Part shown: positions 1 to 64,000 of the stretch, piece after piece
Layout of the letters: every line of letters starts with the position of its first letter
Position numbering within the stretch: position 1 is the stretch's first letter
Made by a program: the position numbers and the translations under genes
Notes under the pieces: generated by a model
Seen by the model: the letters and a program-made list of their open reading frames with translations, nothing else
Told to the model about the DNA's origin: nothing
Databases searched by the model: none
NCBI GenBank assembly: GCA_030533005.1
Contig: JAUNJX010000002.1
Location: forward strand, 6,429 to 70,428
Direction of reading: 5' to 3'
Length of the DNA: 64,000 bases
Origin: Clostridia bacterium
GTDB lineage: Bacteria > Bacillota > Clostridia > Christensenellales > CAG-138

Positions 1-70
1 AACATCTTGTGGGTATAAGCAAAGATTAAAGATATTGCCGGAGCGTGCGTAAATTAACAGCCGCTTTTCC

Positions 71-100
71 TTGACATTTGGGACGATTCTCTATTATAAT
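71..100 (+). promoter_or_regulatory. sigma-70-type promoter upstream of rpmH
   Basis: TTGACA at 71-76 and TATAAT at 95-100 with an 18-nt spacer, upstream of the rpmH start. Confidence 0.55.
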
Positions 101-217
101 CTACTGCGGACGTTTTTGCGGGCGATTTGCTTGCAAAAGCGGGAAAAATGACCTGTGAGGGTTGACCTCCCAAGGTCGCCCTATCATAAATACGCAATAG
201 GAAAGAGGTGCAACCAC

Positions 218-352
218 ATGTGGCAAACTTACCAGCCTAAAAAGAGGCAGCGCAAGAAGGTCCACGGCTTCCGTGCCCGTATGAAGACCAAAAACGGCCG
301 GAACGTATTGGCGCGCAGGCGGCTCAAGGGTCGCAAGCAGCTCTCGGCATAA
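218..352 (+). CDS. rpmH: 50S ribosomal protein L34
   Basis: The 44-aa product [44 protein letters not shown] is the L34 signature. ATG 218 is preceded by GAAAGAGGTG. The ORF-track start at 155 is an upstream extension. Confidence 0.95.
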
Positions 353-365
353 GAGAAGAAACGCG

Positions 366-396
366 GCAGGGCAAATATCGTTTGCCCTGCGTTTTT
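366..396 (+). terminator. intrinsic terminator/attenuator between rpmH and rnpA
   Basis: Stem GCAGGGCAAA (366-375), loop TATCG, stem TTTGCCCTGC (381-390), followed by GTTTTT. Confidence 0.7.
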
Positions 397-464
397 CGCT
401 TATACCTAAAGTAAAGAACCAGAGGGACAAGCCGCAAGTATCCTGCGGCAGAAGCACGAAAGTA

Positions 465-821
465 TTGAAACGCTGTTATTCATTGAAGCGGAATAAAAAT
501 TTCCGTCGGGTCTATCGAAAGGGCAAATCCGTGCCCGGGTATCAGATGGTACTCATATATGCCCGATCCCGCGAAAAAAAGCTGCATGTGGGGTTATCCG
601 TTTCCAAGAAGCTGGGCAACAGCGTGGTGCGCAATCGCGTCAAACGCCGGTTGAGGGAATCTTTCACCCCGTTGATACCGCGCGTGAAAACCGGATACGA
701 CCTTATCTTCATTGCTCGAGAGCCGGTTGTGCACGAAGAATTCCAAAACATTGGCAAGGCAATGCGCAAATTGCTGCGCAGAGCCGATCTTCTTATCGAG
801 GAAGATCAAGGGAAAGAATAA
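465..821 (+). CDS. rnpA: ribonuclease P protein component
   Basis: TTG start. The product has the RnpA motif [22 protein letters not shown] and sits in the conserved position after rpmH. Confidence 0.88.
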
Positions 822-1093
822 TGAAGGATATCGGGAAACGGTTCCTTTTATCTTTGATCAGAGGATACCAGCTCTATATTTCCGGCCTCCATCCGGGATG
901 CTGCCGCTATACGCCCACCTGCTCGCGCTATGCCCTGCAGGCCATCGACCGCTTCGGCGCGCTGCGCGGAAGTCTTTTGGCGATATGGCGCGTTTTGCGC
1001 TGCAATCCCTTTTCGCACGGCGGTTATGACCCGGTGCCCGAAACCTTTTCTTTCCCATGCAGAATTAAGAAAGAGAGCATAACGAAAGCATGA
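821..1093 (+). CDS. yidD: membrane protein insertion efficiency factor YidD
   Basis: YidD motif [37 protein letters not shown]; start overlaps the rnpA stop. Confidence 0.9.
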
Positions 1094-2055
1094 CGAATTC
1101 CTTTTTTTTGACAAAGTGGTTTTTGCTTGGTATGCAATGGATCTACAACAACGTAGGCGATGTGGTGCTCACCATCCTCATCTCCACCCTCGTCATTCGC
1201 CTCATCACCGTATTCTCCGACATCAAAACGCGTAAATCCAGCGCCGGCATGGCGCGCATACAGCCCCAGATCCAGCGCTTGCAGGAGCGCTACAAGAACA
1301 ACCCCCAGAAGCTGCAGCAGGAGCAATCCAAGCTCATGAAGCGCGAAGGGGTCAGCATGTTTGGCAGCTGCCTGCCGCTTTTGATCACCATGCCCATCTT
1401 CTTCTGCTTCATCTACGCGTTTCGCGCGTGGGGCTATGAGCATGTGATACAGCTTTTGATCAGCGAGAATCCGGCGGAGCTTTTTGCTTCCACCAAATTC
1501 CTTTGGGTGCACAACATCTGGCAGCCGGACAACGGCATGTCCCCCGTCATTCAGGACGCGGCCTCCTTCCTTGCCACCAAGAATCTTGACAAGCTCATCT
1601 TCCTCAACAACAATCCTGAGGCATGGCAAAAGCTTGTACAGATGGGTCTTGCCGCCGTATCCGGCACGGGCGCTACGGGCGAAACGCTCTATACGTTCCT
1701 GCAGACCCCGGCGGCTATCGCCGCCTACAATACGACCCTGCAGCCCTGCGTGGACATGTACGCGGGACTGAACAACGGCTGGTTCGTGCTGCCCGTGCTC
1801 GCGGGCGCGTTGGGTCTTTTGTCCTCGTGGGTATCCATGCGCGGACAGCCCAAGGCCGCCAACGACACAGCGCAAAGCACCAGCAAGGTCATGATGTATA
1901 TGATGCCTGTCATGTTTTTTGTCGCCTGCTTACAGGCAAGCGCGGCGTTCTCCCTGTACTGGGTGTTCAGCAGCCTCCTGTCCGTAGGCGTAACGTTAGT
2001 CATCAACCGTGTTTATAAAATCAACGCCCCGGCAGAGGAGGGTAAAAAAGCATGA
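1090..2055 (+). CDS. yidC: YidC/Oxa1-family membrane protein insertase
   Basis: Multi-TM product with a YidC-like core ([53 protein letters not shown]); 4-nt overlaps with yidD and jag. Confidence 0.9.
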
Positions 2056-3035
2056 GAACTTTGGACGCAACGGGTAAATCCATAGACGAAGCAATCTTTA
2101 ACGGCCTTAGGGAGCTGGAAATATCCATCGACGAGGTGGATATCGAGATCTTGCAGCAGGAAAGCAAGGGCGTATTGGGCTTTGGCGTGAAGCCGGCCAT
2201 CGTGCGTCTGATCGAACGCGAGCCCGAAAGCATCACCGTACCCGAATATTTGACAGAGGAAGCCAAGCAGCGCCGCGAGGAGCGCGCCAAGCAGCCCCGT
2301 GAGCGCCGTCCCCGCAGGGACGACCGCCCGCGCGACGACCGGCGCAACGACAGACCCCGCGACGACCGTCCCCGCAACGAGCGCCCCAACGGCGAGACCC
2401 TCTCGCGCGCGGAGCGTCCGCTTACGGATGAGAACGGCGACAGATTGAACAGCCGCGGCGAATATGTCATCGGCCGGCGCAACGACCGTCCCCGCCGCGA
2501 GGAGGAGACGTTTGCCCCCATCGCGCCCAAGGAGCAGATCGACTATACCGTGGAGGCTGCAAAAAGCTGCGAGGGCGCCATTTTCCTCAAGGGCTTGCTG
2601 GACGCCATGGGGATTGAGAACGCCGAGGTGCTCGCAAACGTTTCCTATCAGGAGGAGGAGGACATCGCGCTTACGCGCCTTCGCATCAACGCGGAGCATA
2701 TGGGCGTATTGATCGGCCACAGGGGCGAAACGCTGGACGCGCTGCAATATCTGACCTCGCTGCACGTCAACCGCAGCCGCAAGGAAAAGGGCTATACCCG
2801 CGTCACCATCGACACCGAAGGGTATCGGGACAAGCGGGAGGATACGCTCGTACGCCTTGCGCGAAAGGTCGCCTCGCAGGTCAAGGCGACGGGGCGTCCC
2901 CGGGCGTTGGAGCCCATGAATCCCTACGAGCGCCGCGTGCTGCACGCCACCCTCCAATCCAACCCCTATGTCACCACCCACAGCGAGGGCGAGGAGCCGT
3001 ATCGCAGGGTTGTGGTGGAACCCAAGGGAAGATAA
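2052..3035 (+). CDS. jag: Jag/KhpB-type RNA-binding protein (Jag_N, KH, R3H) with a long Arg/Asp/Pro-rich linker
   Basis: N-terminus KSIDEAIFNGLRELEISIDEVDIEIL (Jag_N). C-terminus GHRGETLDALQYL (KH-like) and EPMNPYERRVLHATL (R3H). Conserved position after yidC. Confidence 0.85.
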   Translation: MRTLDATGKSIDEAIFNGLRELEISIDEVDIEILQQESKGVLGFGVKPAIVRLIEREPESITVPEYLTEEAKQRREERAKQPRERRPRRDDRPRDDRRNDRPRDDRPRNERPNGETLSRAERPLTDENGDRLNSRGEYVIGRRNDRPRREEETFAPIAPKEQIDYTVEAAKSCEGAIFLKGLLDAMGIENAEVLANVSYQEEEDIALTRLRINAEHMGVLIGHRGETLDALQYLTSLHVNRSRKEKGYTRVTIDTEGYRDKREDTLVRLARKVASQVKATGRPRALEPMNPYERRVLHATLQSNPYVTTHSEGEEPYRRVVVEPKGR

Positions 3036-3185
3036 GCGCTTCGCTTTCGCAAACCCGGCTTCGCCGCCTTTGCGAGAAAACGGTTTTCTGCTGTTCGCTT
3101 CGCTTACGGCCGCAGCAAACCGCAAAGAATGAAATCCTTCGGATTTACAAGCGTCCGCACCGGCAAAGCCGATGCGGACGAATTA
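3036..3185. repeat. mosaic hairpin-array repeat, copy R1
   Basis: Starts directly after the jag stop with GCGCTTCGCTTTCGC. Contains module AAATCCTTCGGATTT (3132-3146) and module CGTCCGCACCGGCAAAGCCGATGCGGACG (3152-3180), both shared with other loci. Confidence 0.8.
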
Positions 3186-3257
3186 GCCTAAAGAGATATG
3201 AATGCAGAACCGCGCAGTAGGAAGGGCGAAGCCATTTCTTTGAAAGGAGCAAGCATA

Positions 3258-4586
3258 ATGGATACCATCTTTGCCCCCGCAACGCCCTCGGGCGGCGCGC
3301 TGTGCGTGCTGCGCGTGAGCGGGCCGGACAGCCGCCGCGTTTTGCGCGAGGCGTTTTCAGCAAAGGATATGCAGCCCCGCTTTATGACCTACGGGCGGCT
3401 TTTGGGCGCGGCGGGCGAAACGCTGGACGTTTGCATGGCCGTGTTTTTTGCCTCCCCGCATAGCTATACGGGCGAGGATATGGCGGAATTCTATCTCCAC
3501 GGCGGACAGGCCGTGGTAAAGCGGGCGCTCGCGCGCATGACGGCGCTGGGGCTTCGCATAGCGAATCCCGGCGAGTTTACGCAGCGCGCCTTTTTGAACG
3601 GCAAGACCGACCTCTCCCGCGCGGAGGCCGTGATGGATGTGATCAACGCGACTGCCGGGCGCGCGGCGGACGCCGCCGTCGAACAGCTTGCGGGCGGCTT
3701 GCAAAAGCGCATCACGGACGTGGAGGCGGCGCTGCGCGCAGTACTTGCCGCCCTGGACGCCGCCATCGATTATCCCGAGGAGGTGGAGGAGGACGTGACG
3801 GCCGCCCTGCCCGCCGCTTTACAAAGGGCGGCGGCGGACATACGCGCGCTTGCGGAAAACGGTGTAAAAAACCGCGTTCTGCGCGAGGGGGCGAAGGTCG
3901 TCATCATCGGCGCGCCCAATGTGGGCAAATCCTCTCTTTTAAACGCGCTGTTGCAGGAGGAGCACGCCATCGTCACGGACGTAGCCGGCACCACGCGGGA
4001 CGTGCTGCAGTTCGACGCGGATTTTGACGGCGTGCCCGTGCGGCTCTACGACACGGCGGGTCTGCATGAAAGCGTCGACGCGGTGGAGCGTATCGGCATA
4101 GAGCGGGCATGGAAGCAGGCGGAAAAGGCCGATCTTTTGCTTGTGGCGCTGGACGCGTCGCGCGCGCTTCGGGCGGAGGAGGAAGCGCTGCTAAAGAGCC
4201 TGGGCAAAAGACCTTACTTACTCGTTTTGTGTAAAGCCGATTTGCCCGAGGTGCTCTCGCTATTTGAAGGGACGCTGCCGCGCTACGCAAGCCGCGCGCG
4301 CGCCCTGTCCGTAAGCGCCGTGACGGGGGAGGGCATCGGGTATCTAAGAAGCGTCATCGCGCAGCTCGTTTGCCCCGAAAGCGAGGCGCTGGTCACCAAC
4401 GCGCGGCATATTGCGCTCTTGCAGCGCGCGCTTGCGGCGGTGGAGCAGGCGAAAGCGGCCGCGGACATGGATTGCGCCGCCACGGATATCCGCGAGGCGC
4501 TCCTGCATCTGGGCGGCATTACGGGAAGTATCGTGGACGACGCGGTGATCGAGGAGATATTCCGCACTTTTTGCGTCGGAAAATGA
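3258..4586 (+). CDS. mnmE: tRNA modification GTPase MnmE
   Basis: ATG 3258 after GAAAGGAG. N-terminus MDTIFAPATPSGGALCVLRVSG, G-domain GAPNVGKSSLLNAL, C-terminal FCVGK. The ORF-track start at 3198 is an extension. Confidence 0.92.
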   Translation: MDTIFAPATPSGGALCVLRVSGPDSRRVLREAFSAKDMQPRFMTYGRLLGAAGETLDVCMAVFFASPHSYTGEDMAEFYLHGGQAVVKRALARMTALGLRIANPGEFTQRAFLNGKTDLSRAEAVMDVINATAGRAADAAVEQLAGGLQKRITDVEAALRAVLAALDAAIDYPEEVEEDVTAALPAALQRAAADIRALAENGVKNRVLREGAKVVIIGAPNVGKSSLLNALLQEEHAIVTDVAGTTRDVLQFDADFDGVPVRLYDTAGLHESVDAVERIGIERAWKQAEKADLLLVALDASRALRAEEEALLKSLGKRPYLLVLCKADLPEVLSLFEGTLPRYASRARALSVSAVTGEGIGYLRSVIAQLVCPESEALVTNARHIALLQRALAAVEQAKAAADMDCAATDIREALLHLGGITGSIVDDAVIEEIFRTFCVGK

Positions 4587-4645
4587 CGGCGGGAAATATT
4601 CGCCTAAATTTCCCATGGAAAGCATGGTATAAATTTGTTATAATA

Positions 4646-4682
4646 AGCCTTGCATGCGATAAGCGGTGCAAGGCTTTATTTT
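4646..4682 (+). terminator. intrinsic terminator after mnmE
   Basis: Stem AGCCTTGCA (4646-4654) / TGCAAGGCT (4667-4675) followed by TTATTTT. Confidence 0.6.
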
Positions 4683-4700
4683 AAAGGGGTAATAAGCGGA

Positions 4701-6590
4701 TTGAAGGGCTATTTTGCGGGCGAATACGCGGTGATCGTCGTGGGCGCGGGGCACGCGGGCATTGAGGCCGCGCTTGCTTGCGCGCGCATGGGGCTTTCCA
4801 CCCTTTGTTTGACCATCAATCTGGACGCGGTGGGTCTGATGGCCTGCAACCCTGCCATAGGGGGTACCAGCAAGGGGCATCTCGTGCGCGAGATCGACGC
4901 GATGGGCGGCGAAATGGGCTTAGCGACCGACGAGGTTTATTTGCAGCTTCGCATGCTCAACACCGCTAAGGGCTCCGCCGTATGGTCGCTTCGCGCGCAG
5001 GCGGACAAGCGCCGCTATCACGAGCGCATGAAGCGCGCGCTGGAGCAGGAGCCGCTTCTTGACCTCAAGATGGGGGAATGCGAACGCCTGCTTACGCAAA
5101 ACGGAAGGATTTCCGGCGTCGCGGTGACGGGCGGGGCGTATTATACCTGCCGCGCCGTGGTGCTCTGTACCGGCGTGTATCTAAAAAGCCACATCCTCGT
5201 GGGCGATTATTTGAAGGAGGCGGGGCCGTCGGGCATGCTAAGAAGCGAATACCTCTCCGCCTCGCTTGAGGCGTTGGGCTTTCCGCTGCGGCGGTTTAAA
5301 ACGGGCACGCCGCCGCGGGTGCATAAGCGCAGCTTGGATGTAGGGCGTATGGAGCCGCAGCGGGGCGATGTGCCCACGCCGCACTTCTCCTTTATGACGG
5401 ACCCCGCCGAAAGCCGGGAACAGACGCTGTGCTACCTTACCTATACCAACGCGCGCACGCACGAGATCATTTTAAACAATATCGAGCGCTCCGCCATGTA
5501 TTCAGGCTTGGTCAAGGGTACGGGCACGCGCTACTGTCCCTCCATCGAGGATAAGATCAAGCGCTTTGCCGATAAGGATCGCCATCAGCTCTTTATCGAG
5601 CCGGAGGGCAAAAGCACGGAGGAGATGTATGTGCAGGGCATGAGCACGAGCCTGCCCTATGACGTACAGGTGGATATGCTCCGCACCATCGAGGGTATGG
5701 AACGCTGCGAGATCATGCGCCCCGGCTACGCCATCGAATACGACGTGATCGACAGCACGCAGCTTACCACCGGCTTTGAAGCAAAGGACGTGCCGGGGCT
5801 GTTCTTTGCCGGCCAGCTAAACGGCAGCTCCGGCTATGAGGAGGCGGCCGCGCAGGGCTTTTTCGCGGGCGTGAACGCGGCGCTTTTTTGTAAGGCGGAA
5901 CCGCCCTTTCTGCTCAAGCGTTCCGACGCGTATATAGGCGTATTGGTGGACGACCTTGCGACCAAGGGCACCAACGAGCCGTATCGCATGATGACCTCGC
6001 GCGCGGAATACCGGCTGCTGCTGCGGCAGGACAACGCGGATTTGAGGCTTACGGAGCGCGCGCGGCGCCTGGGTCTTATTTCCGACGCGCGCTATGACGC
6101 GCTTTGCCGCAAGCGCGCGGATATCGAGAAGGCGCAAAAGGCGCTCTCCCGCGTCGTTTCACCCGATGAGGCCATGGGGAAGCTATTGGAAGCAAAGGGC
6201 GAAACGCTGCCCGCAAAGCCCGTCCCCATAGGGGATATGATGAAGCGGCGGGGTGTGGGCTACACGGATCTTCTTATGCTTTACGACCTGCCCGAGATCA
6301 ACGCTGACGCCATGGAGCAGGTGGAGATCATGGCGCGCTACGACGGCTATATCCAGAAGCAAAAGGCGCAGGTGGAGAAATTCCACGACATGGAAAGCGT
6401 GCTGCTGCCAAACGATATCGACTATATGGGCATCGAAGGGTTACGCATCGAAGCGCGGCAGAAGCTAAACGCCATGCGGCCGGAGAGCATTGGCCGCGCC
6501 GGGCGCATCAGCGGCGTAAGCCCCGCGGACGTGGCGGTGCTCTTGGTGTATCTCAAGGCGCGCGGCGCTATGGAGAAAGCGAATGGATGA
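4701..6590 (+). CDS. mnmG: tRNA uridine 5-carboxymethylaminomethyl modification enzyme MnmG (GidA)
   Basis: FAD motif YAVIVVGAGHAGIEAALACARMG. The TTG at 4701 gives the usual 8 residues before the Y-x-V-I-V motif and follows AAAGGGG. The track ATG at 4650 lies inside the upstream terminator stem. Confidence 0.9.
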   Translation: MKGYFAGEYAVIVVGAGHAGIEAALACARMGLSTLCLTINLDAVGLMACNPAIGGTSKGHLVREIDAMGGEMGLATDEVYLQLRMLNTAKGSAVWSLRAQADKRRYHERMKRALEQEPLLDLKMGECERLLTQNGRISGVAVTGGAYYTCRAVVLCTGVYLKSHILVGDYLKEAGPSGMLRSEYLSASLEALGFPLRRFKTGTPPRVHKRSLDVGRMEPQRGDVPTPHFSFMTDPAESREQTLCYLTYTNARTHEIILNNIERSAMYSGLVKGTGTRYCPSIEDKIKRFADKDRHQLFIEPEGKSTEEMYVQGMSTSLPYDVQVDMLRTIEGMERCEIMRPGYAIEYDVIDSTQLTTGFEAKDVPGLFFAGQLNGSSGYEEAAAQGFFAGVNAALFCKAEPPFLLKRSDAYIGVLVDDLATKGTNEPYRMMTSRAEYRLLLRQDNADLRLTERARRLGLISDARYDALCRKRADIEKAQKALSRVVSPDEAMGKLLEAKGETLPAKPVPIGDMMKRRGVGYTDLLMLYDLPEINADAMEQVEIMARYDGYIQKQKAQVEKFHDMESVLLPNDIDYMGIEGLRIEARQKLNAMRPESIGRAGRISGVSPADVAVLLVYLKARGAMEKANG

Positions 6591-7260
6591 GATTTTTCGC
6601 AAATGGATACCGGAAGCTTCGGACGAACAGCTTACAAAGCTCAACGTCTATTACGATATGCTCGTTGACTGGAACGGGCGCATGAACCTCACCGCCATCA
6701 CGGAACGCGAGGAGGTGGCGCAAAAGCATTTTGCGGATTCCCTTTTGCCCGCCTCCCTCATCCCAGAGGGCGCAAGGCTCATTGACGTGGGCACGGGCGC
6801 GGGCTTTCCGGGGCTGGTGCTAAAGCTCATGCGGCCGGATATCAAGCTTACCCTGCTCGATTCCCTCAACAAGCGCATTGGCTTTTTGCAGGCCGTGTGC
6901 GGCGAACTGGGCTTATCCGATGTAACGTGCATCCATGCGCGGGCGGAGGATGGCGCGCGGGACAAGGCGCTGCGGGAAAGCTTTGACGTGGCGGCGGCGC
7001 GCGCCGTGGCGCACACGGCGTTCCTCGCGGAATGGCTGCTGCCCTACCTCAAGGTGGGTGGGCAGGCGCTCTTATATAAGGGGCCGCAGGCGGCGGAGGA
7101 GCTAGATGCGGCGGAAAACGCCTGCAAGCTCTTGTGCTGCAAGGCGACGACGCAAAGCTACGACGTGCCATGGGGGGAGCGGTGCGTCGTGCGGCTAAAA
7201 AAGCTCGCCCCCACGGACAAGCGGTACCCGCGCAAGGCGGGCGCCAAGGAACATCTATAG
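6583..7260 (+). CDS. rsmG: 16S rRNA (guanine527-N7)-methyltransferase RsmG (GidB)
   Basis: SAM motif LIDVGTGAGFPGLVLKL; overlaps the mnmG stop; conserved synteny. Confidence 0.9.
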   Translation: MDEIFRKWIPEASDEQLTKLNVYYDMLVDWNGRMNLTAITEREEVAQKHFADSLLPASLIPEGARLIDVGTGAGFPGLVLKLMRPDIKLTLLDSLNKRIGFLQAVCGELGLSDVTCIHARAEDGARDKALRESFDVAAARAVAHTAFLAEWLLPYLKVGGQALLYKGPQAAEELDAAENACKLLCCKATTQSYDVPWGERCVVRLKKLAPTDKRYPRKAGAKEHL

Positions 7261-7283
7261 CATAACAAAAGCAGGAGGCGGCC

Positions 7284-8117
7284 ATGCCAAAGATCGACAT
7301 TTTAAGGGAACGCTCCAACATACACGACAAGCTGCTCACGCAGATACCCGTGGCGGACATTCGCCCCAACCCCAGCCAGCCCCGCGCCACCTTTGATACG
7401 GAGAGCATCAAGGAGCTTGCGCAGTCCATTTCGGCGGTGGGTCTGATACAGCCCCTCGTTGTGCGGCGCGCCGAAAACGGCTACGAGCTGGTCGCGGGGG
7501 AGCGCAGGCTTCGCGCGGTCAAGCTGCTGGGCATGGAGCGGGTCGCCTGCATCGTGCAGGATATGATGGAGGAGCAGTCCGCCATGATCGCGCTGATCGA
7601 AAATTTGCAGCGCGAGGATCTCTACTATATGGAGGAGGCGCAATGCTACGAGACGCTCCTTAAGACCTACAACATGACGCAGGAGGAGCTTGCGCGGCGT
7701 TTGGGCAAGAGCCAGAGCGCGATTGCCAACAAGCTGCGGCTTTTGCGCCTTGCCCAGCCCGTCAAGGACGCCATGCAGACGGCGAACCTGACCGAGCGGC
7801 ACGCGCGCGCGCTATTGAAGCTGCAAAACGAGCAGGAGCAGCTTGCCCTCATCAAGCGCATCGGCGACAAGGGTCTTTCCGTCAAGGAGACGGAAAAGCT
7901 GGTGGATAAGACGCTGGACGCCCTTTATGATAACCGTGCCGACGGCGCAAAGCCGCGCCCCATGATCGTGCGCATGGTGAAGGACTACAGGCTTTTTATG
8001 AACACCATCAATCTGGCCGTGGAGCAGCTGCGCGAGGCGGGCTTTGCCGTGGAGGTCTCGCAGGAGGACTTGCAGGACGGCGTGGATATCGGGATAAGGG
8101 TGAAAAGACCAAGCTGA
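7284..8117 (+). CDS. noc: nucleoid occlusion protein Noc (ParB-family)
   Basis: ParB box GLIQPLVVRR...YELVAGERRLRA and HTH QEELARRLGKSQSAIANKLRLLRL. The C-terminal RLFMNTINLAVEQLREAGF...IGIRVKR resembles Bacillus Noc. Position after rsmG. Confidence 0.82.
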   Translation: MPKIDILRERSNIHDKLLTQIPVADIRPNPSQPRATFDTESIKELAQSISAVGLIQPLVVRRAENGYELVAGERRLRAVKLLGMERVACIVQDMMEEQSAMIALIENLQREDLYYMEEAQCYETLLKTYNMTQEELARRLGKSQSAIANKLRLLRLAQPVKDAMQTANLTERHARALLKLQNEQEQLALIKRIGDKGLSVKETEKLVDKTLDALYDNRADGAKPRPMIVRMVKDYRLFMNTINLAVEQLREAGFAVEVSQEDLQDGVDIGIRVKRPS

Positions 8118-8290
8118 CGCTTTCGCGCCGGGTCATGCGACCCGGCGCGAGATTTTCACTTTGCAACTGTGCGCATACGCGCACGGTCGTTGCAAAGCGC
8201 AGGGACTGAAATCCTTCGGATTTACACACGCCCGCGCCGGCAAAGCCGGCACGGGCGAATGAAGCCTCCGTCCCCATCGGCTCCCCGGAG
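8118..8290. repeat. mosaic hairpin-array repeat, copy R2
   Basis: Starts at the noc stop with CGCTTTCGCGCCGGGTCATGCGACCCGGCGCG. Contains TTGCAAC...GTTGCAA, AAATCCTTCGGATTT (8209-8223) and CGCCCGCGCCGGCAAAGCCGGCACGGGCG (8229-8257). Confidence 0.8.
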
Positions 8291-8427
8291 ATATGAAAGA
8301 AAGAGAAGCCTGCCGTGAGCCGACAAGCTTCTTTTTTGCGCAACAAAGGGGGATTGGCAAGGGCGCTCCCTTGACATAGATTCCGGCTCTGACGGCATGT
8401 ACGTCAGAACGGATGAAAGGCGAAGCC

Positions 8428-8925
8428 TTACCTACAGCATGGATTGCAGCAGGGGTTGATGTATGTGCCGTCCACATACATGCAGGGATACTTTTTGCTG
8501 ACCTCCTTGGGCTTGATCTTGTCCAACGCGATGGCGTTCCATGCGATGGCGGCGCGTGCGGATTCCGCCAGCGCCTCCGGTGAGCCGTCGCTTCCGCAGG
8601 AGGAAAGGGCGACGCCGCCTTGGGAAAGCGTCTTGCCGTAATCGCGGATCAGATCTTGGATGGGCAGGCCTTCGTTATAACGAAGATAGGTGGTCATGAG
8701 CTTGCCAAAGCGCTCGATATCAAAATCCTTGAGCTTTTTGGACTGCCCCATGGCCGCAAGCGCGTTCGCGCCCGGCTCGCTCGTGTTGACATAGGCGAGT
8801 ATGATGCTCTCGGCCTCCTTGAGCTGGCTTACATATTTGCTGTCGGACGCTGCAAGGCTCGTGGCGCAGAAGGAAAGAGAAAGCAGCAGCACAAGCACAA
8901 ATGCGGTAGTTTTTCGTATGTTCAT
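8428..8925 (-). CDS. secreted hypothetical protein with Cys-rich C-terminal tail
   Basis: ATG at 8925 after GGAGGTG. Signal peptide MNIRKTTAFVLVLLLSLSFCATSLAAS. Ends PCMYVDGTYINPCCNPCCR. The longer track ORF (to 9162) runs into a repeat array. Confidence 0.7.
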   Translation of the reverse strand: MNIRKTTAFVLVLLLSLSFCATSLAASDSKYVSQLKEAESIILAYVNTSEPGANALAAMGQSKKLKDFDIERFGKLMTTYLRYNEGLPIQDLIRDYGKTLSQGGVALSSCGSDGSPEALAESARAAIAWNAIALDKIKPKEVSKKYPCMYVDGTYINPCCNPCCR

Positions 8926-9029
8926 GGAAACACCTCCCAAATCGTCTTTCTTTAGAATACTATCATTATAGGGAAAAATATACGCTTTTGCAAGGCGGTT
9001 CATAAAAAAGCGGCAAAGGACTTCGGAAT

Positions 9030-9232
9030 TGCAACCCCCGGAAGCCAAAATCGCCCGCACCGGTACAAGGCGAGTTGCCGTTAGGCTAAAATCGCCCGCA
9101 CCGGCTTTGCCGGTACGGGCGGAGCGTAAATCCGTCAGGATTTCGTACCCTGCCATTCGCAACGCCCGTGAACGAAGTGAACAGTTGCGAATGGAAAAGC
9201 TCGCTCCCGATCGGTAGATCGGGAGCGAAAGT
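9030..9232. repeat. mosaic hairpin-array repeat, copy R3
   Basis: GCAACCCCCGGAAGCCAAAATCGCCCGCACCGG..., CGCCCGCACCGGCTTTGCCGGTACGGGCG, AAATCCGTCAGGATTT, TTCGCAAC...GTTGCGAA; same module order as at 44600-44700. Confidence 0.8.
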
Positions 9233-9235
9233 GGT

Positions 9236-10678
9236 TTACCACTGGTGTCTTACAATGGGGTTTCTTGCCGCCGCCACCTCGTCGGGTCTGCCGACGGGCG
9301 TGGTGAGGGGCATCTTGTGCATGGCCTCGGGATCGGATAGGGCGATCTGGGCGATCTCCTTCATGGCCTGTACGAAAGCGTCCAGCGTTTCGCGGCTTTC
9401 GGTCTCGGTAGGCTCGATCATCATGGCCTCGTGCACGATGAGCGGGAAATAGATCGTGGGCGGATGTACGCCGTAGTCGATCAGTCCCTTGGCGATATCC
9501 GAGGTGTGCACGCCCTTTTCGATCATCTCCTCCGTGGGGGTGACGACGCATTCGTGCATGCAGATGCGGTCGTGCGGCAGATCGTATACGCCGCGCAGCA
9601 TCCCCATGACGTAGTTGGCGTTGAGCACGGCGTTCTGCGCGCCCTCCGTAATGCCCACGCCGCCCATGCTCTCGATGTAGGCAAGGGTCTTGAGCATGAC
9701 GGAGAAGTTGCCGTAAAACGCCTTTACCTTGCCGACGGAAAGCGGACGGTCATACTCGAGCCTTCCGTGTTCGCCGTCGCGCACCACCACGGGTATGGGA
9801 AGGAACTGCGCAAGCTCGGCCGTACAGCCGACCGCGCCGCAGCCGGGGCCGCCGCCGCCGTGCGGGGTGGAGAAGGTCTTGTGGACGTTCAGGTGCAGCA
9901 CATCAAAGCCCATGTCGCCCGGACGCGCCACGCCCATGACCGCGTTGAAGTTCGCGCCGTCGTAGTAGCACAGGCCGCCCGCGTCATGCACGATCTTGGT
10001 GATCTCGAGGATGTTGTGGTCGAAAATGCCCAGCGTGTTGGGGTTGGTGAGCATAAGACCCGCTACGTCCGGCCCCATGGCCGCACGGAGTGCCTCAAGA
10101 TCGACGCCGCCGTCGGGTGCGGACGCGATCTCGCGGATCTTAAAGCCGGCAAGCGCTGCGGACGCCGGATTGGTGCCGTGCGCGGCGTCGGGTACAACGA
10201 TGACGGTGCGCTCGTAGTCCTTGCGGTTGTCGTGATAGGCTTTAATAAGGGTAAGACCCGTGTATTCGCCATGCGCGCCCGCCGCAGGCTGCAGCGTGAA
10301 CGCGGGGAAGCCCGTGATCTTTGCCAACGCCTCGTCGATCATGAGCATCACGTCCACCGCGCCCTGCGTGCAGGATGCGTCCGCATAGGGATGCAGGTTT
10401 TCAAACAGCGTTGCGATCTCCTCATTGATCTTGGGATTGTACTTCATGGTGCAGGAGCCAAGCGGGTAGAAGCCGTTGTCCACGCCGTAATTGCGGCGGG
10501 AAAGGCCGACGAAATGGCGCACCATGTCCACCTCCGCAAGCTCGGGGAGCTTGACGGGAGCTGTTTTTTTGCAGGACGCGGGTATAACGTCCTTTTCCGG
10601 CACGTCCAGCTTGGGCAGGTCATAGCCCTTGCGGCCGGGGAGCGATCTTTCAAAGACCAGCTTATAGGCACTTCTCAT
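9236..10678 (-). CDS. gcvPB: glycine dehydrogenase (decarboxylating) subunit 2
   Basis: ATG at 10678 after GGAGGTG, with an ATGA overlap on the gcvPA stop. Product MRSAYKLVFERSLPGRKGYDLP... carries the PLP-site region HLNVHKTFSTPHGGGGPG. Confidence 0.92.
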   Translation of the reverse strand: MRSAYKLVFERSLPGRKGYDLPKLDVPEKDVIPASCKKTAPVKLPELAEVDMVRHFVGLSRRNYGVDNGFYPLGSCTMKYNPKINEEIATLFENLHPYADASCTQGAVDVMLMIDEALAKITGFPAFTLQPAAGAHGEYTGLTLIKAYHDNRKDYERTVIVVPDAAHGTNPASAALAGFKIREIASAPDGGVDLEALRAAMGPDVAGLMLTNPNTLGIFDHNILEITKIVHDAGGLCYYDGANFNAVMGVARPGDMGFDVLHLNVHKTFSTPHGGGGPGCGAVGCTAELAQFLPIPVVVRDGEHGRLEYDRPLSVGKVKAFYGNFSVMLKTLAYIESMGGVGITEGAQNAVLNANYVMGMLRGVYDLPHDRICMHECVVTPTEEMIEKGVHTSDIAKGLIDYGVHPPTIYFPLIVHEAMMIEPTETESRETLDAFVQAMKEIAQIALSDPEAMHKMPLTTPVGRPDEVAAARNPIVRHQW

Positions 10679-12015
10679 TTGAGCACCTCCTTGAGCGCGG
10701 CGACAACGCCGTCCAGTTCTTCTCTGGTGTTGAGCTCCGTGGCGCACCAGAGCATGCCATGCGCGTCCGCCTTATCGAAGCGGGAGAGCGGCAGGCCGCT
10801 CATATAGCCCGCCTTCAAGAGCGCTTTGTCCACCTTTTCGGCCTTCTCGTCGAAATCCACCACGAATTCGTGGAAGAAGGGGGTGTTGGGATAGCGCAGC
10901 TTTGCGCCGGGGAGCGCTGTAATCGCGTCTGCAAGGTAATGCGCCTTCTGTACGCACTGCTCCGCGACCTCCTCTAAGCCCTGCGGACCCATGACGCTAA
11001 GGTACATGGACGCGGTCACGGCGCAAAGGCACTGGTTGGAGCAGATGTTGCTCGCCGCCTTTTCGCGGCGGATGTGCTGTTCGCGGGCGGAGAGGGTCAA
11101 ACAATACACGCGGTTGCCCTCGTCGTCCGTCGTCTCACCCACGATGCGGCCCGTGAGGCTGCGCATGAGCTTGGAGGTGGTGGCTACGAAGCCCAGGTAC
11201 GGCCCGCCGAAGTTAAGCGGCATGCCAAGCGGCTGCCCTTCGCCCAGCGCGAAATCCGCGCCGTAATCGCCGGGCTTTTTCAGCTCGCCCAGCGATATGG
11301 GGTTGACGACTGCGCCAAAGAGCAGGCCGCACGCGTGCGCCGCCTCCACCAAAGCGTCCATGTCCTCGATATTTCCCAGGAAATTCGGATTGGCGACCAG
11401 GATGCCCGCAGCGCCCTCTGCAAGCGCTGCGATGGCCTTGCCGTCCGTCTGGCCGTAAGCGCAAAGCGGCACCTCGACAAGCTCGATGCCCGCAAAGCGC
11501 GCGTAGGTCTTCATGGTCTCAACATATTCAGGATGCAAGCCCGCGGAGTAGAGCACCTTTGCCTTGCGCTTGCTTGCGCGCATGGCGATCATCACCTCGG
11601 CGCAGGCGTGCGCCCCGTCGTAAACGGAGGCGTTGGACGCGTCCATGCCCGTGATGTCGCAGATCATGGTCTGGTATTCAAAGATGGCCTGCAGCATGCC
11701 CTGGCTCATCTCGGTCTGGTAGGGGGTGTAGGCGGTGTAGAACTCGCTGCGCGCAAGCAGCTGCGGTATCGCCGCCGGGATGTAGTGATGGTAAGCGCCG
11801 GCGCCTCTAAAGATGGGCGTGGACTGATCCGTGTTCGCCGCAAGGGACGCAAACAGCCTCCGTATCTCCATCTCGCTTTTGCCCTCGGGTAGATCGAGGG
11901 ATTTGAGCAGCATATCGGCGGGCACATCCACGAAAAGATCGTACATGTCCTTTAAGCCGATAGCTTCCAGCATGGCCTGACGCTCGCTCTCCGTATTGGG
12001 AACGTAGCTTCTCAT
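10675..12015 (-). CDS. gcvPA: glycine dehydrogenase (decarboxylating) subunit 1
   Basis: ATG at 12015 after GAAAGGAG. Product MRSYVPNTESERQAMLEAIGLKDMYDLF...YTPYQTEMSQGMLQAIFEYQTM. The track start at 12117 extends into the repeat array. Confidence 0.92.
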   Translation of the reverse strand: MRSYVPNTESERQAMLEAIGLKDMYDLFVDVPADMLLKSLDLPEGKSEMEIRRLFASLAANTDQSTPIFRGAGAYHHYIPAAIPQLLARSEFYTAYTPYQTEMSQGMLQAIFEYQTMICDITGMDASNASVYDGAHACAEVMIAMRASKRKAKVLYSAGLHPEYVETMKTYARFAGIELVEVPLCAYGQTDGKAIAALAEGAAGILVANPNFLGNIEDMDALVEAAHACGLLFGAVVNPISLGELKKPGDYGADFALGEGQPLGMPLNFGGPYLGFVATTSKLMRSLTGRIVGETTDDEGNRVYCLTLSAREQHIRREKAASNICSNQCLCAVTASMYLSVMGPQGLEEVAEQCVQKAHYLADAITALPGAKLRYPNTPFFHEFVVDFDEKAEKVDKALLKAGYMSGLPLSRFDKADAHGMLWCATELNTREELDGVVAALKEVLK

Positions 12016-12029
12016 AAAACTCCTTTCTA

Positions 12030-12340
12030 TGCTTCGCTTTCGCTCCAACAGCTTTGTCGTTGGAGCGAGGTTTACACGCTTTGCCTCTCGCCCTGCGGGC
12101 TTCAAACGGCAAAACATGAAGGGGGATTGTCAAGGGGTCGAGACCCCTTGACTACCAACCGCCCGAAGCGACACACCCCAGGGTGGCTTCTCTTGCCGCT
12201 ATGCGGCAATTCACCTTCTGCGCGGTGAGGGCGGTTGGGCTTGCAAAGCAAGGCTTTCTTTTCGCGTTACAACGGCCGTCCGCGATAGCGGACAGTTGTA
12301 ACGTGTGATCTCAAGAAAGGACGAATGTCCTTTCTTGAAA
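12030..12340. repeat. mosaic hairpin-array repeat, copy R4 (inside the gcv operon)
   Basis: A chain of about 8 hairpin modules between gcvH and gcvPA. GCTTCGCTTTCGCTCCAAC...GTTGGAGCGAGG and TTTGCCTCTCGCCCTGCGGGC recur at 44360-44450. The 113-nt block 12122-12234 recurs inverted at 15258-15370. Confidence 0.85.
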
Positions 12341-12342
12341 AG

Positions 12343-12708
12343 CTATTGGGCGATCTTTGCTTCGTAAGCGGCTGCGTCCATGACCTCGCCATCGATGGCG
12401 CCCTCGAACACGGCGATATAGTTTTCCCACGCGTCGGCGTTCAGCAGCGCCGGGTCGTCGTTGAGCGCTTCGTTGACGGCCACGACCTTGCCCGTTACCT
12501 GCGTGTAAATCTCCGCGGCTGCCTTGACGGATTCCACCACGGCGAAATCGTCGCCCGCCTTGAATTCGTCGCCCACGCCGGGCAGATCCACGAACACGAT
12601 GTCGCCCAGCTCATGCTGCGCAAAGTCCGTGATGCCGACCTTCAGCTTGCCGTCTTCCTCCAGGATCCATTCGTCGTTTGCGGTGTACTTGCGATTGGTA
12701 GGTACCAT
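12343..12708 (-). CDS. gcvH: glycine cleavage system H protein
   Basis: Lipoyl motif AVVESVKAAAEIY and ITDFAQHELGDIVFVDLP; RBS AAGGAGGA. Confidence 0.95.
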   Translation of the reverse strand: MVPTNRKYTANDEWILEEDGKLKVGITDFAQHELGDIVFVDLPGVGDEFKAGDDFAVVESVKAAAEIYTQVTGKVVAVNEALNDDPALLNADAWENYIAVFEGAIDGEVMDAAAYEAKIAQ

Positions 12709-12801
12709 TGTTTGTTCTTCCTCCTTAGAATTGTTTATTTGAGTGAGTTAGGTAGTCATAAAACCTCGAAAATGTGGCATAGCCACTTTCCCGAAAGGGC
12801 G

Positions 12802-13881
12802 TTACGCCCTTTTATAGAACGGCAGCGGCACCTGCACGGCCTTGAGCTTCTTGCCGCGCACCTCGATCTCGAAATCCGTCGCGTCCGCCACATCCATATC
12901 CACCAGCGCCATGGCGTGCGAGCCTTCGAGTGTGGGCACGAATACGCCGGAGGTGGTCTGCCCCACGAGCTTGCCGTTGCAGTAGACGGGATAATGCTCG
13001 CGCACGATGCCGCGATCCGTCACCTTGAGGCCGATGCGCTTGCGCTTGGGCGGATCGACGAGTGCGGATTTACCGATAAAGTCGTCCTTGTTCATCTTGA
13101 CGGCAAAGCCGATGCCGACCTCCATGGGCGTGATGTCCTTTTCCATCTCGTGGCCGTAAAGGGGCATGCACGCTTCAAAGCGGAGGGAATCGCGGGCGGC
13201 CAGCGCGCAGGGCACGATGCCGGTCTTGTCCGCGGTCGCAAGCAGCGCTTCAAACAGCTTCGGCGTATCCGCCGCCTTGCAGTAGATCTCCACGCCGTCC
13301 TCGCCGGTATAGCCCGTGCGGCTCATCATGCAGTCGATACCCGCTACCTTGATGGCGGGGGTGAAGGTGTAATTCTTTTCGGGGATCGCGCCTTCATAGC
13401 CTACAGCGTCCAGCACCGCCATGAAGTTGGGACCCTGTAAGGCGACCTGTCCCCATTCGGGGCTCTGGTTCACCAGCTTCACATCGCCAAAGAGGTGGGA
13501 TTTGAACCATTCGTAATCCTTGTCCGTGTTGCCGGCGTTGACGATGATGAGGTAATGCTCGTCGTCGTACTTGTAGACGAGGATATCGTCCACCACGCCG
13601 CCGTCCTCATAGCAGAGCATGGAATAGCGGCAGCGACCCGGGGTCATGGTGGTCAGATCGTTGGTGCACAGCTTTTGCAGATACGCAAACGCGTCCTTGC
13701 CGCTTACATCCATCTCGCCCATGTGCGATACGTCGAACAGGCCTACGTTTTTGCGCACCGCCATGTGCTCCTCGATGGGCGAGGAATACTGCACGGGCAT
13801 GGCCCAGCCGCCGAAATCGACGATCTTCCCGCCCAACTTCACATGCGTGTCGTAGAGCGGCGTCTTCTTGAGATTCTCCAT
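12802..13881 (-). CDS. gcvT: aminomethyltransferase (glycine cleavage system T protein)
   Basis: MENLKKTPLYDTHVKLGGKIVDFGGWAMPVQY...HMAVRKNVGLFDVSHMG; RBS AGGAGGTA. Confidence 0.95.
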   Translation of the reverse strand: MENLKKTPLYDTHVKLGGKIVDFGGWAMPVQYSSPIEEHMAVRKNVGLFDVSHMGEMDVSGKDAFAYLQKLCTNDLTTMTPGRCRYSMLCYEDGGVVDDILVYKYDDEHYLIIVNAGNTDKDYEWFKSHLFGDVKLVNQSPEWGQVALQGPNFMAVLDAVGYEGAIPEKNYTFTPAIKVAGIDCMMSRTGYTGEDGVEIYCKAADTPKLFEALLATADKTGIVPCALAARDSLRFEACMPLYGHEMEKDITPMEVGIGFAVKMNKDDFIGKSALVDPPKRKRIGLKVTDRGIVREHYPVYCNGKLVGQTTSGVFVPTLEGSHAMALVDMDVADATDFEIEVRGKKLKAVQVPLPFYKRA

Positions 13882-14044
13882 GTGTACCTCCTATATTCTA
13901 TTATTGCCTTTAACAAGAGAAGGGTATGCCGAAATGGTTTTGCTCCCATCATTATATAACAATTTGAGGCTGTGCAAAAGGGGAAATATACCGTGATGAG
14001 AGGGGGAAGGGTATAGGAATTTCCTATAGGAAGAAAAATGGAAA

Positions 14045-14227
14045 GCTTTTTAGGGGGTCCGGGGGCCACGGCCCCCGGAGGGTGATTCGCCTACAGCGGC
14101 TTTGCCGGTGGAGGCGTGCGTAAATCCGAAGGATTTCGGACTTTGCAAGCTGCAACGGCCGCGAGCAATGCGAGCAGATGCAGCTTGTAAGCTCGAAAGA
14201 AGGCCGGTAAGCCTTCTTGCGAAACGG
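14045..14227. repeat. mosaic hairpin-array repeat, copy R5
   Basis: GGGGGTCCGGGGGCCACGGCCCCCGGAG, CGCCTACAGCGGCTTTGCCGGTGGAGGCG, AAATCCGAAGGATTT, CTTGCAAGCTGCA...TGCAGCTTGTAAG, CTCGAAAGAAGGCCGGTAAGCCTTCTTGCGAAA. Confidence 0.85.
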
Positions 14228-15052
14228 TCATGCCGCCTTTAATACCATATATAATCTTGCGCCGGTTTTGCCGCCCACCTTGTCACCGCAGGTGATGAGG
14301 ATCATGAGCTTGTCGCTTGATGAGGCGGTGCCCACCGTCATGCCCTTCTTTGAGCTGCCCGCGCGGGAGAGCTGATAGTCAAGCCAGCTGGATACGCCGC
14401 CCGTGGAGAGGGCGTTGAAGGAGAGGGTGGAGGCGGGCTCGCTGGATTCCGTCTCGTAAAAGCAGACCAAGTCCCACTTTTTATAGCCGTCGTAGCTGAG
14501 GTCAAAGCTGCTTGCCTTGTGGGAAGCCGTGCAGCTTGCGCCGCAGCGTTCGCACTTGCCCTTTCCCAGCCACGCGTTTTGCACATGATGAAGGGCGTGG
14601 AACATCTTGCCGGATTTGCGCATGTTATGCCCCATGATGACGGCGACCTGTGCGTTTTGCGGGGTCATGGAGAAGATGTGGTTATAATCCTTGTTATAGT
14701 AGTAGCCGCCCTTGCCGTCGGAGCGGTTGCTGTAGATGCTGTAGCTGCGTCCGCCGGGTATGCTGATGCTGCCCCACACATCGCCCTTGGCGCTTACCGT
14801 GCCGGGCGTAGGGGTGGGGGCGTCGGAGGCCGCAGCGCCTGCTTCCGTTTCGCGGGGAGGCTGCGGCGTAACGGCAGCGGCGGTAGGCGTGGGCGCGGGC
14901 GTCCCCAACGACTGCCAAGGCGTGGGCGTGGGGGAAGCTGTGGGCGCGGGCGTGCTTTTTGCAAGCGCCGCGGAGGCGAAGATGCTAAAAAAGATACTGC
15001 CGATAAAGAGTGCCGCCATCAGTATGGCGATAAGACGAGTGATTCTTTTCAT
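14228..15052 (-). CDS. membrane-anchored sortase-fold (class B-like) protein with Pro/Thr-rich linker and CxxCxxxC insert
   Basis: N-terminal TM segment, then a PT-rich linker. Sortase-like motifs: VIMGHNMRKSGKMFHAL (His), LMILITCGD (TLxTC-like Cys) and GARLYMVLKA (Arg). Insert KCERCGASC. Confidence 0.75.
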   Translation of the reverse strand: MKRITRLIAILMAALFIGSIFFSIFASAALAKSTPAPTASPTPTPWQSLGTPAPTPTAAAVTPQPPRETEAGAAASDAPTPTPGTVSAKGDVWGSISIPGGRSYSIYSNRSDGKGGYYYNKDYNHIFSMTPQNAQVAVIMGHNMRKSGKMFHALHHVQNAWLGKGKCERCGASCTASHKASSFDLSYDGYKKWDLVCFYETESSEPASTLSFNALSTGGVSSWLDYQLSRAGSSKKGMTVGTASSSDKLMILITCGDKVGGKTGARLYMVLKAA

Positions 15053-15127
15053 AGGGGTCGACCGGTATTCCTTTCGGATAGTTGTGCAAACAAATCACGG
15101 GTATTCTATCACATGCCAGGATAAAAG

Positions 15128-15375
15128 AAAAGGGCTGTCGCCAGCCCTTGTTATCGGCAAAGGTCACTCGACCTTTGCCGATGCTTACAATTTGTAACTG
15201 TTCGCTGTGCTCACGGTCGTTATAAATTGCGGAGAAACCCTTGCTGCGCAAGGCATTCCGCCCTCACCGCGCAGAAGGTGAATTGCCGCATAGCGGCAAG
15301 AGAAGCCACCCTGGGGTGTGTCGCTTCGGGCGGTTGAAAGTCAAGGGGCTGCGACCCCTTGACAATCCCCAAAGG
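15128..15375. repeat. mosaic hairpin-array repeat, copy R6
   Basis: Hairpins AAGGGCTGTCGCCAGCCCTT and CGGCAAAGGTCACTCGACCTTTGCCG, plus the inverted copy (15258-15370) of the 12122-12234 block. Confidence 0.85.
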
Positions 15376-15404
15376 GTTGTCGGTGACGTAAGGCGTATTG
15401 TTTG

Positions 15405-16181
15405 CTACTTTACCTTGGCGAAATCCTCTTTGCGCCCGTAGCCCGTGCAGTCCTCGTATTTCAAGAGATACCATTCGCCGTTTTCGGCCACGGCCAGGAA
15501 TTCCTTGTCCTTCATGCCCGAAAGCTTGCGGTTGATATTGCTCGACGAGGTGGAATCGTCCGGCGTGTTGCGAAGCCAGATGTTGTTCTGGGTGGATTTT
15601 AGCTTGATGGGGTCGGTGAGCACGTCGTCGCTTTTGTGCAGCAGGCCTTTTTCGATGTAGTCGGACTTTACATAGCCGGTGGTGTTCTTCATGGTTTTAA
15701 CCTTGGTGTAATCGCCGTCGGTGCCAAGGATGGTGAGCAGGTCGTTTTTATACACCTTGCCCAGCGCGTTCTTTTCGGCCGTGCGGTTGATGTTGACCCA
15801 ATCCTTGCAGTTGACCACATGCCCGTAGGTGACGGTCTTTTTGGCGGAGGCTGTGGATTTTGCGGCGGCCGGGACTGTGGCTGTGACCGTTGTGGCGGCG
15901 GGCGCCGTGAAAGAAACATCGCTTTTATCCACAAAGCCCTGCCGACCCTGCGCGGAAACGAAATAGTAGGTTTCCTGTTCGCTGAGAACCAAAACCTCGC
16001 CTGCAGCAAGGCTGCCGATCACCCGCCAGCCGCAGCCTGTCGCGTCGCAGACCTCGGCGGAAAGCGCGGTGCCCGCCTTTACATAGCCGGTCTTGGTTTC
16101 GGCAAGCGCCGTGGGCAGCATGGAAAAAAGACAGCAGACGCAAAGAGCTGTACACAAAGCTTTTTGCAAACAACGTTTCAT
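15405..16181 (-). CDS. secreted SH3b-repeat protein
   Basis: ATG at 16181 after GAAAGGAG. Signal peptide MKRCLQKALCTALCVCCLFSMLPTALA. Repeated SH3b-like units (GYVKAG..., GDYTKVKTMKNTTGYVKSDYI, GEWYLLKYEDCTGYGRKEDF). Confidence 0.8.
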   Translation of the reverse strand: MKRCLQKALCTALCVCCLFSMLPTALAETKTGYVKAGTALSAEVCDATGCGWRVIGSLAAGEVLVLSEQETYYFVSAQGRQGFVDKSDVSFTAPAATTVTATVPAAAKSTASAKKTVTYGHVVNCKDWVNINRTAEKNALGKVYKNDLLTILGTDGDYTKVKTMKNTTGYVKSDYIEKGLLHKSDDVLTDPIKLKSTQNNIWLRNTPDDSTSSSNINRKLSGMKDKEFLAVAENGEWYLLKYEDCTGYGRKEDFAKVK

Positions 16182-16219
16182 GGTGCGATCTCCTTTCGCT
16201 GAAGATGGGACGCGCTGCG

Positions 16220-17623
16220 TTACGCTACGGCCTTGAGCAGCATGCAAAGGTAGGTGCCGCCCTTGCTTCCCTTATCGCCGCAGGTGATAAAGGACATCAC
16301 GTCGTCGGAGGCGGTGGCGCTGCCCAATGTCGCGCCCTTGTGGCTGGAGGTGGAATAGGCTAACATCTGGTCGATCCAGCCCTGCTTGGCGGAGGCCGTT
16401 ACGCCGTAGTTGACGGCGGCATAGTTGCGCATGGATTCGTTGCCCTCGTAGAAGCCGATGAGCTGCCACTGCGTCTTGCCGTTATAATTGATATAGAAGA
16501 TGGAGGTCTTGGCGCTTGCGCAGCTGCCCTTGCAGCTTTCGCACTTGGCAACGCCCAGCCACGCGTTTTGTATATGGTGCAGATAATGGCCGCCCGTTTT
16601 GCTGCTGCGCATATTGTGGCTCATCAAAACATGGACGGGCGCGCCCTGCGGGCTTAGCATATAGAAGTAATTCTTCGTGCCGGAATAATCGTTATAGTAA
16701 TACTGGTTCTTCTTGTTGAGCCCGTTGCAGTAAATGCTGTTGTCATAAAGCTTATTAAAGGCGGTGCCGATGTTGGTGCCGTCGATCTTGACGATCTCGC
16801 CCCATTTGTCCTTGGCCTTATCGCCCGTGGCATAGGCGCCCGCGGCAAGCGTGCCGGCCGCGCTGGGGGCGGTCATGTCGGCGGCGAGCACATAGCCCGT
16901 GTAATCGCCGTAGGTAGCCTTATACCATGTGGAGCCGTTGGTGGCGATGATGGTGAAGGGCTGTCCCTTGGCGCCGGTGATCTTCTTGACCACGTTGCTG
17001 CTCTTGGTGGATTTGTCCGGCGTTTTGCGCATGATGATGGTCTTGGAGGCGCTCACCATCTGCTGCGGCGTTTCCAGCGCCACGTCGCCGGCACTTGCGG
17101 CGGCGGCTGCGGGCGCGCCCGGCGTGCCGTAGGCGACATACTTGGAGAGGATGAAGCCCGTGTTGCCCGCGGCGGTTGTGACCTGGGTATAGTCGCCGGA
17201 GGTGGTGAGAATCAAAAGCGCCGAATTTGCGGGAACGTTCTCTACCAGCGTGCTTGATTTACTCGCCTCCGCGCGAAGCGGCGCGTCGTTCTTTACGCCC
17301 GTGACATAGCCCGCGTTGGCGGCGGGTGTCGCGGCAGGCGTCGAGGAGGAGGAGGAGGCAGCGGTATCCATCGTGACGGCGGACTTGAGCACATAGCCGG
17401 TGATGCCGCTGGTGTCGCTGATCTGGTAAAAATCGCCGTATTCGCCGAGGATCGTGACCTGCCCGGCCTGCTGGAGCGTGCCGTAGAGCTGCGCGGTGCT
17501 TGCGCCCGTGTACACGGGGGTATTCGCGGCGACGGAACCGGTCGCGGCAAGCGCGGGCACGGCCATCAGCAGCGTCAGCGCGCTTAGCGCGATGCACAGG
17601 ATGCGCTTGAGGGTTTTCTTCAT
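16220..17623 (-). CDS. secreted SH3b-repeat protein fused to a sortase-fold domain (paralog of 14228-15052)
   Basis: Signal peptide MKKTLKRILCIALSALTLLMAVPALA, then several SH3b-like units (GDFYQISDTSGITGYVLKSAV etc.). The C-terminal domain carries LMSHNMRSSK, LHHIQNAWLGVAKCESCKGSC and SFITCGDK. Confidence 0.8.
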   Translation of the reverse strand: MKKTLKRILCIALSALTLLMAVPALAATGSVAANTPVYTGASTAQLYGTLQQAGQVTILGEYGDFYQISDTSGITGYVLKSAVTMDTAASSSSSTPAATPAANAGYVTGVKNDAPLRAEASKSSTLVENVPANSALLILTTSGDYTQVTTAAGNTGFILSKYVAYGTPGAPAAAAASAGDVALETPQQMVSASKTIIMRKTPDKSTKSSNVVKKITGAKGQPFTIIATNGSTWYKATYGDYTGYVLAADMTAPSAAGTLAAGAYATGDKAKDKWGEIVKIDGTNIGTAFNKLYDNSIYCNGLNKKNQYYYNDYSGTKNYFYMLSPQGAPVHVLMSHNMRSSKTGGHYLHHIQNAWLGVAKCESCKGSCASAKTSIFYINYNGKTQWQLIGFYEGNESMRNYAAVNYGVTASAKQGWIDQMLAYSTSSHKGATLGSATASDDVMSFITCGDKGSKGGTYLCMLLKAVA

Positions 17624-17686
17624 TGCGGTAAATCTCCCACTTCCATTAACTTAGAAAATCGTAAATTAGCAAATCGCAATTCGTAA

Positions 17687-18085
17687 TTACTCGTTTTTCT
17701 TGTCATCCTCGTCGTCAAACTCGAATGCGGCGCTGAGATCCTTGCCCTTCGCGGCGGAGGAGGTGCCAGCAGACTGCGCGGCCTTGGCCTTTTGCCTGTC
17801 TGTCATTTTAACGTTGGCGACGAGCATGCCCGCGATGCCGATCATGTTGATGAGCCAAAGTATCCAGCCCCATACGGAGGTTTCCGCCATCAGACCCGTG
17901 AGCTGCAATACGGGGGCTACCATGATGAGGATACCCACGATCCACGCGAAAATGCGCATGACCTTGACGTATTGTTCGCGCGGCACCTTGCAGTATTCGT
18001 TGTCGTAATACCTACCCTTGCCCGTGATGGCCGCATAGAGCAAATATAGGCCGATGCCGATCTCAAAAATGTTAAAAAAGTCCAT
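17687..18085 (-). CDS. hypothetical small membrane protein
   Basis: 132 aa with about 3 hydrophobic segments and an acidic/lysine-rich tail ending DDEDDKKNE. Confidence 0.7.
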   Translation of the reverse strand: MDFFNIFEIGIGLYLLYAAITGKGRYYDNEYCKVPREQYVKVMRIFAWIVGILIMVAPVLQLTGLMAETSVWGWILWLINMIGIAGMLVANVKMTDRQKAKAAQSAGTSSAAKGKDLSAAFEFDDEDDKKNE

Positions 18086-18240
18086 TTGTTTATCCTTTCA
18101 ATGGTAATGCTATCATAATTGGCGACGCCTGAAAACACAAGCGCCGCCACGGTTTGTTTACAGAATTATAATATTGGGGGCGGGTTTAGCGCCGCAATTT
18201 GTCAACTTACCCACCGCCGAATGACCTTGGGCGAAAAAGC

Positions 18241-19629
18241 TTACAGCTTTTTCAGCTTTGCCCCTTCCTTGGAATCCTCCACGGCAAAGCCCATGGCCTT
18301 AAGCTGCTCCCTGATCTCGTCCGCCTTGCCCCAGTCCTTCGCGGCGCGGGCGGCGGTGCGCGCCTCTAGCAGCGTCACGGCCTCCGCGGGGAATTCCGCC
18401 TCCGCCTTGTGCTGCAAAAGACCCAGCACGCCGCAAAGATCGGAGTAGATCTTGCGCGCGTGGGAAAGCGCCTCCTCGCCGTGCGGTTCGGTGACAAAGG
18501 TGTTGATCGCACGGGTCAGCTCAAACAGCGCCCCCAGCGCGTCCGCCGTATTGAGATCGTCGTCCATGGCGGCGCAGAACGCGTCGCAAAAGCCGTCCAC
18601 CTGCTTGATGAAGGCGGCGTCCTCGTCGGTCGATTGCCCTATCGGCGCTTCGTCCAGCCGTTCTTTGGCGGTGCGCAGACGGATGAGCGCGTTTTGCGCC
18701 TGCTCCACTAAATCGGGCGCAAAGTTGACGGGGTTGCGGTACTGCGCCGAAAGCAGGAACAGCCGCACCGCCTCCAGATCGTATTCCTTGGAGATATCGC
18801 GCACCAGCTTGAAGTTGCCAAGGGATTTGGACATCTTCTGGTTGTCGATATTGATGTAGCCGTTGTGCATCCAGTATTTGGCAAAGGGCTTTCCGGTGGC
18901 CGCCTCGCTCTGGGCGATCTCGTTTTCGTGGTGCGGGAAGATAAGATCCTGCCCGCCCGCGTGGATGTCGAAGGTGGGGCCGAGAATGGACATGCTCATG
19001 GCCGAGCACTCGATATGCCAGCCGGGGCGGCCTTCGCCCCAAGGGGTGGGCCAGCTGGGCTCGCCCGGCTTCGCGCCCTTCCAAAGGGCGAAGTCCAAAG
19101 GATCGCGCTTGATCTCGGTGGTGTCGATGCGCGCGCCGCTCTCCAGATCGTCTACGGACTGGCCGGACAGCTTGCCGTAGCCGGGGAAGGTGCGCACGGC
19201 GAAATACACGTCGCCGTTATCGGTCGGATAGGCGTGCCCCTTGTCGATGAGCGTCTTTACCAGATCGATGATCTCCTGCACATGCTCCGTGGCGCGCGGA
19301 TTGACGCTCGCGCGCTCCACGGAGAGCGCGTCGGCGTCCGTATAGTATTCCTTGATGTAACGATCCGCCACCTCCTGTACGGTGCAGCCCTCCTCGTTGG
19401 CCTTGCGGATAAGCTTGTCGTCGATATCCGTGAAGTTCTGCACGAACGTCACCTTGTAGCCCTGATATTCAAGATACCGGCGGAAGGTGTCGAACACCAC
19501 AAACGGGCGCGCGTTGCCGATGTGGAAGAAGTTGTAGACCGTGGGGCCGCAAACGTACATCTTGATCTCGCCCGGCACAAGCGGCACGAGTTCCTCTTTT
19601 TTGCGGGTCATGGTATTGTATATCTGCAT
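18241..19629 (-). CDS. cysS: cysteine--tRNA ligase
   Basis: HIGH-type motif [16 protein letters not shown] and KMSKS present; RBS GGAGGT. Confidence 0.95.
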
Positions 19630-19639
19630 AGGGTACCTC

Positions 19640-19918
19640 CTAATTTATATCGTCGTCTTTTTCGACGTCTGTTGCTTCGTCTTTCTCGTCGCTCTTTTCC
19701 GCCGCCGTTTTCTCTTTCTCCTTCGGCTTGCGCTTGGCGGAGAGCTGGTCTGCAACGTGCGTGGCCTCCAGCTCGTCCTCGATGCTCGTCAAAAGCTCGT
19801 CGAGCTTCGCGCCGTGGCGGCCAAAGCTCTTGATGCGGCTGTAGGCTGTTACCGCGACGCCCGAAAGCAGCACGAATGCCGCGGCGACGCCCAGTATGAT
19901 GATCCACAAATTCGTCAT
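19640..19918 (-). CDS. hypothetical single-pass membrane protein with Lys/Glu/Asp-rich tail
   Basis: ATG at 19918 forms an ATGA overlap with the upstream gene stop. Product MTNLWIIILGVAAAFVLLSGVAV... is 92 aa. The track ORF to 20119 is an extension. Confidence 0.6.
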   Translation of the reverse strand: MTNLWIIILGVAAAFVLLSGVAVTAYSRIKSFGRHGAKLDELLTSIEDELEATHVADQLSAKRKPKEKEKTAAEKSDEKDEATDVEKDDDIN

Positions 19919-21228
19919 AAGCCCTGTACCCGAAGCCTTTCTGCAAGCCGCAGCGCGGCGCTGACCGAAAGCTGATCCCGCGCGTCCACCTGATGATCCA
20001 CACAGGCGTTTTGCAGGCTTGCGCGATCGCAAAGCACCATCTTTTCCTCCAATACAGCGGCGACAAAGCGCGTGAACGCCTCCGCCTTCAACGGCGGGAA
20101 GGCTATGCGCTGCGCCCATTCCAGCGTCGCGTTCTGCCGCGTGGTGAGGGCGACTAAAACGTTGGGCGGCAGCAGGTGCAGGATGTCGGTGGGGATGCTC
20201 CCGGGGAGCACGTCGTCAAACAGCAGCAAAAACTTCAGCGGCTGGGAGGCGAGCAGGGTGCAAAGCGCGTCCAGCCCCGAAACCGCGTGCGTTTCCACCA
20301 GCCGAAGCTCGGGAAGCTCGTAGGGGAGGGAGAGAAGCTGCGCGGTCTTGCCCATGCCGGCGGGGCCGTACAGCAGCAGATGCGTCGTGCATTCCCCCTG
20401 CATGAAGCGGATGAGCGCGTCCGTGAGCTGCTCCCGCTGCTCTATAAAGCACACGGGCTCGGGCAATGGCGCTATGGCCGTGTCCGGCAGCGGCGTGAGG
20501 CGGTCTTCATAGCGGAAGGCGCGGCATTTCAAAAACAGGCCGCAGCCGTAGGATGCGAAGAAGCAGCGGATATCCTCGATGCGCTCCTCCCAAAGCGGGT
20601 TCTCCAAAAGCCGCGCGTAGATCTCCTCCAGGGCTTCGTCCGCGGCGTAGCTGTCGTGCAGCCCCGGTTCGCCGTAATGCCAGTTATGAAAGTGCAGCTC
20701 GCCCGTAAACGCGGCGGGCGTTTGCTTTTCCTCCGGCGTGGGGAGCGCGCGCGCGCTGCCGCCCGACCAGACGGCGGTGGAGAAAAGCTCGATATTGTCC
20801 CGCGCCTGCCGGGGTTTCAGGCGGGCTGCCTGTAAGCGCCCTTCGATCATGCGCACAAGCGCCGCGCCCGTAAGCGTGGAGAGGCTGCCCAGCACCACAA
20901 GCTCGGTACGCATGGCAGAATAGGCCGCCTCCTCCACAAACCCCGACGCGGCCTGTCGCGCGAAAGCGTGGGGGGTGCAAAGCAGCAGGTGCAAAAGATA
21001 ATCGTGCCAAAGATCGCCGCTGACCCGCCGCACGGGCGCATGCAAAAGGCACGCGGTAAGCTCGTGATACGCGTCGGACGCAAGCAGCGCGTCGCCCGCG
21101 TTGACGGCGGCAAGAAAAGCGCGCAGGCTCTGCACGCAGTCGCTTTCCCGAAGCAGCATCGACTGGGAAACCAGAGGTGCGATAAGGGCAAACGCCTCCC
21201 GTGGTTCACAATCCTTCAAGTCCCGCAC
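19915..21228 (-). CDS. DUF815-like AAA-type ATPase
   Basis: GTG start after GGGAGGTG. Walker A LLYGPAGMGKTA and Walker B-like FLLLFDD in the C-terminal half. The family assignment is from memory of DUF815 proteins. Confidence 0.7.
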   Translation of the reverse strand: MRDLKDCEPREAFALIAPLVSQSMLLRESDCVQSLRAFLAAVNAGDALLASDAYHELTACLLHAPVRRVSGDLWHDYLLHLLLCTPHAFARQAASGFVEEAAYSAMRTELVVLGSLSTLTGAALVRMIEGRLQAARLKPRQARDNIELFSTAVWSGGSARALPTPEEKQTPAAFTGELHFHNWHYGEPGLHDSYAADEALEEIYARLLENPLWEERIEDIRCFFASYGCGLFLKCRAFRYEDRLTPLPDTAIAPLPEPVCFIEQREQLTDALIRFMQGECTTHLLLYGPAGMGKTAQLLSLPYELPELRLVETHAVSGLDALCTLLASQPLKFLLLFDDVLPGSIPTDILHLLPPNVLVALTTRQNATLEWAQRIAFPPLKAEAFTRFVAAVLEEKMVLCDRASLQNACVDHQVDARDQLSVSAALRLAERLRVQGL

Positions 21229-21314
21229 GGCGTTGCACCTCCCTTCCTATCCTGACCTCTTATCATACCGCATTTTCACCCCGTTTTGCAACTCTATTTC
21301 AAGCGTTGCACCCC

Positions 21315-21344
21315 TTGCCCAAGCGGATAAGATGGTGCTATAAT
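21315..21344 (+). promoter_or_regulatory. candidate promoter of murG
   Basis: TTGCCC (21315-21320), 18-nt spacer, TGcTATAAT (TATAAT 21339-21344). Confidence 0.35.
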
Positions 21345-21420
21345 ACAAAAGATTGGCAGTGCGAATCATTTCCGCATAGTATGGTTAGAAATATCATAAA
21401 AATATGAGAAGGAAAGCTGC

Positions 21421-22542
21421 ATGGCAAAAACCATCCTGTTTACGGGCGGGGGCTCCGCCGGGCATGTTACGCCCAATCTTGCCCTGATCGAAAGACTGCG
21501 CAAGGAGGGCTATACCATTCAGTATATGGGCTCGCAGGACGGTATAGAGCGGGATCTGATCGAGGATCTTCGCATTCCCTACCATGCCATACCCTGCGGC
21601 AAGCTGCGGCGCTATTTTTCATGGAAGAATTTCACCGATCCCTTCAGGGTCGTGGCGGGCGTCTTTGCGGCGCGCCGCATCGTACGGCAGATCAAGCCCG
21701 ACGCCGTGTTCTCTAAGGGCGGCTTCGTTTCTGTCCCCGTGGTGATCGGCGCGCACGGGCGCGCCCCCATCGTCATCCACGAATCGGATTATACGCCGGG
21801 TTTGGCCAACCGCGTCGCGGGGCGCTTTGCGGATACCGTCTGCGTCACCTTCGAGGACACGCTTTCCTCCGTGGGGGCAAAGGGCGTTTTCACGGGTACG
21901 CCCATACGCCCCGCCCTCTATGAAGGCGACGCGAAAAGGGGCTTGAACCTTGCGGCGTTCGACGGCGAAAAGCCGGTGCTGCTCATCATGGGCGGGAGCC
22001 TTGGCGCCAAGGCCGTCAACGATACCGTGCGGGCGGCGCTGCCGCGCCTGCTGCGCGCCTTTGACGTCATCCATCTTTGCGGCAGGGGCAAGGTGGACGA
22101 CGCGGCCGCATGCGCGGGCTATCGCCAGTATGAATATGTGACCAAGGAGCTGCCCGACCTTTTTGCCTGCGCGGACGTTGTGCTTTCCCGCGCGGGCGCA
22201 AACGCCGTGTTCGAGCTTCTGGCGCTGTGCAAGCCCGCGCTGCTCGTGCCCCTGCCCCGCTCCGCCTCCCGCGGCGATCAGCTTTTGAATGCCGGGTATT
22301 TTGCCCGCAAGGGCTACGCCATGGTCTTGGAGCAGGAGCAGCTTACCCCCGATACGCTGGTGGACGCGCTGGGCGACCTCTACCATCGCCGATTGTCCTT
22401 CATCAGCACCATGAGCCACGAGGAGAAGGCGGACGGCACGGATGAGGTGCTCGCGGTGATCCGCAAGGCGGCCGAGGCGCCCTGCGCGACCTGCCGCAAG
22501 CATACGCACGACCCCGGGGACTGCCCCAAGCAGACCCGATGA
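21421..22542 (+). CDS. murG: undecaprenyldiphospho-muramoylpentapeptide beta-N-acetylglucosaminyltransferase
   Basis: MAKTILFTGGGSAGHVTPNLALIERL... is typical of Firmicutes MurG; short Cys/His-containing C-terminal extension. Confidence 0.9.
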   Translation: MAKTILFTGGGSAGHVTPNLALIERLRKEGYTIQYMGSQDGIERDLIEDLRIPYHAIPCGKLRRYFSWKNFTDPFRVVAGVFAARRIVRQIKPDAVFSKGGFVSVPVVIGAHGRAPIVIHESDYTPGLANRVAGRFADTVCVTFEDTLSSVGAKGVFTGTPIRPALYEGDAKRGLNLAAFDGEKPVLLIMGGSLGAKAVNDTVRAALPRLLRAFDVIHLCGRGKVDDAAACAGYRQYEYVTKELPDLFACADVVLSRAGANAVFELLALCKPALLVPLPRSASRGDQLLNAGYFARKGYAMVLEQEQLTPDTLVDALGDLYHRRLSFISTMSHEEKADGTDEVLAVIRKAAEAPCATCRKHTHDPGDCPKQTR

Positions 22543-22576
22543 AGACACAAGACCGACCCAACATCTTGTGGCGAAA

Positions 22577-22592
22577 TGTTTCACATGAAACA
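22577..22592. promoter_or_regulatory. parS-like site (one mismatch)
   Basis: TGTTTCACATGAAACA versus the Firmicutes parS consensus TGTTNCACGTGAAACA. Confidence 0.55.
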
Positions 22593-22746
22593 ATATACGC
22601 GAAAGCGCACAATTCGCCCCACAACATGTAGTATCGTAAGGAATCGCTGAAAAAAACGAAGAAATCGCAATGAAGAAAAACATGCCGTTTTATTCATTGC
22701 GCGCCCATTTACCAAGCACGACCAAGACAGAATAGGAGTACGAATC

Positions 22747-24276
22747 ATGACCGCCATGTCCAAGGATAAGGTGCGAAGCCTTTTGTCACAGCCCAATGGG
22801 ACGGAGAAATTGAGCGCCAAGCCCGAGATCGTCCTGCCTGCAGCGTGGGAGCTGTTCACCGAGGAGGCGAACGCCGCCGCCTGCGGGTTCCTCTGTGCCT
22901 GCGCCAAGCAAAAGAAGCTGCGGGAGAATATCGCAATGCGCTTGCAGCAGGATCGCGCGCCGCTTTGGGAGGCGCTGCAAAGCCCCGTGTCCAAAATGCG
23001 CAAAAACGCCGCGCGCCTTTGCGGGGCGCTTGCCAATCCCGCGGACGCGCCCGCGCTGCTCCAAGCCCTTCAAAAAGAGGATACGCGCTTTGTGCTGCCC
23101 TCCATACTGCTCTCGCTGGGCGCTATCGGCGGGGCGGAGGCGGAGGCCGCGCTGCTTGCCTACACCGTGGAGGAGGGCGACCCCAAGCATGTCGCGGCGG
23201 AGAAGGAGGCGCTTCGCATGGCGCGCGCACGCTGCGCGACCACGCAGAAGCACGCCTACAAGGGCTTTGCAAAGCCTGTGCTCGTGGAGCTTAGAACGCC
23301 CAAGTGGCTGTCTGAAAGCCTCGTGTATGAATTGAAGAACATGGGTCTATCGCCCGTCAAGACCACCACCGCCGCCGTCACCGTGCGCACGGCGAATCTG
23401 CCCGCCCTGTATCAGGCGCGGAGCTTCACCGAGCTGCTTTTGCCCTTGGGCAAGTGCGAGAATAAATTGCAGGACATCGCGGACGTTGCCGCCCCCATGG
23501 GCGAGATGCTTCGCGCCTGCCATGATGGAGAGCCGCCCTTTTCCTATCGCGTGGAGGCCAAGGGGGAGGTGCCGGATCGCGCGCGCTTTGCAAAGGATAT
23601 GGCAATGCTGATGGACGGGCCTTTGCTTCGCAACGCCCCCTCGGACTACGAAGCGGAGCTGCGCGTGGAGATTGGCAAGAGCGCGCGGGTGTACGTCAAG
23701 CTTTTTTCTATCCCCGATACGCGCTTCCCATATAGAAAGGAAACGCTGCCCGCGAGCATCCATCCCGCCGTGGCGGCGGCGGTGCTGCGCTACGCCCGGG
23801 CGTATCTCAAGGAGGGCGACCGCGTGCTCGATCCCTGCTGCGGCAGCGGCACGCTGCTGTTTGAGCGCGAAATGCTCAACAAGTGCGAATCGCTCACGGG
23901 TGTGGACATCGCGCACAAGGCTGTCGAGATCGCGCGCGGCAACGCGGCGGCGGGGGAGAGCCGCGCGAAATTCGTCGTCAACGACTGCCGCCGCTTCATC
24001 GCCGGCCGCCAGTACGACGAGGTCATCGCCAACCTTCCCTTTGGCAACCGCGTGGGCAACCACAGCGAAAACGAAACGCTCTACGCTGAAATACTCGATA
24101 AGCTTACCGACTGGATGCAGCCCGACGGCACGGCGGTGCTCTACACCATGGAATTCACGCTGCTTAAAAAGCTCCTGCGCGCGCGTCCCGCTCTCGAATT
24201 GGTGACGGAGACCAAGACGGATGCGGGCGGGCTGATGCCGGGTATATTCATCATACGGTTTTCGAAGCGCATCTAA
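22747..24276 (+). CDS. class I SAM-dependent (RNA) methyltransferase with N-terminal HEAT-like region
   Basis: SAM motif VLDPCCGSGTLLFE and catalytic-type motif NLPFGNR (a variant of NPPY/DPPY). N-terminal repeats such as NAARLCGALANPADAPALLQAL. Confidence 0.78.
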   Translation: MTAMSKDKVRSLLSQPNGTEKLSAKPEIVLPAAWELFTEEANAAACGFLCACAKQKKLRENIAMRLQQDRAPLWEALQSPVSKMRKNAARLCGALANPADAPALLQALQKEDTRFVLPSILLSLGAIGGAEAEAALLAYTVEEGDPKHVAAEKEALRMARARCATTQKHAYKGFAKPVLVELRTPKWLSESLVYELKNMGLSPVKTTTAAVTVRTANLPALYQARSFTELLLPLGKCENKLQDIADVAAPMGEMLRACHDGEPPFSYRVEAKGEVPDRARFAKDMAMLMDGPLLRNAPSDYEAELRVEIGKSARVYVKLFSIPDTRFPYRKETLPASIHPAVAAAVLRYARAYLKEGDRVLDPCCGSGTLLFEREMLNKCESLTGVDIAHKAVEIARGNAAAGESRAKFVVNDCRRFIAGRQYDEVIANLPFGNRVGNHSENETLYAEILDKLTDWMQPDGTAVLYTMEFTLLKKLLRARPALELVTETKTDAGGLMPGIFIIRFSKRI

Positions 24277-24515
24277 GGATGCGCTTCGAGCTCACACGTT
24301 TTACCTCTCGCCCCGTTGGGGCGCCGGACGGTAAAGCGTGCAGGATGCGCCTTGCGAACAGCCGCCGCGCATAGGCTGTCAAACTCGCCTATGTCGCCGG
24401 TATAGAATCTAAGATGGGTATCCGTTTTTAAAAGAAACGCAATTGCTCTTGCTATGCGTTCCGCTATATCTTGGGCATAAACCTGTCTATGCCCAATAAA
24501 TGTGCAGATTTTCAT
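24273..24515 (-). pseudogene. probable 3'-truncated SLOG/DUF1273-like gene fragment
   Basis: MKICTFIGHRQV...YTGDIGEFDSLCAAAVRKAH resembles the N-terminal half of DUF1273/SLOG proteins. The frame then degenerates and collides with the methyltransferase stop. Confidence 0.4.
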
Positions 24516-24620
24516 GGCATACTCCGTCAGAAATAAGTATTGCGTCAAAATTGCGTCATTTGAACCGACGAATTATACTATGCCGTTATAATTTGGTCAA
24601 AACTTAGTCAAAGGTGCGCT

Positions 24621-24806
24621 ATGAAAGATTGTTTGCCACGCTTCACGCTTCGAGTTTCGCAAGTGTTGTTGGATAAGATCGGATATATTGCGGACTTTGA
24701 GGGCAGAACGAAAAATAAAGAGATCGAACAGCTGATCAAAAAACGAATTGCCGAGTTTGAAACGCAGCACGGTATCATCAATCTGTCAGAAACACAGGAC
24801 AAATAG
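24621..24806 (+). CDS. ribbon-helix-helix (Arc/CopG-like) DNA-binding protein
   Basis: 61 aa. RFTLRVSQVLLDKIGYIADFEGRTKNKEIEQLIKKRIAEFE fits a beta-strand/helix/helix RHH pattern. The local sequence is AT-richer. Confidence 0.62.
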   Translation: MKDCLPRFTLRVSQVLLDKIGYIADFEGRTKNKEIEQLIKKRIAEFETQHGIINLSETQDK

Positions 24807-24816
24807 CCTTGATTAC

Positions 24817-24842
24817 CGGCCTGGCACACAGGCCGTTTTTTA
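24817..24842 (+). terminator. intrinsic terminator after the RHH gene
   Basis: CGGCCTG (24817-24823) / CAGGCCG (24829-24835) followed by TTTTTTATT. Confidence 0.7.
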
Positions 24843-24989
24843 TTGTGCATAAAGAGCCGTTTCCCTCCCCACATTTTTCACAATCAACATCTTGTGTCCT
24901 GAAGGAAAAGAGGAAAAAGGTGTCGTAAAAGGCAAAAATTACCGAAACCACAAATCATTGTATCTAAGGAAACATCTTCCACTAAATAT

Positions 24990-25005
24990 TGTTTCACGTG
25001 AAACA
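24990..25005. promoter_or_regulatory. parS centromere site (perfect palindrome)
   Basis: TGTTTCACGTGAAACA, an exact match to the Firmicutes parS consensus, about 150 bp upstream of parA. Confidence 0.85.
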
Positions 25006-25154
25006 TTTTGCCCCGCAGCAGCGCCCCGCGCCTACGGCCTACATCTTGTGGAGCGGACGGCGGGAGGCGTTTTTGCGCGAGTTGCGCGCGGAAAGCTTTT
25101 GCACTATAATAGTAGGACAATGGGTCTATGTGTGCCCATGATACAACAATACGA

Positions 25155-25952
25155 ATGAAAAAGGCAGGTAGCGCCGTGGCAAAGATCATCGCAGTGGCAA
25201 ATCAGAAGGGTGGCGTGGGCAAGACCACGACCACGGTCAATCTTTCGGCATGCATCGCGCAGCAGGGCAAGCGGGTGCTTTGCGTGGATATCGATCCGCA
25301 GGGCAACAGCACGAGCGGCTTGGGTATAGATAAGGAAGCGACGGAGCATTGCGCCTACGACGTGCTCATCAACGGCGTCCCCGTGAAGGAGGCGCTGGTG
25401 CATACCGCGATCGACGGTCTTGACGTGCTTTCCGCCCGTAAGGAGCTTGCGGGCGCGGAGGTGGAGCTTGTCAGCGCCATGGCGCGCGAGACGATTCTTA
25501 AAAAGGCGCTCAATATCGTGCGGGGCGACTATGACTACATCTTCATCGATTGCCCGCCCTCCCTGGGGTTGCTTACGCTCAACGCCCTGACGGCGGCGGA
25601 CACGCTGCTTGCCCCCATCCAGTGCGAGTACTATGCGCTGGAGGGGCTGACGGATCTGATGAACACCGTCAAGCTCGTGCACCAAAACCTCAACCCGAGA
25701 TTGCAGGTGGAGGGGGTGGTGCTCACCATGTTTGACGCCCGCACCAATCTTTCCGCGCAGGTAGTGAGCGAGGTCAAGAAGTTCTTCAAGAACAAGGTCT
25801 ATAAAACCATCATCCCCCGCAGCGTGCGATTGGGCGAAGCGCCGAGCTTCGGCCTGCCCATCACGCTTTACGACGAGAAGTGCACCGGCGCGCAGGCGTA
25901 TATGGCGCTGGCGCAGGAGGTCATCGCGGGAAATCAGGGACAGGAGAAATAG
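25155..25952 (+). CDS. parA: chromosome partitioning ATPase ParA/Soj
   Basis: Deviant Walker A KIIAVANQKGGVGKTTTTVNLSA. The start is either ATG 25155 or, more like Soj, GTG 25176. Confidence 0.9.
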   Translation: MKKAGSAVAKIIAVANQKGGVGKTTTTVNLSACIAQQGKRVLCVDIDPQGNSTSGLGIDKEATEHCAYDVLINGVPVKEALVHTAIDGLDVLSARKELAGAEVELVSAMARETILKKALNIVRGDYDYIFIDCPPSLGLLTLNALTAADTLLAPIQCEYYALEGLTDLMNTVKLVHQNLNPRLQVEGVVLTMFDARTNLSAQVVSEVKKFFKNKVYKTIIPRSVRLGEAPSFGLPITLYDEKCTGAQAYMALAQEVIAGNQGQEK

Positions 25953-25955
25953 AGT

Positions 25956-26822
25956 ATGGCCATGAAAAAGGGACTGGGTAAGGGGCTGGACGCGCTGTTG
26001 GGCGAATTCAGCGAGAACGCGGCGAGCGGCATACAGGAGGTCGATATTTATCTGATCGACACCAACGCCGAGCAGCCGCGAAAGACCTTTGACGAGGACA
26101 AGCTCAAGGAGCTTGCTTCGTCCATAGAGCGCCACGGCATTTTGCAGCCCATCGTGGTGCGGCAAAACGGCGAACGCTACACCATCGTCATGGGCGAGCG
26201 GCGGTATCGCGCGGCGCGCCTGAACGGGATGGCGACCGTGCCCGTGATCGTACGGACGCTGGAGGACGCGCAGGCCATGGAGGCGGCGCTGGTGGAAAAC
26301 TTGCAGCGCGAGGACTTGAACCCCGTGGAAGAAGCGGCGGGCATCAAGTATCTGATGGAGCAGCAGGATCTTACGCAGGAGGAGGCGGCGGAGCGCTTGG
26401 GTAAATCCCGCCCGGCCATCGCAAACTCCTTGCGCCTCTTGACGCTGAGCGAGCCGGTGCTCGATCTCCTGCGGGAGGGCAGGCTGCAGGCGGGTCACGC
26501 GCGCGCGCTCATCACCGTGCGGGAACCGGCGCGCCAGAACGAGCTGGCCGAGCGCATCGTTAAAAACGGGCTGACCGTGCGCGACGCGGAGGCCATGACC
26601 AAGGAGAAGGAGCGGGAGAGACCCGCGAAGAAGGCCAAGGCCGAGCCGCTGCGGGACAGCGACCTCGTATCGGCGGAGGAGACGCTGCGCAACCGCCTTG
26701 GCACCAAGGTGCTTATTCAGGGCGACGCCGCGCGCGGCAGGATCATCATCGAATATTACAGCAAGCAGGAGCTGCAAAACCTCTACGACGCGATCGCGGG
26801 GCAGCAGACGGAGCAAGACTGA
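25956..26822 (+). CDS. parB: chromosome partitioning protein ParB/Spo0J
   Basis: KKGLGKGLDALL N-terminus, ParB box GILQPIVVRQ...YTIVMGERRYRAA, HTH QEEAAERLGKSRPAIANSLRLL. Confidence 0.92.
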   Translation: MAMKKGLGKGLDALLGEFSENAASGIQEVDIYLIDTNAEQPRKTFDEDKLKELASSIERHGILQPIVVRQNGERYTIVMGERRYRAARLNGMATVPVIVRTLEDAQAMEAALVENLQREDLNPVEEAAGIKYLMEQQDLTQEEAAERLGKSRPAIANSLRLLTLSEPVLDLLREGRLQAGHARALITVREPARQNELAERIVKNGLTVRDAEAMTKEKERERPAKKAKAEPLRDSDLVSAEETLRNRLGTKVLIQGDAARGRIIIEYYSKQELQNLYDAIAGQQTEQD

Positions 26823-26823
26823 C

Positions 26824-27981
26824 ATGCACTTGTTTTTATATGGCGAAAGCGGTGCGGGCAAGAGCTACTCCATCCGCCGCGCGCTGGAATCGTTGGGCAT
26901 CCGTCCCAAGGGCTTTGAAACATGCAAGGACGGGAAGGGCAAGCTGGAGCTGCATTACGGGAAGGAAACCGCCGTTGTGGCCGAGGGCGAATGCGGCTGC
27001 ATGCGCGGCTTTCCCGCGGCGTTTGACAGCGCGGGCGTCGCGGCGCTGGCGGATGTGCAGGCGGGGGACGTGGTGCTCATGGACGAGCTGGGCTGCCTGG
27101 AAGCGGACGCGCACGCGTTTCAGCAGGCGGTGCTTGCAACGCTTAAAAAGCCCTGCCGCGCCATCGGCGTGATCAAGGACATGGATACGCCCTTTATGCA
27201 CGCCATACGCGATACGCGCGGGGTGCGCGCCATGCCCATCTGCGAGCATACGCGCGCGGACATGTATCGCATTGTCCGGGATTACATGCGCCCGCGAAGC
27301 TTGTGCGAAGCGCTGGGGGTGGGCATCGGCATGACCGCCGTGATCGGCGGCGGCGGCAAGACCTCCTTGTGCCTTGCGCTCTCAAGGGAGCTTGAAAAAG
27401 AGGATAAGGTGATCTATACCACCACCACGCATATCGCGTTGCCCGAAAACATGCCGCACGCGCAAAGCGAGGTGGAATTGATCCCGCTTATGCAAAAGGA
27501 AAACGCCGTATGCGTCTGCCTGCCTGTGGAGGGCGACGTGCCGCGCTTTGGCGCGCCCGAAGCGTCCATGCACGCGCTGCTGACACACTGCGACTGCCTG
27601 CTGATCGAGGCGGACGGCTCCAAGGGTCTGCCGCTCAAGGCGCACGCCGCCCATGAGCCCGTCATTCCCGAGGGGGCGCGGACGATTGGTGTTATAGGCG
27701 CGGACGCGTTTGGCAAACCTATTCAAGAGGTTGCGCACCGCCCAGAGCTGTTTGCGGCCGCGATGGGCGCGCGCAAAACGGATATCGTCACGCCGCGCAT
27801 GGCGGCAAGGGCTGCAAGCCGTGCGGAGACGGTGTTCATCAACAAGGTGGAAACGGCGGAAGCCTTGGAGGCGGGACGTGCCTTCGCCGCGTGCAGGCCG
27901 CAAAAGCGCACGGTGCTGGGGTCGCTTAAAAGCGAGCATCCTGTGATCGAGATATGGGAGGGCGATTTATGCGTGTGGTGA
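26824..27981 (+). CDS. fusion protein: THEP1-like NTPase domain + YqeC-like selenium-dependent hydroxylase accessory domain
   Basis: ATG 26824, 1 nt after the parB stop. N-terminal P-loop LYGESGAGKS and VVLMDELGCLE. The C-terminal half VIGGGGKTSLCLALSREL...YTTTTHI resembles YqeC. Confidence 0.68.
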   Translation: MHLFLYGESGAGKSYSIRRALESLGIRPKGFETCKDGKGKLELHYGKETAVVAEGECGCMRGFPAAFDSAGVAALADVQAGDVVLMDELGCLEADAHAFQQAVLATLKKPCRAIGVIKDMDTPFMHAIRDTRGVRAMPICEHTRADMYRIVRDYMRPRSLCEALGVGIGMTAVIGGGGKTSLCLALSRELEKEDKVIYTTTTHIALPENMPHAQSEVELIPLMQKENAVCVCLPVEGDVPRFGAPEASMHALLTHCDCLLIEADGSKGLPLKAHAAHEPVIPEGARTIGVIGADAFGKPIQEVAHRPELFAAAMGARKTDIVTPRMAARAASRAETVFINKVETAEALEAGRAFAACRPQKRTVLGSLKSEHPVIEIWEGDLCVW

Positions 27982-28757
27982 TACGGGGCGCGGGTGATTT
28001 GGCGACAGGCATCGCGCTAAGGCTCCGGCGCGCCAATATGGAGGTTGTGATGCTGGAAACGGCGCAGCCTACGGCCATCCGCCGCACCGTCGCCATGAGC
28101 GAGGCCGTGCGCAAGGGCGAAATGCGCGTAGAGGATCTGCGCGGCGTGTTCTGCGCCGACGCGGACGCTGTGAAGCGCGCCATCGCCTCCCGGGATATCG
28201 CCGTGTGCGTCGATCCCGAATGCGCGAACCTCGCAGAATACAAAACAGACGTTCTGGTTGACGCCATCATCGCCAAGCGCAATTTCGGCACGAAAAAGAG
28301 CATGGCGCCCTGCGTGATCGCGCTGGGTCCCGGCTTTGCGGCGGGTATCGACTGCCATGCGGTGGTGGAGACCATGCGGGGTCACGATCTGGGTCGCGTG
28401 TTCTATATGGAGGGCGCGCGCGCGAAGGCGGACACCAAGGTGCCTGGCGAGGTGGGCGGCTTCACGCACGAGCGGGTGATGCATACGCCTTGCGCGGGCG
28501 TGTATGAGCCGGTACGCGAGATCGCGGACGTGGTGAAGGCGGGGGAGGCCGTGGCCTATGTCGAAGGGCAGCCCGTGCTCGCTAAGATCGACGGCATGCT
28601 TCGCGGACAGCTGCCCGCGGGCTTAGTCACGCGCGAGCATATGAAATGCGCCGACGTAGACCCCCGGTGCGAACGCATCCATTGCTTCACGGTATCGGAT
28701 AAGGCGCGCTGTTTAGGCGGCGCGGTGCTCGAGGCGATATTACACCTATGTAATTAG
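27969..28757 (+). CDS. yqeB: selenium-dependent molybdenum cofactor biosynthesis protein YqeB-like
   Basis: MRVVIRGAGDLATGIALRL...AIRRTVAMSEAV...VIALGPGF is typical of the YqeB/EF2563 family (assignment from memory); overlaps the upstream gene. Confidence 0.72.
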   Translation: MRVVIRGAGDLATGIALRLRRANMEVVMLETAQPTAIRRTVAMSEAVRKGEMRVEDLRGVFCADADAVKRAIASRDIAVCVDPECANLAEYKTDVLVDAIIAKRNFGTKKSMAPCVIALGPGFAAGIDCHAVVETMRGHDLGRVFYMEGARAKADTKVPGEVGGFTHERVMHTPCAGVYEPVREIADVVKAGEAVAYVEGQPVLAKIDGMLRGQLPAGLVTREHMKCADVDPRCERIHCFTVSDKARCLGGAVLEAILHLCN

Positions 28758-28910
28758 TAATGAGTAATGAGCAATTAGTAATTATGGGCTTGCACAGCAT
28801 ATGACAAGCTCCGGCATAAATGACAAACAAGAAAGCAAAGCGCGGCGCAAACCTACTCGTTTACGCCGCGCTTTGTTTTTATCTTATCCAACCTTTAATT
28901 ACTCATTATT
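28752..28910. mobile_element. MITE-like element, copy A (TIR AATGAGTAA / TTACTCATT)
   Basis: Left end AGTAATGAGTAATGAG (28756-28771) and right end TTACTCATT (28899-28907). Internal hairpin AAAGCGCGGCGCAAAC-CTACTC-GTTTACGCCGCGCTTT (28837-28874). The right ~75 bp are visibly conserved (most positions identical on hand alignment) with 55528-55605. Confidence 0.7.
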
Positions 28911-30266
28911 TGTCGCCAATGCGATCATTGCGTCCGCGATCATCTTGGTATGGTACACAAGGTCGTCCACGCTCATGAATTCGTCCGCCATGTGGATGCG
29001 GTTGTCGCCGCCGGGAATCTCGGGGCCAAACGCCACCGCGTTGCCGATGCAGCGGGCGTAGGTGCCGCCGCCGATGCGCTTGGGCGGGAGGTATTGGCCG
29101 CTGCGCGCTTCGTACACGGCAAGGAGCTTTTGTACAAGCTCGCTGTCCTCGGGCACGAAATGGCCGGCCTTAAACATGGTGTCGCTGCGCGCGCCGGCGA
29201 TGGCCGCGTCGAGCTTTGCAAGCAGCAGGTCGTTATCCATGGTGATGGGATAGCGGATGTCGATGCAAATGGTATAGCCCTCGCTATCCCATTGCATGAG
29301 GCCGGGGTTGCAGGTCAGGCGGCCGGATTCGTCCGTGCAGTCGATGCCGATGGTCTCGCCGTGGCGGTCAAACCTGAAGGTGTTGTGCAAAGCCTGCACC
29401 GCAGCCGCGTCCGCGTCCCCAAGCGGCAGGGTGGAAAGAAGGGCGAGCATGCCCAGCAGCGCGTTCTGCCCGTCCTCGGGCATGGAGGCGTGCGCGCCCA
29501 CGCCCGCAAGGGAGATGGAAGTGCCGCCCTGCGTGGAATCCAGCGTGCAGGGGAAGCCTTCCTTGGCGGAAAACGCGTCCGCGAGCGGGATGACGTCCGC
29601 AAGCGGGATGGGGACGAACGCCGTGGCCTTATCCGGGACAGCATTGACCACTGTGCCCGCGTTCAGGCGTATGGCGGAGGGGAATTTCTTGGTGTAGGAG
29701 CAGTGGAAGATGCCCTTTTCACTGTTCACCAGAGGATAATCCGCGTCCGGCGAGAAGGCGAGATCGGGCAGCGGCCGGTTTTCGATATAATACTTCATGC
29801 AGCCCATGCCGCATTCCTCGTCGCAGCCCATCATCAGGCGCACCTTGCGCGTGAAGGGGAGGCCACAGGATTTGATGGCGGCAAGCGCAAAGATGGCGGC
29901 GATGGCGGGGCCTTTGTCGTCGAGCGTCCCGCGCCCGTAGATGCGGCCGTCCGCGATGCTCGCGCCATAGGGATCGTGCGTCCAGCCGTCGCCCGCGGGC
30001 ACTACGTCCAGATGCGTTAAGACGCCCAGCGTTTCAGCGCCCTCGCCGCAGTCCGCATAGCCCATGTAGCCGTCCAGATCGCATACGTCAAAGCCAAAGC
30101 CTTCGCAAAGGGACAGCGCATAGTCCAGCGCCTCGCGCACGGGCTTGCCGAAAGGCGCGTCGGGTGCTGCGGCACCCGATACGCTGGGGAAACGAATGAT
30201 GTCCTGCAGCGCGCATACCAGCGTATCCTTGTGCGCGTCGATCCATTGGTCAACCTGCTTGTTCAT
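28899..30266 (-). CDS. pepV: M20-family dipeptidase (PepV-like)
   Basis: ATG 30266 after GGAAAGGAG. Motifs THLDVVPAG, GRGTLDDKGP, MMGCDEECG. Confidence 0.85.
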   Translation of the reverse strand: MNKQVDQWIDAHKDTLVCALQDIIRFPSVSGAAAPDAPFGKPVREALDYALSLCEGFGFDVCDLDGYMGYADCGEGAETLGVLTHLDVVPAGDGWTHDPYGASIADGRIYGRGTLDDKGPAIAAIFALAAIKSCGLPFTRKVRLMMGCDEECGMGCMKYYIENRPLPDLAFSPDADYPLVNSEKGIFHCSYTKKFPSAIRLNAGTVVNAVPDKATAFVPIPLADVIPLADAFSAKEGFPCTLDSTQGGTSISLAGVGAHASMPEDGQNALLGMLALLSTLPLGDADAAAVQALHNTFRFDRHGETIGIDCTDESGRLTCNPGLMQWDSEGYTICIDIRYPITMDNDLLLAKLDAAIAGARSDTMFKAGHFVPEDSELVQKLLAVYEARSGQYLPPKRIGGGTYARCIGNAVAFGPEIPGGDNRIHMADEFMSVDDLVYHTKMIADAMIALATNNE

Positions 30267-30306
30267 GAAAACAGTCTCCTTTCCAATCACCGAATATCAG
30301 CGAATA

Positions 30307-31173
30307 TCAGCTGAAATTGCTAAATCCCCGCCCCACGATCTCCTTGGTTTCGATGATGGAGAACATGGCGTTGGGATCCTCATGCTTGACGATGGCCTTA
30401 AGCCGGGCGATTTCGGAGGTGCGCACCATGCAAAGCACCACCTCCTTGAATTCGTGGGTATAGCCGCCCTCCCCGTGCAGATACGTTAAGCCCGCGCCCA
30501 TATCATGCAGCACATGGGGGGCGATGGCCTTCCATTTTTCCGAAAAGATCAGCACCGTGTTGGTGCGGTTGAACCCGCGCAGCCCGTAGTTAAAGACGGC
30601 GTTGCTCACAAAGCTGCCGAGGATGGATAATAGCGCCAGCTCCAGCCCGCGCGTAAAGCCCAGCATGGACATGATCACGAGGTTGAACAGCAGCGAGAAG
30701 GTGCCCATGGGGATGGAAAAGCGGCGCGCAAGAATGAGCGCGATGATATCCGTGCCGCCCAGCGTCGCATCCCGGTTGATGACGAACACCGCCGCGGCGC
30801 CTAAGATGCAGGAGCCGGCGGCGACGGAGAGCAGGGAATTGGAGACGCCGAAATCCAGCCCCTCCGTCAGCGAAAAGCAGACGGAGAAGATAAAGGGCGC
30901 AAAGGCGGAAAACAGCACCGTCTTGGGGCGCAGGAACTTAAGGCCTATGAGCACCGTGGGGATGTTCAGGGCGGCGATCACAGCCCATGTGGGAAAGCCG
31001 AACAGATAATGAACCAGCATCGCCACACCCGTATAGCCGCCGGAGAGCACCATATGCGGCACATAAAAGCCGTTGATGGCGGCAGCCTGTATGAAGCAGA
31101 CCGCTGCAATGATCAACAGCGTAACGGAATCCTTTTTCCAATCGATGGGTTCCTTGATGATCGGTAACGTCAC
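30307..31173 (-). CDS. YitT-family membrane protein (DUF2179 C-terminal domain)
   Basis: GTG start 7 nt after GAAAGGAGGT. Multi-TM N-terminal part and a soluble C-terminal domain ending SIIETKEIVGRGF. Confidence 0.82.
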   Translation of the reverse strand: MTLPIIKEPIDWKKDSVTLLIIAAVCFIQAAAINGFYVPHMVLSGGYTGVAMLVHYLFGFPTWAVIAALNIPTVLIGLKFLRPKTVLFSAFAPFIFSVCFSLTEGLDFGVSNSLLSVAAGSCILGAAAVFVINRDATLGGTDIIALILARRFSIPMGTFSLLFNLVIMSMLGFTRGLELALLSILGSFVSNAVFNYGLRGFNRTNTVLIFSEKWKAIAPHVLHDMGAGLTYLHGEGGYTHEFKEVVLCMVRTSEIARLKAIVKHEDPNAMFSIIETKEIVGRGFSNFS

Positions 31174-31390
31174 GACGCATACCTCCTTTCACGGCCGTGC
31201 CTCTTTCAAGGCGCGTATCCGCCAGTATACCATGCGCAAGCAAAAAGTCAATTGGCGGAATGTGAAGTTTCTGTGCGGATACATTGCATAACGCACAGCT
31301 TTATACTATTATACAGGAATGACGGCGCAAGCACAACCGCGATCCGTACGCGGCGGTGCGCAAAAGGCGCCTAAAAACGGAGGACGGGTT

Positions 31391-32173
31391 ATGAGCATTT
31401 GGATCGCGGTGCTGCTGGGATTGGTGCAGGGCTTATGCGAATTTTTGCCGGTGTCCAGCTCCGGGCACCTTGTATTGCTGCAAACCATATGCGGCGTGGA
31501 GGGGGACGTGCTGCTTTTTGATACGCTGCTGCATGTGGGGACGCTCATTGCGGTATGCGCTGTATTCTATAAGGAGCTTTGGGAGATGCTCAAAAAGCCC
31601 TTCCAGAAAAAGGTGTACCTGCTGCTCGTGGCGACCGTTGTGACCTCTGCGATCGCGCTTCTTTTTGAGGAGCAGATCGAGGCGCTCTTTGCGGGTCAGC
31701 TTCTGGGGGTAGGCTTTTTGCTGACGGCGCTTATCCTGATGGTGAGCGAAAAAATGACGGACGGCAAAAGAAGCATCACGGATATGAACTACGCGCAGGC
31801 GGCGGGCGTGGGGCTTGTGCAGGCCGTGGCGATACTGCCGGGCGTGAGCCGCAGCGGCAGCACCATCGCGGGCAGCCGCTTTTTCGGGCTGAATAAGGGG
31901 GCGGCGGCGGAGTTTTCCTTTATATTGTCCATCCCCGCGATACTGGGCTCCTGCGTGCTGCAGGCCAAGGATCTTTTGACGGAGGGCACGGGCGGCATAG
32001 GTGTTTTGCCAGTGCTCGTGGGCATGACGATCGCCGCGATATCCGGCTATTTCGCCATCCGCTGGATGCTCAAGCTCATCAAGGAAAAGAGCCTGATCGG
32101 CTTTGCGGTGTATGTGGGCATACTGGGTGTACTCGTATTACTCGATCAGTATGTGACGCACATATTCTTCTAG
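31391..32173 (+). CDS. uppP: undecaprenyl-diphosphate phosphatase
   Basis: ATG 31391 after GGAGGA. Motifs GLCEFLPVSSSGHL and PGVSRSGSTI. Confidence 0.9.
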   Translation: MSIWIAVLLGLVQGLCEFLPVSSSGHLVLLQTICGVEGDVLLFDTLLHVGTLIAVCAVFYKELWEMLKKPFQKKVYLLLVATVVTSAIALLFEEQIEALFAGQLLGVGFLLTALILMVSEKMTDGKRSITDMNYAQAAGVGLVQAVAILPGVSRSGSTIAGSRFFGLNKGAAAEFSFILSIPAILGSCVLQAKDLLTEGTGGIGVLPVLVGMTIAAISGYFAIRWMLKLIKEKSLIGFAVYVGILGVLVLLDQYVTHIFF

Positions 32174-32176
32174 GTG

Positions 32177-32205
32177 TTGCCCCAGAGGGGAAGTTACGGT
32201 ATAAT
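32177..32205 (+). promoter_or_regulatory. candidate promoter of the CNNM operon
   Basis: TTGCCC (32177-32182), 17-nt spacer, TATAAT (32200-32205). This would give a ~220-nt 5' UTR made of repeat R7. Confidence 0.45.
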
Positions 32206-32214
32206 ACAAAAATA

Positions 32215-32410
32215 CACGGACGGCTAAAGAACCCATGGGGGTTCGGGGGCCGCAGCCCACGGAGGCTTGATTCGTGAGCGGCGACATGTGCGCCGCGAGC
32301 GAAAGCCCTTGCTTGCCAAGGGTTTCTCTGCACGGGATGCTGGCCGCGCCGCAGGCGCAAGCAGCCCGTGAAAACTCGAAAAACGTGGCGAAGCCACTTT
32401 TTCGAAACTT
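32215..32410. repeat. mosaic hairpin-array repeat, copy R7
   Basis: GGGGTTCGGGGGCCGCAGCCC, AGCCCTTGCTTGCCAAGGGTT, CACGGG...CCCGTG, CTCGAAAAACGTGGCGAAGCCACTTTTTCGAAA. About 130 nt are homologous in inverted orientation to 48235-48375. Confidence 0.85.
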
Positions 32411-32429
32411 GTGAGGTGATCCTTCCTTT

Positions 32430-33443
32430 ATGGACGACGGGAGTCCTATACGATTGTTAGGCTATATCCTGCTGCTGCTGCTCGGCGCCGCTTATTTTGC
32501 GTCCGCGGAGATGGCGCTTTCCAGCACCAACCGTATCCGCATGATGAACTATGCGGACGACGGGGACAAAAAAGCGGTCAAGGTGCTCTATATTCTCGAT
32601 CATTTCGATCGCGCGCTCACGACGCTGCTCATTTGCAACAACATCATGCACATAGGCTGCGCGACCCTTGCGACCGTCCTTGCAACAAGGCTGTGGGGCA
32701 CGGGCGCGGTCACGGCAAGCACCATCGTTACCACGGTGGTGGTATTCCTGCTTGCCGAAATGCTGCCCAAAAGCTTTGCCAAAGCCTGCAACGAGCAATG
32801 GTCGCTCAAGGTAAGCGGGAGCATGCTCTTTTTTATGAAGGTGATGCGCCCCTTTACCTTCTTCTTTACGCGCTTAAGCGATCTCTTGAGCAAGGTTCTC
32901 AAGGGCAGCGGTGCCGACGAGCCCACCGTCACCGAAACGGAGCTGTACGATATCATTGAGACCATCGTGGAGGAGGGCGAGCTTGATCAGGACGAGGGCG
33001 AGCTTGTGCAAAACGCGCTGGAGTTTGCGGGCACCAATGCGGGCAGCATCTATACGCCGCTTCGCAAGGTCGTCCGCGTCAACATCTCCATGGACAGCGA
33101 GACCATACTCGATATCATCAAGACCTGCGGCTTTTCCCGCCTGCCCGTGACGGGCAAGGAGGGCGCGGTGCTGGGCGTTTTGCCCATCCGCAGCTATCTC
33201 AAGGCGTATTTGCAGGATAAGGATATCACGCTTTCCGAGGTCATGGCGGACGCGTATTTTGTGAGCGACGCCACGCCCATCGACGAATTGATGAAGGCCA
33301 TGAACCAATCCAAGACGCATATGGTGCTGGTGCTGGACAGCGAGGGTGAAACGCTGGGCATCATCACCATGGAGGATATTTTGGAGGAGCTTGTCGGGGA
33401 AATTTACGACGAGCAGGATACGGAAGGGGGTATCGCCTCATGA
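32430..33443 (+). CDS. CNNM/HlyC-CorC-family transporter (DUF21 + CBS pair)
   Basis: DUF21 N-terminus YFASAEMALSSTNRIRM... and CBS-pair region; no obvious CorC_HlyC C-terminal domain. Confidence 0.82.
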   Translation: MDDGSPIRLLGYILLLLLGAAYFASAEMALSSTNRIRMMNYADDGDKKAVKVLYILDHFDRALTTLLICNNIMHIGCATLATVLATRLWGTGAVTASTIVTTVVVFLLAEMLPKSFAKACNEQWSLKVSGSMLFFMKVMRPFTFFFTRLSDLLSKVLKGSGADEPTVTETELYDIIETIVEEGELDQDEGELVQNALEFAGTNAGSIYTPLRKVVRVNISMDSETILDIIKTCGFSRLPVTGKEGAVLGVLPIRSYLKAYLQDKDITLSEVMADAYFVSDATPIDELMKAMNQSKTHMVLVLDSEGETLGIITMEDILEELVGEIYDEQDTEGGIAS

Positions 33444-34717
33444 GCGTGTATCCCTATATAGGCATCGTGCTGCTGATGTGCTGCTCCGCGTATTTTTCGG
33501 GGGCGGAGATCGCGTTCGCTTCCGCCAACCGCCTGCGCCTGCGCGCCAAGGCGGACGACCCGGACGCGAAGCTGTCCGACCGCCTTGCGCTCTACATTTA
33601 CGATAAGTTCGACGAGGCGCTCACGACCATCTTGATCGGCAACAATCTGGTCAACATCGCTTCCTCCTCCGTGGCGACGGTGATCGCCATTACACTCTTG
33701 GGCGAGGGCTACGCGTGGGTCGCCACCATCGTGATGACCATCGTTATCATTACCTTTGGCGAGATCATTCCCAAGATCGTCGCAAACGCGAAGCCGGATA
33801 AATTCGCGCGCCTTGTCGCCGTTCCCCTTCGCGCGCTCATGTGGATACTGACGCCTATCCTTCGCGTGGTGGGCAGCTTTACGCTGCGCATGTCCCGCTT
33901 CTGGGAGGAGCAAAAGACGGACGAGGCCGTGACGACGGAGGATCTGGAAACGCTGCTGGAAACGGCGGAGGACGAGGGCGTGATCGAGGAGGAGCGCGTC
34001 GATCTTTTGCAAAACGCGCTGGATTTTAACGACGTATTGGCCTATGAGATCCTCACGCCGCGCGTGGATATGTTCACCGTGGATATCGACGACGATTTTG
34101 AGGAGATCATGGCGAAGCTTAACGCCGAGGATTATTCCCGCGTGCCCGTCTATGAGGACACGGTGGATAATATCATTGGCGTGCTGCATATGAATCAGGT
34201 CTATAAGAGCATGGTGGAGGAGGATATACTGGATAATTCCCTGCTGCGCGAGTTGCTCTTGCCGCCCTGCTTCGTGCACAAGACCATGCCGCTTAACGAC
34301 GTCCTTGCCACGATGCGCGCAAAAAAATCCCACATGGTCATCGTTACCGACGAATACGGCGGCACCATGGGGTGCTTGACCATGGAGGATCTTCTTGAGG
34401 AGATTGTGGGCGATATCTGGGACGAAACGGACGAGGTGGAGGTCGAATTCAAAAAGGTGGGGCGCGATCTTTACGAGGCGTCGGGCAGCATGCGCACCGA
34501 GGATCTCTTTGACGAGCTGGAGCTTGACACCAAGGACTTTGACGACGATAACGCGACGCTGGGCGGCTGGGTGATCGCCATGATGGGCGGATATCCCAAG
34601 GTGGGCGCGAGCTTTGACTATCGCAACCTGACCGTCACCGTCAAGGAACGCCACAAGATGCGCGTCACGCGCCTTGCCGTGCAGGTGCGCCCGCAGCAGG
34701 AGACGGAGGAGGAATAA
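33440..34717 (+). CDS. CNNM/HlyC-CorC-family transporter (DUF21 + CBS pair + CorC_HlyC)
   Basis: YFSGAEIAFASANRLRL, CBS region, C-terminal TLGGWVIAMMGGYPKVGASFDY...; 4-nt overlap with the upstream paralog. Confidence 0.85.
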   Translation: MSVYPYIGIVLLMCCSAYFSGAEIAFASANRLRLRAKADDPDAKLSDRLALYIYDKFDEALTTILIGNNLVNIASSSVATVIAITLLGEGYAWVATIVMTIVIITFGEIIPKIVANAKPDKFARLVAVPLRALMWILTPILRVVGSFTLRMSRFWEEQKTDEAVTTEDLETLLETAEDEGVIEEERVDLLQNALDFNDVLAYEILTPRVDMFTVDIDDDFEEIMAKLNAEDYSRVPVYEDTVDNIIGVLHMNQVYKSMVEEDILDNSLLRELLLPPCFVHKTMPLNDVLATMRAKKSHMVIVTDEYGGTMGCLTMEDLLEEIVGDIWDETDEVEVEFKKVGRDLYEASGSMRTEDLFDELELDTKDFDDDNATLGGWVIAMMGGYPKVGASFDYRNLTVTVKERHKMRVTRLAVQVRPQQETEEE

Positions 34718-34980
34718 TGCGCAGCTACGCCTTTTTCCGCCATACCGCCTGCGAATATTTTCCCTGCCACCAGACGGACGACCCAGAAAGCTTCAATTGC
34801 CTGTTTTGCTATTGCCCCCTTTATGCCTTGGGGGAGGCGTGCGGCGGCGATTTTGCCTACACAAAAAGCGGCGTAAAGGATTGCAGCGCCTGCGCGTTTC
34901 CCCATAAGCGGGAAAATTACGATGCCGTCGTCGCCCGCTGCGGCGAGCTTGCAAGGCTGGCGGGAAAAAAGGAAAAGTAA
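34717..34980 (+). CDS. cysteine-rich small domain protein
   Basis: 87 aa with CEYFPCH...FNCLFCYCPLY...DCSACAFPH, typical of the Cys-rich small domain family. Confidence 0.7.
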   Translation: MRSYAFFRHTACEYFPCHQTDDPESFNCLFCYCPLYALGEACGGDFAYTKSGVKDCSACAFPHKRENYDAVVARCGELARLAGKKEK

Positions 34981-35021
34981 AAAAACAAGAGCTTGCCCAA
35001 ACCGGGCAGGCTCTTGTTTGA
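34977..35021. terminator. bidirectional terminator between convergent genes
   Basis: A7 run, stem AACAAGAGCTTGCCC / CGGGCAGGCTCTTGTT, then TTTG. It reads as hairpin + T7 on the minus strand. Confidence 0.6.
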
Positions 35022-35032
35022 TAGGCGAAGCC

Positions 35033-35293
35033 CTATTTCTTTCGTTTTCCTTTTCTGCCAAAGATCAGCCCCACAAGGAAGATGAGCAGGCACGCGCCCG
35101 CCACGTCGATCAAAAGCGAGCCGATGGTGCCGGATACGCTGATGCCGGCCAAGCCCGCGAGATAGCTGCCCAACGCGCTTCCGATGACGCCCACGATGAT
35201 GTTGCGCAGCAGCCCGCCGTCCGATTGCATGATGATGCTCGCCAGCCATCCGATCACCGCGCCGATCACAAGGGAGATCAAAAGAGAAATCAT
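35033..35293 (-). CDS. GlsB/YeaQ/YmgE-family stress-response membrane protein
   Basis: ATG 35293 after GAAAGGAG. Product MISLLISLVIGAVIGWLASIIM...NIIVGVIGSALGSYL. Confidence 0.8.
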   Translation of the reverse strand: MISLLISLVIGAVIGWLASIIMQSDGGLLRNIIVGVIGSALGSYLAGLAGISVSGTIGSLLIDVAGACLLIFLVGLIFGRKGKRKK

Positions 35294-35347
35294 AAAAACT
35301 CCTTTCAAAAGGGCCATGCGCCCTTCCTGCAAAATATTGACAGCCCC

Positions 35348-35376
35348 ATAATAGAATATGGGGCTGCATTTGTCAA
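35348..35376 (-). promoter_or_regulatory. candidate promoter of the GlsB-family gene
   Basis: Minus strand TTGACA (complement of 35371-35376), 17-nt spacer, TATTAT (complement of 35348-35353). Confidence 0.45.
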
Positions 35377-35384
35377 TTCAGCGT

Positions 35385-35560
35385 TGGAGCCGCGCCCCGG
35401 AGGTTATATTCCGGCTCCGCCGGGTTTGCCGGCGGAACGGGGAGAGCCAAGGGCTCGAGCCCTATCGCATTTTGACGGACATGCCCGAAGGGCATAGTCA
35501 AAATGCGGAAACCTCAAAAGGCGTCAGCGTTTTGCCTCTCGCGCCGCAAGCAGGCATTGG
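35385..35560. repeat. mosaic hairpin-array repeat, copy R8
   Basis: TTCCGGCTCCGCCGGGTTTGCCGGCGGAACGG (inverted homolog at 44470-44505), CGCATTTTGAC...GTCAAAATGCG, TTTGCCTCTCGC module. Confidence 0.75.
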
Positions 35561-35565
35561 CCGGG

Positions 35566-37176
35566 TCAGGCGGGCTTGTTGGCGGTGAGCTTCTTGATGA
35601 CGATCAGCGTGCCGATCATCAGCACGATGGAGATGGGCAGCACCAAGAGGTTCTGCATGATACCCGCAAGCAGGTAGCACACGAAGGAGACCGCCGCCAC
35701 GGTCAGCGCGTAGGGAAGCTGCGTGGAGACATGGTTCACATGGTCGCACTGGCCGCCGGTGGAGGCCATGATGGTGGTGTCCGAGATGGGGGAGCAGTGA
35801 TCGCCGCACACAGCGCCCGCAAGGCACGCGGATACGCCGATGATGAGCAGCTCGCTCTCCGCCGGGATGCAGGCCACCACGATGGGCAGGAGTATGCCAA
35901 ACGTGCCCCAGCTCGTGCCGGTGGAGAAAGAAAGGCCGATGGCCACGAGGAAGATGATGGCGGGCAGGAAGATGGCAAGCCCGCGCGCGCTGTTTTCTAC
36001 GATGCCCGCGACGAATACGTCAGCACCCAAGAGGCCGGTCATGGCCTTGATGCCCCACGCCATGGTGAGAATGAGGATGGCGGGCACCATGGTCTTAAAC
36101 CCGTCGGGGATGGAGGAGGCCACCTGCTTGAAGGTGAGCACCTTGCGGCAGATGAAGTAGACGCAGGTGAGCAGCAGCGCCACGGTGGAGCCAAGCGCTA
36201 AGCCAAAGGCCGCGTCGCAGTTTGCGAAGGAATTGATGAAGGTCTCGCCGCCAAAGAAGCCGCCGGTGTAGATCATGCCCAGCACACAGCTGACGATCAG
36301 CAGGATCATGGGGAGGATCAGATCAATCACGCGGCCGTTCTCATTGAAGTTTTCATCCTCGGATTCGCCGTAGGGGCGCGCGTCCGTGGTGAACAGGTCG
36401 CCCTTTCTGGCATTCTCCTCATGCTTTTTCATGGGGCCGTAATCGAACTTCATCAGCGTGATGGAGATGACCATGACGATGGTGAGGATGGAGTAGAAGT
36501 TGTAGGGAATGGCATTGACGAACAGCGTCAGGCCGTCCACGCCCTCCACCACGCCCGTGACCGCCGCCGCCCAGCTTGAGATGGGCGCGATCATGCAGAT
36601 GGGGGCCGCCGTGGCGTCGATGATGTAGGAGAGCTTGGCGCGGGAAACGCCGTATTCATCCGTGACGGGGCGCATGACGGAGCCAACGGTGAGACAGTTG
36701 AAATAGTCGTCTACAAAGATCAGCACGCCCAGCAGGAAGGTCGCAAGCGTGGCCTGCTCTCTGGTCTTGATCTTGTTGCGTGCCCAGCGGCCATAGGCGG
36801 CGGAGCCGCCCGCGCGGTTCATCAGCACCACGAAGATGCCGAGTACCACAAGGAACATCAGGATACCCACGTTCCAGCTGTCGGACAGGTTTGCGATGAA
36901 GCCGTCCTGCACGAGCGTGGTCAGTGCCAGCTCCAGATTGAAGCCGGAATACAAAAGCGCGCCCATGAGGATGCCGAAGAACAGGGAGGAATAGACCTCC
37001 TTGGTGATGAGCGCCAGCGCGATGGCCACCAGCGGGGGCACGAGGGACCAGAAGGTGGCGTAGAGGCTGCTCTGGTATTCCTCGCCGTCCGCGGCGAGCG
37101 CAACGGCGCTTACGCACACCATGAGCGCGATCATGATGGCGAGCAGGAGCTTTCGCCGGTTGGTAAGATGCGTCAT
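35566..37176 (-). CDS. nhaC: NhaC-family Na+/H+ antiporter-type transporter (candidate lysine-related transporter)
   Basis: ATG 37176 after GGAGGT. Multi-TM product with DDYFNCLTVGSVMRPVTD typical of the NhaC family; preceded by a lysine riboswitch. Confidence 0.82.
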   Translation of the reverse strand: MTHLTNRRKLLLAIMIALMVCVSAVALAADGEEYQSSLYATFWSLVPPLVAIALALITKEVYSSLFFGILMGALLYSGFNLELALTTLVQDGFIANLSDSWNVGILMFLVVLGIFVVLMNRAGGSAAYGRWARNKIKTREQATLATFLLGVLIFVDDYFNCLTVGSVMRPVTDEYGVSRAKLSYIIDATAAPICMIAPISSWAAAVTGVVEGVDGLTLFVNAIPYNFYSILTIVMVISITLMKFDYGPMKKHEENARKGDLFTTDARPYGESEDENFNENGRVIDLILPMILLIVSCVLGMIYTGGFFGGETFINSFANCDAAFGLALGSTVALLLTCVYFICRKVLTFKQVASSIPDGFKTMVPAILILTMAWGIKAMTGLLGADVFVAGIVENSARGLAIFLPAIIFLVAIGLSFSTGTSWGTFGILLPIVVACIPAESELLIIGVSACLAGAVCGDHCSPISDTTIMASTGGQCDHVNHVSTQLPYALTVAAVSFVCYLLAGIMQNLLVLPISIVLMIGTLIVIKKLTANKPA

Positions 37177-37225
37177 AAGAATGATACCTCCAAGAAAAAA
37201 TAGTGCTGCGGATGCGTGCCGCGCG

Positions 37226-37257
37226 AAAAAAGTGGCCGGAGCGATTGCACCGGCCAC
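37226..37257 (-). terminator. riboswitch expression-platform terminator
   Basis: Minus strand GTGGCCGG-TGCAATCGCT-CCGGCCAC followed by TTTTTT, about 50 nt upstream of the nhaC start. Confidence 0.75.
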
Positions 37258-37299
37258 ATGCGCACAGCGTATATAGCGAACAATAGCGCTCCACAATGA

Positions 37300-37465
37300 A
37301 CGTATGTCACTGTGACAGTCAAACGGATGTTTTCCGCCTGCCCAGCAAAAAGCCCGCAAGCTGCTTCCTGCTTCGGCGGCCCGCCCTTTCCCGTAGCGTC
37401 GTCATCCCTTGCGGACTCGTCTACGGTACTTTTGCGCGCCGCGCCTCTATCGACTCCGTATGAAA
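37300..37465 (-). promoter_or_regulatory. lysine riboswitch (L box)
   Basis: The minus-strand RNA GAUAGAGGCGCGGCGCGCAAAAGUA...GGGAAAGGGCGGGCCGCCGAAGCAGGA...UUUGCUGGGCAGGCGG...GACUGUCACAGUG aligns block by block with the B. subtilis lysC L box (AGAGGUGC, AGUA, GAAAGGGG, GCCGAAGCA, UGCUGG, CUGUCA). Confidence 0.85.
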
Positions 37466-37499
37466 TTTGCAAAGAGCGGTTTCTGACCACTTATGGCGA

Positions 37500-37528
37500 A
37501 TTATAGCCGCTTTACGGCTTCTTGTCAA
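37500..37528 (-). promoter_or_regulatory. promoter of the riboswitch-nhaC unit
   Basis: Minus strand TTGACA (complement of 37523-37528), 17-nt spacer, TATAAT (complement of 37500-37505). Confidence 0.6.
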
Positions 37529-37643
37529 CGTTTGTCAAGAAAATGGAGTGGAAGTAGCGTTGATTATGAATAATCCAGCACGGAAAATGGCAATTCCCTC
37601 GATGTTCGATTCTTCATATACCTTGTTTTTGCTTTTCCGTACT

Positions 37644-39038
37644 CTATTGAATATTCCTTGAGCCGACGACGCTTTCGGTAATGGTGTCGTAAACAATGAT
37701 GTTTAACCCCGAGCCTGACAGTTGCTGCTCTCGGCTGCCGACGATCACCCCGATGCCATCGTCGGTTCCAGCTTTAAAGAAAACATCATCTATCATTTCC
37801 GACACGGATATCGGTTGCTTTCCCGATGCTATATTTATATCATGTTTTCCCTTGATGATCGCAGCGCAATAAATATCGTTGTCGTTAAAATCGATCAAAT
37901 ATCCAGCCTGCGACAGCAACGCCTCCGCTCTGTCCCGCTGAGCCGCATCGGCAAAGCTTCCCGAAAGCAGGATGATGTGGTTATCGGAATCGATGTATTG
38001 CATGAAATCATTGTCGTCTGCCGCTATTGCCAGCTTATAGGTCCGTATCCACTTGCTGTATTCTAAGTAATCCTCGTCCCAGAATGCGTATTCCTCATCG
38101 TCCTTGTGACTATCAACATAATAATGTTGGTTGATCTGGCGTCCGATATAAGCTGTCATCTTTTCCATTCCGTATATATTAAGGTGTCCTTGATCCCACA
38201 TATCCCTGCCGAAATCCAAACCAATATCATCTATCAGGTGGAAAAAGTTATAATACGCGACATTATTCTCTGCGGCTATCTTGGATATGGAATTCGCTAT
38301 GGTTTGTGTGGTGATACCGGCACAATACGGGGCCGTATATAATATCAACTGGCATTCGTTTTCTTTGCACAGCCGAATTATCTTATTCAAATACTCTTTA
38401 TTCATGTCGTTGATATCGCAAAGCTGCGATTCATCCACTATTTGGGGAGCTTCGAAAGCAGTGTGTCTGGGACGCGAAATATATGCTCCTCTTGAAAATG
38501 CATTCACTTTTGAAGTGGAAAAAATAAAGTCGTCGGTCGTTAATGTATCCCATCTGGAGTGGTAAAGATAAAAAGGAGCATAGTATTCAGTTCGGTTGTG
38601 TTCATTTTCAACAAGATCATTTATTGCATTGATTTTTATAAAAGACAGTGGGTATGCATCCAGAGATCTGTGAAGCTCTTGATTGCCACCAACCGCTTCA
38701 GTACCTGCTGAATGCATTTCCAGTACAATAATTTGCGGTGATTGCCTTTTCATTTCAAGGTTGATCATATTATAAGAATTTGGCAAGGACTGGCTTGATG
38801 TGGAATAAACAAATGAAGAATATCCGTAATCATTCCAAAGCTGCATGGGTAAGATTGAGCAAAATGAATGACTGGAACCGAAAAACATTATATCAATACA
38901 GTTGTCCCTAAGATCATTTTTTGCACGAAAGGGCGGCTCGTGTTTTAGCAAAAGCACATCTGATGCGATAAATATGCTAAAAGCCAATATGCACATAAAT
39001 ATTAAAAAGCTTACTATTTTTATTACTCTTTTCTTCAT
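37644..39038 (-). CDS. membrane-anchored SGNH/DltD-AlgX-like accessory protein of an MBOAT acyltransferase
   Basis: N-terminal TM segment, FFGSSHSF (block I-like) and DMWDQGHLN (D-x-x-H block V-like). Immediately downstream of the MBOAT gene in AT-rich DNA. Confidence 0.7.
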   Translation of the reverse strand: MKKRVIKIVSFLIFMCILAFSIFIASDVLLLKHEPPFRAKNDLRDNCIDIMFFGSSHSFCSILPMQLWNDYGYSSFVYSTSSQSLPNSYNMINLEMKRQSPQIIVLEMHSAGTEAVGGNQELHRSLDAYPLSFIKINAINDLVENEHNRTEYYAPFYLYHSRWDTLTTDDFIFSTSKVNAFSRGAYISRPRHTAFEAPQIVDESQLCDINDMNKEYLNKIIRLCKENECQLILYTAPYCAGITTQTIANSISKIAAENNVAYYNFFHLIDDIGLDFGRDMWDQGHLNIYGMEKMTAYIGRQINQHYYVDSHKDDEEYAFWDEDYLEYSKWIRTYKLAIAADDNDFMQYIDSDNHIILLSGSFADAAQRDRAEALLSQAGYLIDFNDNDIYCAAIIKGKHDINIASGKQPISVSEMIDDVFFKAGTDDGIGVIVGSREQQLSGSGLNIIVYDTITESVVGSRNIQ

Positions 39039-39051
39039 AGCACTCTCCCGC

Positions 39052-40536
39052 TCAAAATTGGAAATAGATGAATGAGGCTGCGGAAAACTCGGGTCCGTAA
39101 TACCCGAATATCAAGACAAACAGCAAAGCAGCTATTATGAATCCCCAGCGGAACCATAACTCCTGCTTATTCAAAAAACTTATAAAGTTGAAATTCCGTC
39201 TTCTCAGTATGCCAGCAAACAGCAATATCCCTATGGATATCAAGGCAAGGCTCACATTTTCTCTGTTCAAGCCCAATGTATACAAGGATTCGTCAAAAAG
39301 CACACCCGGATTAAGGTCTATGAACATACGCCGTATTATCTGAAAAGCGTCCGATAGGCTTTCCGCCCGGAAAAATATCCATGTAAAACTGACCAGTATA
39401 AATGTAAACACAATGCTTATCAGCTTATGACTGAAGCAGTCTCTGTTTATTTTAAATCGTGAAGCTATAGCGTCGCGTGCCTTTTTTGTGACGGACGACG
39501 TGATCTGAAACAAGCCGTTGAGACCTCCCCAGACGACAAAGCTCCAATTCGCGCCGTGCCACAGACCGCTGACCAAAAAAACTATCATCGTGTTCAAATA
39601 TTTCCGCAGCTTGCCTTTTCTGTTTCCGCCCAAGGGGATATATAAATAATCCCGAAACCACGAGGTAAGCGATATGTGCCACCTGTTCCAAAACTCAATA
39701 ATGGATGTAGAAAGATAGGGTGTGTCGAAATTATTCATGAGTCGAAAGCCCATGACCTCTGCCGCCCCTTTGGCTATAGCCGAATATCCGTAAAAATCGC
39801 AGTATATTTGCACGGCGAAAAAGAATGTAGCTACGATCAGATAAAACCCTGTGTACATCTGATAATTCATGTAGACCTGATCGACGATCACCGCAATTCT
39901 GTCCGCAATGACCAGCTTTAAGAAATAACCCCATAGCATAAGGAGTATTCCGCTTTTTGCATTGTCGGCGTTGAAGCAGTGGCGCTCATCTATCTGGTGC
40001 AGTAGATTTTTGGACCGTTCAATGGGTCCCGCGACAAGCTGAGGAAAGAAGGAAACAAACAGTGCATACTTCAGAATATTTTTCTGGGGCTCGATCTCGC
40101 CTCTGTATACATCCATTGTATAGCTCAGTGCCTGGAAAGTGTAGAAGGATATGCCTACAGGTAATAGAATATCAAGCTTGGGTACAGACATTGAGATGTT
40201 TACCAAGGAAAGCAGCGAGCTGAGGTTGCTCGCCAAAAAATCGAAATACTTAAAGAAAATGAGAATAAGGAGATTGAGAGTAAAGCTTAGTGCGACCCAA
40301 AGCTTAGGCGATGCTGTTCGCAACACCCCGGGGGGAGTTATCTTTATAAGAATGCCGCTTAAATATGTAATGACAGTAGAAACAGCCAGCAAGAACGCGT
40401 ATGTGGGATTCCAGCACATGTAAAAGTAATAGCTTGCTATCAGCAAGAAAATGTATCGGATTTTGTGCGGAATCACAAAATAAACAAGGCATACTGTTGG
40501 AAAAAAAAGCAGGAATTCGATTGAATTAAAAAGCAT
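39052..40536 (-). CDS. MBOAT-family O-acyltransferase (AlgI/DltB-like)
   Basis: MLFNSIEFLLFFP... N-terminus and RWHISLTSWFRDYLYIPLGGNR with the conserved MBOAT His; about 10 TM segments. Confidence 0.9.
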   Translation of the reverse strand: MLFNSIEFLLFFPTVCLVYFVIPHKIRYIFLLIASYYFYMCWNPTYAFLLAVSTVITYLSGILIKITPPGVLRTASPKLWVALSFTLNLLILIFFKYFDFLASNLSSLLSLVNISMSVPKLDILLPVGISFYTFQALSYTMDVYRGEIEPQKNILKYALFVSFFPQLVAGPIERSKNLLHQIDERHCFNADNAKSGILLMLWGYFLKLVIADRIAVIVDQVYMNYQMYTGFYLIVATFFFAVQIYCDFYGYSAIAKGAAEVMGFRLMNNFDTPYLSTSIIEFWNRWHISLTSWFRDYLYIPLGGNRKGKLRKYLNTMIVFLVSGLWHGANWSFVVWGGLNGLFQITSSVTKKARDAIASRFKINRDCFSHKLISIVFTFILVSFTWIFFRAESLSDAFQIIRRMFIDLNPGVLFDESLYTLGLNRENVSLALISIGILLFAGILRRRNFNFISFLNKQELWFRWGFIIAALLFVLIFGYYGPEFSAASFIYFQF

Positions 40537-40630
40537 AAATCACCCGTATCCAATGAATTATTAGTTAACATATTGACAGCATAATGGTATATATTTCTCA
40601 ATCATTTTATATACCAAGGAGAGAAAAGCT

Positions 40631-41359
40631 CTATCTTAAAGGACTGTGCTTGGGCACGACGGGCGCGTCCCAGTATAGAAGCGTCCCGTCATAGTTTTGC
40701 GCTAAGTATATGGCGCTGGTGGTCAGCGCATCCACGTCCGGCTTGTTGAGCGTGGCGATCTTGATGATGGCGATGCCGTAGGCGCGCTCCATATCGGGAT
40801 AGAACTGCGTGTCCGAAAGCGCGAAGCCCGCGTGCCGCGCCTGCTCCGAAAACATCACCAGCAGCGGCTCGGAGGGGAAGAACATGTGCAGCCGCACCCG
40901 CCGGGACGCGGGCGTGTAGTCGCCCGCCTTCGCCATGCGCGCGATCATCTCGCGGTTTTGCTCGGTCTGGTATTTCGCGGCGTCGGGGCAAAGCTGCTCG
41001 CCATAGAAGCTCCACGACGGGTCCTCCTGCACGTCCGCGCGGCAGGATAAAAGCTTTTCCTTGGCGTAGGCGTATTCCATGCTCGCAAGCGATACCTTGG
41101 CCTTGCCGTAAAAATAGAACTGGATGCACGTTGCCGTATCTACGCGTCCGGCAAAGAGAAAGCCCTCCTTGACGCATTTTGTTAAAATCGCGTCCGCGTG
41201 GCGGCGGCATCGCCCGTTTATTTCTTTCGGCGCAGAACAATACAGGCGAAACACGAAGGGATAATCCTCCGCGCTTCCCTGCTCGCCCAGCGCGAGATCG
41301 ACGGCGTATTTGGCCGTCTCGCCCTTTTCCTGCCAATCGTATGTGAACCAGTTGGCCAA
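40631..41359 (-). CDS. hypothetical protein (possible DUF695/RraB-like two-domain protein)
   Basis: 242-aa ORF starting 4 nt after the alaS stop, with host-like GC. The family guess is from memory only. Confidence 0.65.
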   Translation of the reverse strand: MANWFTYDWQEKGETAKYAVDLALGEQGSAEDYPFVFRLYCSAPKEINGRCRRHADAILTKCVKEGFLFAGRVDTATCIQFYFYGKAKVSLASMEYAYAKEKLLSCRADVQEDPSWSFYGEQLCPDAAKYQTEQNREMIARMAKAGDYTPASRRVRLHMFFPSEPLLVMFSEQARHAGFALSDTQFYPDMERAYGIAIIKIATLNKPDVDALTTSAIYLAQNYDGTLLYWDAPVVPKHSPLR

Positions 41360-41362
41360 CGC

Positions 41363-43153
41363 TTACTCCAATACGGCCTTGATGCGGCGCACGCCCGCGC
41401 TGCTGGCCTCCTCCTTTTTGATCTTGAACACGCCCAGGTCGCCCGTGTTGCCAGCGTGCGGCCCGCCGCAGATCTCCTTGGAGAATGTACCCATGGTGTA
41501 TACCTTCACGCGTTCGCCGTACTTGTCGCCGAAAAGACCGATTGCGCCCTGCGCGCGCGCCTCGTCCGGCGTCATTTCCTCGCAGACGATGGGGGCGGCG
41601 GCGGCGATGGCGGCGTTGACGAACGCCTCTACCTCCTTGAGCTCCTCGGGCGTTACCTTGCGGCCAAAGCTAAAGTCAAAGCGCAGGCGCTCCGCCGTGA
41701 TGTTGGAGCCGCGCTGGCTGATGGTGTCGTCCTCCAAGACCTTGCGAAGCCCCGCCTGCAAAAGATGCGTCGCGGTGTGCAGCTTGGCCGTCTGTTCGCT
41801 GGTGTCGGCAAGGCCGCCCTTGAAGCGCTGCTCCGCGCCCGCCTGCGACTTCTTCTGGTGGTTCTCAAACGCCTCCTCAAAGCCCTTCACGTCCACGGTC
41901 AGGCCGTTTTCACGCGCCATCTCCTCGGTGAATTCGATGGGGAAGCCGAAGGTGTCGTACAGGCGGAAGGCGCTTGCACCGTCGATTTTGCCGTCTGTAA
42001 AGCCGCCCTTGATGCGCTCGAACTCGCGCATGCCGTTTTTGAGCGTCTTTTGGAAGCGAAGCTCCTCGCGGTCAAGCTCCTCGTAGATGCGCGCGGCGTT
42101 GTCAGCAAGCTCGCTGTAGAATTTGCCGTACTGCGCGACGACCGCCTCGGCGACCTTCGCCAGACTGCCCTCCGGCATGTCAAGCTGCATGGCGAAGCGG
42201 AGCGCACGGCGGATCAAGCGGCGCAGGATATAGCCCTGATCGACGTTGGAGGGGGTCACGCCGCGCGGGTCGCCCAGCATGAAGGCGGCGCAGCGGATGT
42301 GATCCGCCACGATGCGGAAAGCCTTGATGGTGTCTGCACTGTCCTTGTAATTTTTGCCGGAAAGCTCGCTTATGCGCGCGATGATGCCCGCAAACGCGTC
42401 GGTGTCATAGACGCTCTCCACACCCTGCAGCGTGGCGATGGTGCGATCCAGCCCCATGCCCGTATCGACGTTCTGCTGCGCAAGCGGGGTGAAATGCCCC
42501 TCCGCGTCCTTGTTGTATTCCATAAAGACGTTGTTCCAGATCTCCAGATACTTGCCGCACGAGCAGGAGGGGTCGCAGTCGGGGCAGCATTTGGGCTTGC
42601 CCGTGTCGTAGAAGATTTCGGTATCCGGGCCGCAGGGACCCGTCGTGCCCGCGGGGCCCCACCAGTTATGCTTTTTATCAAGATAGAAGATATGCGAGGG
42701 GTCTACGCCCATCTCCACCCAGCGATCGTGGGAGAAGGTGTCCTGCGGGGCGTTCTCGTCGCCGCGGAAGCAGGTGAAATACAGCTTGTCCTTGGGGATA
42801 TCAAGGTATTCGGGGGAGGTCAAAAACTCCCATGAAAAGGCGATGGATTCCTTCTTGAAATAGTCGCCCAGCGACCAGTTGCCCAGCATCTCAAAGAAGG
42901 TGCAATGGCTCGCGTCGCCCACCTCGTCGATATCGCCCGTGCGCACGCATTTCTGGCAATCCACAAGCCGGACGCCCGCCGGATGCTTTTCGCCCATCAG
43001 ATATGGCACGAGGGGATGCATGCCCGCAGTCGTAAAGAGCACGGTGGGGTCGTTTTCGGGGATGAGGGAGGCAGACGGTATGACGGCATGGCCTTTTTTA
43101 CGGAAAAAGTCCAGATACAGCTCGCGGAGCTCATAGGATTTCAACAAACGCAT
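41363..43153 (-). CDS. alaS: alanine--tRNA ligase, short form (catalytic + editing domains, no C-Ala domain)
   Basis: ATG 43153. Motifs FTTAGMHPLVPY, TFFEMLGNWSLGDYFK, editing HTATHLL and CGGPH. Only 596 aa. Confidence 0.85.
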   Translation of the reverse strand: MRLLKSYELRELYLDFFRKKGHAVIPSASLIPENDPTVLFTTAGMHPLVPYLMGEKHPAGVRLVDCQKCVRTGDIDEVGDASHCTFFEMLGNWSLGDYFKKESIAFSWEFLTSPEYLDIPKDKLYFTCFRGDENAPQDTFSHDRWVEMGVDPSHIFYLDKKHNWWGPAGTTGPCGPDTEIFYDTGKPKCCPDCDPSCSCGKYLEIWNNVFMEYNKDAEGHFTPLAQQNVDTGMGLDRTIATLQGVESVYDTDAFAGIIARISELSGKNYKDSADTIKAFRIVADHIRCAAFMLGDPRGVTPSNVDQGYILRRLIRRALRFAMQLDMPEGSLAKVAEAVVAQYGKFYSELADNAARIYEELDREELRFQKTLKNGMREFERIKGGFTDGKIDGASAFRLYDTFGFPIEFTEEMARENGLTVDVKGFEEAFENHQKKSQAGAEQRFKGGLADTSEQTAKLHTATHLLQAGLRKVLEDDTISQRGSNITAERLRFDFSFGRKVTPEELKEVEAFVNAAIAAAAPIVCEEMTPDEARAQGAIGLFGDKYGERVKVYTMGTFSKEICGGPHAGNTGDLGVFKIKKEEASSAGVRRIKAVLE

Positions 43154-43218
43154 AAACAAACAATCCTTTCCCAATTCAAATATGTCCAAATGTGCACAGC
43201 ACAAAATATACCGCTTAC

Positions 43219-43247
43219 ATTATATAGAAAGCCGCTTTTCTTGTCAA
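43219..43247 (-). promoter_or_regulatory. promoter of alaS
   Basis: Minus strand TTGACA (complement of 43242-43247), 17-nt spacer, TATAAT (complement of 43219-43224). Confidence 0.55.
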
Positions 43248-43269
43248 CGAAGGCGTGTGCGGGTATAAT
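43241..43269 (+). promoter_or_regulatory. promoter of the 43277 gene (leaderless arrangement)
   Basis: TTGTCA (43241-43246), 17-nt spacer, TATAAT (43264-43269). The ATG follows 7 nt later with no Shine-Dalgarno. Confidence 0.5.
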
Positions 43270-43276
43270 AGGGAAC

Positions 43277-44206
43277 ATGAAAACTACGCTATTCAAGCAT
43301 AGGCCGAAAAGACCGGGGGAAAAGCGGAAGCTCAGCTTCACCCTCACGGGGCAGGAGGGCAAGCCGTGGCGCATCGCGCTCATGGGCGCTGCGGCGCTGC
43401 TGCTGGTTCTTCTTATCGTGGCGCTTTCCCGCGTGGAGCCGAATGCGCTTGGCAGCGCGGAGGTGCGCACCATTCAGGATCGCGGGGTACTTCGCGTGGG
43501 CGTCAGGGATGATATACCCGGCATGGGCTTTGCGCAAACGGGTCTGGAGGCGGAGCTTGGGGATATTCTTGCCCAGCGCCTGCTTCCCGACATTCCCGCG
43601 GGCAACAGCGTCAAATACGTCACGGTGGACAGCATGACCATAGGCCCCAAGATCGCGCAGGGCGCCATCGACGTGGCGATCGCCATGATGCCGCAGGGCG
43701 CGCAGCCCAAATTCCTCTACTCCCAGCCCTATTACAGCGACCCCTGCTACTTTATCACCTCCGTCACCACGCAAAGGCTGGTGTTACAGGGGATTCGCGC
43801 CGGGTGCGTGCAGAATACGCCGTCGGCTACGCTTCTGGAAAGCTATGTCGCCGCCCGCCCCAGCGCCAACATCACCATCGTCAAATACGCCTCCTATCCC
43901 GACATGATCGAGGCCGTGATGGAGAGCAACGTCGAGGTGGCGGTGATGACCCAGCTGTATATCGAGAAATATCAGGCGGAAACGGATGTAAATCCGGACA
44001 CGCTCGTACCCTTCATGCCGTATATCTTTCGAGCCAGCGCCGTTTCGCCGGGCACGGTCAATTACTGCATCGCCTGCCCCACGGACACGCCCGCGCTCAT
44101 CACGGTGGCGGATCTGGTGCTGGACGAATTGCAGCAAAGCGGGCAGCTCCAAAGCATGTATACAAAATACGGGCTGGTGCAAGACTATGCCCATGAAGAA
44201 GAATGA
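43277..44206 (+). CDS. membrane-anchored family-3 solute-binding-protein-like protein
   Basis: MKTTLFKHRPKRPGEKRK... then TM segment IALMGAAALLLVLLIVAL, followed by an SBP_bac_3-like body (GVLRVGVRDDIPGMGF). The track ORF from 42905 is an antisense-region extension. Confidence 0.72.
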   Translation: MKTTLFKHRPKRPGEKRKLSFTLTGQEGKPWRIALMGAAALLLVLLIVALSRVEPNALGSAEVRTIQDRGVLRVGVRDDIPGMGFAQTGLEAELGDILAQRLLPDIPAGNSVKYVTVDSMTIGPKIAQGAIDVAIAMMPQGAQPKFLYSQPYYSDPCYFITSVTTQRLVLQGIRAGCVQNTPSATLLESYVAARPSANITIVKYASYPDMIEAVMESNVEVAVMTQLYIEKYQAETDVNPDTLVPFMPYIFRASAVSPGTVNYCIACPTDTPALITVADLVLDELQQSGQLQSMYTKYGLVQDYAHEEE

Positions 44207-44354
44207 AAAGCAAAACGCAAACGAGGAAGCCATGCGGGCGTCACAGGTGATGCGCCGCATGAATCAGGGGGAGATCCCCTCTGACGTACTGGGCAGCTAT
44301 ACGGGCACGGACGAATACGACGAACAGCCCGTGCAGGATGTAGACGATCTGTAG
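44187..44354 (+). CDS. possible 55-aa acidic small protein
   Basis: MPMKKNEKQNANEEAMRASQVMRRMNQGEIPSDVLGSYTGTDEYDEQPVQDVDDL. Overlaps the upstream stop. No clear RBS. Below the ORF-track size cutoff. Confidence 0.35.
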   Translation: MPMKKNEKQNANEEAMRASQVMRRMNQGEIPSDVLGSYTGTDEYDEQPVQDVDDL

Positions 44355-44764
44355 CGCGCTGCGCTTTCGCTCCAACGACTTCGCCGTCGGAGCGAGGTTT
44401 GCACGTTTTGCCTCTCGCCCTGCGGGCTCCGAACGGCAAACCGTGAGCGGAAACGGCCACTTGGGCCGATCCGTTCCGCCGGCAGAGCCGTCGGAGCCGG
44501 AACAAATGGGGCTGCCGCCCCATACCCCGGGGGATTCGGGGGTCAGATTCGGATTAAAGCCACAGATGCCGCCCCATACCCTGGGGGATTCGGGGGTCGC
44601 AACCCCCGGAAGCTAAAATCGCCCGCGCCGGCTTTGCCGGTGCGGGCGTGTGTAAATCCGAAGGATTTCAGTCTCTGCGCTTTTCGGCGGCCGTGAGCAA
44701 ACGCGAACAGCCGAAAAGCGTAACCCTCAGACCCGGTCGCATGACCGGGTCTGAAAGCGAAGCG
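44355..44764. repeat. mosaic hairpin-array repeat, copy R9 (largest compound array)
   Basis: Contains the 12030-12115 modules, an internal tandem TGCCGCCCCATACCCYGGGGGATTCGGGGGTC x2 and the GCAACCCCCGGAAGC / CGCCCGCGCCGGCTTTGCCGGTGCGGGCG / AAATCCGAAGGATTT series. Ends CAGACCCGGTCGCATGACCGGGTCTGAAAGCGAAGCG at the AEC gene stop. Confidence 0.85.
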
Positions 44765-45733
44765 CTACACGAATAGCATCAATATCGGCACCGCCGCAAA
44801 GCACGCGATGGTGCTGATGCTCATGCCGAGCGCCGCGTACCCCTCGTCCGCGCCGCATTCGGCGCTTAGCACCACCACCTGCGTCATGACCGGCATGGCC
44901 ATCTCGATCATGAGCATGCTCTTTACGCTGCCCGTGATTCCCAGCGTGCGGCAGAACAGTACGCAGCACACAGGCGCGATCACAAAGCGGAACAGCAGCA
45001 CGAGCGCAAGGCTCAGGGTAAGCTTGCCGCCGCCCGGCTGCGCTTTGGGCGCAGCCTTTTTTGACGCGAACAGCTCATAGATCACAAAGCCCGAATACAA
45101 AAGTGCGATGGGGGAGACGGTGTTCCCCATATAGCCCGCGAAATCGAGGATCAGCTTGGGAAGCTGCACATCCAGTAAAATCAGCACCACGCACAGCGCG
45201 ATCATGTAAAGCGGGGGCTTGATAAACGCCTTTAGAAACTGCCGGAGGGTGCGCCTTTGGCGCGGCTGCTCGTTGCCGTAATTGAGGAATGCCACGCCGA
45301 CGGTCTGAAAGGCAAGGGTGTTGACGATATAGTAGGCAAGCACCACGGGCACCGCGGCGTCGCCAAAGAGCGCCGTGCACATGGGGTAGCCTATGAACAT
45401 GGAATTGGCCACAAAGCACATTACCACAAAAACGCCAAGGCGCTTGGGCGGCAGCTTCAAAAGCCGCGCCACGGCATAGGCGAGCAGCAGCATCACGCCG
45501 ATGCCGCAAACGCTTACCAGCAGCACCGCGCGCATCTCAAGCAGCAGCGCGTGCGTTACCTTGCCCATCAGCCCGTTTACACACATGCAGGGCAGGGCGA
45601 TATTCATGATGTATTTTACAAGGAAAGCCTTGTGCTCGTGCTTCATCCAGCCCATGCGGCCGCAAAAGCAACCCACCGCCGTCATGAGCAGTATCAGCAT
45701 GACGGCGGTGGCGGAATGAGAGAAAGCTTGCAT
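44765..45733 (-). CDS. AEC-family (auxin efflux carrier-like) transporter
   Basis: 322 aa, about 10 TM segments, typical AEC N-terminus and length. Confidence 0.8.
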   Translation of the reverse strand: MQAFSHSATAVMLILLMTAVGCFCGRMGWMKHEHKAFLVKYIMNIALPCMCVNGLMGKVTHALLLEMRAVLLVSVCGIGVMLLLAYAVARLLKLPPKRLGVFVVMCFVANSMFIGYPMCTALFGDAAVPVVLAYYIVNTLAFQTVGVAFLNYGNEQPRQRRTLRQFLKAFIKPPLYMIALCVVLILLDVQLPKLILDFAGYMGNTVSPIALLYSGFVIYELFASKKAAPKAQPGGGKLTLSLALVLLFRFVIAPVCCVLFCRTLGITGSVKSMLMIEMAMPVMTQVVVLSAECGADEGYAALGMSISTIACFAAVPILMLFV

Positions 45734-45735
45734 AC

Positions 45736-47079
45736 TTACTTAATTTTTTTGCACTCCAGATAGTAGCGCTTTTCGTGTGCCTCGCCCATGGAGAAGGTCT
45801 TGCGGGGCAGGGCGCCGTCGAACACGACGGTGGGGAAAAGCTGGGATTTGGGCATGGGGGGAAGCAGGAAGCCCATGTTCTCCGCCTTGCTGCCAAGGTC
45901 GTACACCACGTCCTCGCCGTGGATATAGTCGATGGTCGCACCCGGCATGTCCTTGAGCATCGCGTCCAGCGCGTTTTGCAGCGTCCCGACCTCAAGCTGC
46001 GCTGCGGGTGCTGTCACCTTGAGGAAGCCGAAGGATTTGGGCGTGACGAACGGCATAATGTGCGCGTCCTGCTGCTGCGCCTGTTTGGCGGCGGTTTCCG
46101 CCTCCTCGCGCGTAAAGAACTGCATCAGCTCGCACCCGCCGTTGTCAGCCTGCATCTTCTTTTGCAGATACCCAAGCGCCTTGTCCGCGTCCAAATGGAA
46201 CAATACGCGGTGGATAGGCTCAAAGATGATGCCCGCATCGTGCACGTTTTCAAGCTCCACAAGGCAGAAGCGCGCGGGGTGCGTCTTTTGCTCCTCGGGG
46301 GAGAGCGTCGCCTTGATGTTTTCCCAGCTTGCCTTGGCCGTGGCGAAGGAATGGTTGCCGTCGCCCATCGCAAAGAGCAGCGGCGGCTGATCCGCGCCGT
46401 ATTGTTTGGCGAATTTCGCGGGGTCTACCAGTGCTGCCATGGCGTTTAGCGTGCGCTCGATCACGGCTTCGTCCTTCATGAACCAGCCCTTGACCGTGCC
46501 GCCGTTTTGCATCAGGGTAAAATCGTACTTGAGATCGGCCTTCTTGGCGTCCGCTTCGAGAGGCTCGATGACGGTCTTGTCCGGATCGTCGATCAAAACC
46601 AGTATGTGCGGCATCTCAAGCGGCGCGTCCTTGCGGATGCGAAGGCGGGGCGGGATGCGCTCCACAATGGTGCCCTCCGTCGCGCGGATGAGCGTCTTGC
46701 TGCCCTTTTCGTAGCTGTAGCGCTCCAAGTCCAGCGCGATCATAAGCCCTAAGCGGGTCTTGCCGTCCACATGGCGGCGAACCAGCATAAGCCCCTGCCC
46801 GATGCTCTCCAATACGCCCTCCGCCATATAGCGATCCATGGCGGCGTTGATGGCCGTGATGCGCTCCGCCTCATCCGGCTTGTCCAGATAGAATTCCGGC
46901 AGCATGATGCGCAGCGTGCTCGGGGAATCGCCCACGATGGCCTCTGTCTCCTTCCAGTAATCGGGCTGGGAGGTATACTGATCGCAGGCGACGACAGCCC
47001 ACTTCTGCATGTCCACAGAGTTGTTTGGCAACAGGATCTCCGGCACGCAAACGCCGATGTCGTTGTGAAACTTATCCAT
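45736..47079 (-). CDS. DUF1015 domain-containing protein
   Basis: WAVVACDQYTSQPDYW and LIRATEGTIVERIPPRLRIR motifs are characteristic of DUF1015. Confidence 0.82.
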   Translation of the reverse strand: MDKFHNDIGVCVPEILLPNNSVDMQKWAVVACDQYTSQPDYWKETEAIVGDSPSTLRIMLPEFYLDKPDEAERITAINAAMDRYMAEGVLESIGQGLMLVRRHVDGKTRLGLMIALDLERYSYEKGSKTLIRATEGTIVERIPPRLRIRKDAPLEMPHILVLIDDPDKTVIEPLEADAKKADLKYDFTLMQNGGTVKGWFMKDEAVIERTLNAMAALVDPAKFAKQYGADQPPLLFAMGDGNHSFATAKASWENIKATLSPEEQKTHPARFCLVELENVHDAGIIFEPIHRVLFHLDADKALGYLQKKMQADNGGCELMQFFTREEAETAAKQAQQQDAHIMPFVTPKSFGFLKVTAPAAQLEVGTLQNALDAMLKDMPGATIDYIHGEDVVYDLGSKAENMGFLLPPMPKSQLFPTVVFDGALPRKTFSMGEAHEKRYYLECKKIK

Positions 47080-47287
47080 TGATTTCCTCCATGTATTGTA
47101 GATTTGTAATGCGTCCCAAACGGGCGGAATTGTCCTTCCTTATTGTACAATAGGCCGTGTGCGCGGTCAAAAAATATATAAAGAAATTTGCTTTAACACT
47201 TTACTTTGGTAAAGCATCATGGTATACTCAAACCCGTCGCCGGAAGGCGGCATGAAAACGAAATTCTTTTGAAGGAGATAAACGAAC

Positions 47288-48193
47288 ATGAAGAAACTGA
47301 TGATGATCCTGATGGCAGCCCTGCTGCTCGTAAGCGCCTGCGCGTGCGCGGCGCCCGCCGCAGCCCCCGCCGCTACCGCCGATCCCGACGTGCTGGCAGA
47401 GGCCGAAGCGAGCTGGACGCTCTCTGAGGAAGCGCTCGCCGAAGAACCCGCGGCAGAACCCGCCGCGGAGGACGATCTTGCCTACATTACGGGCAAGGGC
47501 AACATGGTGATCGGCATCACCATCTTTGAGCCCATGAACTATTACGAGGGCGAAAAGCTGGTGGGCTTCGATACGGAGTTTGCGGAGGCCGTCTGCGCCA
47601 AGCTTGGCGTGACGCCTGAATTCATCGAGATCAACTGGGACACCAAGGAGACCGAGCTTGCCTCCAAGAACATCGACTGCATCTGGAACGGCCTGACCAT
47701 CACTGAGGATCGCAAGGCCAACATGGAGATCACCGATCCGTACATCAAGAACATGCAGGTGGTCGTGGTAAAGGCCGCGAATGCCGCGAACCTTGCGACC
47801 GTGGAAGCGCTTGGCGGCGCCAACCTCGTAGCCGAGATGGGCTCCGCGGGCGAGACCGTCATCAAGGAGGACGCCGTCCTCTCCGGTGCGAACTTCGTCG
47901 CCGTTGCCAAGCAGACCGACGCGCTGCTGGAGGTCAAGGCGGGCACGGCCGACGCGTGCGTGCTGGATTACACGCTTGCGAAGTCCATGGTGGGCGAGGG
48001 CACGGACTTTGCCGATTTGCAGATGGTGGACGGGCTTGAGCTTGCCGTCGAAGAATACGGCGTAGCCTTCCGCAAGGGCAGCAATGTTGCCGCGGCTGTC
48101 AACGAGCAGATCACGGCGCTCACGGGCGACGGCACCATGGACAAGATCGCGGAGACCTACGGCCTCACCGATTCGCTGCTGTCGAATCAGTAA
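47288..48193 (+). CDS. amino-acid ABC transporter substrate-binding lipoprotein
   Basis: Lipobox LLLVSAC and an Ala/Pro/Glu-rich linker, then an SBP_bac_3-like body (MVIGITIFEPMNYYEGEKLVGFDTEFA); RBS GAAGGAG. Confidence 0.85.
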   Translation: MKKLMMILMAALLLVSACACAAPAAAPAATADPDVLAEAEASWTLSEEALAEEPAAEPAAEDDLAYITGKGNMVIGITIFEPMNYYEGEKLVGFDTEFAEAVCAKLGVTPEFIEINWDTKETELASKNIDCIWNGLTITEDRKANMEITDPYIKNMQVVVVKAANAANLATVEALGGANLVAEMGSAGETVIKEDAVLSGANFVAVAKQTDALLEVKAGTADACVLDYTLAKSMVGEGTDFADLQMVDGLELAVEEYGVAFRKGSNVAAAVNEQITALTGDGTMDKIAETYGLTDSLLSNQ

Positions 48194-48385
48194 GAGCTTC
48201 GCTTTCGCGCGAAGTCTATCGGACTTCGCGCGACTTTTTCACGGGTCGCTTGCACCTTTGGTGCGGCCAGCGCCCCGTGCAGAGAAGCCCTTGCATAGCA
48301 AGGGCTTCCGAATCTGACGCGCATGTCGCCAGATTCGGTTTTAACCTCCGGGGGCTGCGGCCCCCGAACCCCCGGAGCTTTGGCA
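48194..48385. repeat. mosaic hairpin-array repeat, copy R10
   Basis: Starts GAGCTTCGCTTTCGCGCGAAG directly after the stop. CACGGG...CCCGTGCAGAGAAGCCCTTGCATAGCAAGGGCTT...GGGGGCTGCGGCCCCCGAACCCC is the inverted homolog of R7. Confidence 0.85.
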
Positions 48386-48405
48386 TATTGTAAAAAAGGA
48401 CTTAT

Positions 48406-49053
48406 ATGGATTTACTTACCGTTACATCAAGACTGCTGGAAGGCTTTTCCATCACCTGCAAGATATTTGCGCTGACCCTCGTGTTTGCGCTGCCGCTGGG
48501 TCTTGTGATCGCGTTTTGCTCCATGAGCAAGGTGCGGCTGGTCAAGTGGCTTTCGCGCACATTCGTCTGGATCATTCGCGGCACGCCGCTGATGCTGCAG
48601 GTCATTGTCGTTTTCTACGGCCCCGGCCTGCTCTGGGATATGCAGGCGTTCGGACGGCTGGACGCGGTGCTCATCGCCTTTATCATCAACTATGCCGCGT
48701 ATTTTTCCGAAATCTATCGCGGCGGCATCGAATCTATCCCCAAAGGGCAGTATGAGGCCGGGCAGGTGCTGGGCATGACAAAAGCGCAGATCTTCTTCAG
48801 GGTCATACTGTTGCAGGTGGTCAAGCGCATTTTGCCCCCCATGAGCAACGAGGTCATCACCTTGGTCAAGGATACGTCGCTTGCCCGCATCATCGCCGTC
48901 AAGGAGCTTATCATGATGGCGCAGGAGTACATTGCGACCTACGCGCTCATCTGGCCGCTGTTCTATTCGGGCGCGTTCTATCTGCTCTTTTGCGGGGCGC
49001 TGACGCTGCTGTTCGGGTATTTGGAAAAGCGGCTGGACTATTTCAGGGTTTGA
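48406..49053 (+). CDS. amino-acid ABC transporter permease
   Basis: HisM/GlnP-type permease with the EAA-loop region EAGQVLGMTKAQIFFRVILLQ. Confidence 0.9.
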   Translation: MDLLTVTSRLLEGFSITCKIFALTLVFALPLGLVIAFCSMSKVRLVKWLSRTFVWIIRGTPLMLQVIVVFYGPGLLWDMQAFGRLDAVLIAFIINYAAYFSEIYRGGIESIPKGQYEAGQVLGMTKAQIFFRVILLQVVKRILPPMSNEVITLVKDTSLARIIAVKELIMMAQEYIATYALIWPLFYSGAFYLLFCGALTLLFGYLEKRLDYFRV

Positions 49054-49088
49054 CGCGGACGCGATTGGGAAGGTAAGGTATAGACAGC

Positions 49089-49874
49089 ATGAGCGGTATT
49101 CTACAGGTACAGGGACTCAAAAAGCACTTCGACGCGACGGAGGTGCTAAACGGCATCGATTTTACGCTGGACAAGGGCGAGGTGCTTTCCATCATAGGCT
49201 CGTCGGGCAGCGGCAAAACGACGCTGCTGCGCTGCCTCAATTTCTTGGAAACGCCGGACGAGGGCAGGATCATCGTCAACGGCGAGACCCTCTTTGACGC
49301 AGCCGACCCCGCCACGCAGCGGGACGCGGATATACGGCAAAAGCGGCTTCGCTTTGGACTCGTGTTTCAAAACTTCAACCTTTTTCCCCAGTATACGGCC
49401 TTGCAAAACGTGACGCTCGCAAGCGAACTACTCGCCAAGGGCAAGCCGGAGTATCAGGCAAACAAGGCGAAGATCCACAACGAGATCAAGCAAAACGCCC
49501 TTGCGCTTCTTGAGCAGGTGGGGCTATCCGACAAGGCGGACAACCATCCGCACCAGCTTTCGGGCGGCCAGCAGCAGCGTGTGGCCATCGCGCGCGCGCT
49601 TGCCCTGAAGCCGGATATACTCTGCTTTGACGAGCCCACGAGCGCGCTTGACCCCGAGATTTCCGGCGAGGTGCTTCGCGCCATACGCAAGCTTGCCGAG
49701 CGCAGGATGACCATGGTGATCGTGACCCACGAGATGGGCTTTGCCCGCGAGGTGTCCAGCCGCGTCATGTTTATGGACGGCGGGCGCATCGCGGAGGAGG
49801 GACGCCCCGAGGCGGTGTTCGGCGCGCCCAAGAGCGAACGGCTGCGCGCGTTTTTGAAGGCGGTCATTCAATAG
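49089..49874 (+). CDS. amino-acid ABC transporter ATP-binding protein
   Basis: Walker [10 protein letters not shown], signature [15 protein letters not shown], Walker [13 protein letters not shown]. Confidence 0.92.
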
Positions 49875-49905
49875 GCCGCGAAAGGTAAAAGCAGGGTAAA
49901 ATGCC

Positions 49906-50199
49906 ATGTATGAAAGCAGATTAAAAAGCGAGGCGGCGGATGCGCTGTTCAAGGCCATTCTGGCGCTGCAAAACGAGGAGGAGTGTTACCGCTTCTTTGA
50001 GGATGTGTGCACCATCAGCGAGGTTGGCTCCATCGCGCAGCGCTGGGAGGTGGCAAGGCTTCTCTTTGAGGGTCTTACCTACAGCGCCATCGCAGAACGG
50101 ACGGGGGCGAGCACCGCGACCGTATCGCGCGTGGGCAAATGCCTCAATTATGGCGCGAACGGCTACCGGCTGGTACTCGATCGGCTTGCGGACAAATAG
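49906..50199 (+). CDS. YerC/YecD-family TrpR-like protein
   Basis: FFEDVCTISEVGSIAQRWEVARLL...TGASTATVSRVGKCLNYGANGY matches the YerC/YecD pattern. Confidence 0.8.
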   Translation: MYESRLKSEAADALFKAILALQNEEECYRFFEDVCTISEVGSIAQRWEVARLLFEGLTYSAIAERTGASTATVSRVGKCLNYGANGYRLVLDRLADK

Positions 50200-50203
50200 A
50201 CTA

Positions 50204-50232
50204 TTGACAATTCCTAGCAGTTCACTTATAAT
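50204..50232 (+). promoter_or_regulatory. promoter of the cysK leader
   Basis: TTGACA (50204-50209), 17-nt spacer, TATAAT (50227-50232). Confidence 0.6.
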
Positions 50233-50238
50233 TGGCGC

Positions 50239-50292
50239 ATGATGAATTTTGAGGCATGTTTCTGTTGTTGTTGTACACAGGGACGCCCGTAA
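50239..50292 (+). CDS. candidate polycysteine leader peptide MMNFEACFCCCCTQGRP
   Basis: 17 codons plus stop with TGT TTC TGT TGT TGT TGT at 50257-50274. The ATG is 6 nt after the -10 hexamer with no SD. Followed by hairpins and a terminator upstream of cysK. Confidence 0.45.
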   Translation: MMNFEACFCCCCTQGRP

Positions 50293-50374
50293 AGCCGAAG
50301 GGCGGACGCGGGCGGCTCCTATAGCCGTGCCTGTGTCCATAACAGCGGAAGGTCTTTTATTTGTAAGAAAAGAC

Positions 50375-50407
50375 AAAGCTATGTGCATAGGCATATAGCT
50401 TTTTTTG
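50375..50407 (+). terminator. leader (attenuator) terminator upstream of cysK
   Basis: AGCTATGTGC (50377-50386), loop ATAG, GCATATAGCT (50391-50400), T6 (50401-50406). Confidence 0.7.
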
Positions 50408-50477
50408 CGCTTCGCTTGCACCCCATATATTGGGTTTGCACATAGATTATAAGAAATACCAAAGGAGGAATTACAAA

Positions 50478-51440
50478 ATGGAGACCATTGCAAACGCAGT
50501 CGGCAACACGCCTTTGATCCGTATCGACTACCGCTACGAGGGCAGGGACGGCTGTATCTATACGAAGCTGGAAAGCTATAACCTCACCGGCAGCATCAAG
50601 GACAGGATGGTGGCGTATGTGCTCAAGCAGGCGCAGGAAAAGGCGGAGCTGAAAACCGGCCAGCCCATCGTGGAAACGACCTCCGGCAACACGGGCATTT
50701 CCATCGCCGCCTACGGCAGCAGCCTGGGGCATCCCGTGCACATCTTCATGCCGGATTGGGCGAGCCGGGAGCGCACGGAGCTCATGCGCATGTACGGCGC
50801 GGTCGTCCACCCCGTATCCCGCGAGGAGGGCGGCTTTATCGAAGCGCTGCGCCGATCCTATCTCTTTGCCAAGGAGGTCGGGGCATACCGCACGGATCAG
50901 TTCAACAACTACGATAACGTCATGGCACATTACTATGGCGTAGGCCCCGAGCTGTTGCAAGCCTTGCCCGACGTGGGCGCCTTTGTTTCCGGCGTGGGTA
51001 CGGGCGGCACGCTCATGGGCGTCACCAAGAGGCTCAAGGAGGATCACCCCACCCTTGCCGTCGCCGTGGAGCCGGACGCGGCCCCCATGCTAAGCGAAGG
51101 CAGGATCTACGGCCCGCACGGCATCGAGGGCATAGGCGACGACTTCATCCCCACCATCGTGGATAAAAGAAAGATCGACAGGGTCATCACCGTCAACGAT
51201 AAAGACGCCATGAACATGTCCCGCATGCTCGCGCGCGTGCTGGGGCTGGGCGTGGGCATATCCTCCGGCGCCAACCTGCTGGGCGCTGTGCAGCTCAAAG
51301 CTGGCATGGACGCGCCCGTCGCCACCGTATTTGCGGACGACAACAAAAAGTATCTCTCCACCGCCCTTTGCGGCGAGATCGTGGAGGAGGAAGGGTTTAT
51401 CTCCAATAAGATCGAGCTGTTAAGGTATGAGAGGGTGTAA
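50478..51440 (+). CDS. cysK: cysteine synthase (O-acetylserine sulfhydrylase family)
   Basis: ATG 50478 after AAAGGAGGA. PLP-lysine region ESYNLTGSIKDR and TSGNTGISIA, GVGTGGTLMG. Confidence 0.9.
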   Translation: METIANAVGNTPLIRIDYRYEGRDGCIYTKLESYNLTGSIKDRMVAYVLKQAQEKAELKTGQPIVETTSGNTGISIAAYGSSLGHPVHIFMPDWASRERTELMRMYGAVVHPVSREEGGFIEALRRSYLFAKEVGAYRTDQFNNYDNVMAHYYGVGPELLQALPDVGAFVSGVGTGGTLMGVTKRLKEDHPTLAVAVEPDAAPMLSEGRIYGPHGIEGIGDDFIPTIVDKRKIDRVITVNDKDAMNMSRMLARVLGLGVGISSGANLLGAVQLKAGMDAPVATVFADDNKKYLSTALCGEIVEEEGFISNKIELLRYERV

Positions 51441-51454
51441 CGAAAACAATGCGT

Positions 51455-51524
51455 AAAACTCGCCCCCGGTCGCATGACCGGGGGCGAAGCGCTACTGCGC
51501 ATGACCGGGGGCGAAGCGCTACTG
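51455..51524. repeat. hairpin module plus 27-bp tandem duplication (copy R11)
   Basis: CGCCCCCGGT-CGCATG-ACCGGGGGCG hairpin. CGCATGACCGGGGGCGAAGCGCTACTG occurs twice in tandem (51471-51497, 51498-51524). The second copy contains the mscS stop codon. Confidence 0.85.
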
Positions 51525-52325
51525 CGCAATATGCACATCAAGCTGCGGGAAGGGGATACTTACGCCCTCCTTTTCAAACGCGGCCTTGACCGCCTCGTTC
51601 ATTTCGCCCGGGACAGAGGCGTAATCCTCCACCTTGCAGTATACCAGCAGCAAGCATACCAGCGCGCTATCCTCCATGCGGGAAAGCACCATGGCGGGCG
51701 CGGGATCTGAAAGCACGCGCGCGTTTTTTTGCGCCGCGTCCAACAGTATCCGGCGCACCTTCTCCACATCCGTGCCGTAGGCCACGATATATTCAAGATC
51801 CTGCCGAAGATAAGGCTCTGCGGAATAGTTGATGACGCGGCCGTTGGAGAGGTTGCCGTTGGGCAGCACCACGCAGCGGTTGTCCCGCGTGCGGATGGTG
51901 GTATAGAACATGCTGACGTCCGTGACCGTGCCCGTCTCGCCGCCCGGCTCCTCGATCACGTCGCCCACCTCGAAGGGCTTAAACAGCAGCACCATCATGC
52001 CGCCCGCAAAGTTGGAAAGGCTGCCCTGCATGGCAAGGCCGATAGCGAGACCCACCGAGCCAAGCAGTGCCACAAGCGATGAGGTCGGCACGCCCACAAC
52101 GCCCGCCGCGATGATGACGAGCATAGCCTTGAGCGCAAAGCCCGCGAAGCTTTTCAGGAATGACGTGGCGCTGGGGCCGATATGCGCTGCCAAGCGGGAC
52201 TTGGGCAGGCGCTTGAGCAGATGATTGACGACGCGGAAGGCCGCAAACAGGCACGCAAGCGTGAGGAGCACCGTCATGAGCTCCCGCATGAAGGGCTTTT
52301 CTAAAAACGCCCAAATCGTTTCCAT
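51519..52325 (-). CDS. mscS: small-conductance mechanosensitive channel
   Basis: TM3/beta-domain motif GLAMQGSLSNFAGGMMVLLFKPFEVGDVI typical of MscS. Confidence 0.85.
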   Translation of the reverse strand: METIWAFLEKPFMRELMTVLLTLACLFAAFRVVNHLLKRLPKSRLAAHIGPSATSFLKSFAGFALKAMLVIIAAGVVGVPTSSLVALLGSVGLAIGLAMQGSLSNFAGGMMVLLFKPFEVGDVIEEPGGETGTVTDVSMFYTTIRTRDNRCVVLPNGNLSNGRVINYSAEPYLRQDLEYIVAYGTDVEKVRRILLDAAQKNARVLSDPAPAMVLSRMEDSALVCLLLVYCKVEDYASVPGEMNEAVKAAFEKEGVSIPFPQLDVHIAQ

Positions 52326-52343
52326 GCTCGACCTCCGTTTTGC

Positions 52344-53831
52344 TTATTTATGATAGAGCTTTTTGCTCTGGTACTGCGGCTCGCAGGTGATATTGACGCC
52401 CAGCTTTTTGAATACGCCTATATCCACGCCCGAAAGTATGACGCTCGAGTGCGCCTCGCACCCCTTGAGCTTGCCAAGCTGCTGCATCGCAAGCTCCGCC
52501 GTGGGGTTGGTGGCGGCGCAAATGGTAAGGGCGATCAAGATTTCGTCCGTGTGCAGCCGGGGGTTGGTGTTGCCCAGATGCGCGGTCTTTAGGTGCTGGA
52601 TGGGTTCTATGATGATGGGGGCAATGAGCGGGATGGAATCGTGTATGTTGCCCAGCGCCTTGAGGGAGTTGAGCAGCAGCGCTGAGGACGCGCCCAAGAG
52701 CGAGCTCGTTTTGCCCGTGACGATGCGTCCGTCGGGCAGCTCCAAGGCGGCGGCGGGCGCGCCCGTAGCTTCGGCCTTAGAGAGCGCTGCGCTCACCACC
52801 GGGCGTATCTCCGGCGTGATGCCCGCCTGATTCATCAAAAGCTTGATCTTGACCACGCCGCCTTCGCCGGATAAGCCCTGCCGGAAGGCGCAGGCCTCGG
52901 CGTAGTAGCGGCGGATGATCTCCTGCTTGGCGGCGTCGCAGCACGCCGCGTCGTCGCAAATGCAGTTGCCCACCATGTTGACGCCCATGTCCGTGGGGGA
53001 TTTGTAGGGGCATTCGCCGTAGATTTCCTTAAATATCGCCTCCAACACGGGGAAGATCTCCACGTCCCGGTTATAGTTGACCGTCGTGACGCCGTACGCC
53101 TCCAAGTGGAAGGGATCGATCATGTTCACGTCGTTGAGATCGGCGGTGGCCGCCTCGTAGGCGAGGTTCACCGGATGCTTGAGCGGCAGGTTCCAGATGG
53201 GGAAGGTCTCGAATTTCGCGTAGCCCGCGTGCACGCCCCGCTTGTTTTCGTGATAGAGCTGGGATAAGCACGTCGCCATCTTGCCGCTGCCGGGGCCGGG
53301 CGCTGTGACGACGACGAGCGAGCGGGTCGTTTCGATATAGTCGTTGCGGCCGTAGCCCTCCTCGCTTACGATGAGGTCGGCGTTGGCGGGGTATCCCGCG
53401 ATCGGATAGTGCCGATACGCCTTTACGCCAAGCTTCTCCAGCCGCGCCATAAACGCGTCGGCGCTGGGCTGGCCAGCGTACTGCGTGAGCACCACGCTGC
53501 CCACATACAGGCCGATGGCGCGAAACGCGTCGATCAGGCGCAGCACGTCAAGGTCGTAGGTGATGCCAAGATCGCCGCGCACCTTGTTCTTTTCGATATC
53601 GCCCGCCTTGATGGCGATGACGATCTCCGCCTCGTCCTTCAATTGCAGCAGCATCTTGACCTTGCTGTCCGGCGCGAAGCCAGGGAGCACGCGCGACGCG
53701 TGAAAATCGTCAAAGAGCTTACCCCCAAATTCCAAATACAGCTTGTCGCCAAAGCGGGAAAGCCTGTCCAAGATGTGTTCGGACTGCATCTTTAAATATT
53801 TCTCGTTATCAAAGCCTATGGTATGCAACAC
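52344..53831 (-). CDS. DUF1846 (UPF0371) family protein
   Basis: GTG start after GGAGGTGA. Product [47 protein letters not shown] matches the family. Confidence 0.85.
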
Positions 53832-53974
53832 GCATCACCTCCCCAAAGTATCCTGTTTACCATTTTAGCAGAAAAAGAGAAAAGAAGGGATAGAAATTGC
53901 AAAGAGTGTGCTATAATTTTTATGGGAACCCAAAGGGGTATCCATTCGTATTATTGATGTCGAAGGAGAGCGCC

Positions 53975-54499
53975 GTGAAAGCATGGGATTTTGACGCCGC
54001 CTACCGTGCGTATGCGCGCATGGTGTACTGGACGGCATACGGCATACTCAAAAGCGATAGCGACGCCATGGATGTATCGCAGGATACGTTCATGCGAGCC
54101 ATCAAGCATGAAAAAAAGCTTGCCGCCATGACGGACGCACAGCAAAAGGGCTGGCTGTACCGCGTGGCCTATAATTTGTGCATGGATAAAAAGCGGCGGG
54201 AAAAGCGGGAGTTTCCAAGCGAAACGGAGGAGCTTTTCGACGGGCCCGATATGGATCAATCGACGCTGCCCGAGGCCGCGGCCTTGAGCAAGGAGCAAAA
54301 GCGGCTCGTGCGGGACGCGATCGACGCGCTGCCGGAGGTCTATCGGGAGACGGTGGTGCTGCATTACTTCTCCGGCCTCCCCTACGAGGAGATCGCGGCG
54401 CTGACGGGGGCGAGCGAGGGAACCATCAAATCCCGCATGTCCCGGGCGAAGGGCAAGCTGCTGGAAACGTTGAAAAAAGGAGGTGAGATACATGGCTGA
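53975..54499 (+). CDS. ECF-type RNA polymerase sigma-70 family factor
   Basis: GTG 53975 is 6 nt after GAAGGAG (alternative start ATG 53957). Region 2 DAMDVSQDTFMRA and region 4 YRETVVLHYFSGLPYEEIAALTGASEGTIKSRMSRAK. Confidence 0.85.
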   Translation: MKAWDFDAAYRAYARMVYWTAYGILKSDSDAMDVSQDTFMRAIKHEKKLAAMTDAQQKGWLYRVAYNLCMDKKRREKREFPSETEELFDGPDMDQSTLPEAAALSKEQKRLVRDAIDALPEVYRETVVLHYFSGLPYEEIAALTGASEGTIKSRMSRAKGKLLETLKKGGEIHG

Positions 54500-55496
54500 C
54501 GAACTGGATAAGATGCTGTTTGCGCTTGGCGACGAAGCGGACGCGCAGGTGGATTACGACGCCATGTATCGCGCCATCAAGCAAAAGCAAAGAAGCGCGA
54601 AGCCCGCGATGCACTATGCACGGTGGGGCGCTGTGGCCGCGTGCGCCCTCGTCCTTGCGGGCGTGAGCCTGTTTGCGCTGCGCGGCGGCGCGGGGAAGGG
54701 CTTTGCGGACATGGCGGCACCCGCGGCGGAAGCGCCCGCGCCCGCGGCGGCAGAACCGCAGATGGCCGCCTATGCGCTGGACAGCGCCGTGACGGAAAGC
54801 GCCGTGGAGGAAGCCGCGCCCGCGGAGATGGAGATGATGGACGCGGCGGCGGCAGAGAAGGACACGGCGGCGGGCGCCGTGCAGGGTCGTGCGGAAACGA
54901 CGATGGCCAACGCACCCTATGCGCGCCTTATCAACCGTGAAAACGCCAACACGCTGACGGCGGCGGATGTACCGCAAAGCCTCATGCGCGTCGCGGGCGC
55001 GGGGCTGCCCGCGAACGTCACGCTCAAGCGCGGGAAGGAAATGGCGGACGAAACGGCAACGAGCGCTTTCCTTGCCATGATGGAAGCGGCGCAAGCGGAC
55101 GGCGTGGAGGGCTTTTATCTGGTGAGCGCCTATCGCTCCTATGAGGAGCAGCAGACGATCTGGCTCAACAAGCTTGAGGAAAACCCCGATTACGGTGCAA
55201 ACGGCGAGCCTGTGGCGAGCATGCCGCCGGGCAGCAGCGAACACCAGACCGGCCTTGCCTTTGACATCACGGCGGTGGATAACAAGGCCATGCGCGCCGC
55301 CTTTGCGGATACCCCGCAGGGCGTATGGTTACGGGAAAACTGCGCGTCCTTCGGCTTTATCCTGCGGTATCCAAAGGATAAAGAGGATATCACCGGCGTC
55401 GTGTACGAGCCGTGGCACTTCCGCTATGTCGGGGAGGATATGGCAAAGTATCTGACGGAGAACGGGCTTGCACTTGAAGAAATGAGTAATGAGTAA
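54492..55496 (+). CDS. single-pass membrane protein: short anti-sigma-like N-terminus + extracytoplasmic VanY/M15B D,D-carboxypeptidase domain
   Basis: ATG 54492 after GGAGGTGAG, overlapping the sigma gene by 8 nt. TM segment WGAVAACALVLAGVSLFAL and an Ala-rich linker. M15 motifs SEHQTGLAFD and EPWHFRYVG. Confidence 0.8.
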   Translation: MADELDKMLFALGDEADAQVDYDAMYRAIKQKQRSAKPAMHYARWGAVAACALVLAGVSLFALRGGAGKGFADMAAPAAEAPAPAAAEPQMAAYALDSAVTESAVEEAAPAEMEMMDAAAAEKDTAAGAVQGRAETTMANAPYARLINRENANTLTAADVPQSLMRVAGAGLPANVTLKRGKEMADETATSAFLAMMEAAQADGVEGFYLVSAYRSYEEQQTIWLNKLEENPDYGANGEPVASMPPGSSEHQTGLAFDITAVDNKAMRAAFADTPQGVWLRENCASFGFILRYPKDKEDITGVVYEPWHFRYVGEDMAKYLTENGLALEEMSNE

Positions 55497-55605
55497 TGAG
55501 TTGGGCAGACCACTTTTGATAAAACCAAACAGCACGGCGCAAACCTTCTCGTTTGCGCCGTGCTTTGTTTTTTCTTACCCAACCTCAAATTACCTATTAC
55601 TCATT
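55481..55605. mobile_element. MITE-like element, copy B (TIR AATGAGTAA / TTACTCATT)
   Basis: Left end AATGAGTAATGAGTAATGAG (55481-55500) and right end TTACTCATT (55597-55605). Internal hairpin AGCACGGCGCAAAC-CTTCTC-GTTTGCGCCGTGCT + T-run (55531-55573). Confidence 0.7.
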
Positions 55606-55833
55606 GAATACAAGGTACGGCTTGAGCTTGTCAAAATCCTCCGGCTCGCTTAAAACAAGCTCGATGCCGTCCACACGCTGATCCTGAAACATCTGCGTCA
55701 GCGCGATGTACTGGCACAGGGTGGAGCGCATGTTGAGCCTGTCCCCCTCGTCGGTGACGAGCTCCACGCGACCCTTACAGGTGTTGATGGCGCGGAAAAG
55801 CTCCGCGGGCTCTGCGATATTGCGAATTTGCAT
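55597..55833 (-). CDS. hypothetical 78-aa protein
   Basis: ORF coupled to the upstream MBL gene (start 3 nt after its stop); no motif recognised. Confidence 0.55.
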   Translation of the reverse strand: MQIRNIAEPAELFRAINTCKGRVELVTDEGDRLNMRSTLCQYIALTQMFQDQRVDGIELVLSEPEDFDKLKPYLVFNE

Positions 55834-55835
55834 GG

Positions 55836-56498
55836 CTATTCCTCATCCTCATTCCAAGGGTGCTTGTATTCCAGCACCACGATGCGATCCTCACCCAGAC
55901 TGTCGCGGGTAAGCGTGAGCTCATCCTCCCGCATGCGATGTATCGCACAGTCGCGCGAGGCGTTCAAAAAGGGCATAAGCTCCTCAAGGCTGATGTTGCA
56001 GTCGGGTGTGGCGTAGTGCATGGGGATGGATACCTTGATGTGCAGCAGGTTGCAAAGGTCCAGCGCCTCCCGCTCGGCGATGGTGTAGGTGCCGCCTATG
56101 GGCACGAGCAGCACATCCACCTGCTTGATGGCGGCGAGCGTTTCTTCATCCGGCAGCGCGCCAAGGTCGCCCGCGTGCAGGATGCGGATGCCGTCCACCT
56201 CCACAAGGTACATGATGTTGCTGCCGCGAAGCTTGCCCTGCTCCTTATCGTGGAAGGTGGGAAAGCCCGTGATGCGCATGTCCTTTAACGTGAAAACGCC
56301 GGGCGTTGTGAACTGTTGTGCGCCTATGGCAAGCGGGAAATAGGCGTGATCGTAATGATCGTGGCTGGAGGTCACGCCATCCACTTCTCTGGGCGGTATC
56401 AAATACCCCGTCTCGGGAGAGGGGGGGTCCATCATCAGCGTCGTGCCCGCTTCGCTTTGCAATACGAAGCAGGAGTGTCCCAACCATGTGATCTGCAT
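55836..56498 (-). CDS. MBL-fold metallo-hydrolase
   Basis: ATG 56498. Product MQITWLGHSCFVLQ...SHDHYDHA carries the H-x-H-x-D-H type motif. Confidence 0.8.
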   Translation of the reverse strand: MQITWLGHSCFVLQSEAGTTLMMDPPSPETGYLIPPREVDGVTSSHDHYDHAYFPLAIGAQQFTTPGVFTLKDMRITGFPTFHDKEQGKLRGSNIMYLVEVDGIRILHAGDLGALPDEETLAAIKQVDVLLVPIGGTYTIAEREALDLCNLLHIKVSIPMHYATPDCNISLEELMPFLNASRDCAIHRMREDELTLTRDSLGEDRIVVLEYKHPWNEDEE

Positions 56499-56502
56499 AC
56501 TT

Positions 56503-56874
56503 TTATACCTCGTCTCTGTACAATAAGCGGGCGATGCAGCCCGCAACGCTGCCGCGATCGTTCCAATAGGCCTGCCGATCCTTGAGCGGCACGTTTTTGC
56601 CTATGCGCAGCGCCGCCTTTGCGGCCAAGCGCCGACGCACATCCTTCGCCTTGGGAGAAGCGCAGCGCGCGGCGCTCCAAAGCGCTAAAAACAGGGCTTC
56701 CTTTACCGTGTCGTCCAACTGCGCGCCGCCCTTGCGGGCACGCATGCGCATCCGCGCGAGGGCATAGCCCGTCTCATCCCACAAATCTTCGGGCAGCGGC
56801 GGCAAAGGCTCCTGTAGTATATGATCCATGGCCGCGCGATAGAACGCGTCGGGATATTGGGAGAAATGCCGCAT
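56503..56874 (-). CDS. hypothetical protein
   Basis: 123-aa ORF with its own promoter and an RBS-like GGACGGAG; no recognisable motif. Confidence 0.5.
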   Translation of the reverse strand: MRHFSQYPDAFYRAAMDHILQEPLPPLPEDLWDETGYALARMRMRARKGGAQLDDTVKEALFLALWSAARCASPKAKDVRRRLAAKAALRIGKNVPLKDRQAYWNDRGSVAGCIARLLYRDEV

Positions 56875-56900
56875 AGGATGCTCCGTCCGATTGATATTTC

Positions 56901-56929
56901 ATAATAATATATATTGAAAAGACTGTCAA
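56901..56929 (-). promoter_or_regulatory. candidate promoter of the 56874-55597 operon
   Basis: Minus strand TTGACA (complement of 56924-56929), 17-nt spacer, TATTAT (complement of 56901-56906). Confidence 0.5.
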
Positions 56930-56984
56930 CAAAAAAACGATCTTCGGGCAGGATTTGCTTGACGATACGCAGGAAATGCAAGAA

Positions 56985-57013
56985 TTCGGGAAAGGCGTTC
57001 CGCCTTTCCCGAA
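56985..57013 (-). terminator. hairpin after ypeB
   Basis: TTCGGGAAAGGCG / CGCCTTTCCCGAA perfect 13-bp stem with a 3-nt loop just after the ypeB stop; weak T-run. Confidence 0.45.
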
Positions 57014-57017
57014 AGCA

Positions 57018-58514
57018 CTATAGCACCAATTGTCCGTCCTCGCTGTCGATGATGCGGAAGATCTGCTCCTCCTCGCCCGTTTGGGCGTTGATATAGAGGA
57101 TGTAGGCGTCCGTACCCAGCGCGCATTTGAACTCATAGCAGAGCACCTCGGTCTGCGCGTTGAGCGGGATGAGCGCAAGCGCGCGATCCTGCACCGTCAG
57201 GCGGGAGGAAAGAAGGCTTTCCGCCTCCTGCAGGGTGATGGCGGGGGCGGGGAGGCTGCGCCCGGTGTGGCTGAAAAGATAGTTGCGCGCGTCCATGCCC
57301 ACGACCTCGAGCGTCTGTCTGTCCACCCACACCTTGATAAGGTCGCTGTAGAGGATGACGTTATCCTGCGTGGCCGCGCAGTTGATCAGCGCGCACCCGC
57401 CGTAGTACTGCGCGTAGGTGGCGCGCATGCTGGCGTAGCCAAGGGTGGAAAGATACTTGAGCGCGATATCTCGGTAGCGGGCGGTCTCACTTTGGGGCGG
57501 CACGCCGTTCAGCTCCGTTTCCGCCTGCCCCATGTGCCAAAGGAGATGGCCGCCCTTTGCGGTGATGGAAACATCCACGTTTTTGCCGTTTTCATCCTGC
57601 CCGCAAAAATCAAAGCTCTTGATGCGCCCGTCGGAAAGCCCGCAGAAGGTGAGGGGGTGCCCTACGGCCTTTTCGGCGATGGCCTGCGCCTGCTCCTGCG
57701 TCACAGGCGTGCCCGTAAGACCCTTGGGCTCCGCCTTTTCCGTGCTTTCGGAGAAGGGGCCGTCATAGATGAGCGTCGGGAATTCCGTGATGCTCTCCTG
57801 CGATTTGCTGGCGTCCCCACCCGCGGCCGCACTATCCGGCGCAGCGCTTTGCGGGGGCGTACTGGTTTGTGCGGCGGTGGGGGCGGCGGTGGCGCTGCCC
57901 CCGGGCCCCCCCCCGCCGGGGCTTGCGCTCGCATCCGGCGTGAGCCCCGGCGTCGCGGCTTCGCCGCCCGCCGCCCCGTCCTCCTCCGGCGCAAAAAAGG
58001 CCGCGCCGTCAATGCCCTCCGTGGGGAAATCGCCGTCCTCAAGGCGTGTGCGAAGGTCGCTTGCAAGCCCCTTGCTGATGGAATAGAGCGTGTCGAGCTG
58101 TTCGGTGTCCTCCGCACTCATGGGCGTACCCCGCACGGCCTTTGCCGTGAGCGTGTGCGCGTAATCGCCCAGCTGCACTACAAAGCGGTTGAGCGGCTCC
58201 GTGTTGAGGTGGGATTGCGGTATTTGGGAAAGCAGGCTCGCCGCCGCCCCTGAAAGCCGCCACACGTCGTCCAGCAGCAGCACGGTCTGGTTGGGCGCGT
58301 TCACCGCCTGGAGCTTGCCCAGCGTCACCGAAAGCTCGCCCATGGTGTCCGCAAGCTCCACGAAGGCGCGCGTATACATGTTGGTGGCCGCGATCTCGTA
58401 GCTTTCCGCCTTGGCGCTGCGCGCAGCGCCCCATATGCTGACCGAAAGCAGCGCTACGCCAAGCGCTATGGGGATGGCGACGCGCTGTAGGGTGTTCCAT
58501 GTTTTTTCACTCAT
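57018..58514 (-). CDS. ypeB: germination protein YpeB
   Basis: N-terminal TM segment and YTRAFVELADTMGELSVTLGKL...DDVWRLSGAAASLLSQIP, similar to Bacillus YpeB. C-terminal PepSY-like repeats. Downstream of sleB. Confidence 0.8.
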   Translation of the reverse strand: MSEKTWNTLQRVAIPIALGVALLSVSIWGAARSAKAESYEIAATNMYTRAFVELADTMGELSVTLGKLQAVNAPNQTVLLLDDVWRLSGAAASLLSQIPQSHLNTEPLNRFVVQLGDYAHTLTAKAVRGTPMSAEDTEQLDTLYSISKGLASDLRTRLEDGDFPTEGIDGAAFFAPEEDGAAGGEAATPGLTPDASASPGGGGPGGSATAAPTAAQTSTPPQSAAPDSAAAGGDASKSQESITEFPTLIYDGPFSESTEKAEPKGLTGTPVTQEQAQAIAEKAVGHPLTFCGLSDGRIKSFDFCGQDENGKNVDVSITAKGGHLLWHMGQAETELNGVPPQSETARYRDIALKYLSTLGYASMRATYAQYYGGCALINCAATQDNVILYSDLIKVWVDRQTLEVVGMDARNYLFSHTGRSLPAPAITLQEAESLLSSRLTVQDRALALIPLNAQTEVLCYEFKCALGTDAYILYINAQTGEEEQIFRIIDSEDGQLVL

Positions 58515-58535
58515 GCTGTGCGTCCTTTCCGGCTC

Positions 58536-59207
58536 CTAAAAGAAGGCATGGGAGCCTATGGTGATCTTGATGGGCTTCTCGCGCATCCACGCGCTGGTGG
58601 ATTTGGCGGGGTTGTGGTAGTAGAGACAGCCGTTGGTGGGGTCGTAGCCGTTCATGGCGTCGCGCGCGGCGCGGATGGCTTCGGAATCCGGGGCAAGGTT
58701 GATCTGCCCGTCCGCCACCACGTCAAATGCGCCGCTTTGGTATACGACCCCCGCAACGGAGTTGGGGAAGGAAGCGCTGTTCACGCGGTTCAACACCACC
58801 GCCGCGACCGCCACCTTGCCCTTGTAGGGCTCGCCGCGCGCCTCGCCGTAGACAAGGCGGGCGAGCAGGTACGCGTCGTTGCTGCCGCTGCTGCTTTCCC
58901 CTTTATTTGCAGAGGAGGAGGCGCCGCCAAGCTGCATGCCCAGCGCCCGCGCCGTGGCCTCGCCCACTACGCCGTCGGGCGTCAGGCCGTTCTTTTGCTG
59001 GAAGGTGATGACGGCCTTTTGCGTGGCGGGGCCGAAATGCCCGTCCGCGTTGCCGCCGTAATAGCCCCAGCGCTTGAGCTTGGTCTGCAATTGCTTGACC
59101 TCGTCGCCCTTGCTTCCAAGCTGCAAGCTGGCCGCCCGCGTCGCCGCGAACGCGCCAAACAGCAGCAGCAGTGAAAGGAGCAGCAGTATGCTATTGCGTC
59201 TGTTCAT
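58536..59207 (-). CDS. sleB: spore cortex-lytic enzyme SleB
   Basis: Signal peptide, PG-binding repeat GSKGDEVKQLQTKLKRWGYYGGNADGHFGPATQKAV, and hydrolase-2 domain ARLVYGEARGEPYKGKVAVAAVVLNRV. Confidence 0.88.
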   Translation of the reverse strand: MNRRNSILLLLSLLLLFGAFAATRAASLQLGSKGDEVKQLQTKLKRWGYYGGNADGHFGPATQKAVITFQQKNGLTPDGVVGEATARALGMQLGGASSSANKGESSSGSNDAYLLARLVYGEARGEPYKGKVAVAAVVLNRVNSASFPNSVAGVVYQSGAFDVVADGQINLAPDSEAIRAARDAMNGYDPTNGCLYYHNPAKSTSAWMREKPIKITIGSHAFF

Positions 59208-59757
59208 GGGTTGTATCTCCTTTATCCATCCATTCTTGCAGGAGGCTTTTCCACTTTACGCTGCCATCCTCCTCATACTCAATGTCCCCATCCTGCGCCT
59301 CCACTATGCACAAAGGGGGAAAGAGCACGCACCACCAGTTTTTACCTTTTCCCTCGCCCAAGACCACTCGAAGCGCCGTGTATGCGCCCGCGGGGTATAC
59401 GGCGTCGCCGTAGCAGCGAAGCGGGAAGGGGTATACGCCCATACACAGCCGTGCGCCGTAGGCAAAGCCGTTTTCACGAAGCACCGCTTCGGCGGTGCGC
59501 TGTATCATCGCCGCGTCCTCGCGTATGACGGCCTGCGCCGCCTCACGGGAGGAAGCGCAAGCGAGGCGCTCGCCCTCCAAGTCAAGTATCGCGTCCCGCA
59601 CCCTAAGCTTCACCGCCTGATCCGCAAGGGAATCGGAGGCTGCGAGGATGTGCAGCCGTAAAACGCCCGCCATAGGCTTGTCCTGCACCCTTACGGCGCA
59701 AAAAAGCAGGCAGAGGGACGCAAGCAGCATGGATAAAAGAGAAATGTATCGTTTCAT
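59191..59757 (-). CDS. spoIIR: stage II sporulation protein R
   Basis: ATG 59757. Motifs LRLHILAASDSLADQAVKLRVRDA and GKNWWCVLFPPLC are SpoIIR hallmarks. Confidence 0.85.
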   Translation of the reverse strand: MKRYISLLSMLLASLCLLFCAVRVQDKPMAGVLRLHILAASDSLADQAVKLRVRDAILDLEGERLACASSREAAQAVIREDAAMIQRTAEAVLRENGFAYGARLCMGVYPFPLRCYGDAVYPAGAYTALRVVLGEGKGKNWWCVLFPPLCIVEAQDGDIEYEEDGSVKWKSLLQEWMDKGDTTHEQTQ

Positions 59758-59805
59758 AAGAAGGATTATGTACAAATCCGTGCAAAAGTAGACTATAATA
59801 ACCGT

Positions 59806-60618
59806 ATGATTTTACAGGCGCACGCAAAAGTCAATCTTACCTTGGACGTGCTGGGCAAACGCCCGGACGGCTATCATGCGCTGCGCACCGTGATGGCTGC
59901 GATCTCGCTTGCGGACGAGGTTTCCGTCCATCCCGCGCCGGACGTGCGGGTGAGTGCGGACGCGGCGCTGCCCGCCGACAACACGGCGTACCGGGCGGCC
60001 ACGCTGTACCAAAAGCGCTATCGTTGCGGCGGCGCGCATATGCATATAAAGAAGCGCATCCCGTCGCAGGCGGGCTTAGGCGGCGCGTCGGCGGACGCGG
60101 CGGCGGTGCTCAAGGCCATGCAGTCCTTTTACGGCGCCGCGACGGAGCGGGAGCTTTACGCCCTTGCCCGCGAGGTCGGCGCGGACGTGCCCTTCTGTTT
60201 GCACGGCGGCGTGGCTCTGTGCGAGGGTGTGGGGGAGATACTCACGCCCCTGCCCGCGATCCGTTGCCCCATCGTGCTTCTTAAGGGTGAGGGCGGCGTA
60301 TCCACGGGCGCGCTGTTCGCGTCACTTTCGCTGCCCGTCGCGCACGCGGGGAGCGAGCTTGCCGTAACCGCCATACAGCAGGACGACTTACGGACGCTCG
60401 CAAGCGCCTTGGGCAATGCCTTGCAGGCGTCTGCGGAAAAAATGTGCGGCGAGATCGCCGAAAATCTGCAAAGGCTCAAGGAACTGGGTGCGTTGGGCGT
60501 TTGCATGAGCGGCAGCGGCGCGTGCGTGTACGGCTTGTTTGAAAGCCGCGCGGCGGCGGCGCGGGCAGTCGAACAGCTAGCGGATGCGCCGTTTGCATGT
60601 GTGAGCGAATTATGCTAA
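59806..60618 (+). CDS. ispE: 4-(cytidine 5'-diphospho)-2-C-methyl-D-erythritol kinase
   Basis: AHAKVNLTLDVLGKRPDGYH and GHMP motif PSQAGLGGASADAAAVL. Confidence 0.9.
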   Translation: MILQAHAKVNLTLDVLGKRPDGYHALRTVMAAISLADEVSVHPAPDVRVSADAALPADNTAYRAATLYQKRYRCGGAHMHIKKRIPSQAGLGGASADAAAVLKAMQSFYGAATERELYALAREVGADVPFCLHGGVALCEGVGEILTPLPAIRCPIVLLKGEGGVSTGALFASLSLPVAHAGSELAVTAIQQDDLRTLASALGNALQASAEKMCGEIAENLQRLKELGALGVCMSGSGACVYGLFESRAAAARAVEQLADAPFACVSELC

Positions 60619-60664
60619 TATAACAGGCGAAAAAGCGGCTTCTGTTTTTAAAAAAGGAGAGACT

Positions 60665-62026
60665 ATGGCACATATTGCAGAGCATAAGAAAATTCATTTG
60701 ATCGGTATCGGCGGCTGCTCCATGAACGGCCTTGCCATGATTCTGCGCGCGCGCGGGTATGAGGTGCAGGGCTCGGATAAGGCGGCGTCGCCCTTTACGG
60801 AGCGGCTGGCACAGCTTGGTGTGCCCGTCATGTATACGCAGGCGGCGGAAAACATAGGCGACGCGGACTTAGTCATCTATTCGGCCGCCATTAAGCCGGA
60901 TAACCCGGAGCGCGTGGCCGCGAAAGAGCGCGGTATCCCCGAGATGGAGCGCTCCGTAGCGCTTGGCGAGATATCTGAAGCCTATCAAGAGGTCGTGGGG
61001 ATCGCCGGGTGTCATGGCAAGACCACCATCACCTCCATGCTCGCGCTTATCAGCGAGAAGGACGCGCTGGACGCGACGGTGCATGTGGGCGGCTTTGTGG
61101 ATTTTCTGCACGGCGGCACGCGCGTGGGCTCGCATGCGCTTTTCATCACCGAAGCGTGCGAGTATGTGGAGAGCTTTTTAACGCTGCGGCCTACGGTCGC
61201 GCTCATCAATAACATAGACGACGATCATTTGGATTACTATAAGGATATCGACGCCATCACGGAGGCGTTCGTCAAATTCCTCGCGCTTTTACCGGAAAAC
61301 GGCCTGTTTATCGGCTGTTCGGACGATCCGCGCGTGCGCGCGCTCCTTGCAAACCACAAGGGTCGCACCCTTAGCTACGGCATGGCGGACGCGGACTATA
61401 CGCCCGCGAACCTTTGCTATGACGAGGAGGGCGCGCCCGCCTTCGACCTCATGCACGGCGGGGAAAGCCTTGGCCGATTGCAGCTTCATGTGCCGGGGCA
61501 GCATATCGTGATCGACGCCATGGCCGCAGCCGTTACGGCGCTGCAGCTTGGCGCAGGCATGGATACCATTGCAGAAGCCCTTTCGGAATTCCGCAATACC
61601 CGTCGCCGCTTTGAGTTCTACGGCGAACGCGGCGGCGTGAAGGTGTACCACGATTACGCGCACCATCCCGCAGAGATCCGCGCGGCGCTCGACGCGGCCT
61701 CCCGCGTGCCGCACGGCAAGCTGTACTGCGTGTTTCAGTGCAACAGCTACACGCGCGCAAAGACGCTGTTCACGCAGCATGTGGATTGCTTTGCAAACGC
61801 CGATACCGTGCTTGTGCCGGATATCTATCCGGGGCGCGAAAAGGACGACGGCTCCGTCCACGCCCGCGACATGGTGGCGGGCATCAACGAGGGCGGCGGC
61901 AACGCCATCTACCTTGGCACCTTTGAAAACATCCGCGATTATCTTGATGCAAACATGCAGCCCGGCGACCTTGTGATCACCTTGGGCAGCGGCGACGTGT
62001 ATGTGCAGACGAGGAAGCTGCTGTAA
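60665..62026 (+). CDS. murC: UDP-N-acetylmuramate--L-alanine ligase
   Basis: IHLIGIGGCSMNGLAMIL and GIAGCHGKTTITSM; RBS AAAGGAGAG. Confidence 0.92.
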   Translation: MAHIAEHKKIHLIGIGGCSMNGLAMILRARGYEVQGSDKAASPFTERLAQLGVPVMYTQAAENIGDADLVIYSAAIKPDNPERVAAKERGIPEMERSVALGEISEAYQEVVGIAGCHGKTTITSMLALISEKDALDATVHVGGFVDFLHGGTRVGSHALFITEACEYVESFLTLRPTVALINNIDDDHLDYYKDIDAITEAFVKFLALLPENGLFIGCSDDPRVRALLANHKGRTLSYGMADADYTPANLCYDEEGAPAFDLMHGGESLGRLQLHVPGQHIVIDAMAAAVTALQLGAGMDTIAEALSEFRNTRRRFEFYGERGGVKVYHDYAHHPAEIRAALDAASRVPHGKLYCVFQCNSYTRAKTLFTQHVDCFANADTVLVPDIYPGREKDDGSVHARDMVAGINEGGGNAIYLGTFENIRDYLDANMQPGDLVITLGSGDVYVQTRKLL

Positions 62027-62109
62027 CGCCATGCGTAATCGCGCCCCGCGGGGCGGGATCGTCAGCGGTCAGCCGAAAGCCGAGAAACCTTTTCGATAAA
62101 GATGAAGAT

Positions 62110-62157
62110 CGCCCGCGCCGGGACGGACAGAGCCGTCGGCGCGGGCGTTGCCTTTTT
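62110..62157 (+). terminator. terminator after murC
   Basis: CGCCCGCGCCG (62110-62120) / CGGCGCGGGCG (62137-62147) followed by TTGCCTTTTT. Confidence 0.6.
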
Positions 62158-62321
62158 GGCGAATACCTGATATACTATACGAATTCAAATCACATTATGT
62201 TGAGAAACCGACTTTTAATCAAACGACAGGCCTATACCGTGCCATGTAAAACATGTGCTGAAACGTAATCAATGAACGAAACAACCGAACAAGGACGACA
62301 TTTTATGGGGGGAAAGAACCT

Positions 62322-64000
62322 ATGACATCGGGAAAAAAACTGACCGCGATCCTTTTAGCCGCACTCATGCTTTTGGGCATGCCCGCCGTATGGCCCGGCT
62401 TTGAAAGCAAAGCGGAGGCTGTTAGTTGGAGTGTGCCGGCGGGGATTACATCGATCGGCCCATTGCATCCTAAAGTGAAAATGTACGGTGCGGTAACGGC
62501 GGCAGACGGGACAAAAACCTATTATGAAGTCTATACCGGTAATGCCGCAAGCCAGAGCGAGCTGTTTTACACCGTCATGCTGGAAATGCCGTCCGCCGCG
62601 CAGCTCAATGTCGCATATAGCGGCGCGAGATATAACGTTGGCGACGAGATCAGGGTGAGGCTTTCCTTTACCGGCTTTGCGGATCGAAGCTGGAAAAGCT
62701 ATTATGCAAAGGTCGGCGCGGCGGCAAAGAAGCTTTGGTTTAACGGCAGCGCCTTTGTAGAAGGAACCGAAGCGGATTGGCAAAAATACCTGCAGCCGAT
62801 CGCGCGCAGGGACGACACGACGCCCACGGTAAGCGCGAACGTGTATGCTGCCGGCAGGCTCAGCGATATAAAAATCTTCGGCTGTTATGGCGTGGAGCTG
62901 GTCAAGGTAGCCACCTCCGACGGCTTTGTGCGCAGCATGAAGTTTTCCGGCGACTGCGCCAAGAATTCGATATACTTCACGCTGGATGATGACTGGACGG
63001 TGCAGGATCTTTATGTTTATGATGGCTGCGGAGGCGCGGCAAATTATGTGGACGAAAACGGCAACCCTCAGCCGTTTCAAATGCTTGCAGCGGATAAGGT
63101 AAGCTGCGATACAAACGAAGGAAGCTATCTCAACAGCATGAATTATATCATGCGGCAGCTTGGCATCAGCTTTGGACAAATCAAAAACGGGCAAGTTATA
63201 CTAACGGACGAATACTTTATTCACCGATATACAGCAGGAAAACAAGGCGCGGTGCTTTCAGATGCTTTCATTGACAACTGTTATCGCGTCAACAGACAAA
63301 AATATACCACAAGAGTGAGTCCATCTAGTAGCTATATTGATCTAAGCGGCTACTTGTTTCACGGCGCGCGCGGCAGGCACTCAGCCTACATCACGACAGA
63401 CGCAATGGGGAGAACGACCGATATATATACTCTGGATGCAAATGACAGCAAGACGACAGTTACACCGCCCATCAAAGAAGGTATGATTGCGCAACGGATT
63501 ACTGCCAAGCTGTATGGCTGGCAGCCGTCCGGCACGGATGGGGAGGGAAAGCTCGTATACGCGCTTACAGAGCTTCCGATCAACGCAAAGGTCGGCGCCA
63601 CATTTAAAACGTGGAACAATACGAACGAGAAAAGCGGCTTTGCCGCATGGTGCGCCTCCAAAGGACAGGCTGTGGCGGACGATTGGAACTGCCTCTATGT
63701 TCAAGACAGCGCGGGCAGCTATGCAAAGGCCACGGAGGCGGACGCGGGCATACAGGATCTTCGATCCCTTGTAAAATACGCGAATCGAGCCATCAGCGAC
63801 ACGGATACGCCCGCGGTCAAGACGGATAGGAGCATATTGGATAAAGACGGCAAGACGTTTTACCAATATGCGGGGAACACGGACGCGTTCTATTATGGAA
63901 ACATATACCATGCGGAGGAAAGCTACAAGATACCGGAGCTTCACCGCATGACGTCCGCGGACACCGTGGAAAACGACTGGCAGGAAGGGGATTACCTTAA
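62322..64000 (+). CDS. large secreted hypothetical protein (N-terminal 559 codons; continues beyond the window)
   Basis: Not in the ORF track because it has no stop in the window. The frame is open from ATG 62322 to 64000. Signal peptide MTSGKKLTAILLAALMLLGMPAVWPGFESKAEA. The two long minus-strand track ORFs here are its antisense shadows. Confidence 0.7.
   Translation, partial: MTSGKKLTAILLAALMLLGMPAVWPGFESKAEAVSWSVPAGITSIGPLHPKVKMYGAVTAADGTKTYYEVYTGNAASQSELFYTVMLEMPSAAQLNVAYSGARYNVGDEIRVRLSFTGFADRSWKSYYAKVGAAAKKLWFNGSAFVEGTEADWQKYLQPIARRDDTTPTVSANVYAAGRLSDIKIFGCYGVELVKVATSDGFVRSMKFSGDCAKNSIYFTLDDDWTVQDLYVYDGCGGAANYVDENGNPQPFQMLAADKVSCDTNEGSYLNSMNYIMRQLGISFGQIKNGQVILTDEYFIHRYTAGKQGAVLSDAFIDNCYRVNRQKYTTRVSPSSSYIDLSGYLFHGARGRHSAYITTDAMGRTTDIYTLDANDSKTTVTPPIKEGMIAQRITAKLYGWQPSGTDGEGKLVYALTELPINAKVGATFKTWNNTNEKSGFAAWCASKGQAVADDWNCLYVQDSAGSYAKATEADAGIQDLRSLVKYANRAISDTDTPAVKTDRSILDKDGKTFYQYAGNTDAFYYGNIYHAEESYKIPELHRMTSADTVENDWQEGDYL

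Follow-up and report, generated by a model that had tools for sequence, protein, structure and literature searches.

The BOX elements of Streptococcus pneumoniae (boxA-boxB-boxC) are modular intergenic repeats of a Firmicute; the order of their modules is fixed, the number of internal ones varies, and they are predicted to form stable hairpins. We know of no enzyme that mobilises them. The REP and BIME elements of Enterobacteria and Pseudomonas consist of short GC-rich palindromes of high copy number, strictly extragenic and arranged in mosaic clusters that draw on a limited set of modules. They occur in 3' UTRs and within operons, including the gaps between binding-protein and permease genes, avoid spacers that hold only promoters, keep their palindromy by compensatory changes, and often touch or supply a stop codon. 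GTAG REPs frequently provide the TAG stop codon (PMC3733652). REP positions differ between strains, and a model E. coli REP acts both as a terminator and as a stabiliser (bioRxiv 10.64898/2026.03.23.713779).

The hairpin arrays described here, found in 64 kb of DNA from a Gram-positive-type Clostridia lineage (the whole stretch analysed, hereafter the window), share the form and location of REP/BIME elements, the compensatory changes, the contact with stop codons and the variation in position between strains. They differ in having no sequence similarity to REP/BIME elements and no GTAG/CGTC head, in using about ten kinds of module in one orientation instead of two or three alternating kinds (Y/Z in BIMEs), and in having a dedicated boundary module, in which a conserved 13-mer is joined to a hypervariable stem whose length is fixed; moreover, no RAYT gene was found in the window or in the relatives' loci examined. 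With BOX elements they share a modular, intergenic, hairpin-forming character in a Firmicute, a set module order and internal modules that vary in number, a likeness of general description, while having many more module types, internal module exchange, and a boundary hairpin that adjoins the stop codon. In our judgement the intergenic arrays are probably a lineage-specific, non-coding, interspersed family of modular palindromic repeats, corresponding in function and evolution to REP/BIME (and to pneumococcal BOX) in a small uncultured Clostridia clade. Such a family would extend a phenomenon studied mostly in Proteobacteria to this clade, in a richer modular form.

Reading of the window and self-BLAST revealed homologous hairpin modules, in both orientations, in all 11 intergenic spacers for which a first-pass annotation, made from the sequence alone, had described hairpin arrays. 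Every array and module that it listed was recovered where it had placed them, and its claim that the modules recur in the same order and in both orientations was borne out by the repeat search and by self-BLAST. About 60 hairpins occur in the window, all of them intergenic. They belong to some ten kinds of module, each of 25–50 nt, in recurrent strings such as T-d-a-b-c, T-X-j-k and T-d-f-...-h, and the arrays share this module order and differ in their middle modules. When all spacers were compared with the window by BLAST, matches down to E = 1e-55 were obtained, all in other spacers and none in coding DNA. Homology between copies takes in stems as well as linkers, over 90–213 nt at 71–87% identity, and is confined to spacers. 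The repeat search identified the inverted homologues 12122-12279/15213-15370 (158 nt, 87%), 8118-8270/44607-44759 (153 nt, 80%) and 32237-32374/48236-48373 (138 nt, 78%), the last of which had already been proposed, as 32230-32375 and 48235-48375. It also identified the direct pairs 12031-12119/44358-44446 (87%) and 3101-3183/8178-8260 (80%). The a+b pattern occurs four times in the window, against 0.00 expected. Three members could be added to the first list (24277-24345, 15142-15193 and 56974-57024). A weak b-like hairpin was also seen near 62100-62150.

Type I arrays are found on both strands. On the forward strand, a T-d-a-b array occupies the jag-mnmE spacer (3035..3190), its T copy (3035-3087, 43 bits) beginning 2 nt past the jag stop codon, and a T-d-a-b array with a c-like module lies 3' of a parB-like gene (8111..8290), with a canonical terminator downstream at 8304-8332. 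On the reverse strand, one array lies 3' of gcvPB (9018..9240; T-d-a-b, a partial second b, and c) and another 3' of a sortase-like gene, upstream of the gcvT promoter region (14045..14234; T-d-a-b-c). The gcvH-gcvPA spacer holds a type II array, T-d-f-multibranch-h (12122..12350, reverse strand), which begins directly 3' of the gcvH stop codon and shares 82% identity with 15159-15370 over 213 nt. Distally, this spacer's array ends in an inward-pointing T plus an X module with a long hairpin, CACGTTTTGCC...GGCAAAACGTG (12028..12121, forward strand), next to the gcvPA ribosome-binding site. A second type II array (15128..15375, forward strand, with its T at 15142-15193) is antisense to its flanking genes, as is one of the two type III arrays (T-...-f-g-c) at 32215..32417 on the reverse strand, where T abuts the ribosome-binding site of a downstream CNNM gene. 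The other type III array (48193..48385, forward strand) separates a solute-binding protein gene from its permease gene.

A composite array between convergent genes (44355..44766, assigned to neither strand) consists of T-X-j-k running rightward from 44355 and T-d-a-b-c running leftward from 44766, and both of its T copies begin 1–3 nt past a TAG stop codon. The modules X, j and k in its part 44394-44502 are in common with the array at 35385..35560 on the reverse strand (71% over 109 nt), and a lone X module 3' of a methyltransferase gene (24277..24345, forward strand) is 80% identical to 44402-44445. Three further members lie on the reverse strand: a lone T hairpin that overlaps the gcvT stop codon (12754..12806, 40 bits), a T hairpin with a 27-nt tandem duplication taking in the MscS stop codon (51441..51524), and a lone T-like hairpin directly 3' of a TAG stop codon (56974..57024; 24.7 bits, E = 2.4e-4).

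The arrays are bounded by the T hairpin, which points inward from the gene boundary. T consists of a conserved 5' 13-mer, GCTTCGCTTTCGC, then a variable palindrome of 20–21 nt, and then GCGAG-nTTT, such that conserved flanks enclose a stem-loop of variable sequence and fixed length. The first-pass annotation had described the same hairpin as module (e); that module is present, and it corresponds to T read on the reverse strand. T is likewise found at the head of the arrays at 3036, 8118, 12031, 44358, 48196, 44764 and 51524. A covariance model detected 14 T copies in the window, all intergenic, six on the forward and eight on the reverse strand within one replichore, and these 14 copies show no replication-strand bias. 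In 17 of 22 T copies the hairpin lies in sense and starts 1–12 nt past a stop codon; GTAG precedes the 13-mer in only three of the 22, and contains the stop codon in two of those. Stem "alleles" of T are common to different species. A continuation of the upstream reading frame was rejected because the 13-mer stands in different frames to the stop codon in different copies, and a DNA uptake sequence was rejected since the conserved 13-mer is a single-copy flank and not the stem.

As to kind, the earlier description of a BIME-like mosaic family filling intergenic regions is fair. Like REPs, the modules are short imperfect palindromes in many extragenic copies. The GTAG/CGTC tag of REPs is absent from the palindrome foot: T is headed by GCTTCGCTTTCGC, and neither motif occurs in modules a, b, c or d. 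The strict alternation of two REP types with few linkers that characterizes BIMEs is not seen either, as unlike modules follow each other in one orientation. The earlier statement that this is not a described family also holds: no Rfam family matched in 8100-15420 or in the relatives' loci L009, L016 and L019 at E <= 1, the arrays were unmatched at the gathering threshold over the whole window (a lysine riboswitch being the sole match), and nothing relevant was found in the literature on 13-mer and REP-like repeats in Clostridia/Oscillospiraceae.

Close genomes differ by the insertion, deletion and module-wise rebuilding of arrays. The comparison of orthologous spacers that the first-pass annotation had proposed as a check showed them to be present, absent or rebuilt (L030, L036, L001), and in congeners about 88% identical in gcvT they sit at different sites; the family is absent from relatives at 75–77% GcvT protein identity. 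Gain, loss and rearrangement of hairpin arrays of the REP/BIME kind are rapid among close relatives of this gut-type Clostridia host. The gcvH-gcvPA spacer of the window is 326 nt long; its counterpart in L030 has 288 nt, and in L036, where the site is empty, only 9 nt separate the two genes. The site of the array at 14045..14234 carries T-(T)-d-f-g-c instead in both L030 and L036. The array at 15128 is absent from these two genomes, where the spacer is 117 nt, and that at 8118 is absent from the orthologous spacer of the MAG L030. Conversely, an array lies 3' of cysS in L030 and L036 and none is found there in the window. The ortholog of the jag-mnmE array in L001 is 87% identical and has no T hairpin. 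The T copy of 12028..12121 has an ortholog in L030 (11785-11836) with the same flanks and a different stem, and the lone T at 12754..12806 has one in L036 with an unrelated stem, the module being absent in L030. Since orthologous T copies keep identical flanks and have unalignable stems beside genes that are 88% identical, the stems are replaced as units. In three contigs with an identical GcvT protein, the gcvT-gcvH spacer is 235 or 463 nt long, and the versions diverge exactly after GCTTCGCTTTCGC and rejoin at a distal reverse T.

The covariance model detected further copies of T in L006, L008/9, L016, L019, L030 and L036; L005, L011, L012 and L013 gave no match. For the 392-nt alternative array of L009, no counterpart was found among the other loci compared. 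A scan of public genomes with the a+b pattern gave only two loci, both in one related MAG, and a first metagenome scan gave no matches. A metagenome scan with the T pattern gave eight loci, of which only L016 and L019 are real, the rest being chance matches in coding DNA; all eight matches in viral contigs with the same pattern are due to chance.

We propose that copies may exchange segments through recombination or gene conversion, for which the conserved flanks and the modules in common would provide the anchor points. The obvious candidate for an enzyme that would spread them is a REP-associated HUH tyrosine transposase. Within the REP/BIME-like interpretation, a specific mechanism can be envisaged in which the arrays are non-autonomous elements of the REPIN/PATE type and a single-copy HUH tyrosine transposase (RAYT, IS200/IS605) recognises the folded T and its 5' flank in single-stranded DNA; this mechanism is possible, though we hold it for doubtful. 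The conserved flanks, fixed-length hairpin and variable stem of T would suit such recognition of structure plus flank, and indels and swaps break cleanly beside the 13-mer. Inverted T copies bound the arrays at 12028-12350 and 44355-44766, and in L008 the array forms an inverted repeat with itself (70% over 150 nt), as in REPINs; most arrays are asymmetric, for instance T-d-a-b-c. The GTAG found 5' of the 13-mer in three copies is also in line with it, but a GTAG/CGTC head is not consistently present. Neither PF01797 nor another transposase turned up among 40 proteins of the window scanned against Pfam or in the relatives' gene tables, and no transposase or HUH gene was found in the 64-kb window or in the relatives' loci examined. 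The strand balance of T likewise counts against an IS200/IS605-like single-strand mechanism, because such a mechanism predicts a lagging-strand bias.

The arrays fold strongly, with z-scores of -10.2 for 12017-12342 and -7.8 for 44355-44764 against dinucleotide shuffles; against mononucleotide shuffles, array-bearing spacers mostly range from -3 to -10 and other spacers from about 0 to -4.5, with some overlap. The compensatory stem changes reported earlier proved to be real and significant: 90.9% of cells in the T alignment are paired, compared with 60.8% in shuffles, the T covariation score is 0.711 (shuffles 0.193; slid controls 0.13–0.21), and in the type I alignment double changes occur at 27 of 48 pairs. 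The arrays could accordingly be read as structured cis-regulatory or small RNAs, with hairpins under selection for RNA folding and each serving its neighbour gene, as would also agree with the mostly sense orientation of T just 3' of stop codons and with the U.G pairs conserved at the T base in 18 of 22 copies and in d in seven of seven. Some constraint on the arrays does exist, as the orthologous d-a-b string after jag is 87% identical between species, compared with 82–85% for jag and 79% for mnmE, and its stems changed in 7 of 72 columns versus 8 of 37 for the linkers. Nevertheless, we regard this RNA reading as unlikely. Pairing in T is almost purely Watson-Crick, with seven G.T and seven A.C among 264 cells, and whole arrays fold equally well on both strands (69 versus 65 G.U pairs), so that neither folding energies, G.U counts nor G.T versus A.C mismatches indicate an RNA-type strand asymmetry. 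Moreover, identical modules follow unrelated genes, orthologous sites in congeners are empty or different, two arrays are antisense to their flanking genes, and no Rfam family matches. The lack of wobble bias, the strand-equal folding, the unit-wise replacement of stems and the antisense arrays fit maintenance of palindromes at the DNA level, together with copy exchange, at least as well as selection on RNA, and the earlier claim of selection on structure, not just copying, is not established by the covariation. Stem complementarity may be kept by template switching or repair in palindromes, or by recognition of folded single-stranded DNA.

More speculatively, T may be no decaying repeat but a new site-specific hairpin cassette, in which the 13-mer marks the place where an enzyme yet to be found inserts or exchanges the 20–21 nt palindrome and strings of modules. 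This idea, which we consider improbable, arises from the constant length of the cassette, breakpoints that fall cleanly at the 13-mer, the unrelated orthologous stems and the stem "alleles" that cross species; T would then belong to a new recombination or mobility system of Firmicutes that acts on folded DNA, or be an attenuator coupled to translation termination with interchangeable stems.

It is very unlikely that the copies are ordinary MITEs derived from a DDE transposon, or look-alike intrinsic terminators that evolved independently, even though they are short, non-coding and dispersed and a run of 3–5 T bases follows T. At filled and empty sites of the window, L030, L036, L001 and L008/L009, neither target-site duplications nor common terminal inverted repeats could be found at the array ends. 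Homology takes in the linkers and the order of hairpins, which convergence would not produce, and the T run is missing from most modules. Like a Rho-independent terminator, T is a GC-rich hairpin of 12–14 bp followed by nTTTT; in contrast to one, it has a short and interrupted T tract and a conserved 5' 13-mer, is part of a repeated element, and occurs inside operons, where full termination would do harm.

An identity with integron-like attC arrays, or with some other known site of folded-DNA recombination, can practically be dismissed, as can an assembly artefact: T does keep structure and short flank motifs with a free stem sequence as attC does, which suggests recognition of folded single-stranded DNA, and AAC...GTT stands at the stem base of module d, but the feet of d (TTGCAAC/GTTGCAA) misfit the RYYYAAC/GTTRRRY core motifs (R''/R'), the stems are perfect, without extrahelical bases, the sites are dispersed between syntenic housekeeping genes without cassettes or (CALIN-like) integron context, and no integrase gene lies nearby, while an artefact, which the first-pass annotation had named as a refutation, is ruled out because the same arrays recur in independent assemblies.

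For the REP/BIME-like family that we favour, genomic position suggests a possible effect on the host. According to Pfam annotation, arrays lie within operons (gcvT-H-PA-PB, binding protein-permease, jag-mnmE) and in 3' UTRs, and none of six promoter-only divergent spacers holds one. In a scan of the first 20 kb, the top two terminator-like sites are T copies, at 8121-8152 (forward) and 9229-9200 (reverse). These two of the 14 T copies passed that simple scan for terminators, the other T copies there having 3–5 T bases or none. Most modules carry no T run. To judge from position and by analogy, the hairpins would be transcribed into 3' UTRs and intercistronic RNA, with T acting as a weak intrinsic terminator just 3' of the stop codon. 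By analogy with REPs, the likely role of the arrays is that of partial terminators and stabilisers of mRNA 3' ends; as barriers to 3'-exonucleases they could uncouple the expression of adjacent genes, such as those for binding protein and permease, or gcvH and gcvPA. If they do tune termination and mRNA stability in gcv and ABC transporter operons, they would form a fast-evolving regulatory layer in gut anaerobes. The natural filled and empty sites, only a few percent apart, could show how palindromes spread, how modules are swapped and how stem pairing is upheld. Finally, the arrays break up short-read MAG assemblies in this lineage and may serve as strain markers; the ends of short-read contigs from the same genome fall within modules b and T (window positions 3183, 3154 and 8146).

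Every array and module that the first-pass annotation had listed is present in the sequence read at the corresponding coordinates, and three further family members could be identified (24277-24345, 15142-15193 and 56974-57024). Self-comparison of the window (a repeat search, and BLAST with every spacer as query) revealed long homologies between spacers only, with zero matches to coding DNA. Homologous pairs are formed by 12122-12333 with 15370-15159 (82% over 213 nt, E = 1e-55), 8118-8270 with 44759-44607 (80%), 32237-32374 with 48373-48236 (78%) and 12031-12119 with 44358-44446 (87%), and spacer BLAST joins the arrays at 3036, 8118, 9004, 14031 and 44575 in one homology network. The combined pattern of hairpin modules a and b occurs four times against 0.00 expected. 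Two arrays were folded and gave z = -10.2 and -7.8 relative to shuffles; among spacers, z is mostly -3 to -10 with an array and about 0 to -4.5 without, on plain mononucleotide shuffles and with some overlap between the groups. An assembly artefact is ruled out and the arrays are real, since they recur in independent assemblies and short-read contigs of the same genome stop within modules b and T (3183, 3154 and 8146 of the window).

The boundary module T consists of GCTTCGCTTTCGC, a stem-loop that always spans 20-21 nt between CGC and GCG, and GCGAG-nTTT(c)AC. The element previously described as module (e) exists, but is T on the other strand and not a separate module. Trained on 22 copies, a covariance model locates 14 in the window (6 on the plus and 8 on the minus strand), all of them intergenic. 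T is always outermost in an array and faces inward; 17 of the 22 copies lie in sense and start 1-12 nt past a stop codon, and the other five form the distal end of an array, adjoining the ribosome-binding site of the gene that follows. Cumulative GC skew climbs along the entire window, which thus represents one replichore, and T orientation tracks genes, not replication. In a terminator scan of the first 20 kb, the two best terminator-like sites were T modules. At 51468-51521, a 27-nt tandem duplication spans the final codons of an MscS gene, its stop codon and the left arm of a T hairpin, and resembles the product of replication slippage at that hairpin.

Inward of T, the other hairpin modules follow in a limited number of orders. 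Five arrays in common orientation share T-d-a-b-(c) (type I), while T-X-j-k is found at 12031, 44358 and 35515 (reverse), T-d-f-multibranch-h at 12342 (reverse) and 15142, and T-...-f-g-c at 48193 and 32417 (reverse). According to Pfam assignments, arrays lie within operons in gcvT-[T]-gcvH-[326 nt]-gcvPA-gcvPB-[232 nt], solute-binding protein-[array]-permease and jag-[array]-mnmE. In spacers that contain a promoter as well, the array is on the stop-codon side, before a canonical terminator (8304-8332; 15130-15149), and none of the six divergent spacers in the window has an array. In a related MAG (L002, 4650-4780), a T-d-a-b-h array follows an apparent SRP RNA gene, identified by eye; if this call is true, arrays are also placed after RNA genes.

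The compensatory stem changes noted earlier are real: covariation in T exceeds that in controls, and double changes are common in type I arrays. Standard pairs fill 90.9% of 308 T stem cells (60.8% in shuffles), 87 cells are altered on both sides (31 in shuffles), and the covariation score of 0.711 (0.193 shuffled; 0.13-0.21 in slid controls) was reached by 0 of 500 shuffles. An alignment of seven type I sequences shows double changes that preserve pairing at 27 of 48 pairs. Pairing is Watson-Crick only: single-sided, wobble-type changes are nearly missing from both alignments, and sense-strand mismatches in T comprise 7 G.T and 7 A.C among 264 stem cells. Selection on the RNA of one strand would normally produce an excess of G.U pairs; whole arrays fold as well in antisense as in sense, with G.U totals of 69 versus 65. 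Template switching or repair within palindromes is known to generate such 'compensatory' DNA changes, and could yield Watson-Crick-only pairing without RNA selection.

Comparison of orthologous spacers, as the first-pass annotation had proposed, shows arrays that are absent or different at several sites in two congeners, L030 and L036, which share synteny and about 88-90% gcvT DNA identity with the window. Promoters and ribosome-binding regions are nearly identical among the three, yet the arrays differ. Between gcvH and gcvPA, the window has a spacer of 326 nt, L030 one of 288 nt made up of other modules, and L036 one of 9 nt; L030 lacks the window arrays at 8118 and 15128; L030 and L036 carry an array 3' of cysS where the window has none; and 3' of a sortase-like gene, T-d-a-b-c in the window corresponds to T-(T)-d-f-g-c in both. 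At orthologous sites T keeps its flanks while its stems are unalignable, and stem type ACAAAGGGC-AAG is common to L030 and the more distant L008 lineage. Among contigs with identical GcvT protein, the gcvT-gcvH spacer is 235 nt in L008/L010 versus 463 nt in L009, the sequences diverging exactly past the conserved 13-mer 5' flank of T and re-merging at a distal reverse T. The jag spacer of L001, another relative, differs by a clean indel of 33 nt, the T hairpin, following GCTTCG, and the L008 array is an inverted repeat of itself. The d-a-b unit 3' of jag is stable (87% identical between window and L001; jag 82-85%, mnmE 79%), with a locus-specific compensated pair in b. No family members were found in relatives with 75-77% GcvT protein identity, including a complete 2.44-Mb genome, and spacers there are short. 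That genome (L005) has a palindromic repeat of its own, the AT-rich CCCGGTTCTTTTCTT(T)AAAGAAAAGAA(A/C)C, which is present in no fewer than two spacers (about 8600 and 19680).

The family behaves as interspersed repeats undergoing insertion, deletion and recombination, not as locus-specific regulators. Copies may exchange segments, anchored by the conserved flanks and common modules, which would explain both the mosaicism and the cassette-like stems. A minority reading takes T to be a novel site-specific hairpin cassette. The family has neither MITE ends nor integron attC features. Interspersed repeats of this kind fall under the general definition of REP-like elements, and their distribution matches that of REPs in 3' UTRs, operon spacers, stop-codon contact, promoter avoidance and strain variation. 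GTAG REPs often provide a gene with its TAG stop codon (PMC3733652), the sites of REPs differ from strain to strain, and a model REP of E. coli is a partial terminator and stabiliser of upstream mRNA (bioRxiv 10.64898/2026.03.23.713779). Because of this resemblance, we propose by analogy that T and the arrays may partially terminate transcription and stabilise mRNA 3' ends. In contrast to REPs, the family has no GTAG/CGTC head, and it lacks the alternating arrangement of BIMEs. A search of Rfam and the literature retrieved no matching family, in agreement with the initial view, which did not recognise a described repeat.

The window (about 59% GC), from an uncultured Clostridia bacterium, begins beside the replication origin (rpmH, rnpA, yidD, yidC, jag, mnmE, mnmG, rsmG and a parB-like gene). 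The GcvT encoded there is the same protein as NCBI MDO5110782.1, which carries the annotation 'MAG: Clostridia bacterium', and the nearest public genome is GCA_964571055.1, labelled uncultured Oscillospiraceae. Pfam scans of 40 window proteins identified housekeeping genes and no transposase. The only Rfam match in the window is a lysine riboswitch (RF00168, 109 bits) at 37276-37457 on the minus strand, upstream of a Na+/H+ antiporter-family gene (35566-37176). A structured leader at 50198-50429 (z = -4.1), without Rfam match and outside the hairpin-repeat family, separates a small ORF (49907-50197; TrpR/YerC-like, as a guess) from a PLP-dependent enzyme gene. The low-GC island at 37644-40536 (41%), with an uncharacterised 464-aa ORF and an MBOAT acyltransferase gene, looks horizontally acquired. 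Tandem 15-nt-periodic CGCGACGACCGNCCC repeats within jag (2316-2505) probably encode a low-complexity linker, and in the same genome, just beyond the window, gyrB and gyrA are separated by a 23S_rRNA_IVP-family gene (L003, 1121-1432).

A second repeat family, unrelated to the hairpin arrays, consists of AT-rich TAATGAGTAATGAG / ATTACTCATTAC motifs, which flank two homologous bidirectional terminators at 28750-28905 and 55490-55600 (86-89% identity over 56-70 nt) and fill the gcvT-gcvH spacer of relatives (L030, 11081-11194; L006, 5370-5470). Finally, the 27-nt palindrome AAATGTTTCACATGAAACAATAT occurs on either side of a methyltransferase gene (22570-22596 and 24986-25012; 93% complementary) and looks like an operator.

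Follow-up and report, generated by a model that had tools for sequence, protein, structure and literature searches.

What kind of element supplies the last codons and the stop codons of the protein genes on both of its sides? The question is raised by two intergenic modules, copy A (28750-28910) and copy B (55478-55606), in the window analyzed here, i.e. a stretch of 64,000 nucleotides of a Clostridia bacterium contig. Both copies are present as the sequence-only reading had described them, each between convergent protein genes. That reading considered two options, a MITE-like element that targets the 3' ends of genes or a conserved stop/terminator cassette, and it regarded the ends of the modules as a single 9-nt terminal inverted repeat (TIR). 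The ends are indeed inverted and contain AATGAGTAA, but according to TRF they are tandem arrays of a 7-nt unit, TAATGAG or TAATTAG, with 2-5 units facing inward from both sides. The parts of the two modules are as follows:

28750-28785, + strand: copy A, left arm, five tandem units TAATTAG TAATGAG TAATGAG CAATTAG TAATTAT (TRF period 7, 5.0 copies at 28750-28784)
28752-28757, + strand: copy A, unit 1, which holds the final codon and the TAG stop of yqeB (ORF end 28757)
28786-28835, + strand: copy A, inner spacer containing an additional small hairpin GGGCTTGCAC...CAAGCTCC and an A-rich run (RNA fold)
within 28786-28835: copy A, the A-rich run preceding the predicted terminator, which is the U-tract of the - strand, with the tail CTTTCTTGTT (terminator scan)
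28836-28875, no strand: copy A, central GC-rich hairpin of 17 pairs with a 6-nt loop, a predicted bidirectional intrinsic terminator (fold, terminator scan)
28876-28894, + strand: copy A, T-run and conserved tail TTTTTATCTTATCCAACCT (tail pattern, alignment)
28895-28910, - strand: copy A, right arm, about two inverted units, AAT AAT GAG TAA TTA on the - strand (sequence)
28899-28901, - strand: copy A, right arm, TAA stop of pepV, preceded by its N-N-E codons (ORF end)
55478-55501, + strand: copy B, left arm, three units AAATGAG TAATGAG TAATGAG (TRF period 7, 3.0 copies, 100% matches at 55481-55501)
55494-55496, + strand: copy B, left arm, TAA stop of the VanY gene, preceded by its M-S-N-E codons (ORF end)
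55502-55530, + strand: copy B, inner closing stem (TTGGG...) and an A-rich run before the hairpin (fold)
55531-55564, no strand: copy B, central hairpin of 14 pairs with a 6-nt loop, terminator-like on both strands (fold, terminator scan)
55565-55585, + strand: copy B, T-run and conserved tail TTGTTTTTTCTTACCCAACCT (tail pattern, alignment)
55586-55606, - strand: copy B, right arm, three inverted units, CAATGAG TAATAGG TAATTTG on the - strand (sequence, fold)
55597-55599, - strand: copy B, right arm, TAA stop of the 78-aa gene, preceded by its N-E codons (ORF end)

The terminator hairpin with its tail and the inverted ends with AATGAGTAA are common to both copies. AATGAGTAA occurs five times in the window versus 0.22 expected occurrences (none of 100 shuffled sequences reached five), and all five are located in copies A and B; the patterns of the hairpin and of the tail both find these two copies and nothing else in the window, with 0 matches expected for either. 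A core of 52 nt is shared with 90% identity (blastn-short, E 3e-10), the GC content of the copies is 38-41%, and copy A differs from copy B by an indel of one unit (7 nt) in the right arm. Rfam, searched at the gathering threshold, gave no match at copies A or B, and there is no rRNA in the window. The sole Rfam match in the window is a lysine riboswitch.

Since the unit length of seven is not divisible by three and TAA occurs in the unit together with TGA or TAG, every reading frame stops within five codons. In its three frames (TAATGAG)n reads as an immediate stop, as NE-stop or as MSNE-stop, and Asn-Glu-stop is common because two of the three frames of the array end in NE. The recurrence of NE-stop in the same frame, noted earlier, is not a signature of targeting, as the frames of the array yield these endings by themselves. 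On the other hand, the ORF ends confirm that all four flanking genes terminate within the module ends, with yqeB as a variant: VanY ends with ...EEMSNE at 55496 and yqeB with ...LCN at 28757 on the + strand, while on the - strand the 78-aa gene ends with ...VFNE at 55597 and pepV with ...ATNNE at 28899. The C-termini of orthologs, suggested as a check of this claim, differ from those found here in the pepV, VanY and 78-aa families alike. In pepV orthologs ALAT is followed by ADA, K or EQK, or the protein ends with ALAGR, compared to ALATNNE here; in VanY orthologs LEE is followed by GISN, AIS, ALN or FYQ, compared to MSNE here; and members of the 78-aa family end with Y[LIM][VIM] and 2-4 variable residues, compared to FNE here. 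In at least three genes, to judge from these comparisons, the variable residues at the C-terminus have given way to the array. The picture of a bounded module with inverted ends, which provides the final codons and the stops of its neighbors, is therefore supported.

Both copies contain the bidirectional terminator hairpin reported earlier, although the limits given for copy A, 28837-28874, must be corrected to 28836-28875. A GC-rich stem-loop with a U-tract on both strands is what is expected of a bidirectional intrinsic (Rho-independent) terminator, and termination in both directions is predicted accordingly. The terminator scan finds the hairpin of copy B terminator-like on both strands and calls that of copy A on the - strand; on the + strand the stem of copy A has one C/A mismatch and is then followed by TTTGTTTTT. 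Compensatory changes are seen at two of the 13 stem pairs across four homologous cores. The arms around the hairpin can themselves be paired into a closing stem, with folding energies of -52.4 kcal/mol for copy A (z -6.0) and -52.4 for copy B (z -8.7). In copy B this stem comprises about 26 bp. The arms of copy A pair in the minimum-free-energy and in the centroid folds, over about 28 bp with interruptions; the uninterrupted stretch is about 12 bp, because the right arm has only about two units.

A third, longer copy is found on the same contig, 6.4-7 kb upstream of the window and between gyrB and gyrA (positions 1930-2520 of the locus L022, which is identical to the window at 3183 of the 3183 nt in which they overlap). 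Here, inverted TAATTAG arrays bracket a four-helix-bundle gene of the PF05635/TIGR02436 ("S23p") type, the predicted closing stem has about 33 bp, and the array on the gyrA side adjoins the start codon without an RBS. The gene, which corresponds to a 120-aa protein, appears to be frameshifted in a T6 run. A tblastn search revealed no S23p/four-helix-bundle ORF in the window, and hence none in the loops of copies A and B. That copies A and B are homologous to the L022 copy is suggested by their common unit and architecture and by a short TTGCACA box; the covariance model of the core does not match L022, and its hairpin is not detectably homologous to that of copies A and B. No transposase was found in the sequence covered, and the single longer element that shares these arrays encodes the four-helix-bundle protein.

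The arrangement seen in L022 is not peculiar to this genome. Our survey of four-helix-bundle relatives comprised 80 metagenome loci, three of which are 23S rRNA intervening sequences (IVSs), and eight plasmids from five phyla, and nearly all of the relatives sampled are bracketed by heptamer arrays of about 32 nt, mostly in inverted orientation. On the upstream side, 59 of 65 loci have a period-7 array within 150 nt of the gene, and on the downstream side 55 of 66 do; among the loci with an array on either side, 37 pairs are inverted and seven are direct (binomial p 5e-6). The mode of the array length is 31-34 nt, with class medians of 4.6 units and 32 nt, and pairing is better between the upstream and downstream flanks of one locus than between non-cognate flanks (p 1e-11). 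All eight plasmid genes that were fetched, representing the five phyla, have arrays, and the three IVS loci, some of them without an ORF, exhibit the same array architecture. Array pairs without an ORF were detected at other loci as well. The sequence of the unit varies between lineages, yet it matches on both arms, and the stop codon of a neighboring gene lies inside or next to an array in 38 of 44 loci. The unit contains a stop in 82 of 118 arrays when read inward and in 46 of 118 when read outward. Selection for inward-facing stops was considered and rejected, as the inward share comes near the 63% that the A/G-rich, C-poor composition of this strand predicts, and the effect is inseparable from strand composition.

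In this context, we propose that copies A and B are probably ORF-less foldbacks of the same IVS/heptamer-array class that is found on both sides of S23p genes and in the stems of 23S rRNA IVSs, serving here as a stop/terminator module. The 23S rRNA IVSs of Leptospira and Coxiella have complementary terminal arms with tandem heptamers that form a stem of 25-30 bp (PMC4990558), and so do copies A and B, in copy A with interruptions. In Coxiella the terminal stem of 28 bp, which is cut by RNase III, contains tandem heptamers with the unit GACAGAT in 2-3 copies (PMC4990558); the closing stems of copy B and of the L022 copy, with about 26 and 33 bp, are comparable. The loop of an IVS may hold an S23p/four-helix-bundle ORF or nothing; copies A and B carry no ORF. 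Unlike the IVSs, copies A and B lie outside rRNA, overlap the 3' ends of protein genes and enclose a predicted intrinsic terminator.

How does this compare with the option of a MITE? Elements such as Correia/CREE, RUP and ERIC are small, non-coding and intergenic, possess inverted ends, and can donate terminators and stop codons. MITEs also have target-site duplications, TIRs of unique sequence and a cognate IS transposase. According to this explanation, copies A and B would be deletion derivatives of an IS, mobilized in trans by a transposase that recognizes ends with AATGAGTAA and prefers the 3' ends of genes. They do share the inverted ends, the small size, the lack of coding capacity and the intergenic location; moreover, their cores are 84-90% identical, and the syntenic yqeB-pepV spacer in the locus L020 (pepV 77% identical) lacks copy A. 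However, there is no target-site duplication at copy A or B, where both ends run into coding sequence, nor was a unique-sequence TIR or an IS transposase found for them: the ends are tandem heptamers that differ by one unit between the copies, and the longer sibling carries a four-helix-bundle ORF. Copy B is also positionally conserved, since the element occupies the same spacer between VanY and the 78-aa gene in L126 (VanY 62% identical) and is partly retained at the orthologous site in L124 (VanY 58% identical). The unit reads TAATGAG/CTCATTA in copy B but TAATGAA/TTCATTA in L126, i.e. both arms have changed, and by these comparisons copy B is old rather than a recent insertion. No further copy of the core was detected when blastn-short and the covariance model were applied to about 109 kb beyond the window (some 10 kb from the same genome, L022 and L023, the remainder from relatives and outgroup loci), so that two or three copies are seen in about 73 kb of the source genome; variation in copy number was not found. 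A scan of a genome collection that does not include the source species, with the pattern AAACCTNCTCGTTTN{16,30}CCAACCT, returned 15 matches in unrelated taxa, which is about the number expected by chance. Recent hopping of the four-helix-bundle genes is also unsupported, as identical proteins (P0169, P0136) each occur in one genomic context in many samples. Copies A and B thus do not behave like an ordinary transposon-derived MITE, and we regard the mobilization of an IS derivative as highly improbable. Downstream of pepV in L017 there is a match of 12 nt, TTTTATCTTATC, which was dismissed as fortuitous (E 1.2), being in the opposite orientation relative to pepV.

The other option, a conserved stop/terminator cassette, is closer to the mark. 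In its strict form it would be a purely local structure that arose in place and never moved, with the similarity of copies A and B due to gene conversion or to convergent selection. Copy B is vertically inherited, in line with this scenario, and the yqeB ortholog of L020 already ends with ...ISN-stop (ATC AGT AAT TAG), a frame-2 reading of (TAATTAG)n, which indicates that a remnant of the array at the yqeB/pepV site is old too. Furthermore, at two other loci the arrays do not vary among 10 samples each, and in Xanthomonas, where about 70 inverted pairs of GGGAATC arrays occur per genome, 83-90% of them are conserved in position (Rehm et al. 2015, PMC4692102). However, convergence cannot account for a core of 52 nt that is 90% identical, its loop and unpaired tail included. 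The L020 spacer has unrelated terminators and no core, from which it follows that the core reached the yqeB/pepV site secondarily. It is also copy A, with 84% identity in the core, that is the closest relative of copy B, compared to 65% for the positional orthologs of copy B; therefore, some copying or gene conversion between sites must have occurred. Finally, spread is implied by the places where the same architecture is found, which across phyla include rRNA helices, the interior of operons and plasmids. A purely in-place origin is consequently unlikely, although not as far-fetched as the MITE.

The Xanthomonas pairs resemble copies A and B in that two nearby convergent 7-nt arrays lie on opposite strands between genes and, as with copy B, keep their position (PMC4692102). 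They differ in the unit, which in copies A and B is AT-rich and stop-rich rather than G-rich and G4-forming, and in the terminator core and the overlap with gene ends found here; the paper describing them draws no link to four-helix-bundle genes (PMC4692102). The TAACTGA arrays of Beggiatoaceae, cyanobacteria and Bacteroidetes are 7-nt tandem repeats with stops in three frames in one orientation (MacGregor 2015, PMC4679880), and they overlap ORF ends by up to about two units and adjoin start codons without an RBS (PMC4679880). Unlike copies A and B, they are direct, with one inverted case, and neither a terminator core nor an associated gene has been reported for them (PMC4679880). The STRR heptamers of cyanobacteria are grouped with the TAACTGA arrays as a related system.

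It is tempting to consider the arrays as the cognate ligand of the pentameric S23p/Avd-like protein, and copies A and B as its satellites, in the way REPINs are satellites of RAYTs. The protein would then maintain or spread the ORF-less copies, and the stop and terminator effects would be by-products. REPINs are hairpin doublets, often between convergent genes, the RAYT system has one gene flanked by inverted repeats, and its inheritance is largely vertical. The associated gene discussed here encodes a 120-aa four-helix bundle instead of a Y1 transposase, and the repeats are tandem heptamers instead of a REP palindrome. In favor of such a ligand are the near-universal association of arrays with the gene, the fact that the modal array length equals five motif occurrences at 7-nt spacing, the five chains in the homologous crystal entry 2RLD and the homopentamer reported for the Xanthomonas S23p (PMC4990558), as well as the variation of the unit between lineages with a match on both arms. 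Most of the ORF-less or solo arrays compared also share their unit with the gene-bearing copy of their contig (L043, L056, L094, L067), while in some it differs (L106, L110, L054, L036). However, the protein is without known catalytic activity, and searches against PADLOC and PHROGs gave no match and no functional hint. Moreover, the gene in this genome is apparently disrupted by the frameshift, the Coxiella S23p has been suggested not even to be translated (PMC4990558), and the array length could equally reflect a requirement for a certain length of dsRNA. We therefore treat the ligand only as a tentative possibility.

In a last explanation, the arrays would act as contingency loci, i.e. hypermutable simple-sequence repeats, and the number of their units would switch the expression or the C-termini of the neighbors. 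The one-unit indel between the right arms of copies A and B is in line with this, as is the difference of one heptamer between Coxiella strains (PMC4990558). However, an independent assembly is identical to the window across copy B, and a change in the unit number would not alter the outcome in any frame, because every frame stops. Phase variation is ruled out by the identical arrays in the 10 independent samples at each of the two loci mentioned above, and contingency loci are scarcely credible here.

With copies A and B regarded as ORF-less foldbacks of the heptamer-array class, the following scenario may be envisaged. A ribosome arriving from either flank stops in any frame within five codons, as can be read directly from the arrays. 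These have extended over the final 2-4 codons of the neighboring genes, where conservation is poor, and the genes now end with NE-stop, MSNE-stop or N-stop. The central hairpin is predicted to terminate both convergent transcripts. If it does so efficiently, neither natural transcript has both arms, and the pairing of the arms in RNA matters for read-through only. A read-through RNA would contain both arms and could form a duplex, by analogy the type of stem that is cut by RNase III in IVSs. Convergent transcription would in this way be insulated twice. The module would be inherited mostly vertically and occasionally be copied or gene-converted between intergenic sites of one genome, rather than undergo classical cut-and-paste transposition. 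Long inverted termini made of short tandem repeats in variable number are also a feature of the eukaryotic foldback (FB) transposons. These belong to another domain of life, are far larger and have transposase-bearing partners.

If this scenario is correct, a tiny repeat module can set the ends of genes at the level of both protein and RNA. It also makes possible a link between three things that have been described separately, i.e. the 23S IVSs with S23p ORFs, the thousands of orphan four-helix-bundle genes, and the excess of heptameric repeats, inverted pairs among them, in bacterial genomes; such arrays bracket the genes in every collection sampled, and in the literature searched we found no paper that states the bracketing of four-helix-bundle genes by arrays as a rule. 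Should the link hold, it would provide a concrete functional hypothesis for a very large family of uncharacterized proteins. Going further, one may speculate, with considerable reserve, that inverted arrays of about five motifs at 7-nt spacing (about 32 nt) serve pentameric S23p/Avd-like proteins as their cognate ligand and, together with them, make up one widespread class of selfish RNA/DNA elements. Were this true, the 23S rRNA IVSs would belong to the class, and insertion would take place where a broken RNA is tolerated (surface helices of rRNA, positions between cistrons, 3' ends of genes). The excess of heptameric repeats that has long been noted in bacteria (STRR, TAACTGA, GGGAATC pairs) would find an explanation, and copies A and B would be ORF-less derivatives that hosts have kept as insulators combining three-frame stops with a terminator.

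Besides the two modules, the window contains a solo array, in which a decayed third copy had been suspected at about 17645-17695:

17647-17697, + strand: solo array of about five related units (TAAATTAG CAAATCG CAATTCG TAATTAC) and one inverted unit TTACTCGTT (TRF period 15, two copies)

The suspected gene end is real, as the inverted unit TTACTCGTT gives the 132-aa gene on the - strand its ...KNE-stop, but the module is not: the hairpin core is absent at 17647-17697, copies A and B being the only matches of the core covariance model, and what remains is an array on its own. It occupies the spacer as far as the RBS and the start of the following gene. With a minimum length of 20 nt, the only period-7 arrays of the window are those of copies A and B, this solo array and one weak match at 189-208.

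Reading of both sequences confirmed the two sites at which the sequence-only reading had placed a MITE-like element, each between convergent genes, and the ORF listing bore out its observation that four genes have their ends inside the elements:

28750-28910, copy A, in the yqeB/pepV spacer
28755-28757, TAG stop of yqeB, which ends in LCN
28899-28901, minus strand, stop of pepV, which ends in ATNNE
55478-55606, copy B, in the spacer between the VanY-domain gene and the 78-aa gene
55494-55496, stop of the VanY-domain gene, which ends in EEMSNE
55597-55599, minus strand, stop of the 78-aa gene, which ends in VFNE

Judging by their homologs, the flanking genes are genuine: Pfam identifies pepV as an M20 peptidase and the VanY-domain gene as VanY, YqeB is identified by TIGR03309, and for the 78-aa protein 371 relatives were found at E <= 0.001. 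The two copies have a GC content of 38-41%, compared to 58% for the window, and share a common core of 52 nt (90% identity, E 3e-10). The sequence AATGAGTAA occurs five times in the 64 kb (0.22 expected), in all five cases at copies A and B, to which the matches in the window of both the hairpin pattern and the tail pattern TCTTAYCCAACCT..AATTAC are also confined (0 expected for each).

The ends of the copies, previously described as terminal inverted repeats, are indeed inverted; however, they are not single repeats but tandem arrays of a 7-nt unit. The left arms of copy A (28750-28784, 5.0 copies) and copy B (55481-55501, 3.0 perfect copies) have period 7 in Tandem Repeats Finder. The right arms repeat the left-arm units in inverted orientation; copy A has about two of them there and copy B three, a difference of exactly one 7-nt unit. 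Elsewhere in the window, period-7 arrays of 20 nt or more were found only at 189-208, a weak match, and at 17647-17697, regarded earlier as a possible decayed third copy. There, the KNE-stop end of the gene does come from an inverted end unit, but the related units form a solo array and not a full copy, and a search with the core model found the hairpin core to be absent.

The Asn-Glu-stop shared by the genes in the same frame had suggested an element that targets gene ends. It is instead a property of the unit itself, because (TAATGAG)n reads stop, NE-stop or MSNE-stop in its three frames; likewise, (TAATTAG)n reads stop, N-stop or ISN-stop, while the reverse complement of TAATGAG is stop-free. 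Thus, the elements present stops in three frames to both flanking genes. Comparison with orthologs revealed that the array-encoded residues stand in place of short, poorly conserved tails. PepV orthologs continue from ALAT with ADA, K or EQK, or end in ALAGR (ALATNNE at copy A); VanY orthologs continue from LEE with GISN, AIS, ALN or FYQ (MSNE at copy B); the 78-aa family has Y[LIM][VIM] followed by 2-4 variable residues (FNE at copy B); and YqeB ends two residues past the end of the family model.

Each copy is predicted to fold into one long imperfect hairpin, closed by its paired arms and enclosing a GC-rich hairpin of 14-17 bp; the arm duplex reaches about 26 bp in copy B, and in copy A its uninterrupted stretch is about 12 bp. 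The fold energy is -52.4 kcal/mol in both (z -6.0 for A and -8.7 for B). The inner hairpin is predicted to be terminator-like on both strands, and among four homologous cores 2 of its 13 pairs exhibit compensatory changes.

A gene-bearing sibling of these elements was found on the same contig, in a locus (L022) obtained by an exact-protein look-up that extended the contig upstream, with the window overlap identical at 3183 of 3183 bases:

L022 1930-2520, 590 bp, 39% GC, from the gyrB stop to the gyrA start, 6.4-7 kb upstream of window position 1

At one end stand 4-5 TAATTAG units and at the other the inverted AATTACT AATTACT CATTACG AATTACT, and the two arrays are predicted to pair in a closing stem of about 33 bp. 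The enclosed gene, which appears to carry a frameshift at a T6 run, encodes a PF05635 "23S rRNA-intervening sequence protein" (E 8.5e-29), or TIGR02436 "four helix bundle protein" (E 8.7e-32). A short TTGCACA box adjoins the left array, and the gyrA ATG lies 8 nt beyond the array end, with no visible Shine-Dalgarno sequence. Homology with the interiors of A and B could not be demonstrated, as BLAST matches are limited to the arrays and the core model has no match in the sibling.

Relatives of the four-helix-bundle protein number in the thousands, and with a profile built from 30 of them we collected 80 metagenome loci. Within 150 nt of the gene, 59 of 65 loci have a period-7 array on the upstream side and 55 of 66 have one on the downstream side; of the 44 loci with both, 37 have inverted units, one the reverse complement of the other (binomial p 5e-6). 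Of the roughly 283 tandem arrays at these loci, 192 have a period of 7, 14 or 21. Array length has a median of 32 nt (4.6 units) and peaks clearly at 31-34 nt, comfortably longer than the detection floor. The units vary widely among loci (AATTGAC, AATTCGG, TGCGGAA, GAGAGTG and others), and cognate flanks pair much better than mismatched ones (median -57.5 vs -38.3 kcal/mol, p 1e-11). In 38 of 44 loci the stop of the upstream neighbor falls in the array or directly next to it, and therefore what was first noticed at copies A and B holds for the class in general. Flanking arrays were also present at all eight plasmid "four helix bundle protein" genes fetched (two from Nostoc, and one each from Euhalothece, Planktothrix, Bernardetia, Treponema, Chlorohelix and Monoglobus) and, on viral contigs, at the six closest homologs, though not at five more distant ones. 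Two upstream arrays are exceptionally long compared to the usual 32 nt or so, with 35 units (L091 1254-1498) and 41 units (L118 19-306).

Three of the 80 loci lie within 23S rRNA genes and are therefore classical intervening sequences (IVSs). One such gene (L043 88-3336) carries three insertions with inverted AGTTGAA/AACTGTC-type heptamer arrays:

L043 389-506, ORF-less insertion
L043 1489-1851, four-helix-bundle ORF of the gene-bearing insertion
L043 2525-2644, ORF-less insertion

ORF-less inverted pairs occur in other loci too, mostly with the unit of the contig's gene-bearing element and some with other units.

Four-helix-bundle genes with arrays recur within restriction-modification or defense operons (L024-L033, L119, L120, L121, L128-L137), in contexts such as hsdS-hsdR, DrmD-PglX, helicase-N6 methylase, N6_N4 methylase-ResIII and SNF2 helicase-DUF4391-methylase, where the arrays occupy the entire spacer on either side of the gene. 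At another locus, a direct repeat of about 120 nt (L034 1224-1345 and 1706-1830), containing the gene's last codons, its stop and AATTATC arrays, lies on either side of the four-helix-bundle gene, as if an adjacent tandem gene copy had been lost by deletion. A figure legend of a large clustering study (PMC10910872) places "23S rRNA IVP" among proteins with an enhanced CRISPR-association score, to which tandem arrays beside such genes might contribute.

The MITE interpretation fails the applicable tests, as neither copy has a target-site duplication and no transposase partner was found in the sequence covered, where the only longer element with such arrays carries the four-helix-bundle gene. 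Copies A and B differ from IVSs in lying outside rRNA and in lacking an ORF, and fit best in the inverted heptamer-array class, as a variant with a terminator but no ORF. Heptameric arrays with all-frame stops that overlap ORF ends have already been described for TAACTGA (PMC4679880), Xanthomonas GGGAATC forms about 70 inverted array pairs per genome at mostly conserved positions (PMC4692102), and heptamers within the stem have been noted for the Coxiella IVS (PMC4990558). In these papers and the other literature searched, we found no link between arrays and four-helix-bundle genes stated as a rule.

As for function, the central hairpin would be expected to end transcription from both directions, while a read-through RNA containing both arms could, by analogy, form a duplex of the kind cut by RNase III in 23S IVSs; in the Coxiella IVS, the enzyme cleaves at heptamers in a stem of 28 bp (PMC4990558). 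The latter role is uncertain: with an efficient terminator, no single transcript would contain both arms. The four-helix-bundle family is pentameric, as in PDB 2RLD with five chains (E 2.5e-37), and Xanthomonas S23p is reported as a homopentamer (PMC4990558). A row of five motifs spaced 7 nt apart covers 32 nt, the observed array-length mode, and therefore it is an attractive idea that the protein might recognize the array.

Copy B occupies orthologous sites in relatives and is therefore ancient and vertically inherited. In L126 (VanY 62% identical) the element is at the identical position, with a TAATGAA-unit array from the VanY stop on, the homologous hairpin and tail, and an inverted array holding the FHE-stop end of the 78-aa gene (fold -69 kcal/mol, z -5.4). 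The unit has changed on both arms together, being TAATGAG/CTCATTA in the window and TAATGAA/TTCATTA in L126. L124 (58%) retains the hairpin and tail together with one or two units of the right arm, while in L125 (45%) VanY has another neighbor and no element. The core identity is 84% between A and B and 65% between B and its positional orthologs; A and B appear to have exchanged sequence within the lineage, via copying or gene conversion. At the copy A site, the element is absent from two relatives: in L017 pepV has a different neighbor and an unrelated terminator, and L020 (pepV 77% identical) keeps the yqeB/pepV pair with an unrelated spacer of 330 bp. Yet yqeB of L020 ends (11699-11712) in ATC AGT AAT TAG, or ISN-stop, the frame-2 reading of TAATTAG units, and therefore this tail appears to be what is left of an old array, fixed as coding sequence. 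Hypervariability of the arrays was not found: at two other loci, the ten samples compared per locus all have the same arrays, and identical four-helix-bundle proteins have a single genomic context across many samples.

The window also contains a second, unrelated system of GC-rich (55-68%) intergenic repeats of 90-250 nt with common hairpin modules, e.g. GGGGGTCCGGGGGCC..GGCCCCCGGA, CGCCCGCACCGGCTTTGCCGGTGCGGGCG and AAATCCGAAGGATTT, which fold very stably, lie in either orientation and number at least 10 across the 64 kb:

3091-3189, GC-rich repeat
8118-8270, GC-rich repeat
9018-9121, GC-rich repeat
12031-12279, GC-rich repeat
14053-14177, GC-rich repeat
15213-15370, GC-rich repeat
32237-32374, GC-rich repeat
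44358-44446, GC-rich repeat
44585-44759, GC-rich repeat
48236-48373, GC-rich repeat
51447-51528, GC-rich repeat
51471-51528, perfect 27-nt tandem duplication CGCATGACCGGGGGCGAAGCGCTACTG (2.1 copies, 100% identity), overlapping a GC-rich hairpin module

Two further features of the window were noted:

37276-37457, minus strand, lysine riboswitch (Rfam RF00168, 109 bits)
38000-41000, AT-rich island (39-48% GC vs 58% for the window)

The island encodes an MBOAT-family acyltransferase and a 464-aa ORF with no Pfam match, followed by a DUF695/RraB gene.

Follow-up and report, generated by a model that had tools for sequence, protein, structure and literature searches.

Leader-peptide attenuators control the trp, his, leu, thr, ilv and pheA operons of enterobacteria. 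RNA-level control of amino-acid genes in Firmicutes is the territory of T-boxes and riboswitches, and cysteine or sulfur supply is coupled to cysK-type genes by the Cys T-box, the S-box/SAM riboswitch and CymR; the T-box and S-box act through a choice between terminator and antiterminator. Amino-acid-specific leader peptides are rare in Firmicutes. In bacilli, hisZ and hisS paralogues are preceded by His leader peptides (Naville & Gautheret 2010, PMC2965389). Cysteine-specific leaders have so far been placed in Actinobacteria, with translational control, and, as a prediction, upstream of cysS in Rhodobacterales. The former include the polycysteine leaderless short ORF (sORF) attenuators of mycobacteria, Ms5788A and its relatives (Canestrari et al. 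2020, bioRxiv 10.1101/834739), which had been predicted earlier (Seliverstov et al. 2005, PMC1262725); the latter is uORFC-8-2, predicted to attenuate transcription through the ribosome (Brewer et al. 2021, PMC8632094). No published description of a Cys leader peptide in Firmicutes was found in the literature searched, so the novelty claimed in the original prediction, which knew of such leaders in mycobacteria and of none in Clostridia, holds within that literature.

The locus described here lies in a 64-kb stretch of DNA, analysed as a whole and called the window. Comparative sequence data and folding models suggest, with a probability of about 0.77, that the element between 50204 and 50477 acts as a transcription attenuator of the leader-peptide, ribosome-mediated kind, which would sense charged tRNA-Cys and control a cysteine-synthase-family gene. 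This reading, already that of the original prediction, is supported by a conserved sORF, a terminator, a ribosome-dependent fold switch and the lack of any matching Rfam family. The features of the locus are as follows.

50204–50209, forward strand: −35 hexamer TTGACA, read from the sequence; TTGACA in 8/8 members of the window's subgroup
50227–50232, forward strand: −10 hexamer TATAAT after a 17-nt spacer, read from the sequence; 6–7 nt before the sORF ATG in 8/8 subgroup members
50239–50292, forward strand: leader ORF MMNFEACFCCCCTQGRP plus stop, 17 codons, read from the sequence; homologous sORFs in relatives
50257–50274, forward strand: regulatory Cys codons and proposed stall site (TGT at 50257–59, four TGT at 50263–74)
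50259–50281, forward strand: Cys codons and ACACAGG as the 5′ side of P1, a long helix predicted to form without a ribosome on the sORF
50279–50290, forward strand: strand 1 (AGGGACGCCCGU, final sORF codons), predicted partner of strand 2 while a ribosome is on the Cys codons
50294–50303, forward strand: small hairpin GCC GAAG GGC just past the stop codon, from folding
50304–50320, forward strand: strand 2, the 5′ arm of hairpin Hb (50304–17), which can instead pair with strand 1 through 50308–20
50323–50338, forward strand: strand 3 (AGCCGUGCCUGUGUCC), the 3′ arm of Hb; 50327–36 is the 5′ strand of the antiterminator
50339–50351, forward strand: complement of the Cys codons (AUAACAGCGGAAG), forming the 3′ side of the lower P1 stem
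50352–50374, forward strand: weak spacer hairpin GUCUUUU/AAAAGAC (−3.5 kcal/mol)
50377–50406, forward strand: intrinsic terminator, 50378–86 with 50391–99 (plus A50377–U50400), loop AUAG, U run 50400–06
50385–50394, forward strand: strand 4 (GCAUAGGCAU), spanning the terminator from the last part of its 5′ arm through the loop into the first bases of its 3′ arm; pairs with 50327–36
50464–50468, forward strand: GGAGG, the Shine-Dalgarno of the regulated gene, with no pairing to the leader in a fold of 50239–50500
50478–51440, forward strand: PLP-dependent cysteine-synthase-family enzyme of the Fn1055/CysK2 type, 320 aa

Each of the described systems shares part of this layout. As in the mycobacterial leaders, a short ORF probably sits at the transcript 5′ end with its Cys run near its 3′ end, a cysteine-related gene lies downstream, and stalling at the Cys codons is proposed to relieve repression when cysteine is scarce. 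The mycobacterial Cys tract, however, pairs with a downstream Shine-Dalgarno and has no terminator, whereas the window leader has a terminator with an overlapping antiterminator, and the two differ in phylum and in downstream gene family. The leader resembles uORFC-8-2 in that its first stem contains Cys codons and its last stem runs into a stretch of U. In uORFC-8-2, however, the Cys codons are a tandem pair at positions 14–15, mostly UGC, the gene that follows encodes cysteinyl-tRNA synthetase, and the motif is restricted to alpha-proteobacteria; leaders of the present family carry 3–5 UGU codons near the end of a 12–20-codon ORF, precede a cysteine-synthase-family gene and belong to Firmicutes (Clostridia/Oscillospiraceae). 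The His leaders of bacilli likewise belong to Firmicutes and couple a leader peptide specific for one amino acid to a terminator, and differ in amino acid, genes, sequence and lineage; PMC2965389 reports no cysteine example.

The likeness to enterobacterial attenuators extends to regulatory codons in a leader ORF, competing helices and an intrinsic terminator, and to the proposed logic of termination under fast or no translation with read-through only on stalling. Unlike them, the window leader would sense cysteine and probably starts leaderless, and it has five strands rather than four (1:2, 2:3 = Hb, 3:4 = antiterminator, 4:5 = terminator) plus P1, which sequesters the sORF; the stalled ribosome would leave strand 1 free instead of masking it. 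Where T-box and S-box elements bind tRNA or ligand directly, this leader would sense through a translating ribosome. Rfam 15 gave no T-box (RF00230), SAM/S-box or other family in 49800–50800 at E up to 10, and the leaders of 8 members had no match that reached the gathering threshold; a known riboswitch was likewise missing upstream at 20 relative loci that have no sORF.

The promoter matches the sigma-70 consensus at 12 of 12 positions and is the sole promoter-like site that a consensus scan finds within 49500–51600. Perfect TTGACA-N17-TATAAT occurs three times in the 64 kb, the leader promoter included, with 0.11 expected for at most one mismatch. The sORF ATG at 50239 follows the −10 box after 6 nt, and the ORF reads ATG ATG AAT TTT GAG GCA TGT TTC TGT TGT TGT TGT ACA CAG GGA CGC CCG TAA, with Cys at five of codons 7–12, each TGT. 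Direct reading bears out the original description of both the promoter and the Cys-rich ORF that begins just downstream of it. TGT is the rare Cys codon here, accounting for 13% of Cys codons in the 49 long ORFs of the window. Runs of four TGY codons number three in the window against 0.19 expected, and when the three are compared, only that of the sORF lies in an intergenic ORF with a start codon, promoter and terminator. No further copies of the leader were found in the 64-kb window, the region upstream of a cystine-like ABC operon included. At a second promoter in the window, an ATG likewise begins 7 nt after the −10 box.

Transcription is predicted to start at A50239 and would thus give a leaderless mRNA. 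A leaderless start is implied by a promoter-to-ATG geometry conserved in all eight subgroup members: TTGACA, a spacer of 17–18 nt, TATAAT (TAATAT in leader L002), 6–7 nt and ATG. Within this family the leaderless geometry is confined to the high-GC branch; low-GC members are Shine-Dalgarno-led, with AAAGGAA/GGAAGG 7–10 nt before the sORF ATG. The two versions form a natural comparison of ribosome loading mode with respect to transcription–translation coupling.

The leader folds far more stably than its shuffles (z = −5.8). The lower stem of P1 (−14.4 kcal/mol) is matched by 0/300 shuffles, and also in P1 50330–36 of strand 3 pairs with ACACAGG, a pairing of the original prediction (50275–81 with 50330–36) that recurs in the minimum-energy fold. 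Hb is a 14-bp hairpin, 50304–17 with 50323–38, of −19.8 kcal/mol, and the CGGCT/AGCCG hairpin proposed earlier turns out to be its tip. Two smaller pairings fare less well: GTCTTTT/AAAAGAC exists, at 50352–58/50368–74, but is weak, and the proposed CGCCC (50284–88)/GGGCG (50300–04) stem is disfavoured, CGCCCG pairing with CGGGCG at 50309–14 instead. The terminator, placed correctly from the start at 50377–50406, has a stem of −11.6 kcal/mol followed by U7 and is present in every unconstrained fold; a simple consensus scan does not list it. Opposed to it is an antiterminator of 10 bp, 50327–36 with 50385–94, which overlaps the terminator in both arms and in the loop, and ensemble sampling yields a leader fold containing it at −48.7 kcal/mol. 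A pairing of freed ACAGCGG with the terminator 5′ arm was also considered and rejected by eye, having too few pairs.

Folding with a ribosome-footprint mask was carried out on transcripts ending at 50394–96, the decision point, where the terminator is not yet complete. With the ribosomal A-site on C7 or C9–C12, the 1:2 helix has a probability of 0.85–0.99, the antiterminator 0.93–0.98 and Hb 0; with the ribosome at G15 or the stop codon, Hb rises to 0.97 and the antiterminator falls to 0; with no ribosome, P1 stands at 0.99 and the antiterminator at 0. The mutually exclusive terminator and antiterminator that the original prediction called for are found in these folds, with the choice set by a ribosome on the Cys codons. 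Over the full-length window leader, the two states lie 1.3 kcal/mol apart and the terminator probability dips only when the ribosome is at the Cys codons. The terminator is still favoured in the full-length equilibrium fold (P 0.70–1.0), so the attenuator model needs kinetic, co-transcriptional control. It also mostly prevails in full-length folds of high-GC leaders under the ribosome mask, and the switch shows up only on truncation to the decision point. Among relatives, a ribosome on the Cys codons lowers the terminator probability from ~0.99 to ~0.00 in 8 of 11 low-GC leaders and to 0.02–0.5 in L207, L001 and L209; ribosome-masked folding gave no equilibrium switch in L201, L002, the Allofournierella group or L021/L035. 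A generic score for sequestration of the terminator 5′ arm was noisy across 30 leaders and usable for the window only.

These folds fit a mechanism in which sORF translation, ribosome stalling and a cysteine response are steps that we infer. Transcription would start at or beside A50239, the RNA would begin with the sORF AUG, and a ribosome would load without a Shine-Dalgarno. Were Cys-tRNA scarce, the ribosome would stall with its A-site on any one of the five UGU codons (50257–74), its footprint covering the Cys run and ACACAGG and leaving strand 1 (50279–90) free. Strand 1 could then pair with strand 2 (50308–20) and keep strand 3 (50327–36) single-stranded, and as strand 4 (50385–94) emerged strand 3 would pair with it at once to form the antiterminator. 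As this helix occupies the distal 5′ arm of the terminator, its loop and the first bases of its 3′ arm, RNA polymerase would read through into the gene. Were Cys-tRNA plentiful, the ribosome would reach the stop codon and cover strand 1, strands 2 and 3 would close as Hb (50304–38), and the terminator (50378–99 plus U7) would form and stop transcription. With no ribosome, for example on read-through from an upstream operon where the sORF start signal is absent, the sORF would pair with 50330–51 as P1, and termination would again be expected.

Of 80 related species representatives, 24 carry a Cys-run sORF 130–300 nt ahead of the orthologous gene, against 1.03 expected (~23-fold enrichment, P about 1e-24), as do five closer relatives (70–91% protein identity), which answers in the affirmative the original suggestion to search related genomes. 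The Cys runs of relatives comprise 2–5 codons, and an intrinsic terminator lies between sORF and gene in 24/24 leaders examined. A strict scan for an ATG-initiated sORF with CCC followed by a terminator, run on both strands of about 90 loci plus the window, returned 19 matches, all directly upstream of this gene. In 30/30 leaders, an ATG-initiated ORF spans the TGT run in the Cys frame; the Leu (TTG) and Val (GTT) frames of the same repeat, with an ATG in 9/30 and 0/30, were rejected.

The likeliest alternative, itself improbable, is that a structured, non-translated leader RNA, responding to a ligand, protein or tRNA, governs the terminator; the TGT run would then serve just as a helix strand, and the ORF would be there by accident. 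The fold is indeed very stable (z = −5.8), the TGT run is base-paired in P1, and the blocks GCGGGCGGCTCC and GCCGTGCCTGTGTCC are nearly invariant in nucleotides. An incidental ORF, however, would not be expected to have an ATG without exception in the Cys frame alone (30/30, against 0/30 and 9/30 in the others), nor a start that has either a properly spaced Shine-Dalgarno or a promoter positioned to give a leaderless AUG. Leaders that have no P1 partner for the Cys run retain it all the same, and the run always ends at most about 6 codons from the stop; four architecturally different leader groups have only the Cys-sORF and the terminator in common, and the T-box, SAM and other Rfam models gave no match at E up to 10.

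Pairing is conserved to differing degrees across the family. Among 8 relatives, Hb keeps 90% pairing and shows 3 compensatory pairs, and the 1:2 pairing is kept in 82% of cells; the antiterminator is 91% paired with zero covariation. In the subgroup, the antiterminator and 1:2 helices are near-invariant, their 83% pairing without covariation not exceeding a shuffle control, and GTGCCTGT of strand 3 is invariant. At the position of the small hairpin, relatives have GCCG/CGGC, GCCGC/GCGGC or GCUCU/AGAGC, its column-wise count being poor because of indels. A sequence-related terminator, CTATGTG...CACATAG, is found in relatives with 90–95% pairing and 2 compensatory pairs. Because the register of P1 differs between sequences, a column-wise test was abandoned and per-sequence duplex energies were used in the subgroup, by which the lower stem is strong in the window and not in L001, L209, L002 or L201. 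Low-GC relatives show covariation: P1 plus terminator is 92% paired with 7 compensatory pairs, a level reached by 0/500 shuffles, the homologous antiterminator helix is 89% paired with one compensatory pair, the H2 plus T helices are 96% paired and the H1 plus AT helices 92%. A covariance model built from low-GC leaders only has a single match in the 64-kb window, at 50239–50405 (26 bits, E about 0.04, a rough value), which aligns the start codon, Cys codons, P1 and terminator; the other high-GC leaders were not recovered by this model.

A second, clearly improbable alternative is a translational attenuator of the mycobacterial type in which the polycysteine sORF would hide or expose a downstream Shine-Dalgarno instead of governing termination. 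It would account for the very stable leader fold and for the shared, probably leaderless polycysteine sORF in front of a cysteine-related gene. Against it, GGAGG at 50464–68 lies 58 nt past the terminator, unpaired with the leader; the Cys codons pair with 50339–51 and not with a Shine-Dalgarno; and a hairpin with a U run is found in 24/24 leaders, whereas mycobacterial leaders have none.

Slightly less probable still is that the sORF encodes a functional Cys-rich micropeptide, for example metal-binding or redox-active, co-expressed with the enzyme. The ORF is conserved together with its start signal, and its C-terminal GRP is conserved in the subgroup of the window; however, conservation of GGGACGCCC is explained by RNA pairing. 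Peptides of different groups show no relationship beyond the Cys run (MMNFEACFCCCCTQGRP, MILINIISNCCCCMK, MTKCCCCCSFCFFLPY and MNLVYLISVKENICCCRC), and a TAG/CAG polymorphism in Oscillibacter-type leaders shifts the stop codon within one species cluster, so that selection appears to act on translation and RNA rather than on the peptide. A terminator between sORF and gene also speaks against this reading. A chance ORF in a promoter–terminator intergenic region, conceivable in that short ORFs are common and the window has two other TGYx4 runs, is effectively refuted by the comparative data: the 23-fold excess of Cys-run sORFs in front of orthologous genes (P about 1e-24), the 19/19 strict scan matches at this position, the compensatory changes in relatives and the family model that matches these exact coordinates.

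The gene under the proposed attenuator, called cysK in the original prediction and located about 70 nt past the terminator, has its ATG placed at 50478. Its product belongs to the cysteine-synthase family but is closest to Fusobacterium Fn1055/CysK2 and not to canonical CysK. It falls below the NCBIfam equivalog cut-offs for canonical CysK (245 bits, cut-off 351) and CysM (215, cut-off 394) and below that of the cysKM subfamily (268, cut-off 344), and its best solved relative is Fn1055/CysK2 (PDB 5B53, Fn1055) at 312 bits, the next scoring 203. Counting against the attenuator reading, induction by cysteine shortage would fit poorly with the cysteine-degrading direction in which Fn1055, the closest characterised enzyme, was assayed. 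Should the broader attenuator family proposed below exist, enzymes of the Fn1055/CysK2 type, which go by the name of H2S-releasing 'cysteine (hydroxyl) lyases', would be switched on when cysteine is short and would work synthetically (serine + sulfide to cysteine) in sulfide-rich gut anaerobes. The leader would then be a sequence-only marker for cysteine-synthase paralogues induced by cysteine shortage, bearing on the debated in vivo direction of Fn1055/CysK2 enzymes and on the gut sulfide/cysteine economy, and a compact cysteine-responsive part for anaerobe engineering.

We give even odds to a broader proposal, that this leader is the founding example of an undescribed, widespread cysteine attenuator family of Bacillota, spanning Oscillospiraceae, other gut Clostridia, Erysipelotrichaceae-like Bacilli and Anaerovoracaceae, whose high-GC Oscillospiraceae branch would have lost its 5′ UTR and let leaderless AUG loading drive the intrinsic-terminator decision. 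In the literature searched, this combination of a leaderless AUG with an intrinsic-terminator decision was found described nowhere. Such a cis-regulatory RNA/sORF family would be new and missed by current annotation of metagenome-assembled genomes and by Rfam. Homologues of FN1055 in Fusobacterium and those of Serpentinicella and Clostridium sp. had no upstream leader where one was looked for. A metagenome scan with GACACAGGCACG-N40-70-RCARCARCA revealed no new gene partners for the leader; 38 of its matches ('YWSRYASWYSCCC*') were antisense to a conserved coding gene and were set aside, as was a remainder attributed to chance. The scan recovered 17 Oscillibacter-type leaders, all of them upstream of this same gene.

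The leader of the cysteine-synthase-family gene comprises a consensus promoter, a Cys-rich short ORF (sORF) and an intrinsic terminator, which follow a transporter and a regulator gene in this order:

47288-49874, + strand: cystine-like ABC transporter, upstream of the leader
49906-50199, + strand: YerC/YecD TrpR-like gene, above the NCBIfam cut-off, between the ABC transporter and the Cys leader
50204-50209, + strand: -35 hexamer TTGACA, read from the sequence
50227-50232, + strand: -10 hexamer TATAAT, 17-nt spacer to the -35
50239-50292, + strand: sORF ATG ATG AAT TTT GAG GCA TGT TTC TGT TGT TGT TGT ACA CAG GGA CGC CCG TAA, 6 nt after the -10
50377-50406, + strand: terminator, stem 50378-86 with 50391-99, plus A50377-U50400 and U7 to 50406, in all unconstrained folds
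50417-50440, + strand: hairpin UGCA-CCCA ... UGGG-UGCA, beyond the terminator and ahead of the gene's Shine-Dalgarno
50464-50468, + strand: Shine-Dalgarno GGAGG of the downstream gene (start 50478)

Direct reading reproduced the originally described promoter, spacer and sORF exactly. The promoter (50204-50232) matches the consensus at 12/12 positions and is the sole promoter-like site found by a promoter scan of 49500-51600. Perfect TTGACA-N17-TATAAT occurs at 3 sites in the 64 kb and, with at most one mismatch, at 7 versus 0.11 expected, so the organism appears to use such promoters. The terminator predicted before the gene formed in every unconstrained fold; a simple terminator scan did not list it. 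The folding energy of the leader (50239-50412) is -73.6 kcal/mol (z = -5.8 versus dinucleotide shuffles). Relatives carry a CCCC/GGGG-type hairpin at the position equivalent to 50417-50440. All five Cys codons of the sORF are TGT, a codon used for just 13% of the Cys residues in 49 long ORFs from the window, and the Cys codons of the relatives' sORFs are mostly TGT too. This usage could promote pairing with ACAGCGG or, through wobble, slow down decoding.

The sORF is not a chance product, judging by its recurrence upstream of orthologues. Among the 80 species-level homologues closest to the downstream protein, retrieved with their flanks, 24 loci had 24 runs of at least three Cys codons at -350 to -100, versus 1.03 predicted from the remainder of the same loci (P about 1e-24), in line with the prediction that relatives would carry Cys-codon ORFs at this place. 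The runs sit in short ATG-initiated ORFs, for example MKNFEACFCCCMTQRRP, MILINIISNCCCCMK, MKIRNMFVNCCCCMK, MTKCCCCCSFCFFLPY, MNLVYLISVKENICCCRC and MRNEFVKTCCCKTWGG; five closer relatives from the protein database (70-91% protein identity) encode MMNFEACFCCTCTQGRP, MTNMVMNSCCCIRLGRPQAA, MKTMKACFCCCITQGRP, MKIFEACCCMDKGRP and MKFLWKENCCTGIQGRP. A hairpin plus T run lies between sORF stop and gene in 24/24 leaders examined. A strict scan of both strands of ~90 loci and the window (ATG-initiated sORF of ≤35 codons, CCC inside, stop ≤30 nt from the run, terminator ≤220 nt) gave 19 matches, all directly upstream of this cysteine-synthase-family gene. A pattern scan returned L093 and 37 similar loci of gut metagenomes, rejected as false positives lying antisense to a conserved membrane-protein gene (open frame 'YWSRYASWYSCCC*'). 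A degenerate member (L050, 2834-2976) has CCC and the family terminator with no in-frame ATG, and a variant (L017, 2806-2962) reads Cys-Tyr-Cys.

Since the other two frames of a TGT repeat spell TTG (Leu) and GTT (Val), all three were tested in 30 leaders: an upstream in-frame ATG was present for the Cys frame in 30/30, for the Leu frame in 9/30 and for the Val frame in 0/30. The peptides of different leader groups are unrelated apart from the Cys run. Within one species cluster of Oscillibacter-type leaders (L088-L200), a TAG/CAG polymorphism shifts the sORF stop (AAG ACA TAG versus AAG ACA CAG GAC GGC TGA, that is, ...CCCKT* versus ...CCCKTQDG*) with the RNA otherwise kept. Diverging peptides and a movable stop fit the pattern of a leader peptide, in which translation itself would matter and not the product.

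Two modes of initiation are predicted for this sORF. In all eight members of the high-GC subgroup (the window's close relatives), TTGACA, 17-18 nt, TATAAT (TAATAT in L002) and 6-7 nt precede the ATG. Transcription usually starts about 7 nt after the -10 box, so this spacing places the usual start site on the A of the AUG; from promoter geometry we infer transcripts that begin at the sORF AUG, where a Shine-Dalgarno would be impossible. Oscillibacter-type leaders place the ATG 9 nt behind an extended -10 box. Leaders of the low-GC group carry a 5' UTR in which AAAGGAA or GGAAGG lies 7-10 nt ahead of the ATG; at that position Allofournierella leaders have AAGGTGA and the L013/L014 leaders AGGTGAT. 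That the same sORF comes with two kinds of start signal argues for its translation and for loss of the 5' UTR in the high-GC branch. Elsewhere in the window, a second near-consensus promoter (TTGTCA-17-TATAAT, 43241-69, + strand) has an ATG at 43277 (MKTTLFKHRPKRPGEKRK...) 7 nt after its -10, which likely marks where the solute-binding-protein gene within ORF 42905-44206 really begins. The promoter-ATG segment 43241-43279 repeats the leaderless arrangement of the Cys sORF, so leaderless starts may not be exceptional in this organism.

In low-GC relatives, folding predicts a switch at equilibrium. Eleven low-GC leaders gave a good alignment, and a ribosome was imposed as a footprint from -15 to +11 of the A-site. 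In 8/11, terminator probability was about 0.99 without a ribosome or with one at the stop and dropped to about 0.00 once a Cys codon occupied the A-site, because of four alternative helices:

P1: sORF with the region containing CAUGCCUACAG
H1: hairpin directly after the stop codon
H2: 3' half of H1 with CAUGCCUACAG
Antiterminator (AT): AUGCCUACA with UGUGGGCAU, the latter being the terminator (T) 5' arm and loop

All 11 sequences retain these helices, and some pairs show compensatory change: P1 + T is 92% paired, with 7 pairs changed on both sides and 0/500 shuffles as good, H2 + T is 96% paired and H1 + AT 92%.

The alignment of the eight high-GC members covers the sORF, then a conserved block (GGCGGAYGCGGGCGGCYCC ... 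GCCGUGCCUGUGUCC), then the terminator (GCUAUGUGCAUAGGCRYAUAGC-U(n)). The alternative helices of the window leader are:

50259-81 with 50330-51, + strand: P1, from folding
50279-90 with 50308-20, + strand: strand 1:2 helix, from folding
50304-17 with 50323-38, + strand: hairpin Hb, -19.8 kcal/mol
50327-36 with 50385-94, + strand: antiterminator, from folding

At equilibrium, the full-length window leader favours the terminator state even with a ribosome on the Cys codons, the states then being 1.3 kcal/mol apart (-48.7 versus -50.0). In full-length equilibrium folding, terminator probability dipped only with the A-site on Cys codons, to 0.70 in the window, 0.27 in L001, 0.02-0.05 in L207 and 0-0.4 in L209, and L201 and L002 had no such dip; 4/8 subgroup leaders and several other groups switch little or not at all at equilibrium. 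Folding at the decision point gave the probabilities below.

Predicted helix probabilities in the window leader at the decision point (transcript truncated at 50394 or 50396, so that the terminator 3' arm still lacks its last 3-5 nt); codons are named by residue and position
A-site on C7, C9, C10, C11 or C12: strand 1:2 helix 0.85-0.99; antiterminator 0.93-0.98 (0.60 for C7 at 50396); Hb 0.00
A-site on G15 or stop: antiterminator 0.00; Hb 0.97
No ribosome: antiterminator 0.00; P1 0.99

In a related per-codon scan, upstream pairing of the terminator 5' arm was 0.0-0.2 at codons 2-6, 0.9-1.0 at C7-C12 and 0.3 by the stop. Together these models indicate the mutually exclusive terminator and antiterminator structures originally sought, set by a ribosome on the Cys codons, and the window switch would need kinetic control. 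The modelled geometry matches between the two groups: the strand needed in free form (strand 1 in the window, the H1 5' arm in low-GC leaders) starts 8-12 nt after the last Cys codon, just clear of the ribosome footprint when stalling occurs early in the Cys run. Most of the subgroup sORFs end in Gly-Arg-Pro-stop (window 50281-50292; L201, L207, L208, L209), the nucleotides of which are strand 1. Pro-stop is a slow-termination context that could keep a ribosome in place over strand 1. Within the subgroup the 1:2 and antiterminator helices hardly vary and thus give no covariation signal; the P1 lower stem is not conserved throughout it.

A covariance model built from the 11 low-GC leaders alone and scanned across 79 sources ranked L052 first, degenerate L050 second and the window third. 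Its single match in the window on both strands (50239-50405; 26 bits, rough E = 0.04) aligns end-to-end, with start codon, Cys codons, P1 and terminator each on its counterpart. The match is weak and no other high-GC leader was recovered from the 79 sources, so it gives support, not proof, that the two groups are related.

No terminator was found between the yerC-like gene (stop 50199) and the promoter. In read-through RNA the sORF would lack a start signal; by the model, P1 would then fold and transcription terminate, shielding the gene from the operon upstream.

Cys leader peptides without terminators were predicted in Actinobacteria in 2005 (Seliverstov et al. 2005, PMC1262725), and a Cys-codon uORF plus terminator upstream of cysS in Rhodobacterales (Brewer et al. 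2021, PMC8632094). Leaderless polycysteine sORFs of mycobacteria act on translation via Shine-Dalgarno sequestration, and uORF-mediated cysteine attenuation was stated there to be previously undescribed (Canestrari et al. 2020, bioRxiv 10.1101/834739). In Firmicutes, amino-acid-specific leader peptides were first noted for histidine in bacilli (Naville & Gautheret 2010, PMC2965389). A full-text literature search, with subscription journals mostly outside its coverage, returned no Cys leader peptide from Firmicutes or Clostridia, in keeping with the initial reading, and no Rfam 15 family matches the leader. The window element has every sequence-level feature of leader-peptide transcription attenuators, as the initial reading held, but not the translational control that defines the mycobacterial class by its output. 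On these features, all of them computational, we file it as a putative new family of leader-peptide transcription attenuators, in a new phylum and with a new gene family downstream. The probable combination of leaderless start and intrinsic terminator would, if true, be a further twist.

The downstream product is a PLP fold-type II enzyme, for which the initial label cysK holds at the level of the cysteine-synthase family and not of CysK or CysM: its scores fall short of all NCBIfam equivalog cut-offs (cysK 245/351, cysM 215/394, cysKM subfamily 268/344), and the identical protein at NCBI, from a Clostridia MAG, is named 'cysteine synthase family protein'. Its closest solved relative is 5B53 (312 bits versus 203 for the next), Fusobacterium nucleatum Fn1055/CysK2, which in vitro converts L-cysteine and water to L-serine and H2S and is hardly expressed in rich medium. 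Control by an attenuator that responds to a shortage of Cys-tRNA by inducing the gene suggests, as a hypothesis, that these anaerobes run the enzyme towards synthesis. No Cys leader was found upstream of the Fusobacterium genes, of the homologues from Serpentinicella or of those from Clostridium sp. The gene order ABC ATPase, YerC, leader, enzyme recurs in L204, L207, L208 and L201 (a short contig, 5' end incomplete), which hints at a link between the YerC/YecD family of orphan regulators and cysteine metabolism. Methanobrevibacter MAGs (L061, L065, L069, L070, L073, L077) encode 55-56% identical homologues without a Cys leader, which these archaea probably acquired from gut Firmicutes. In L008 (about 2670-2900), three direct repeats of ~37 nt (ATTATATCATATCAAAACTTAGAAGAGAACTATAAC) with spacers, which look like a small CRISPR-like array, immediately precede the cysK-like gene.
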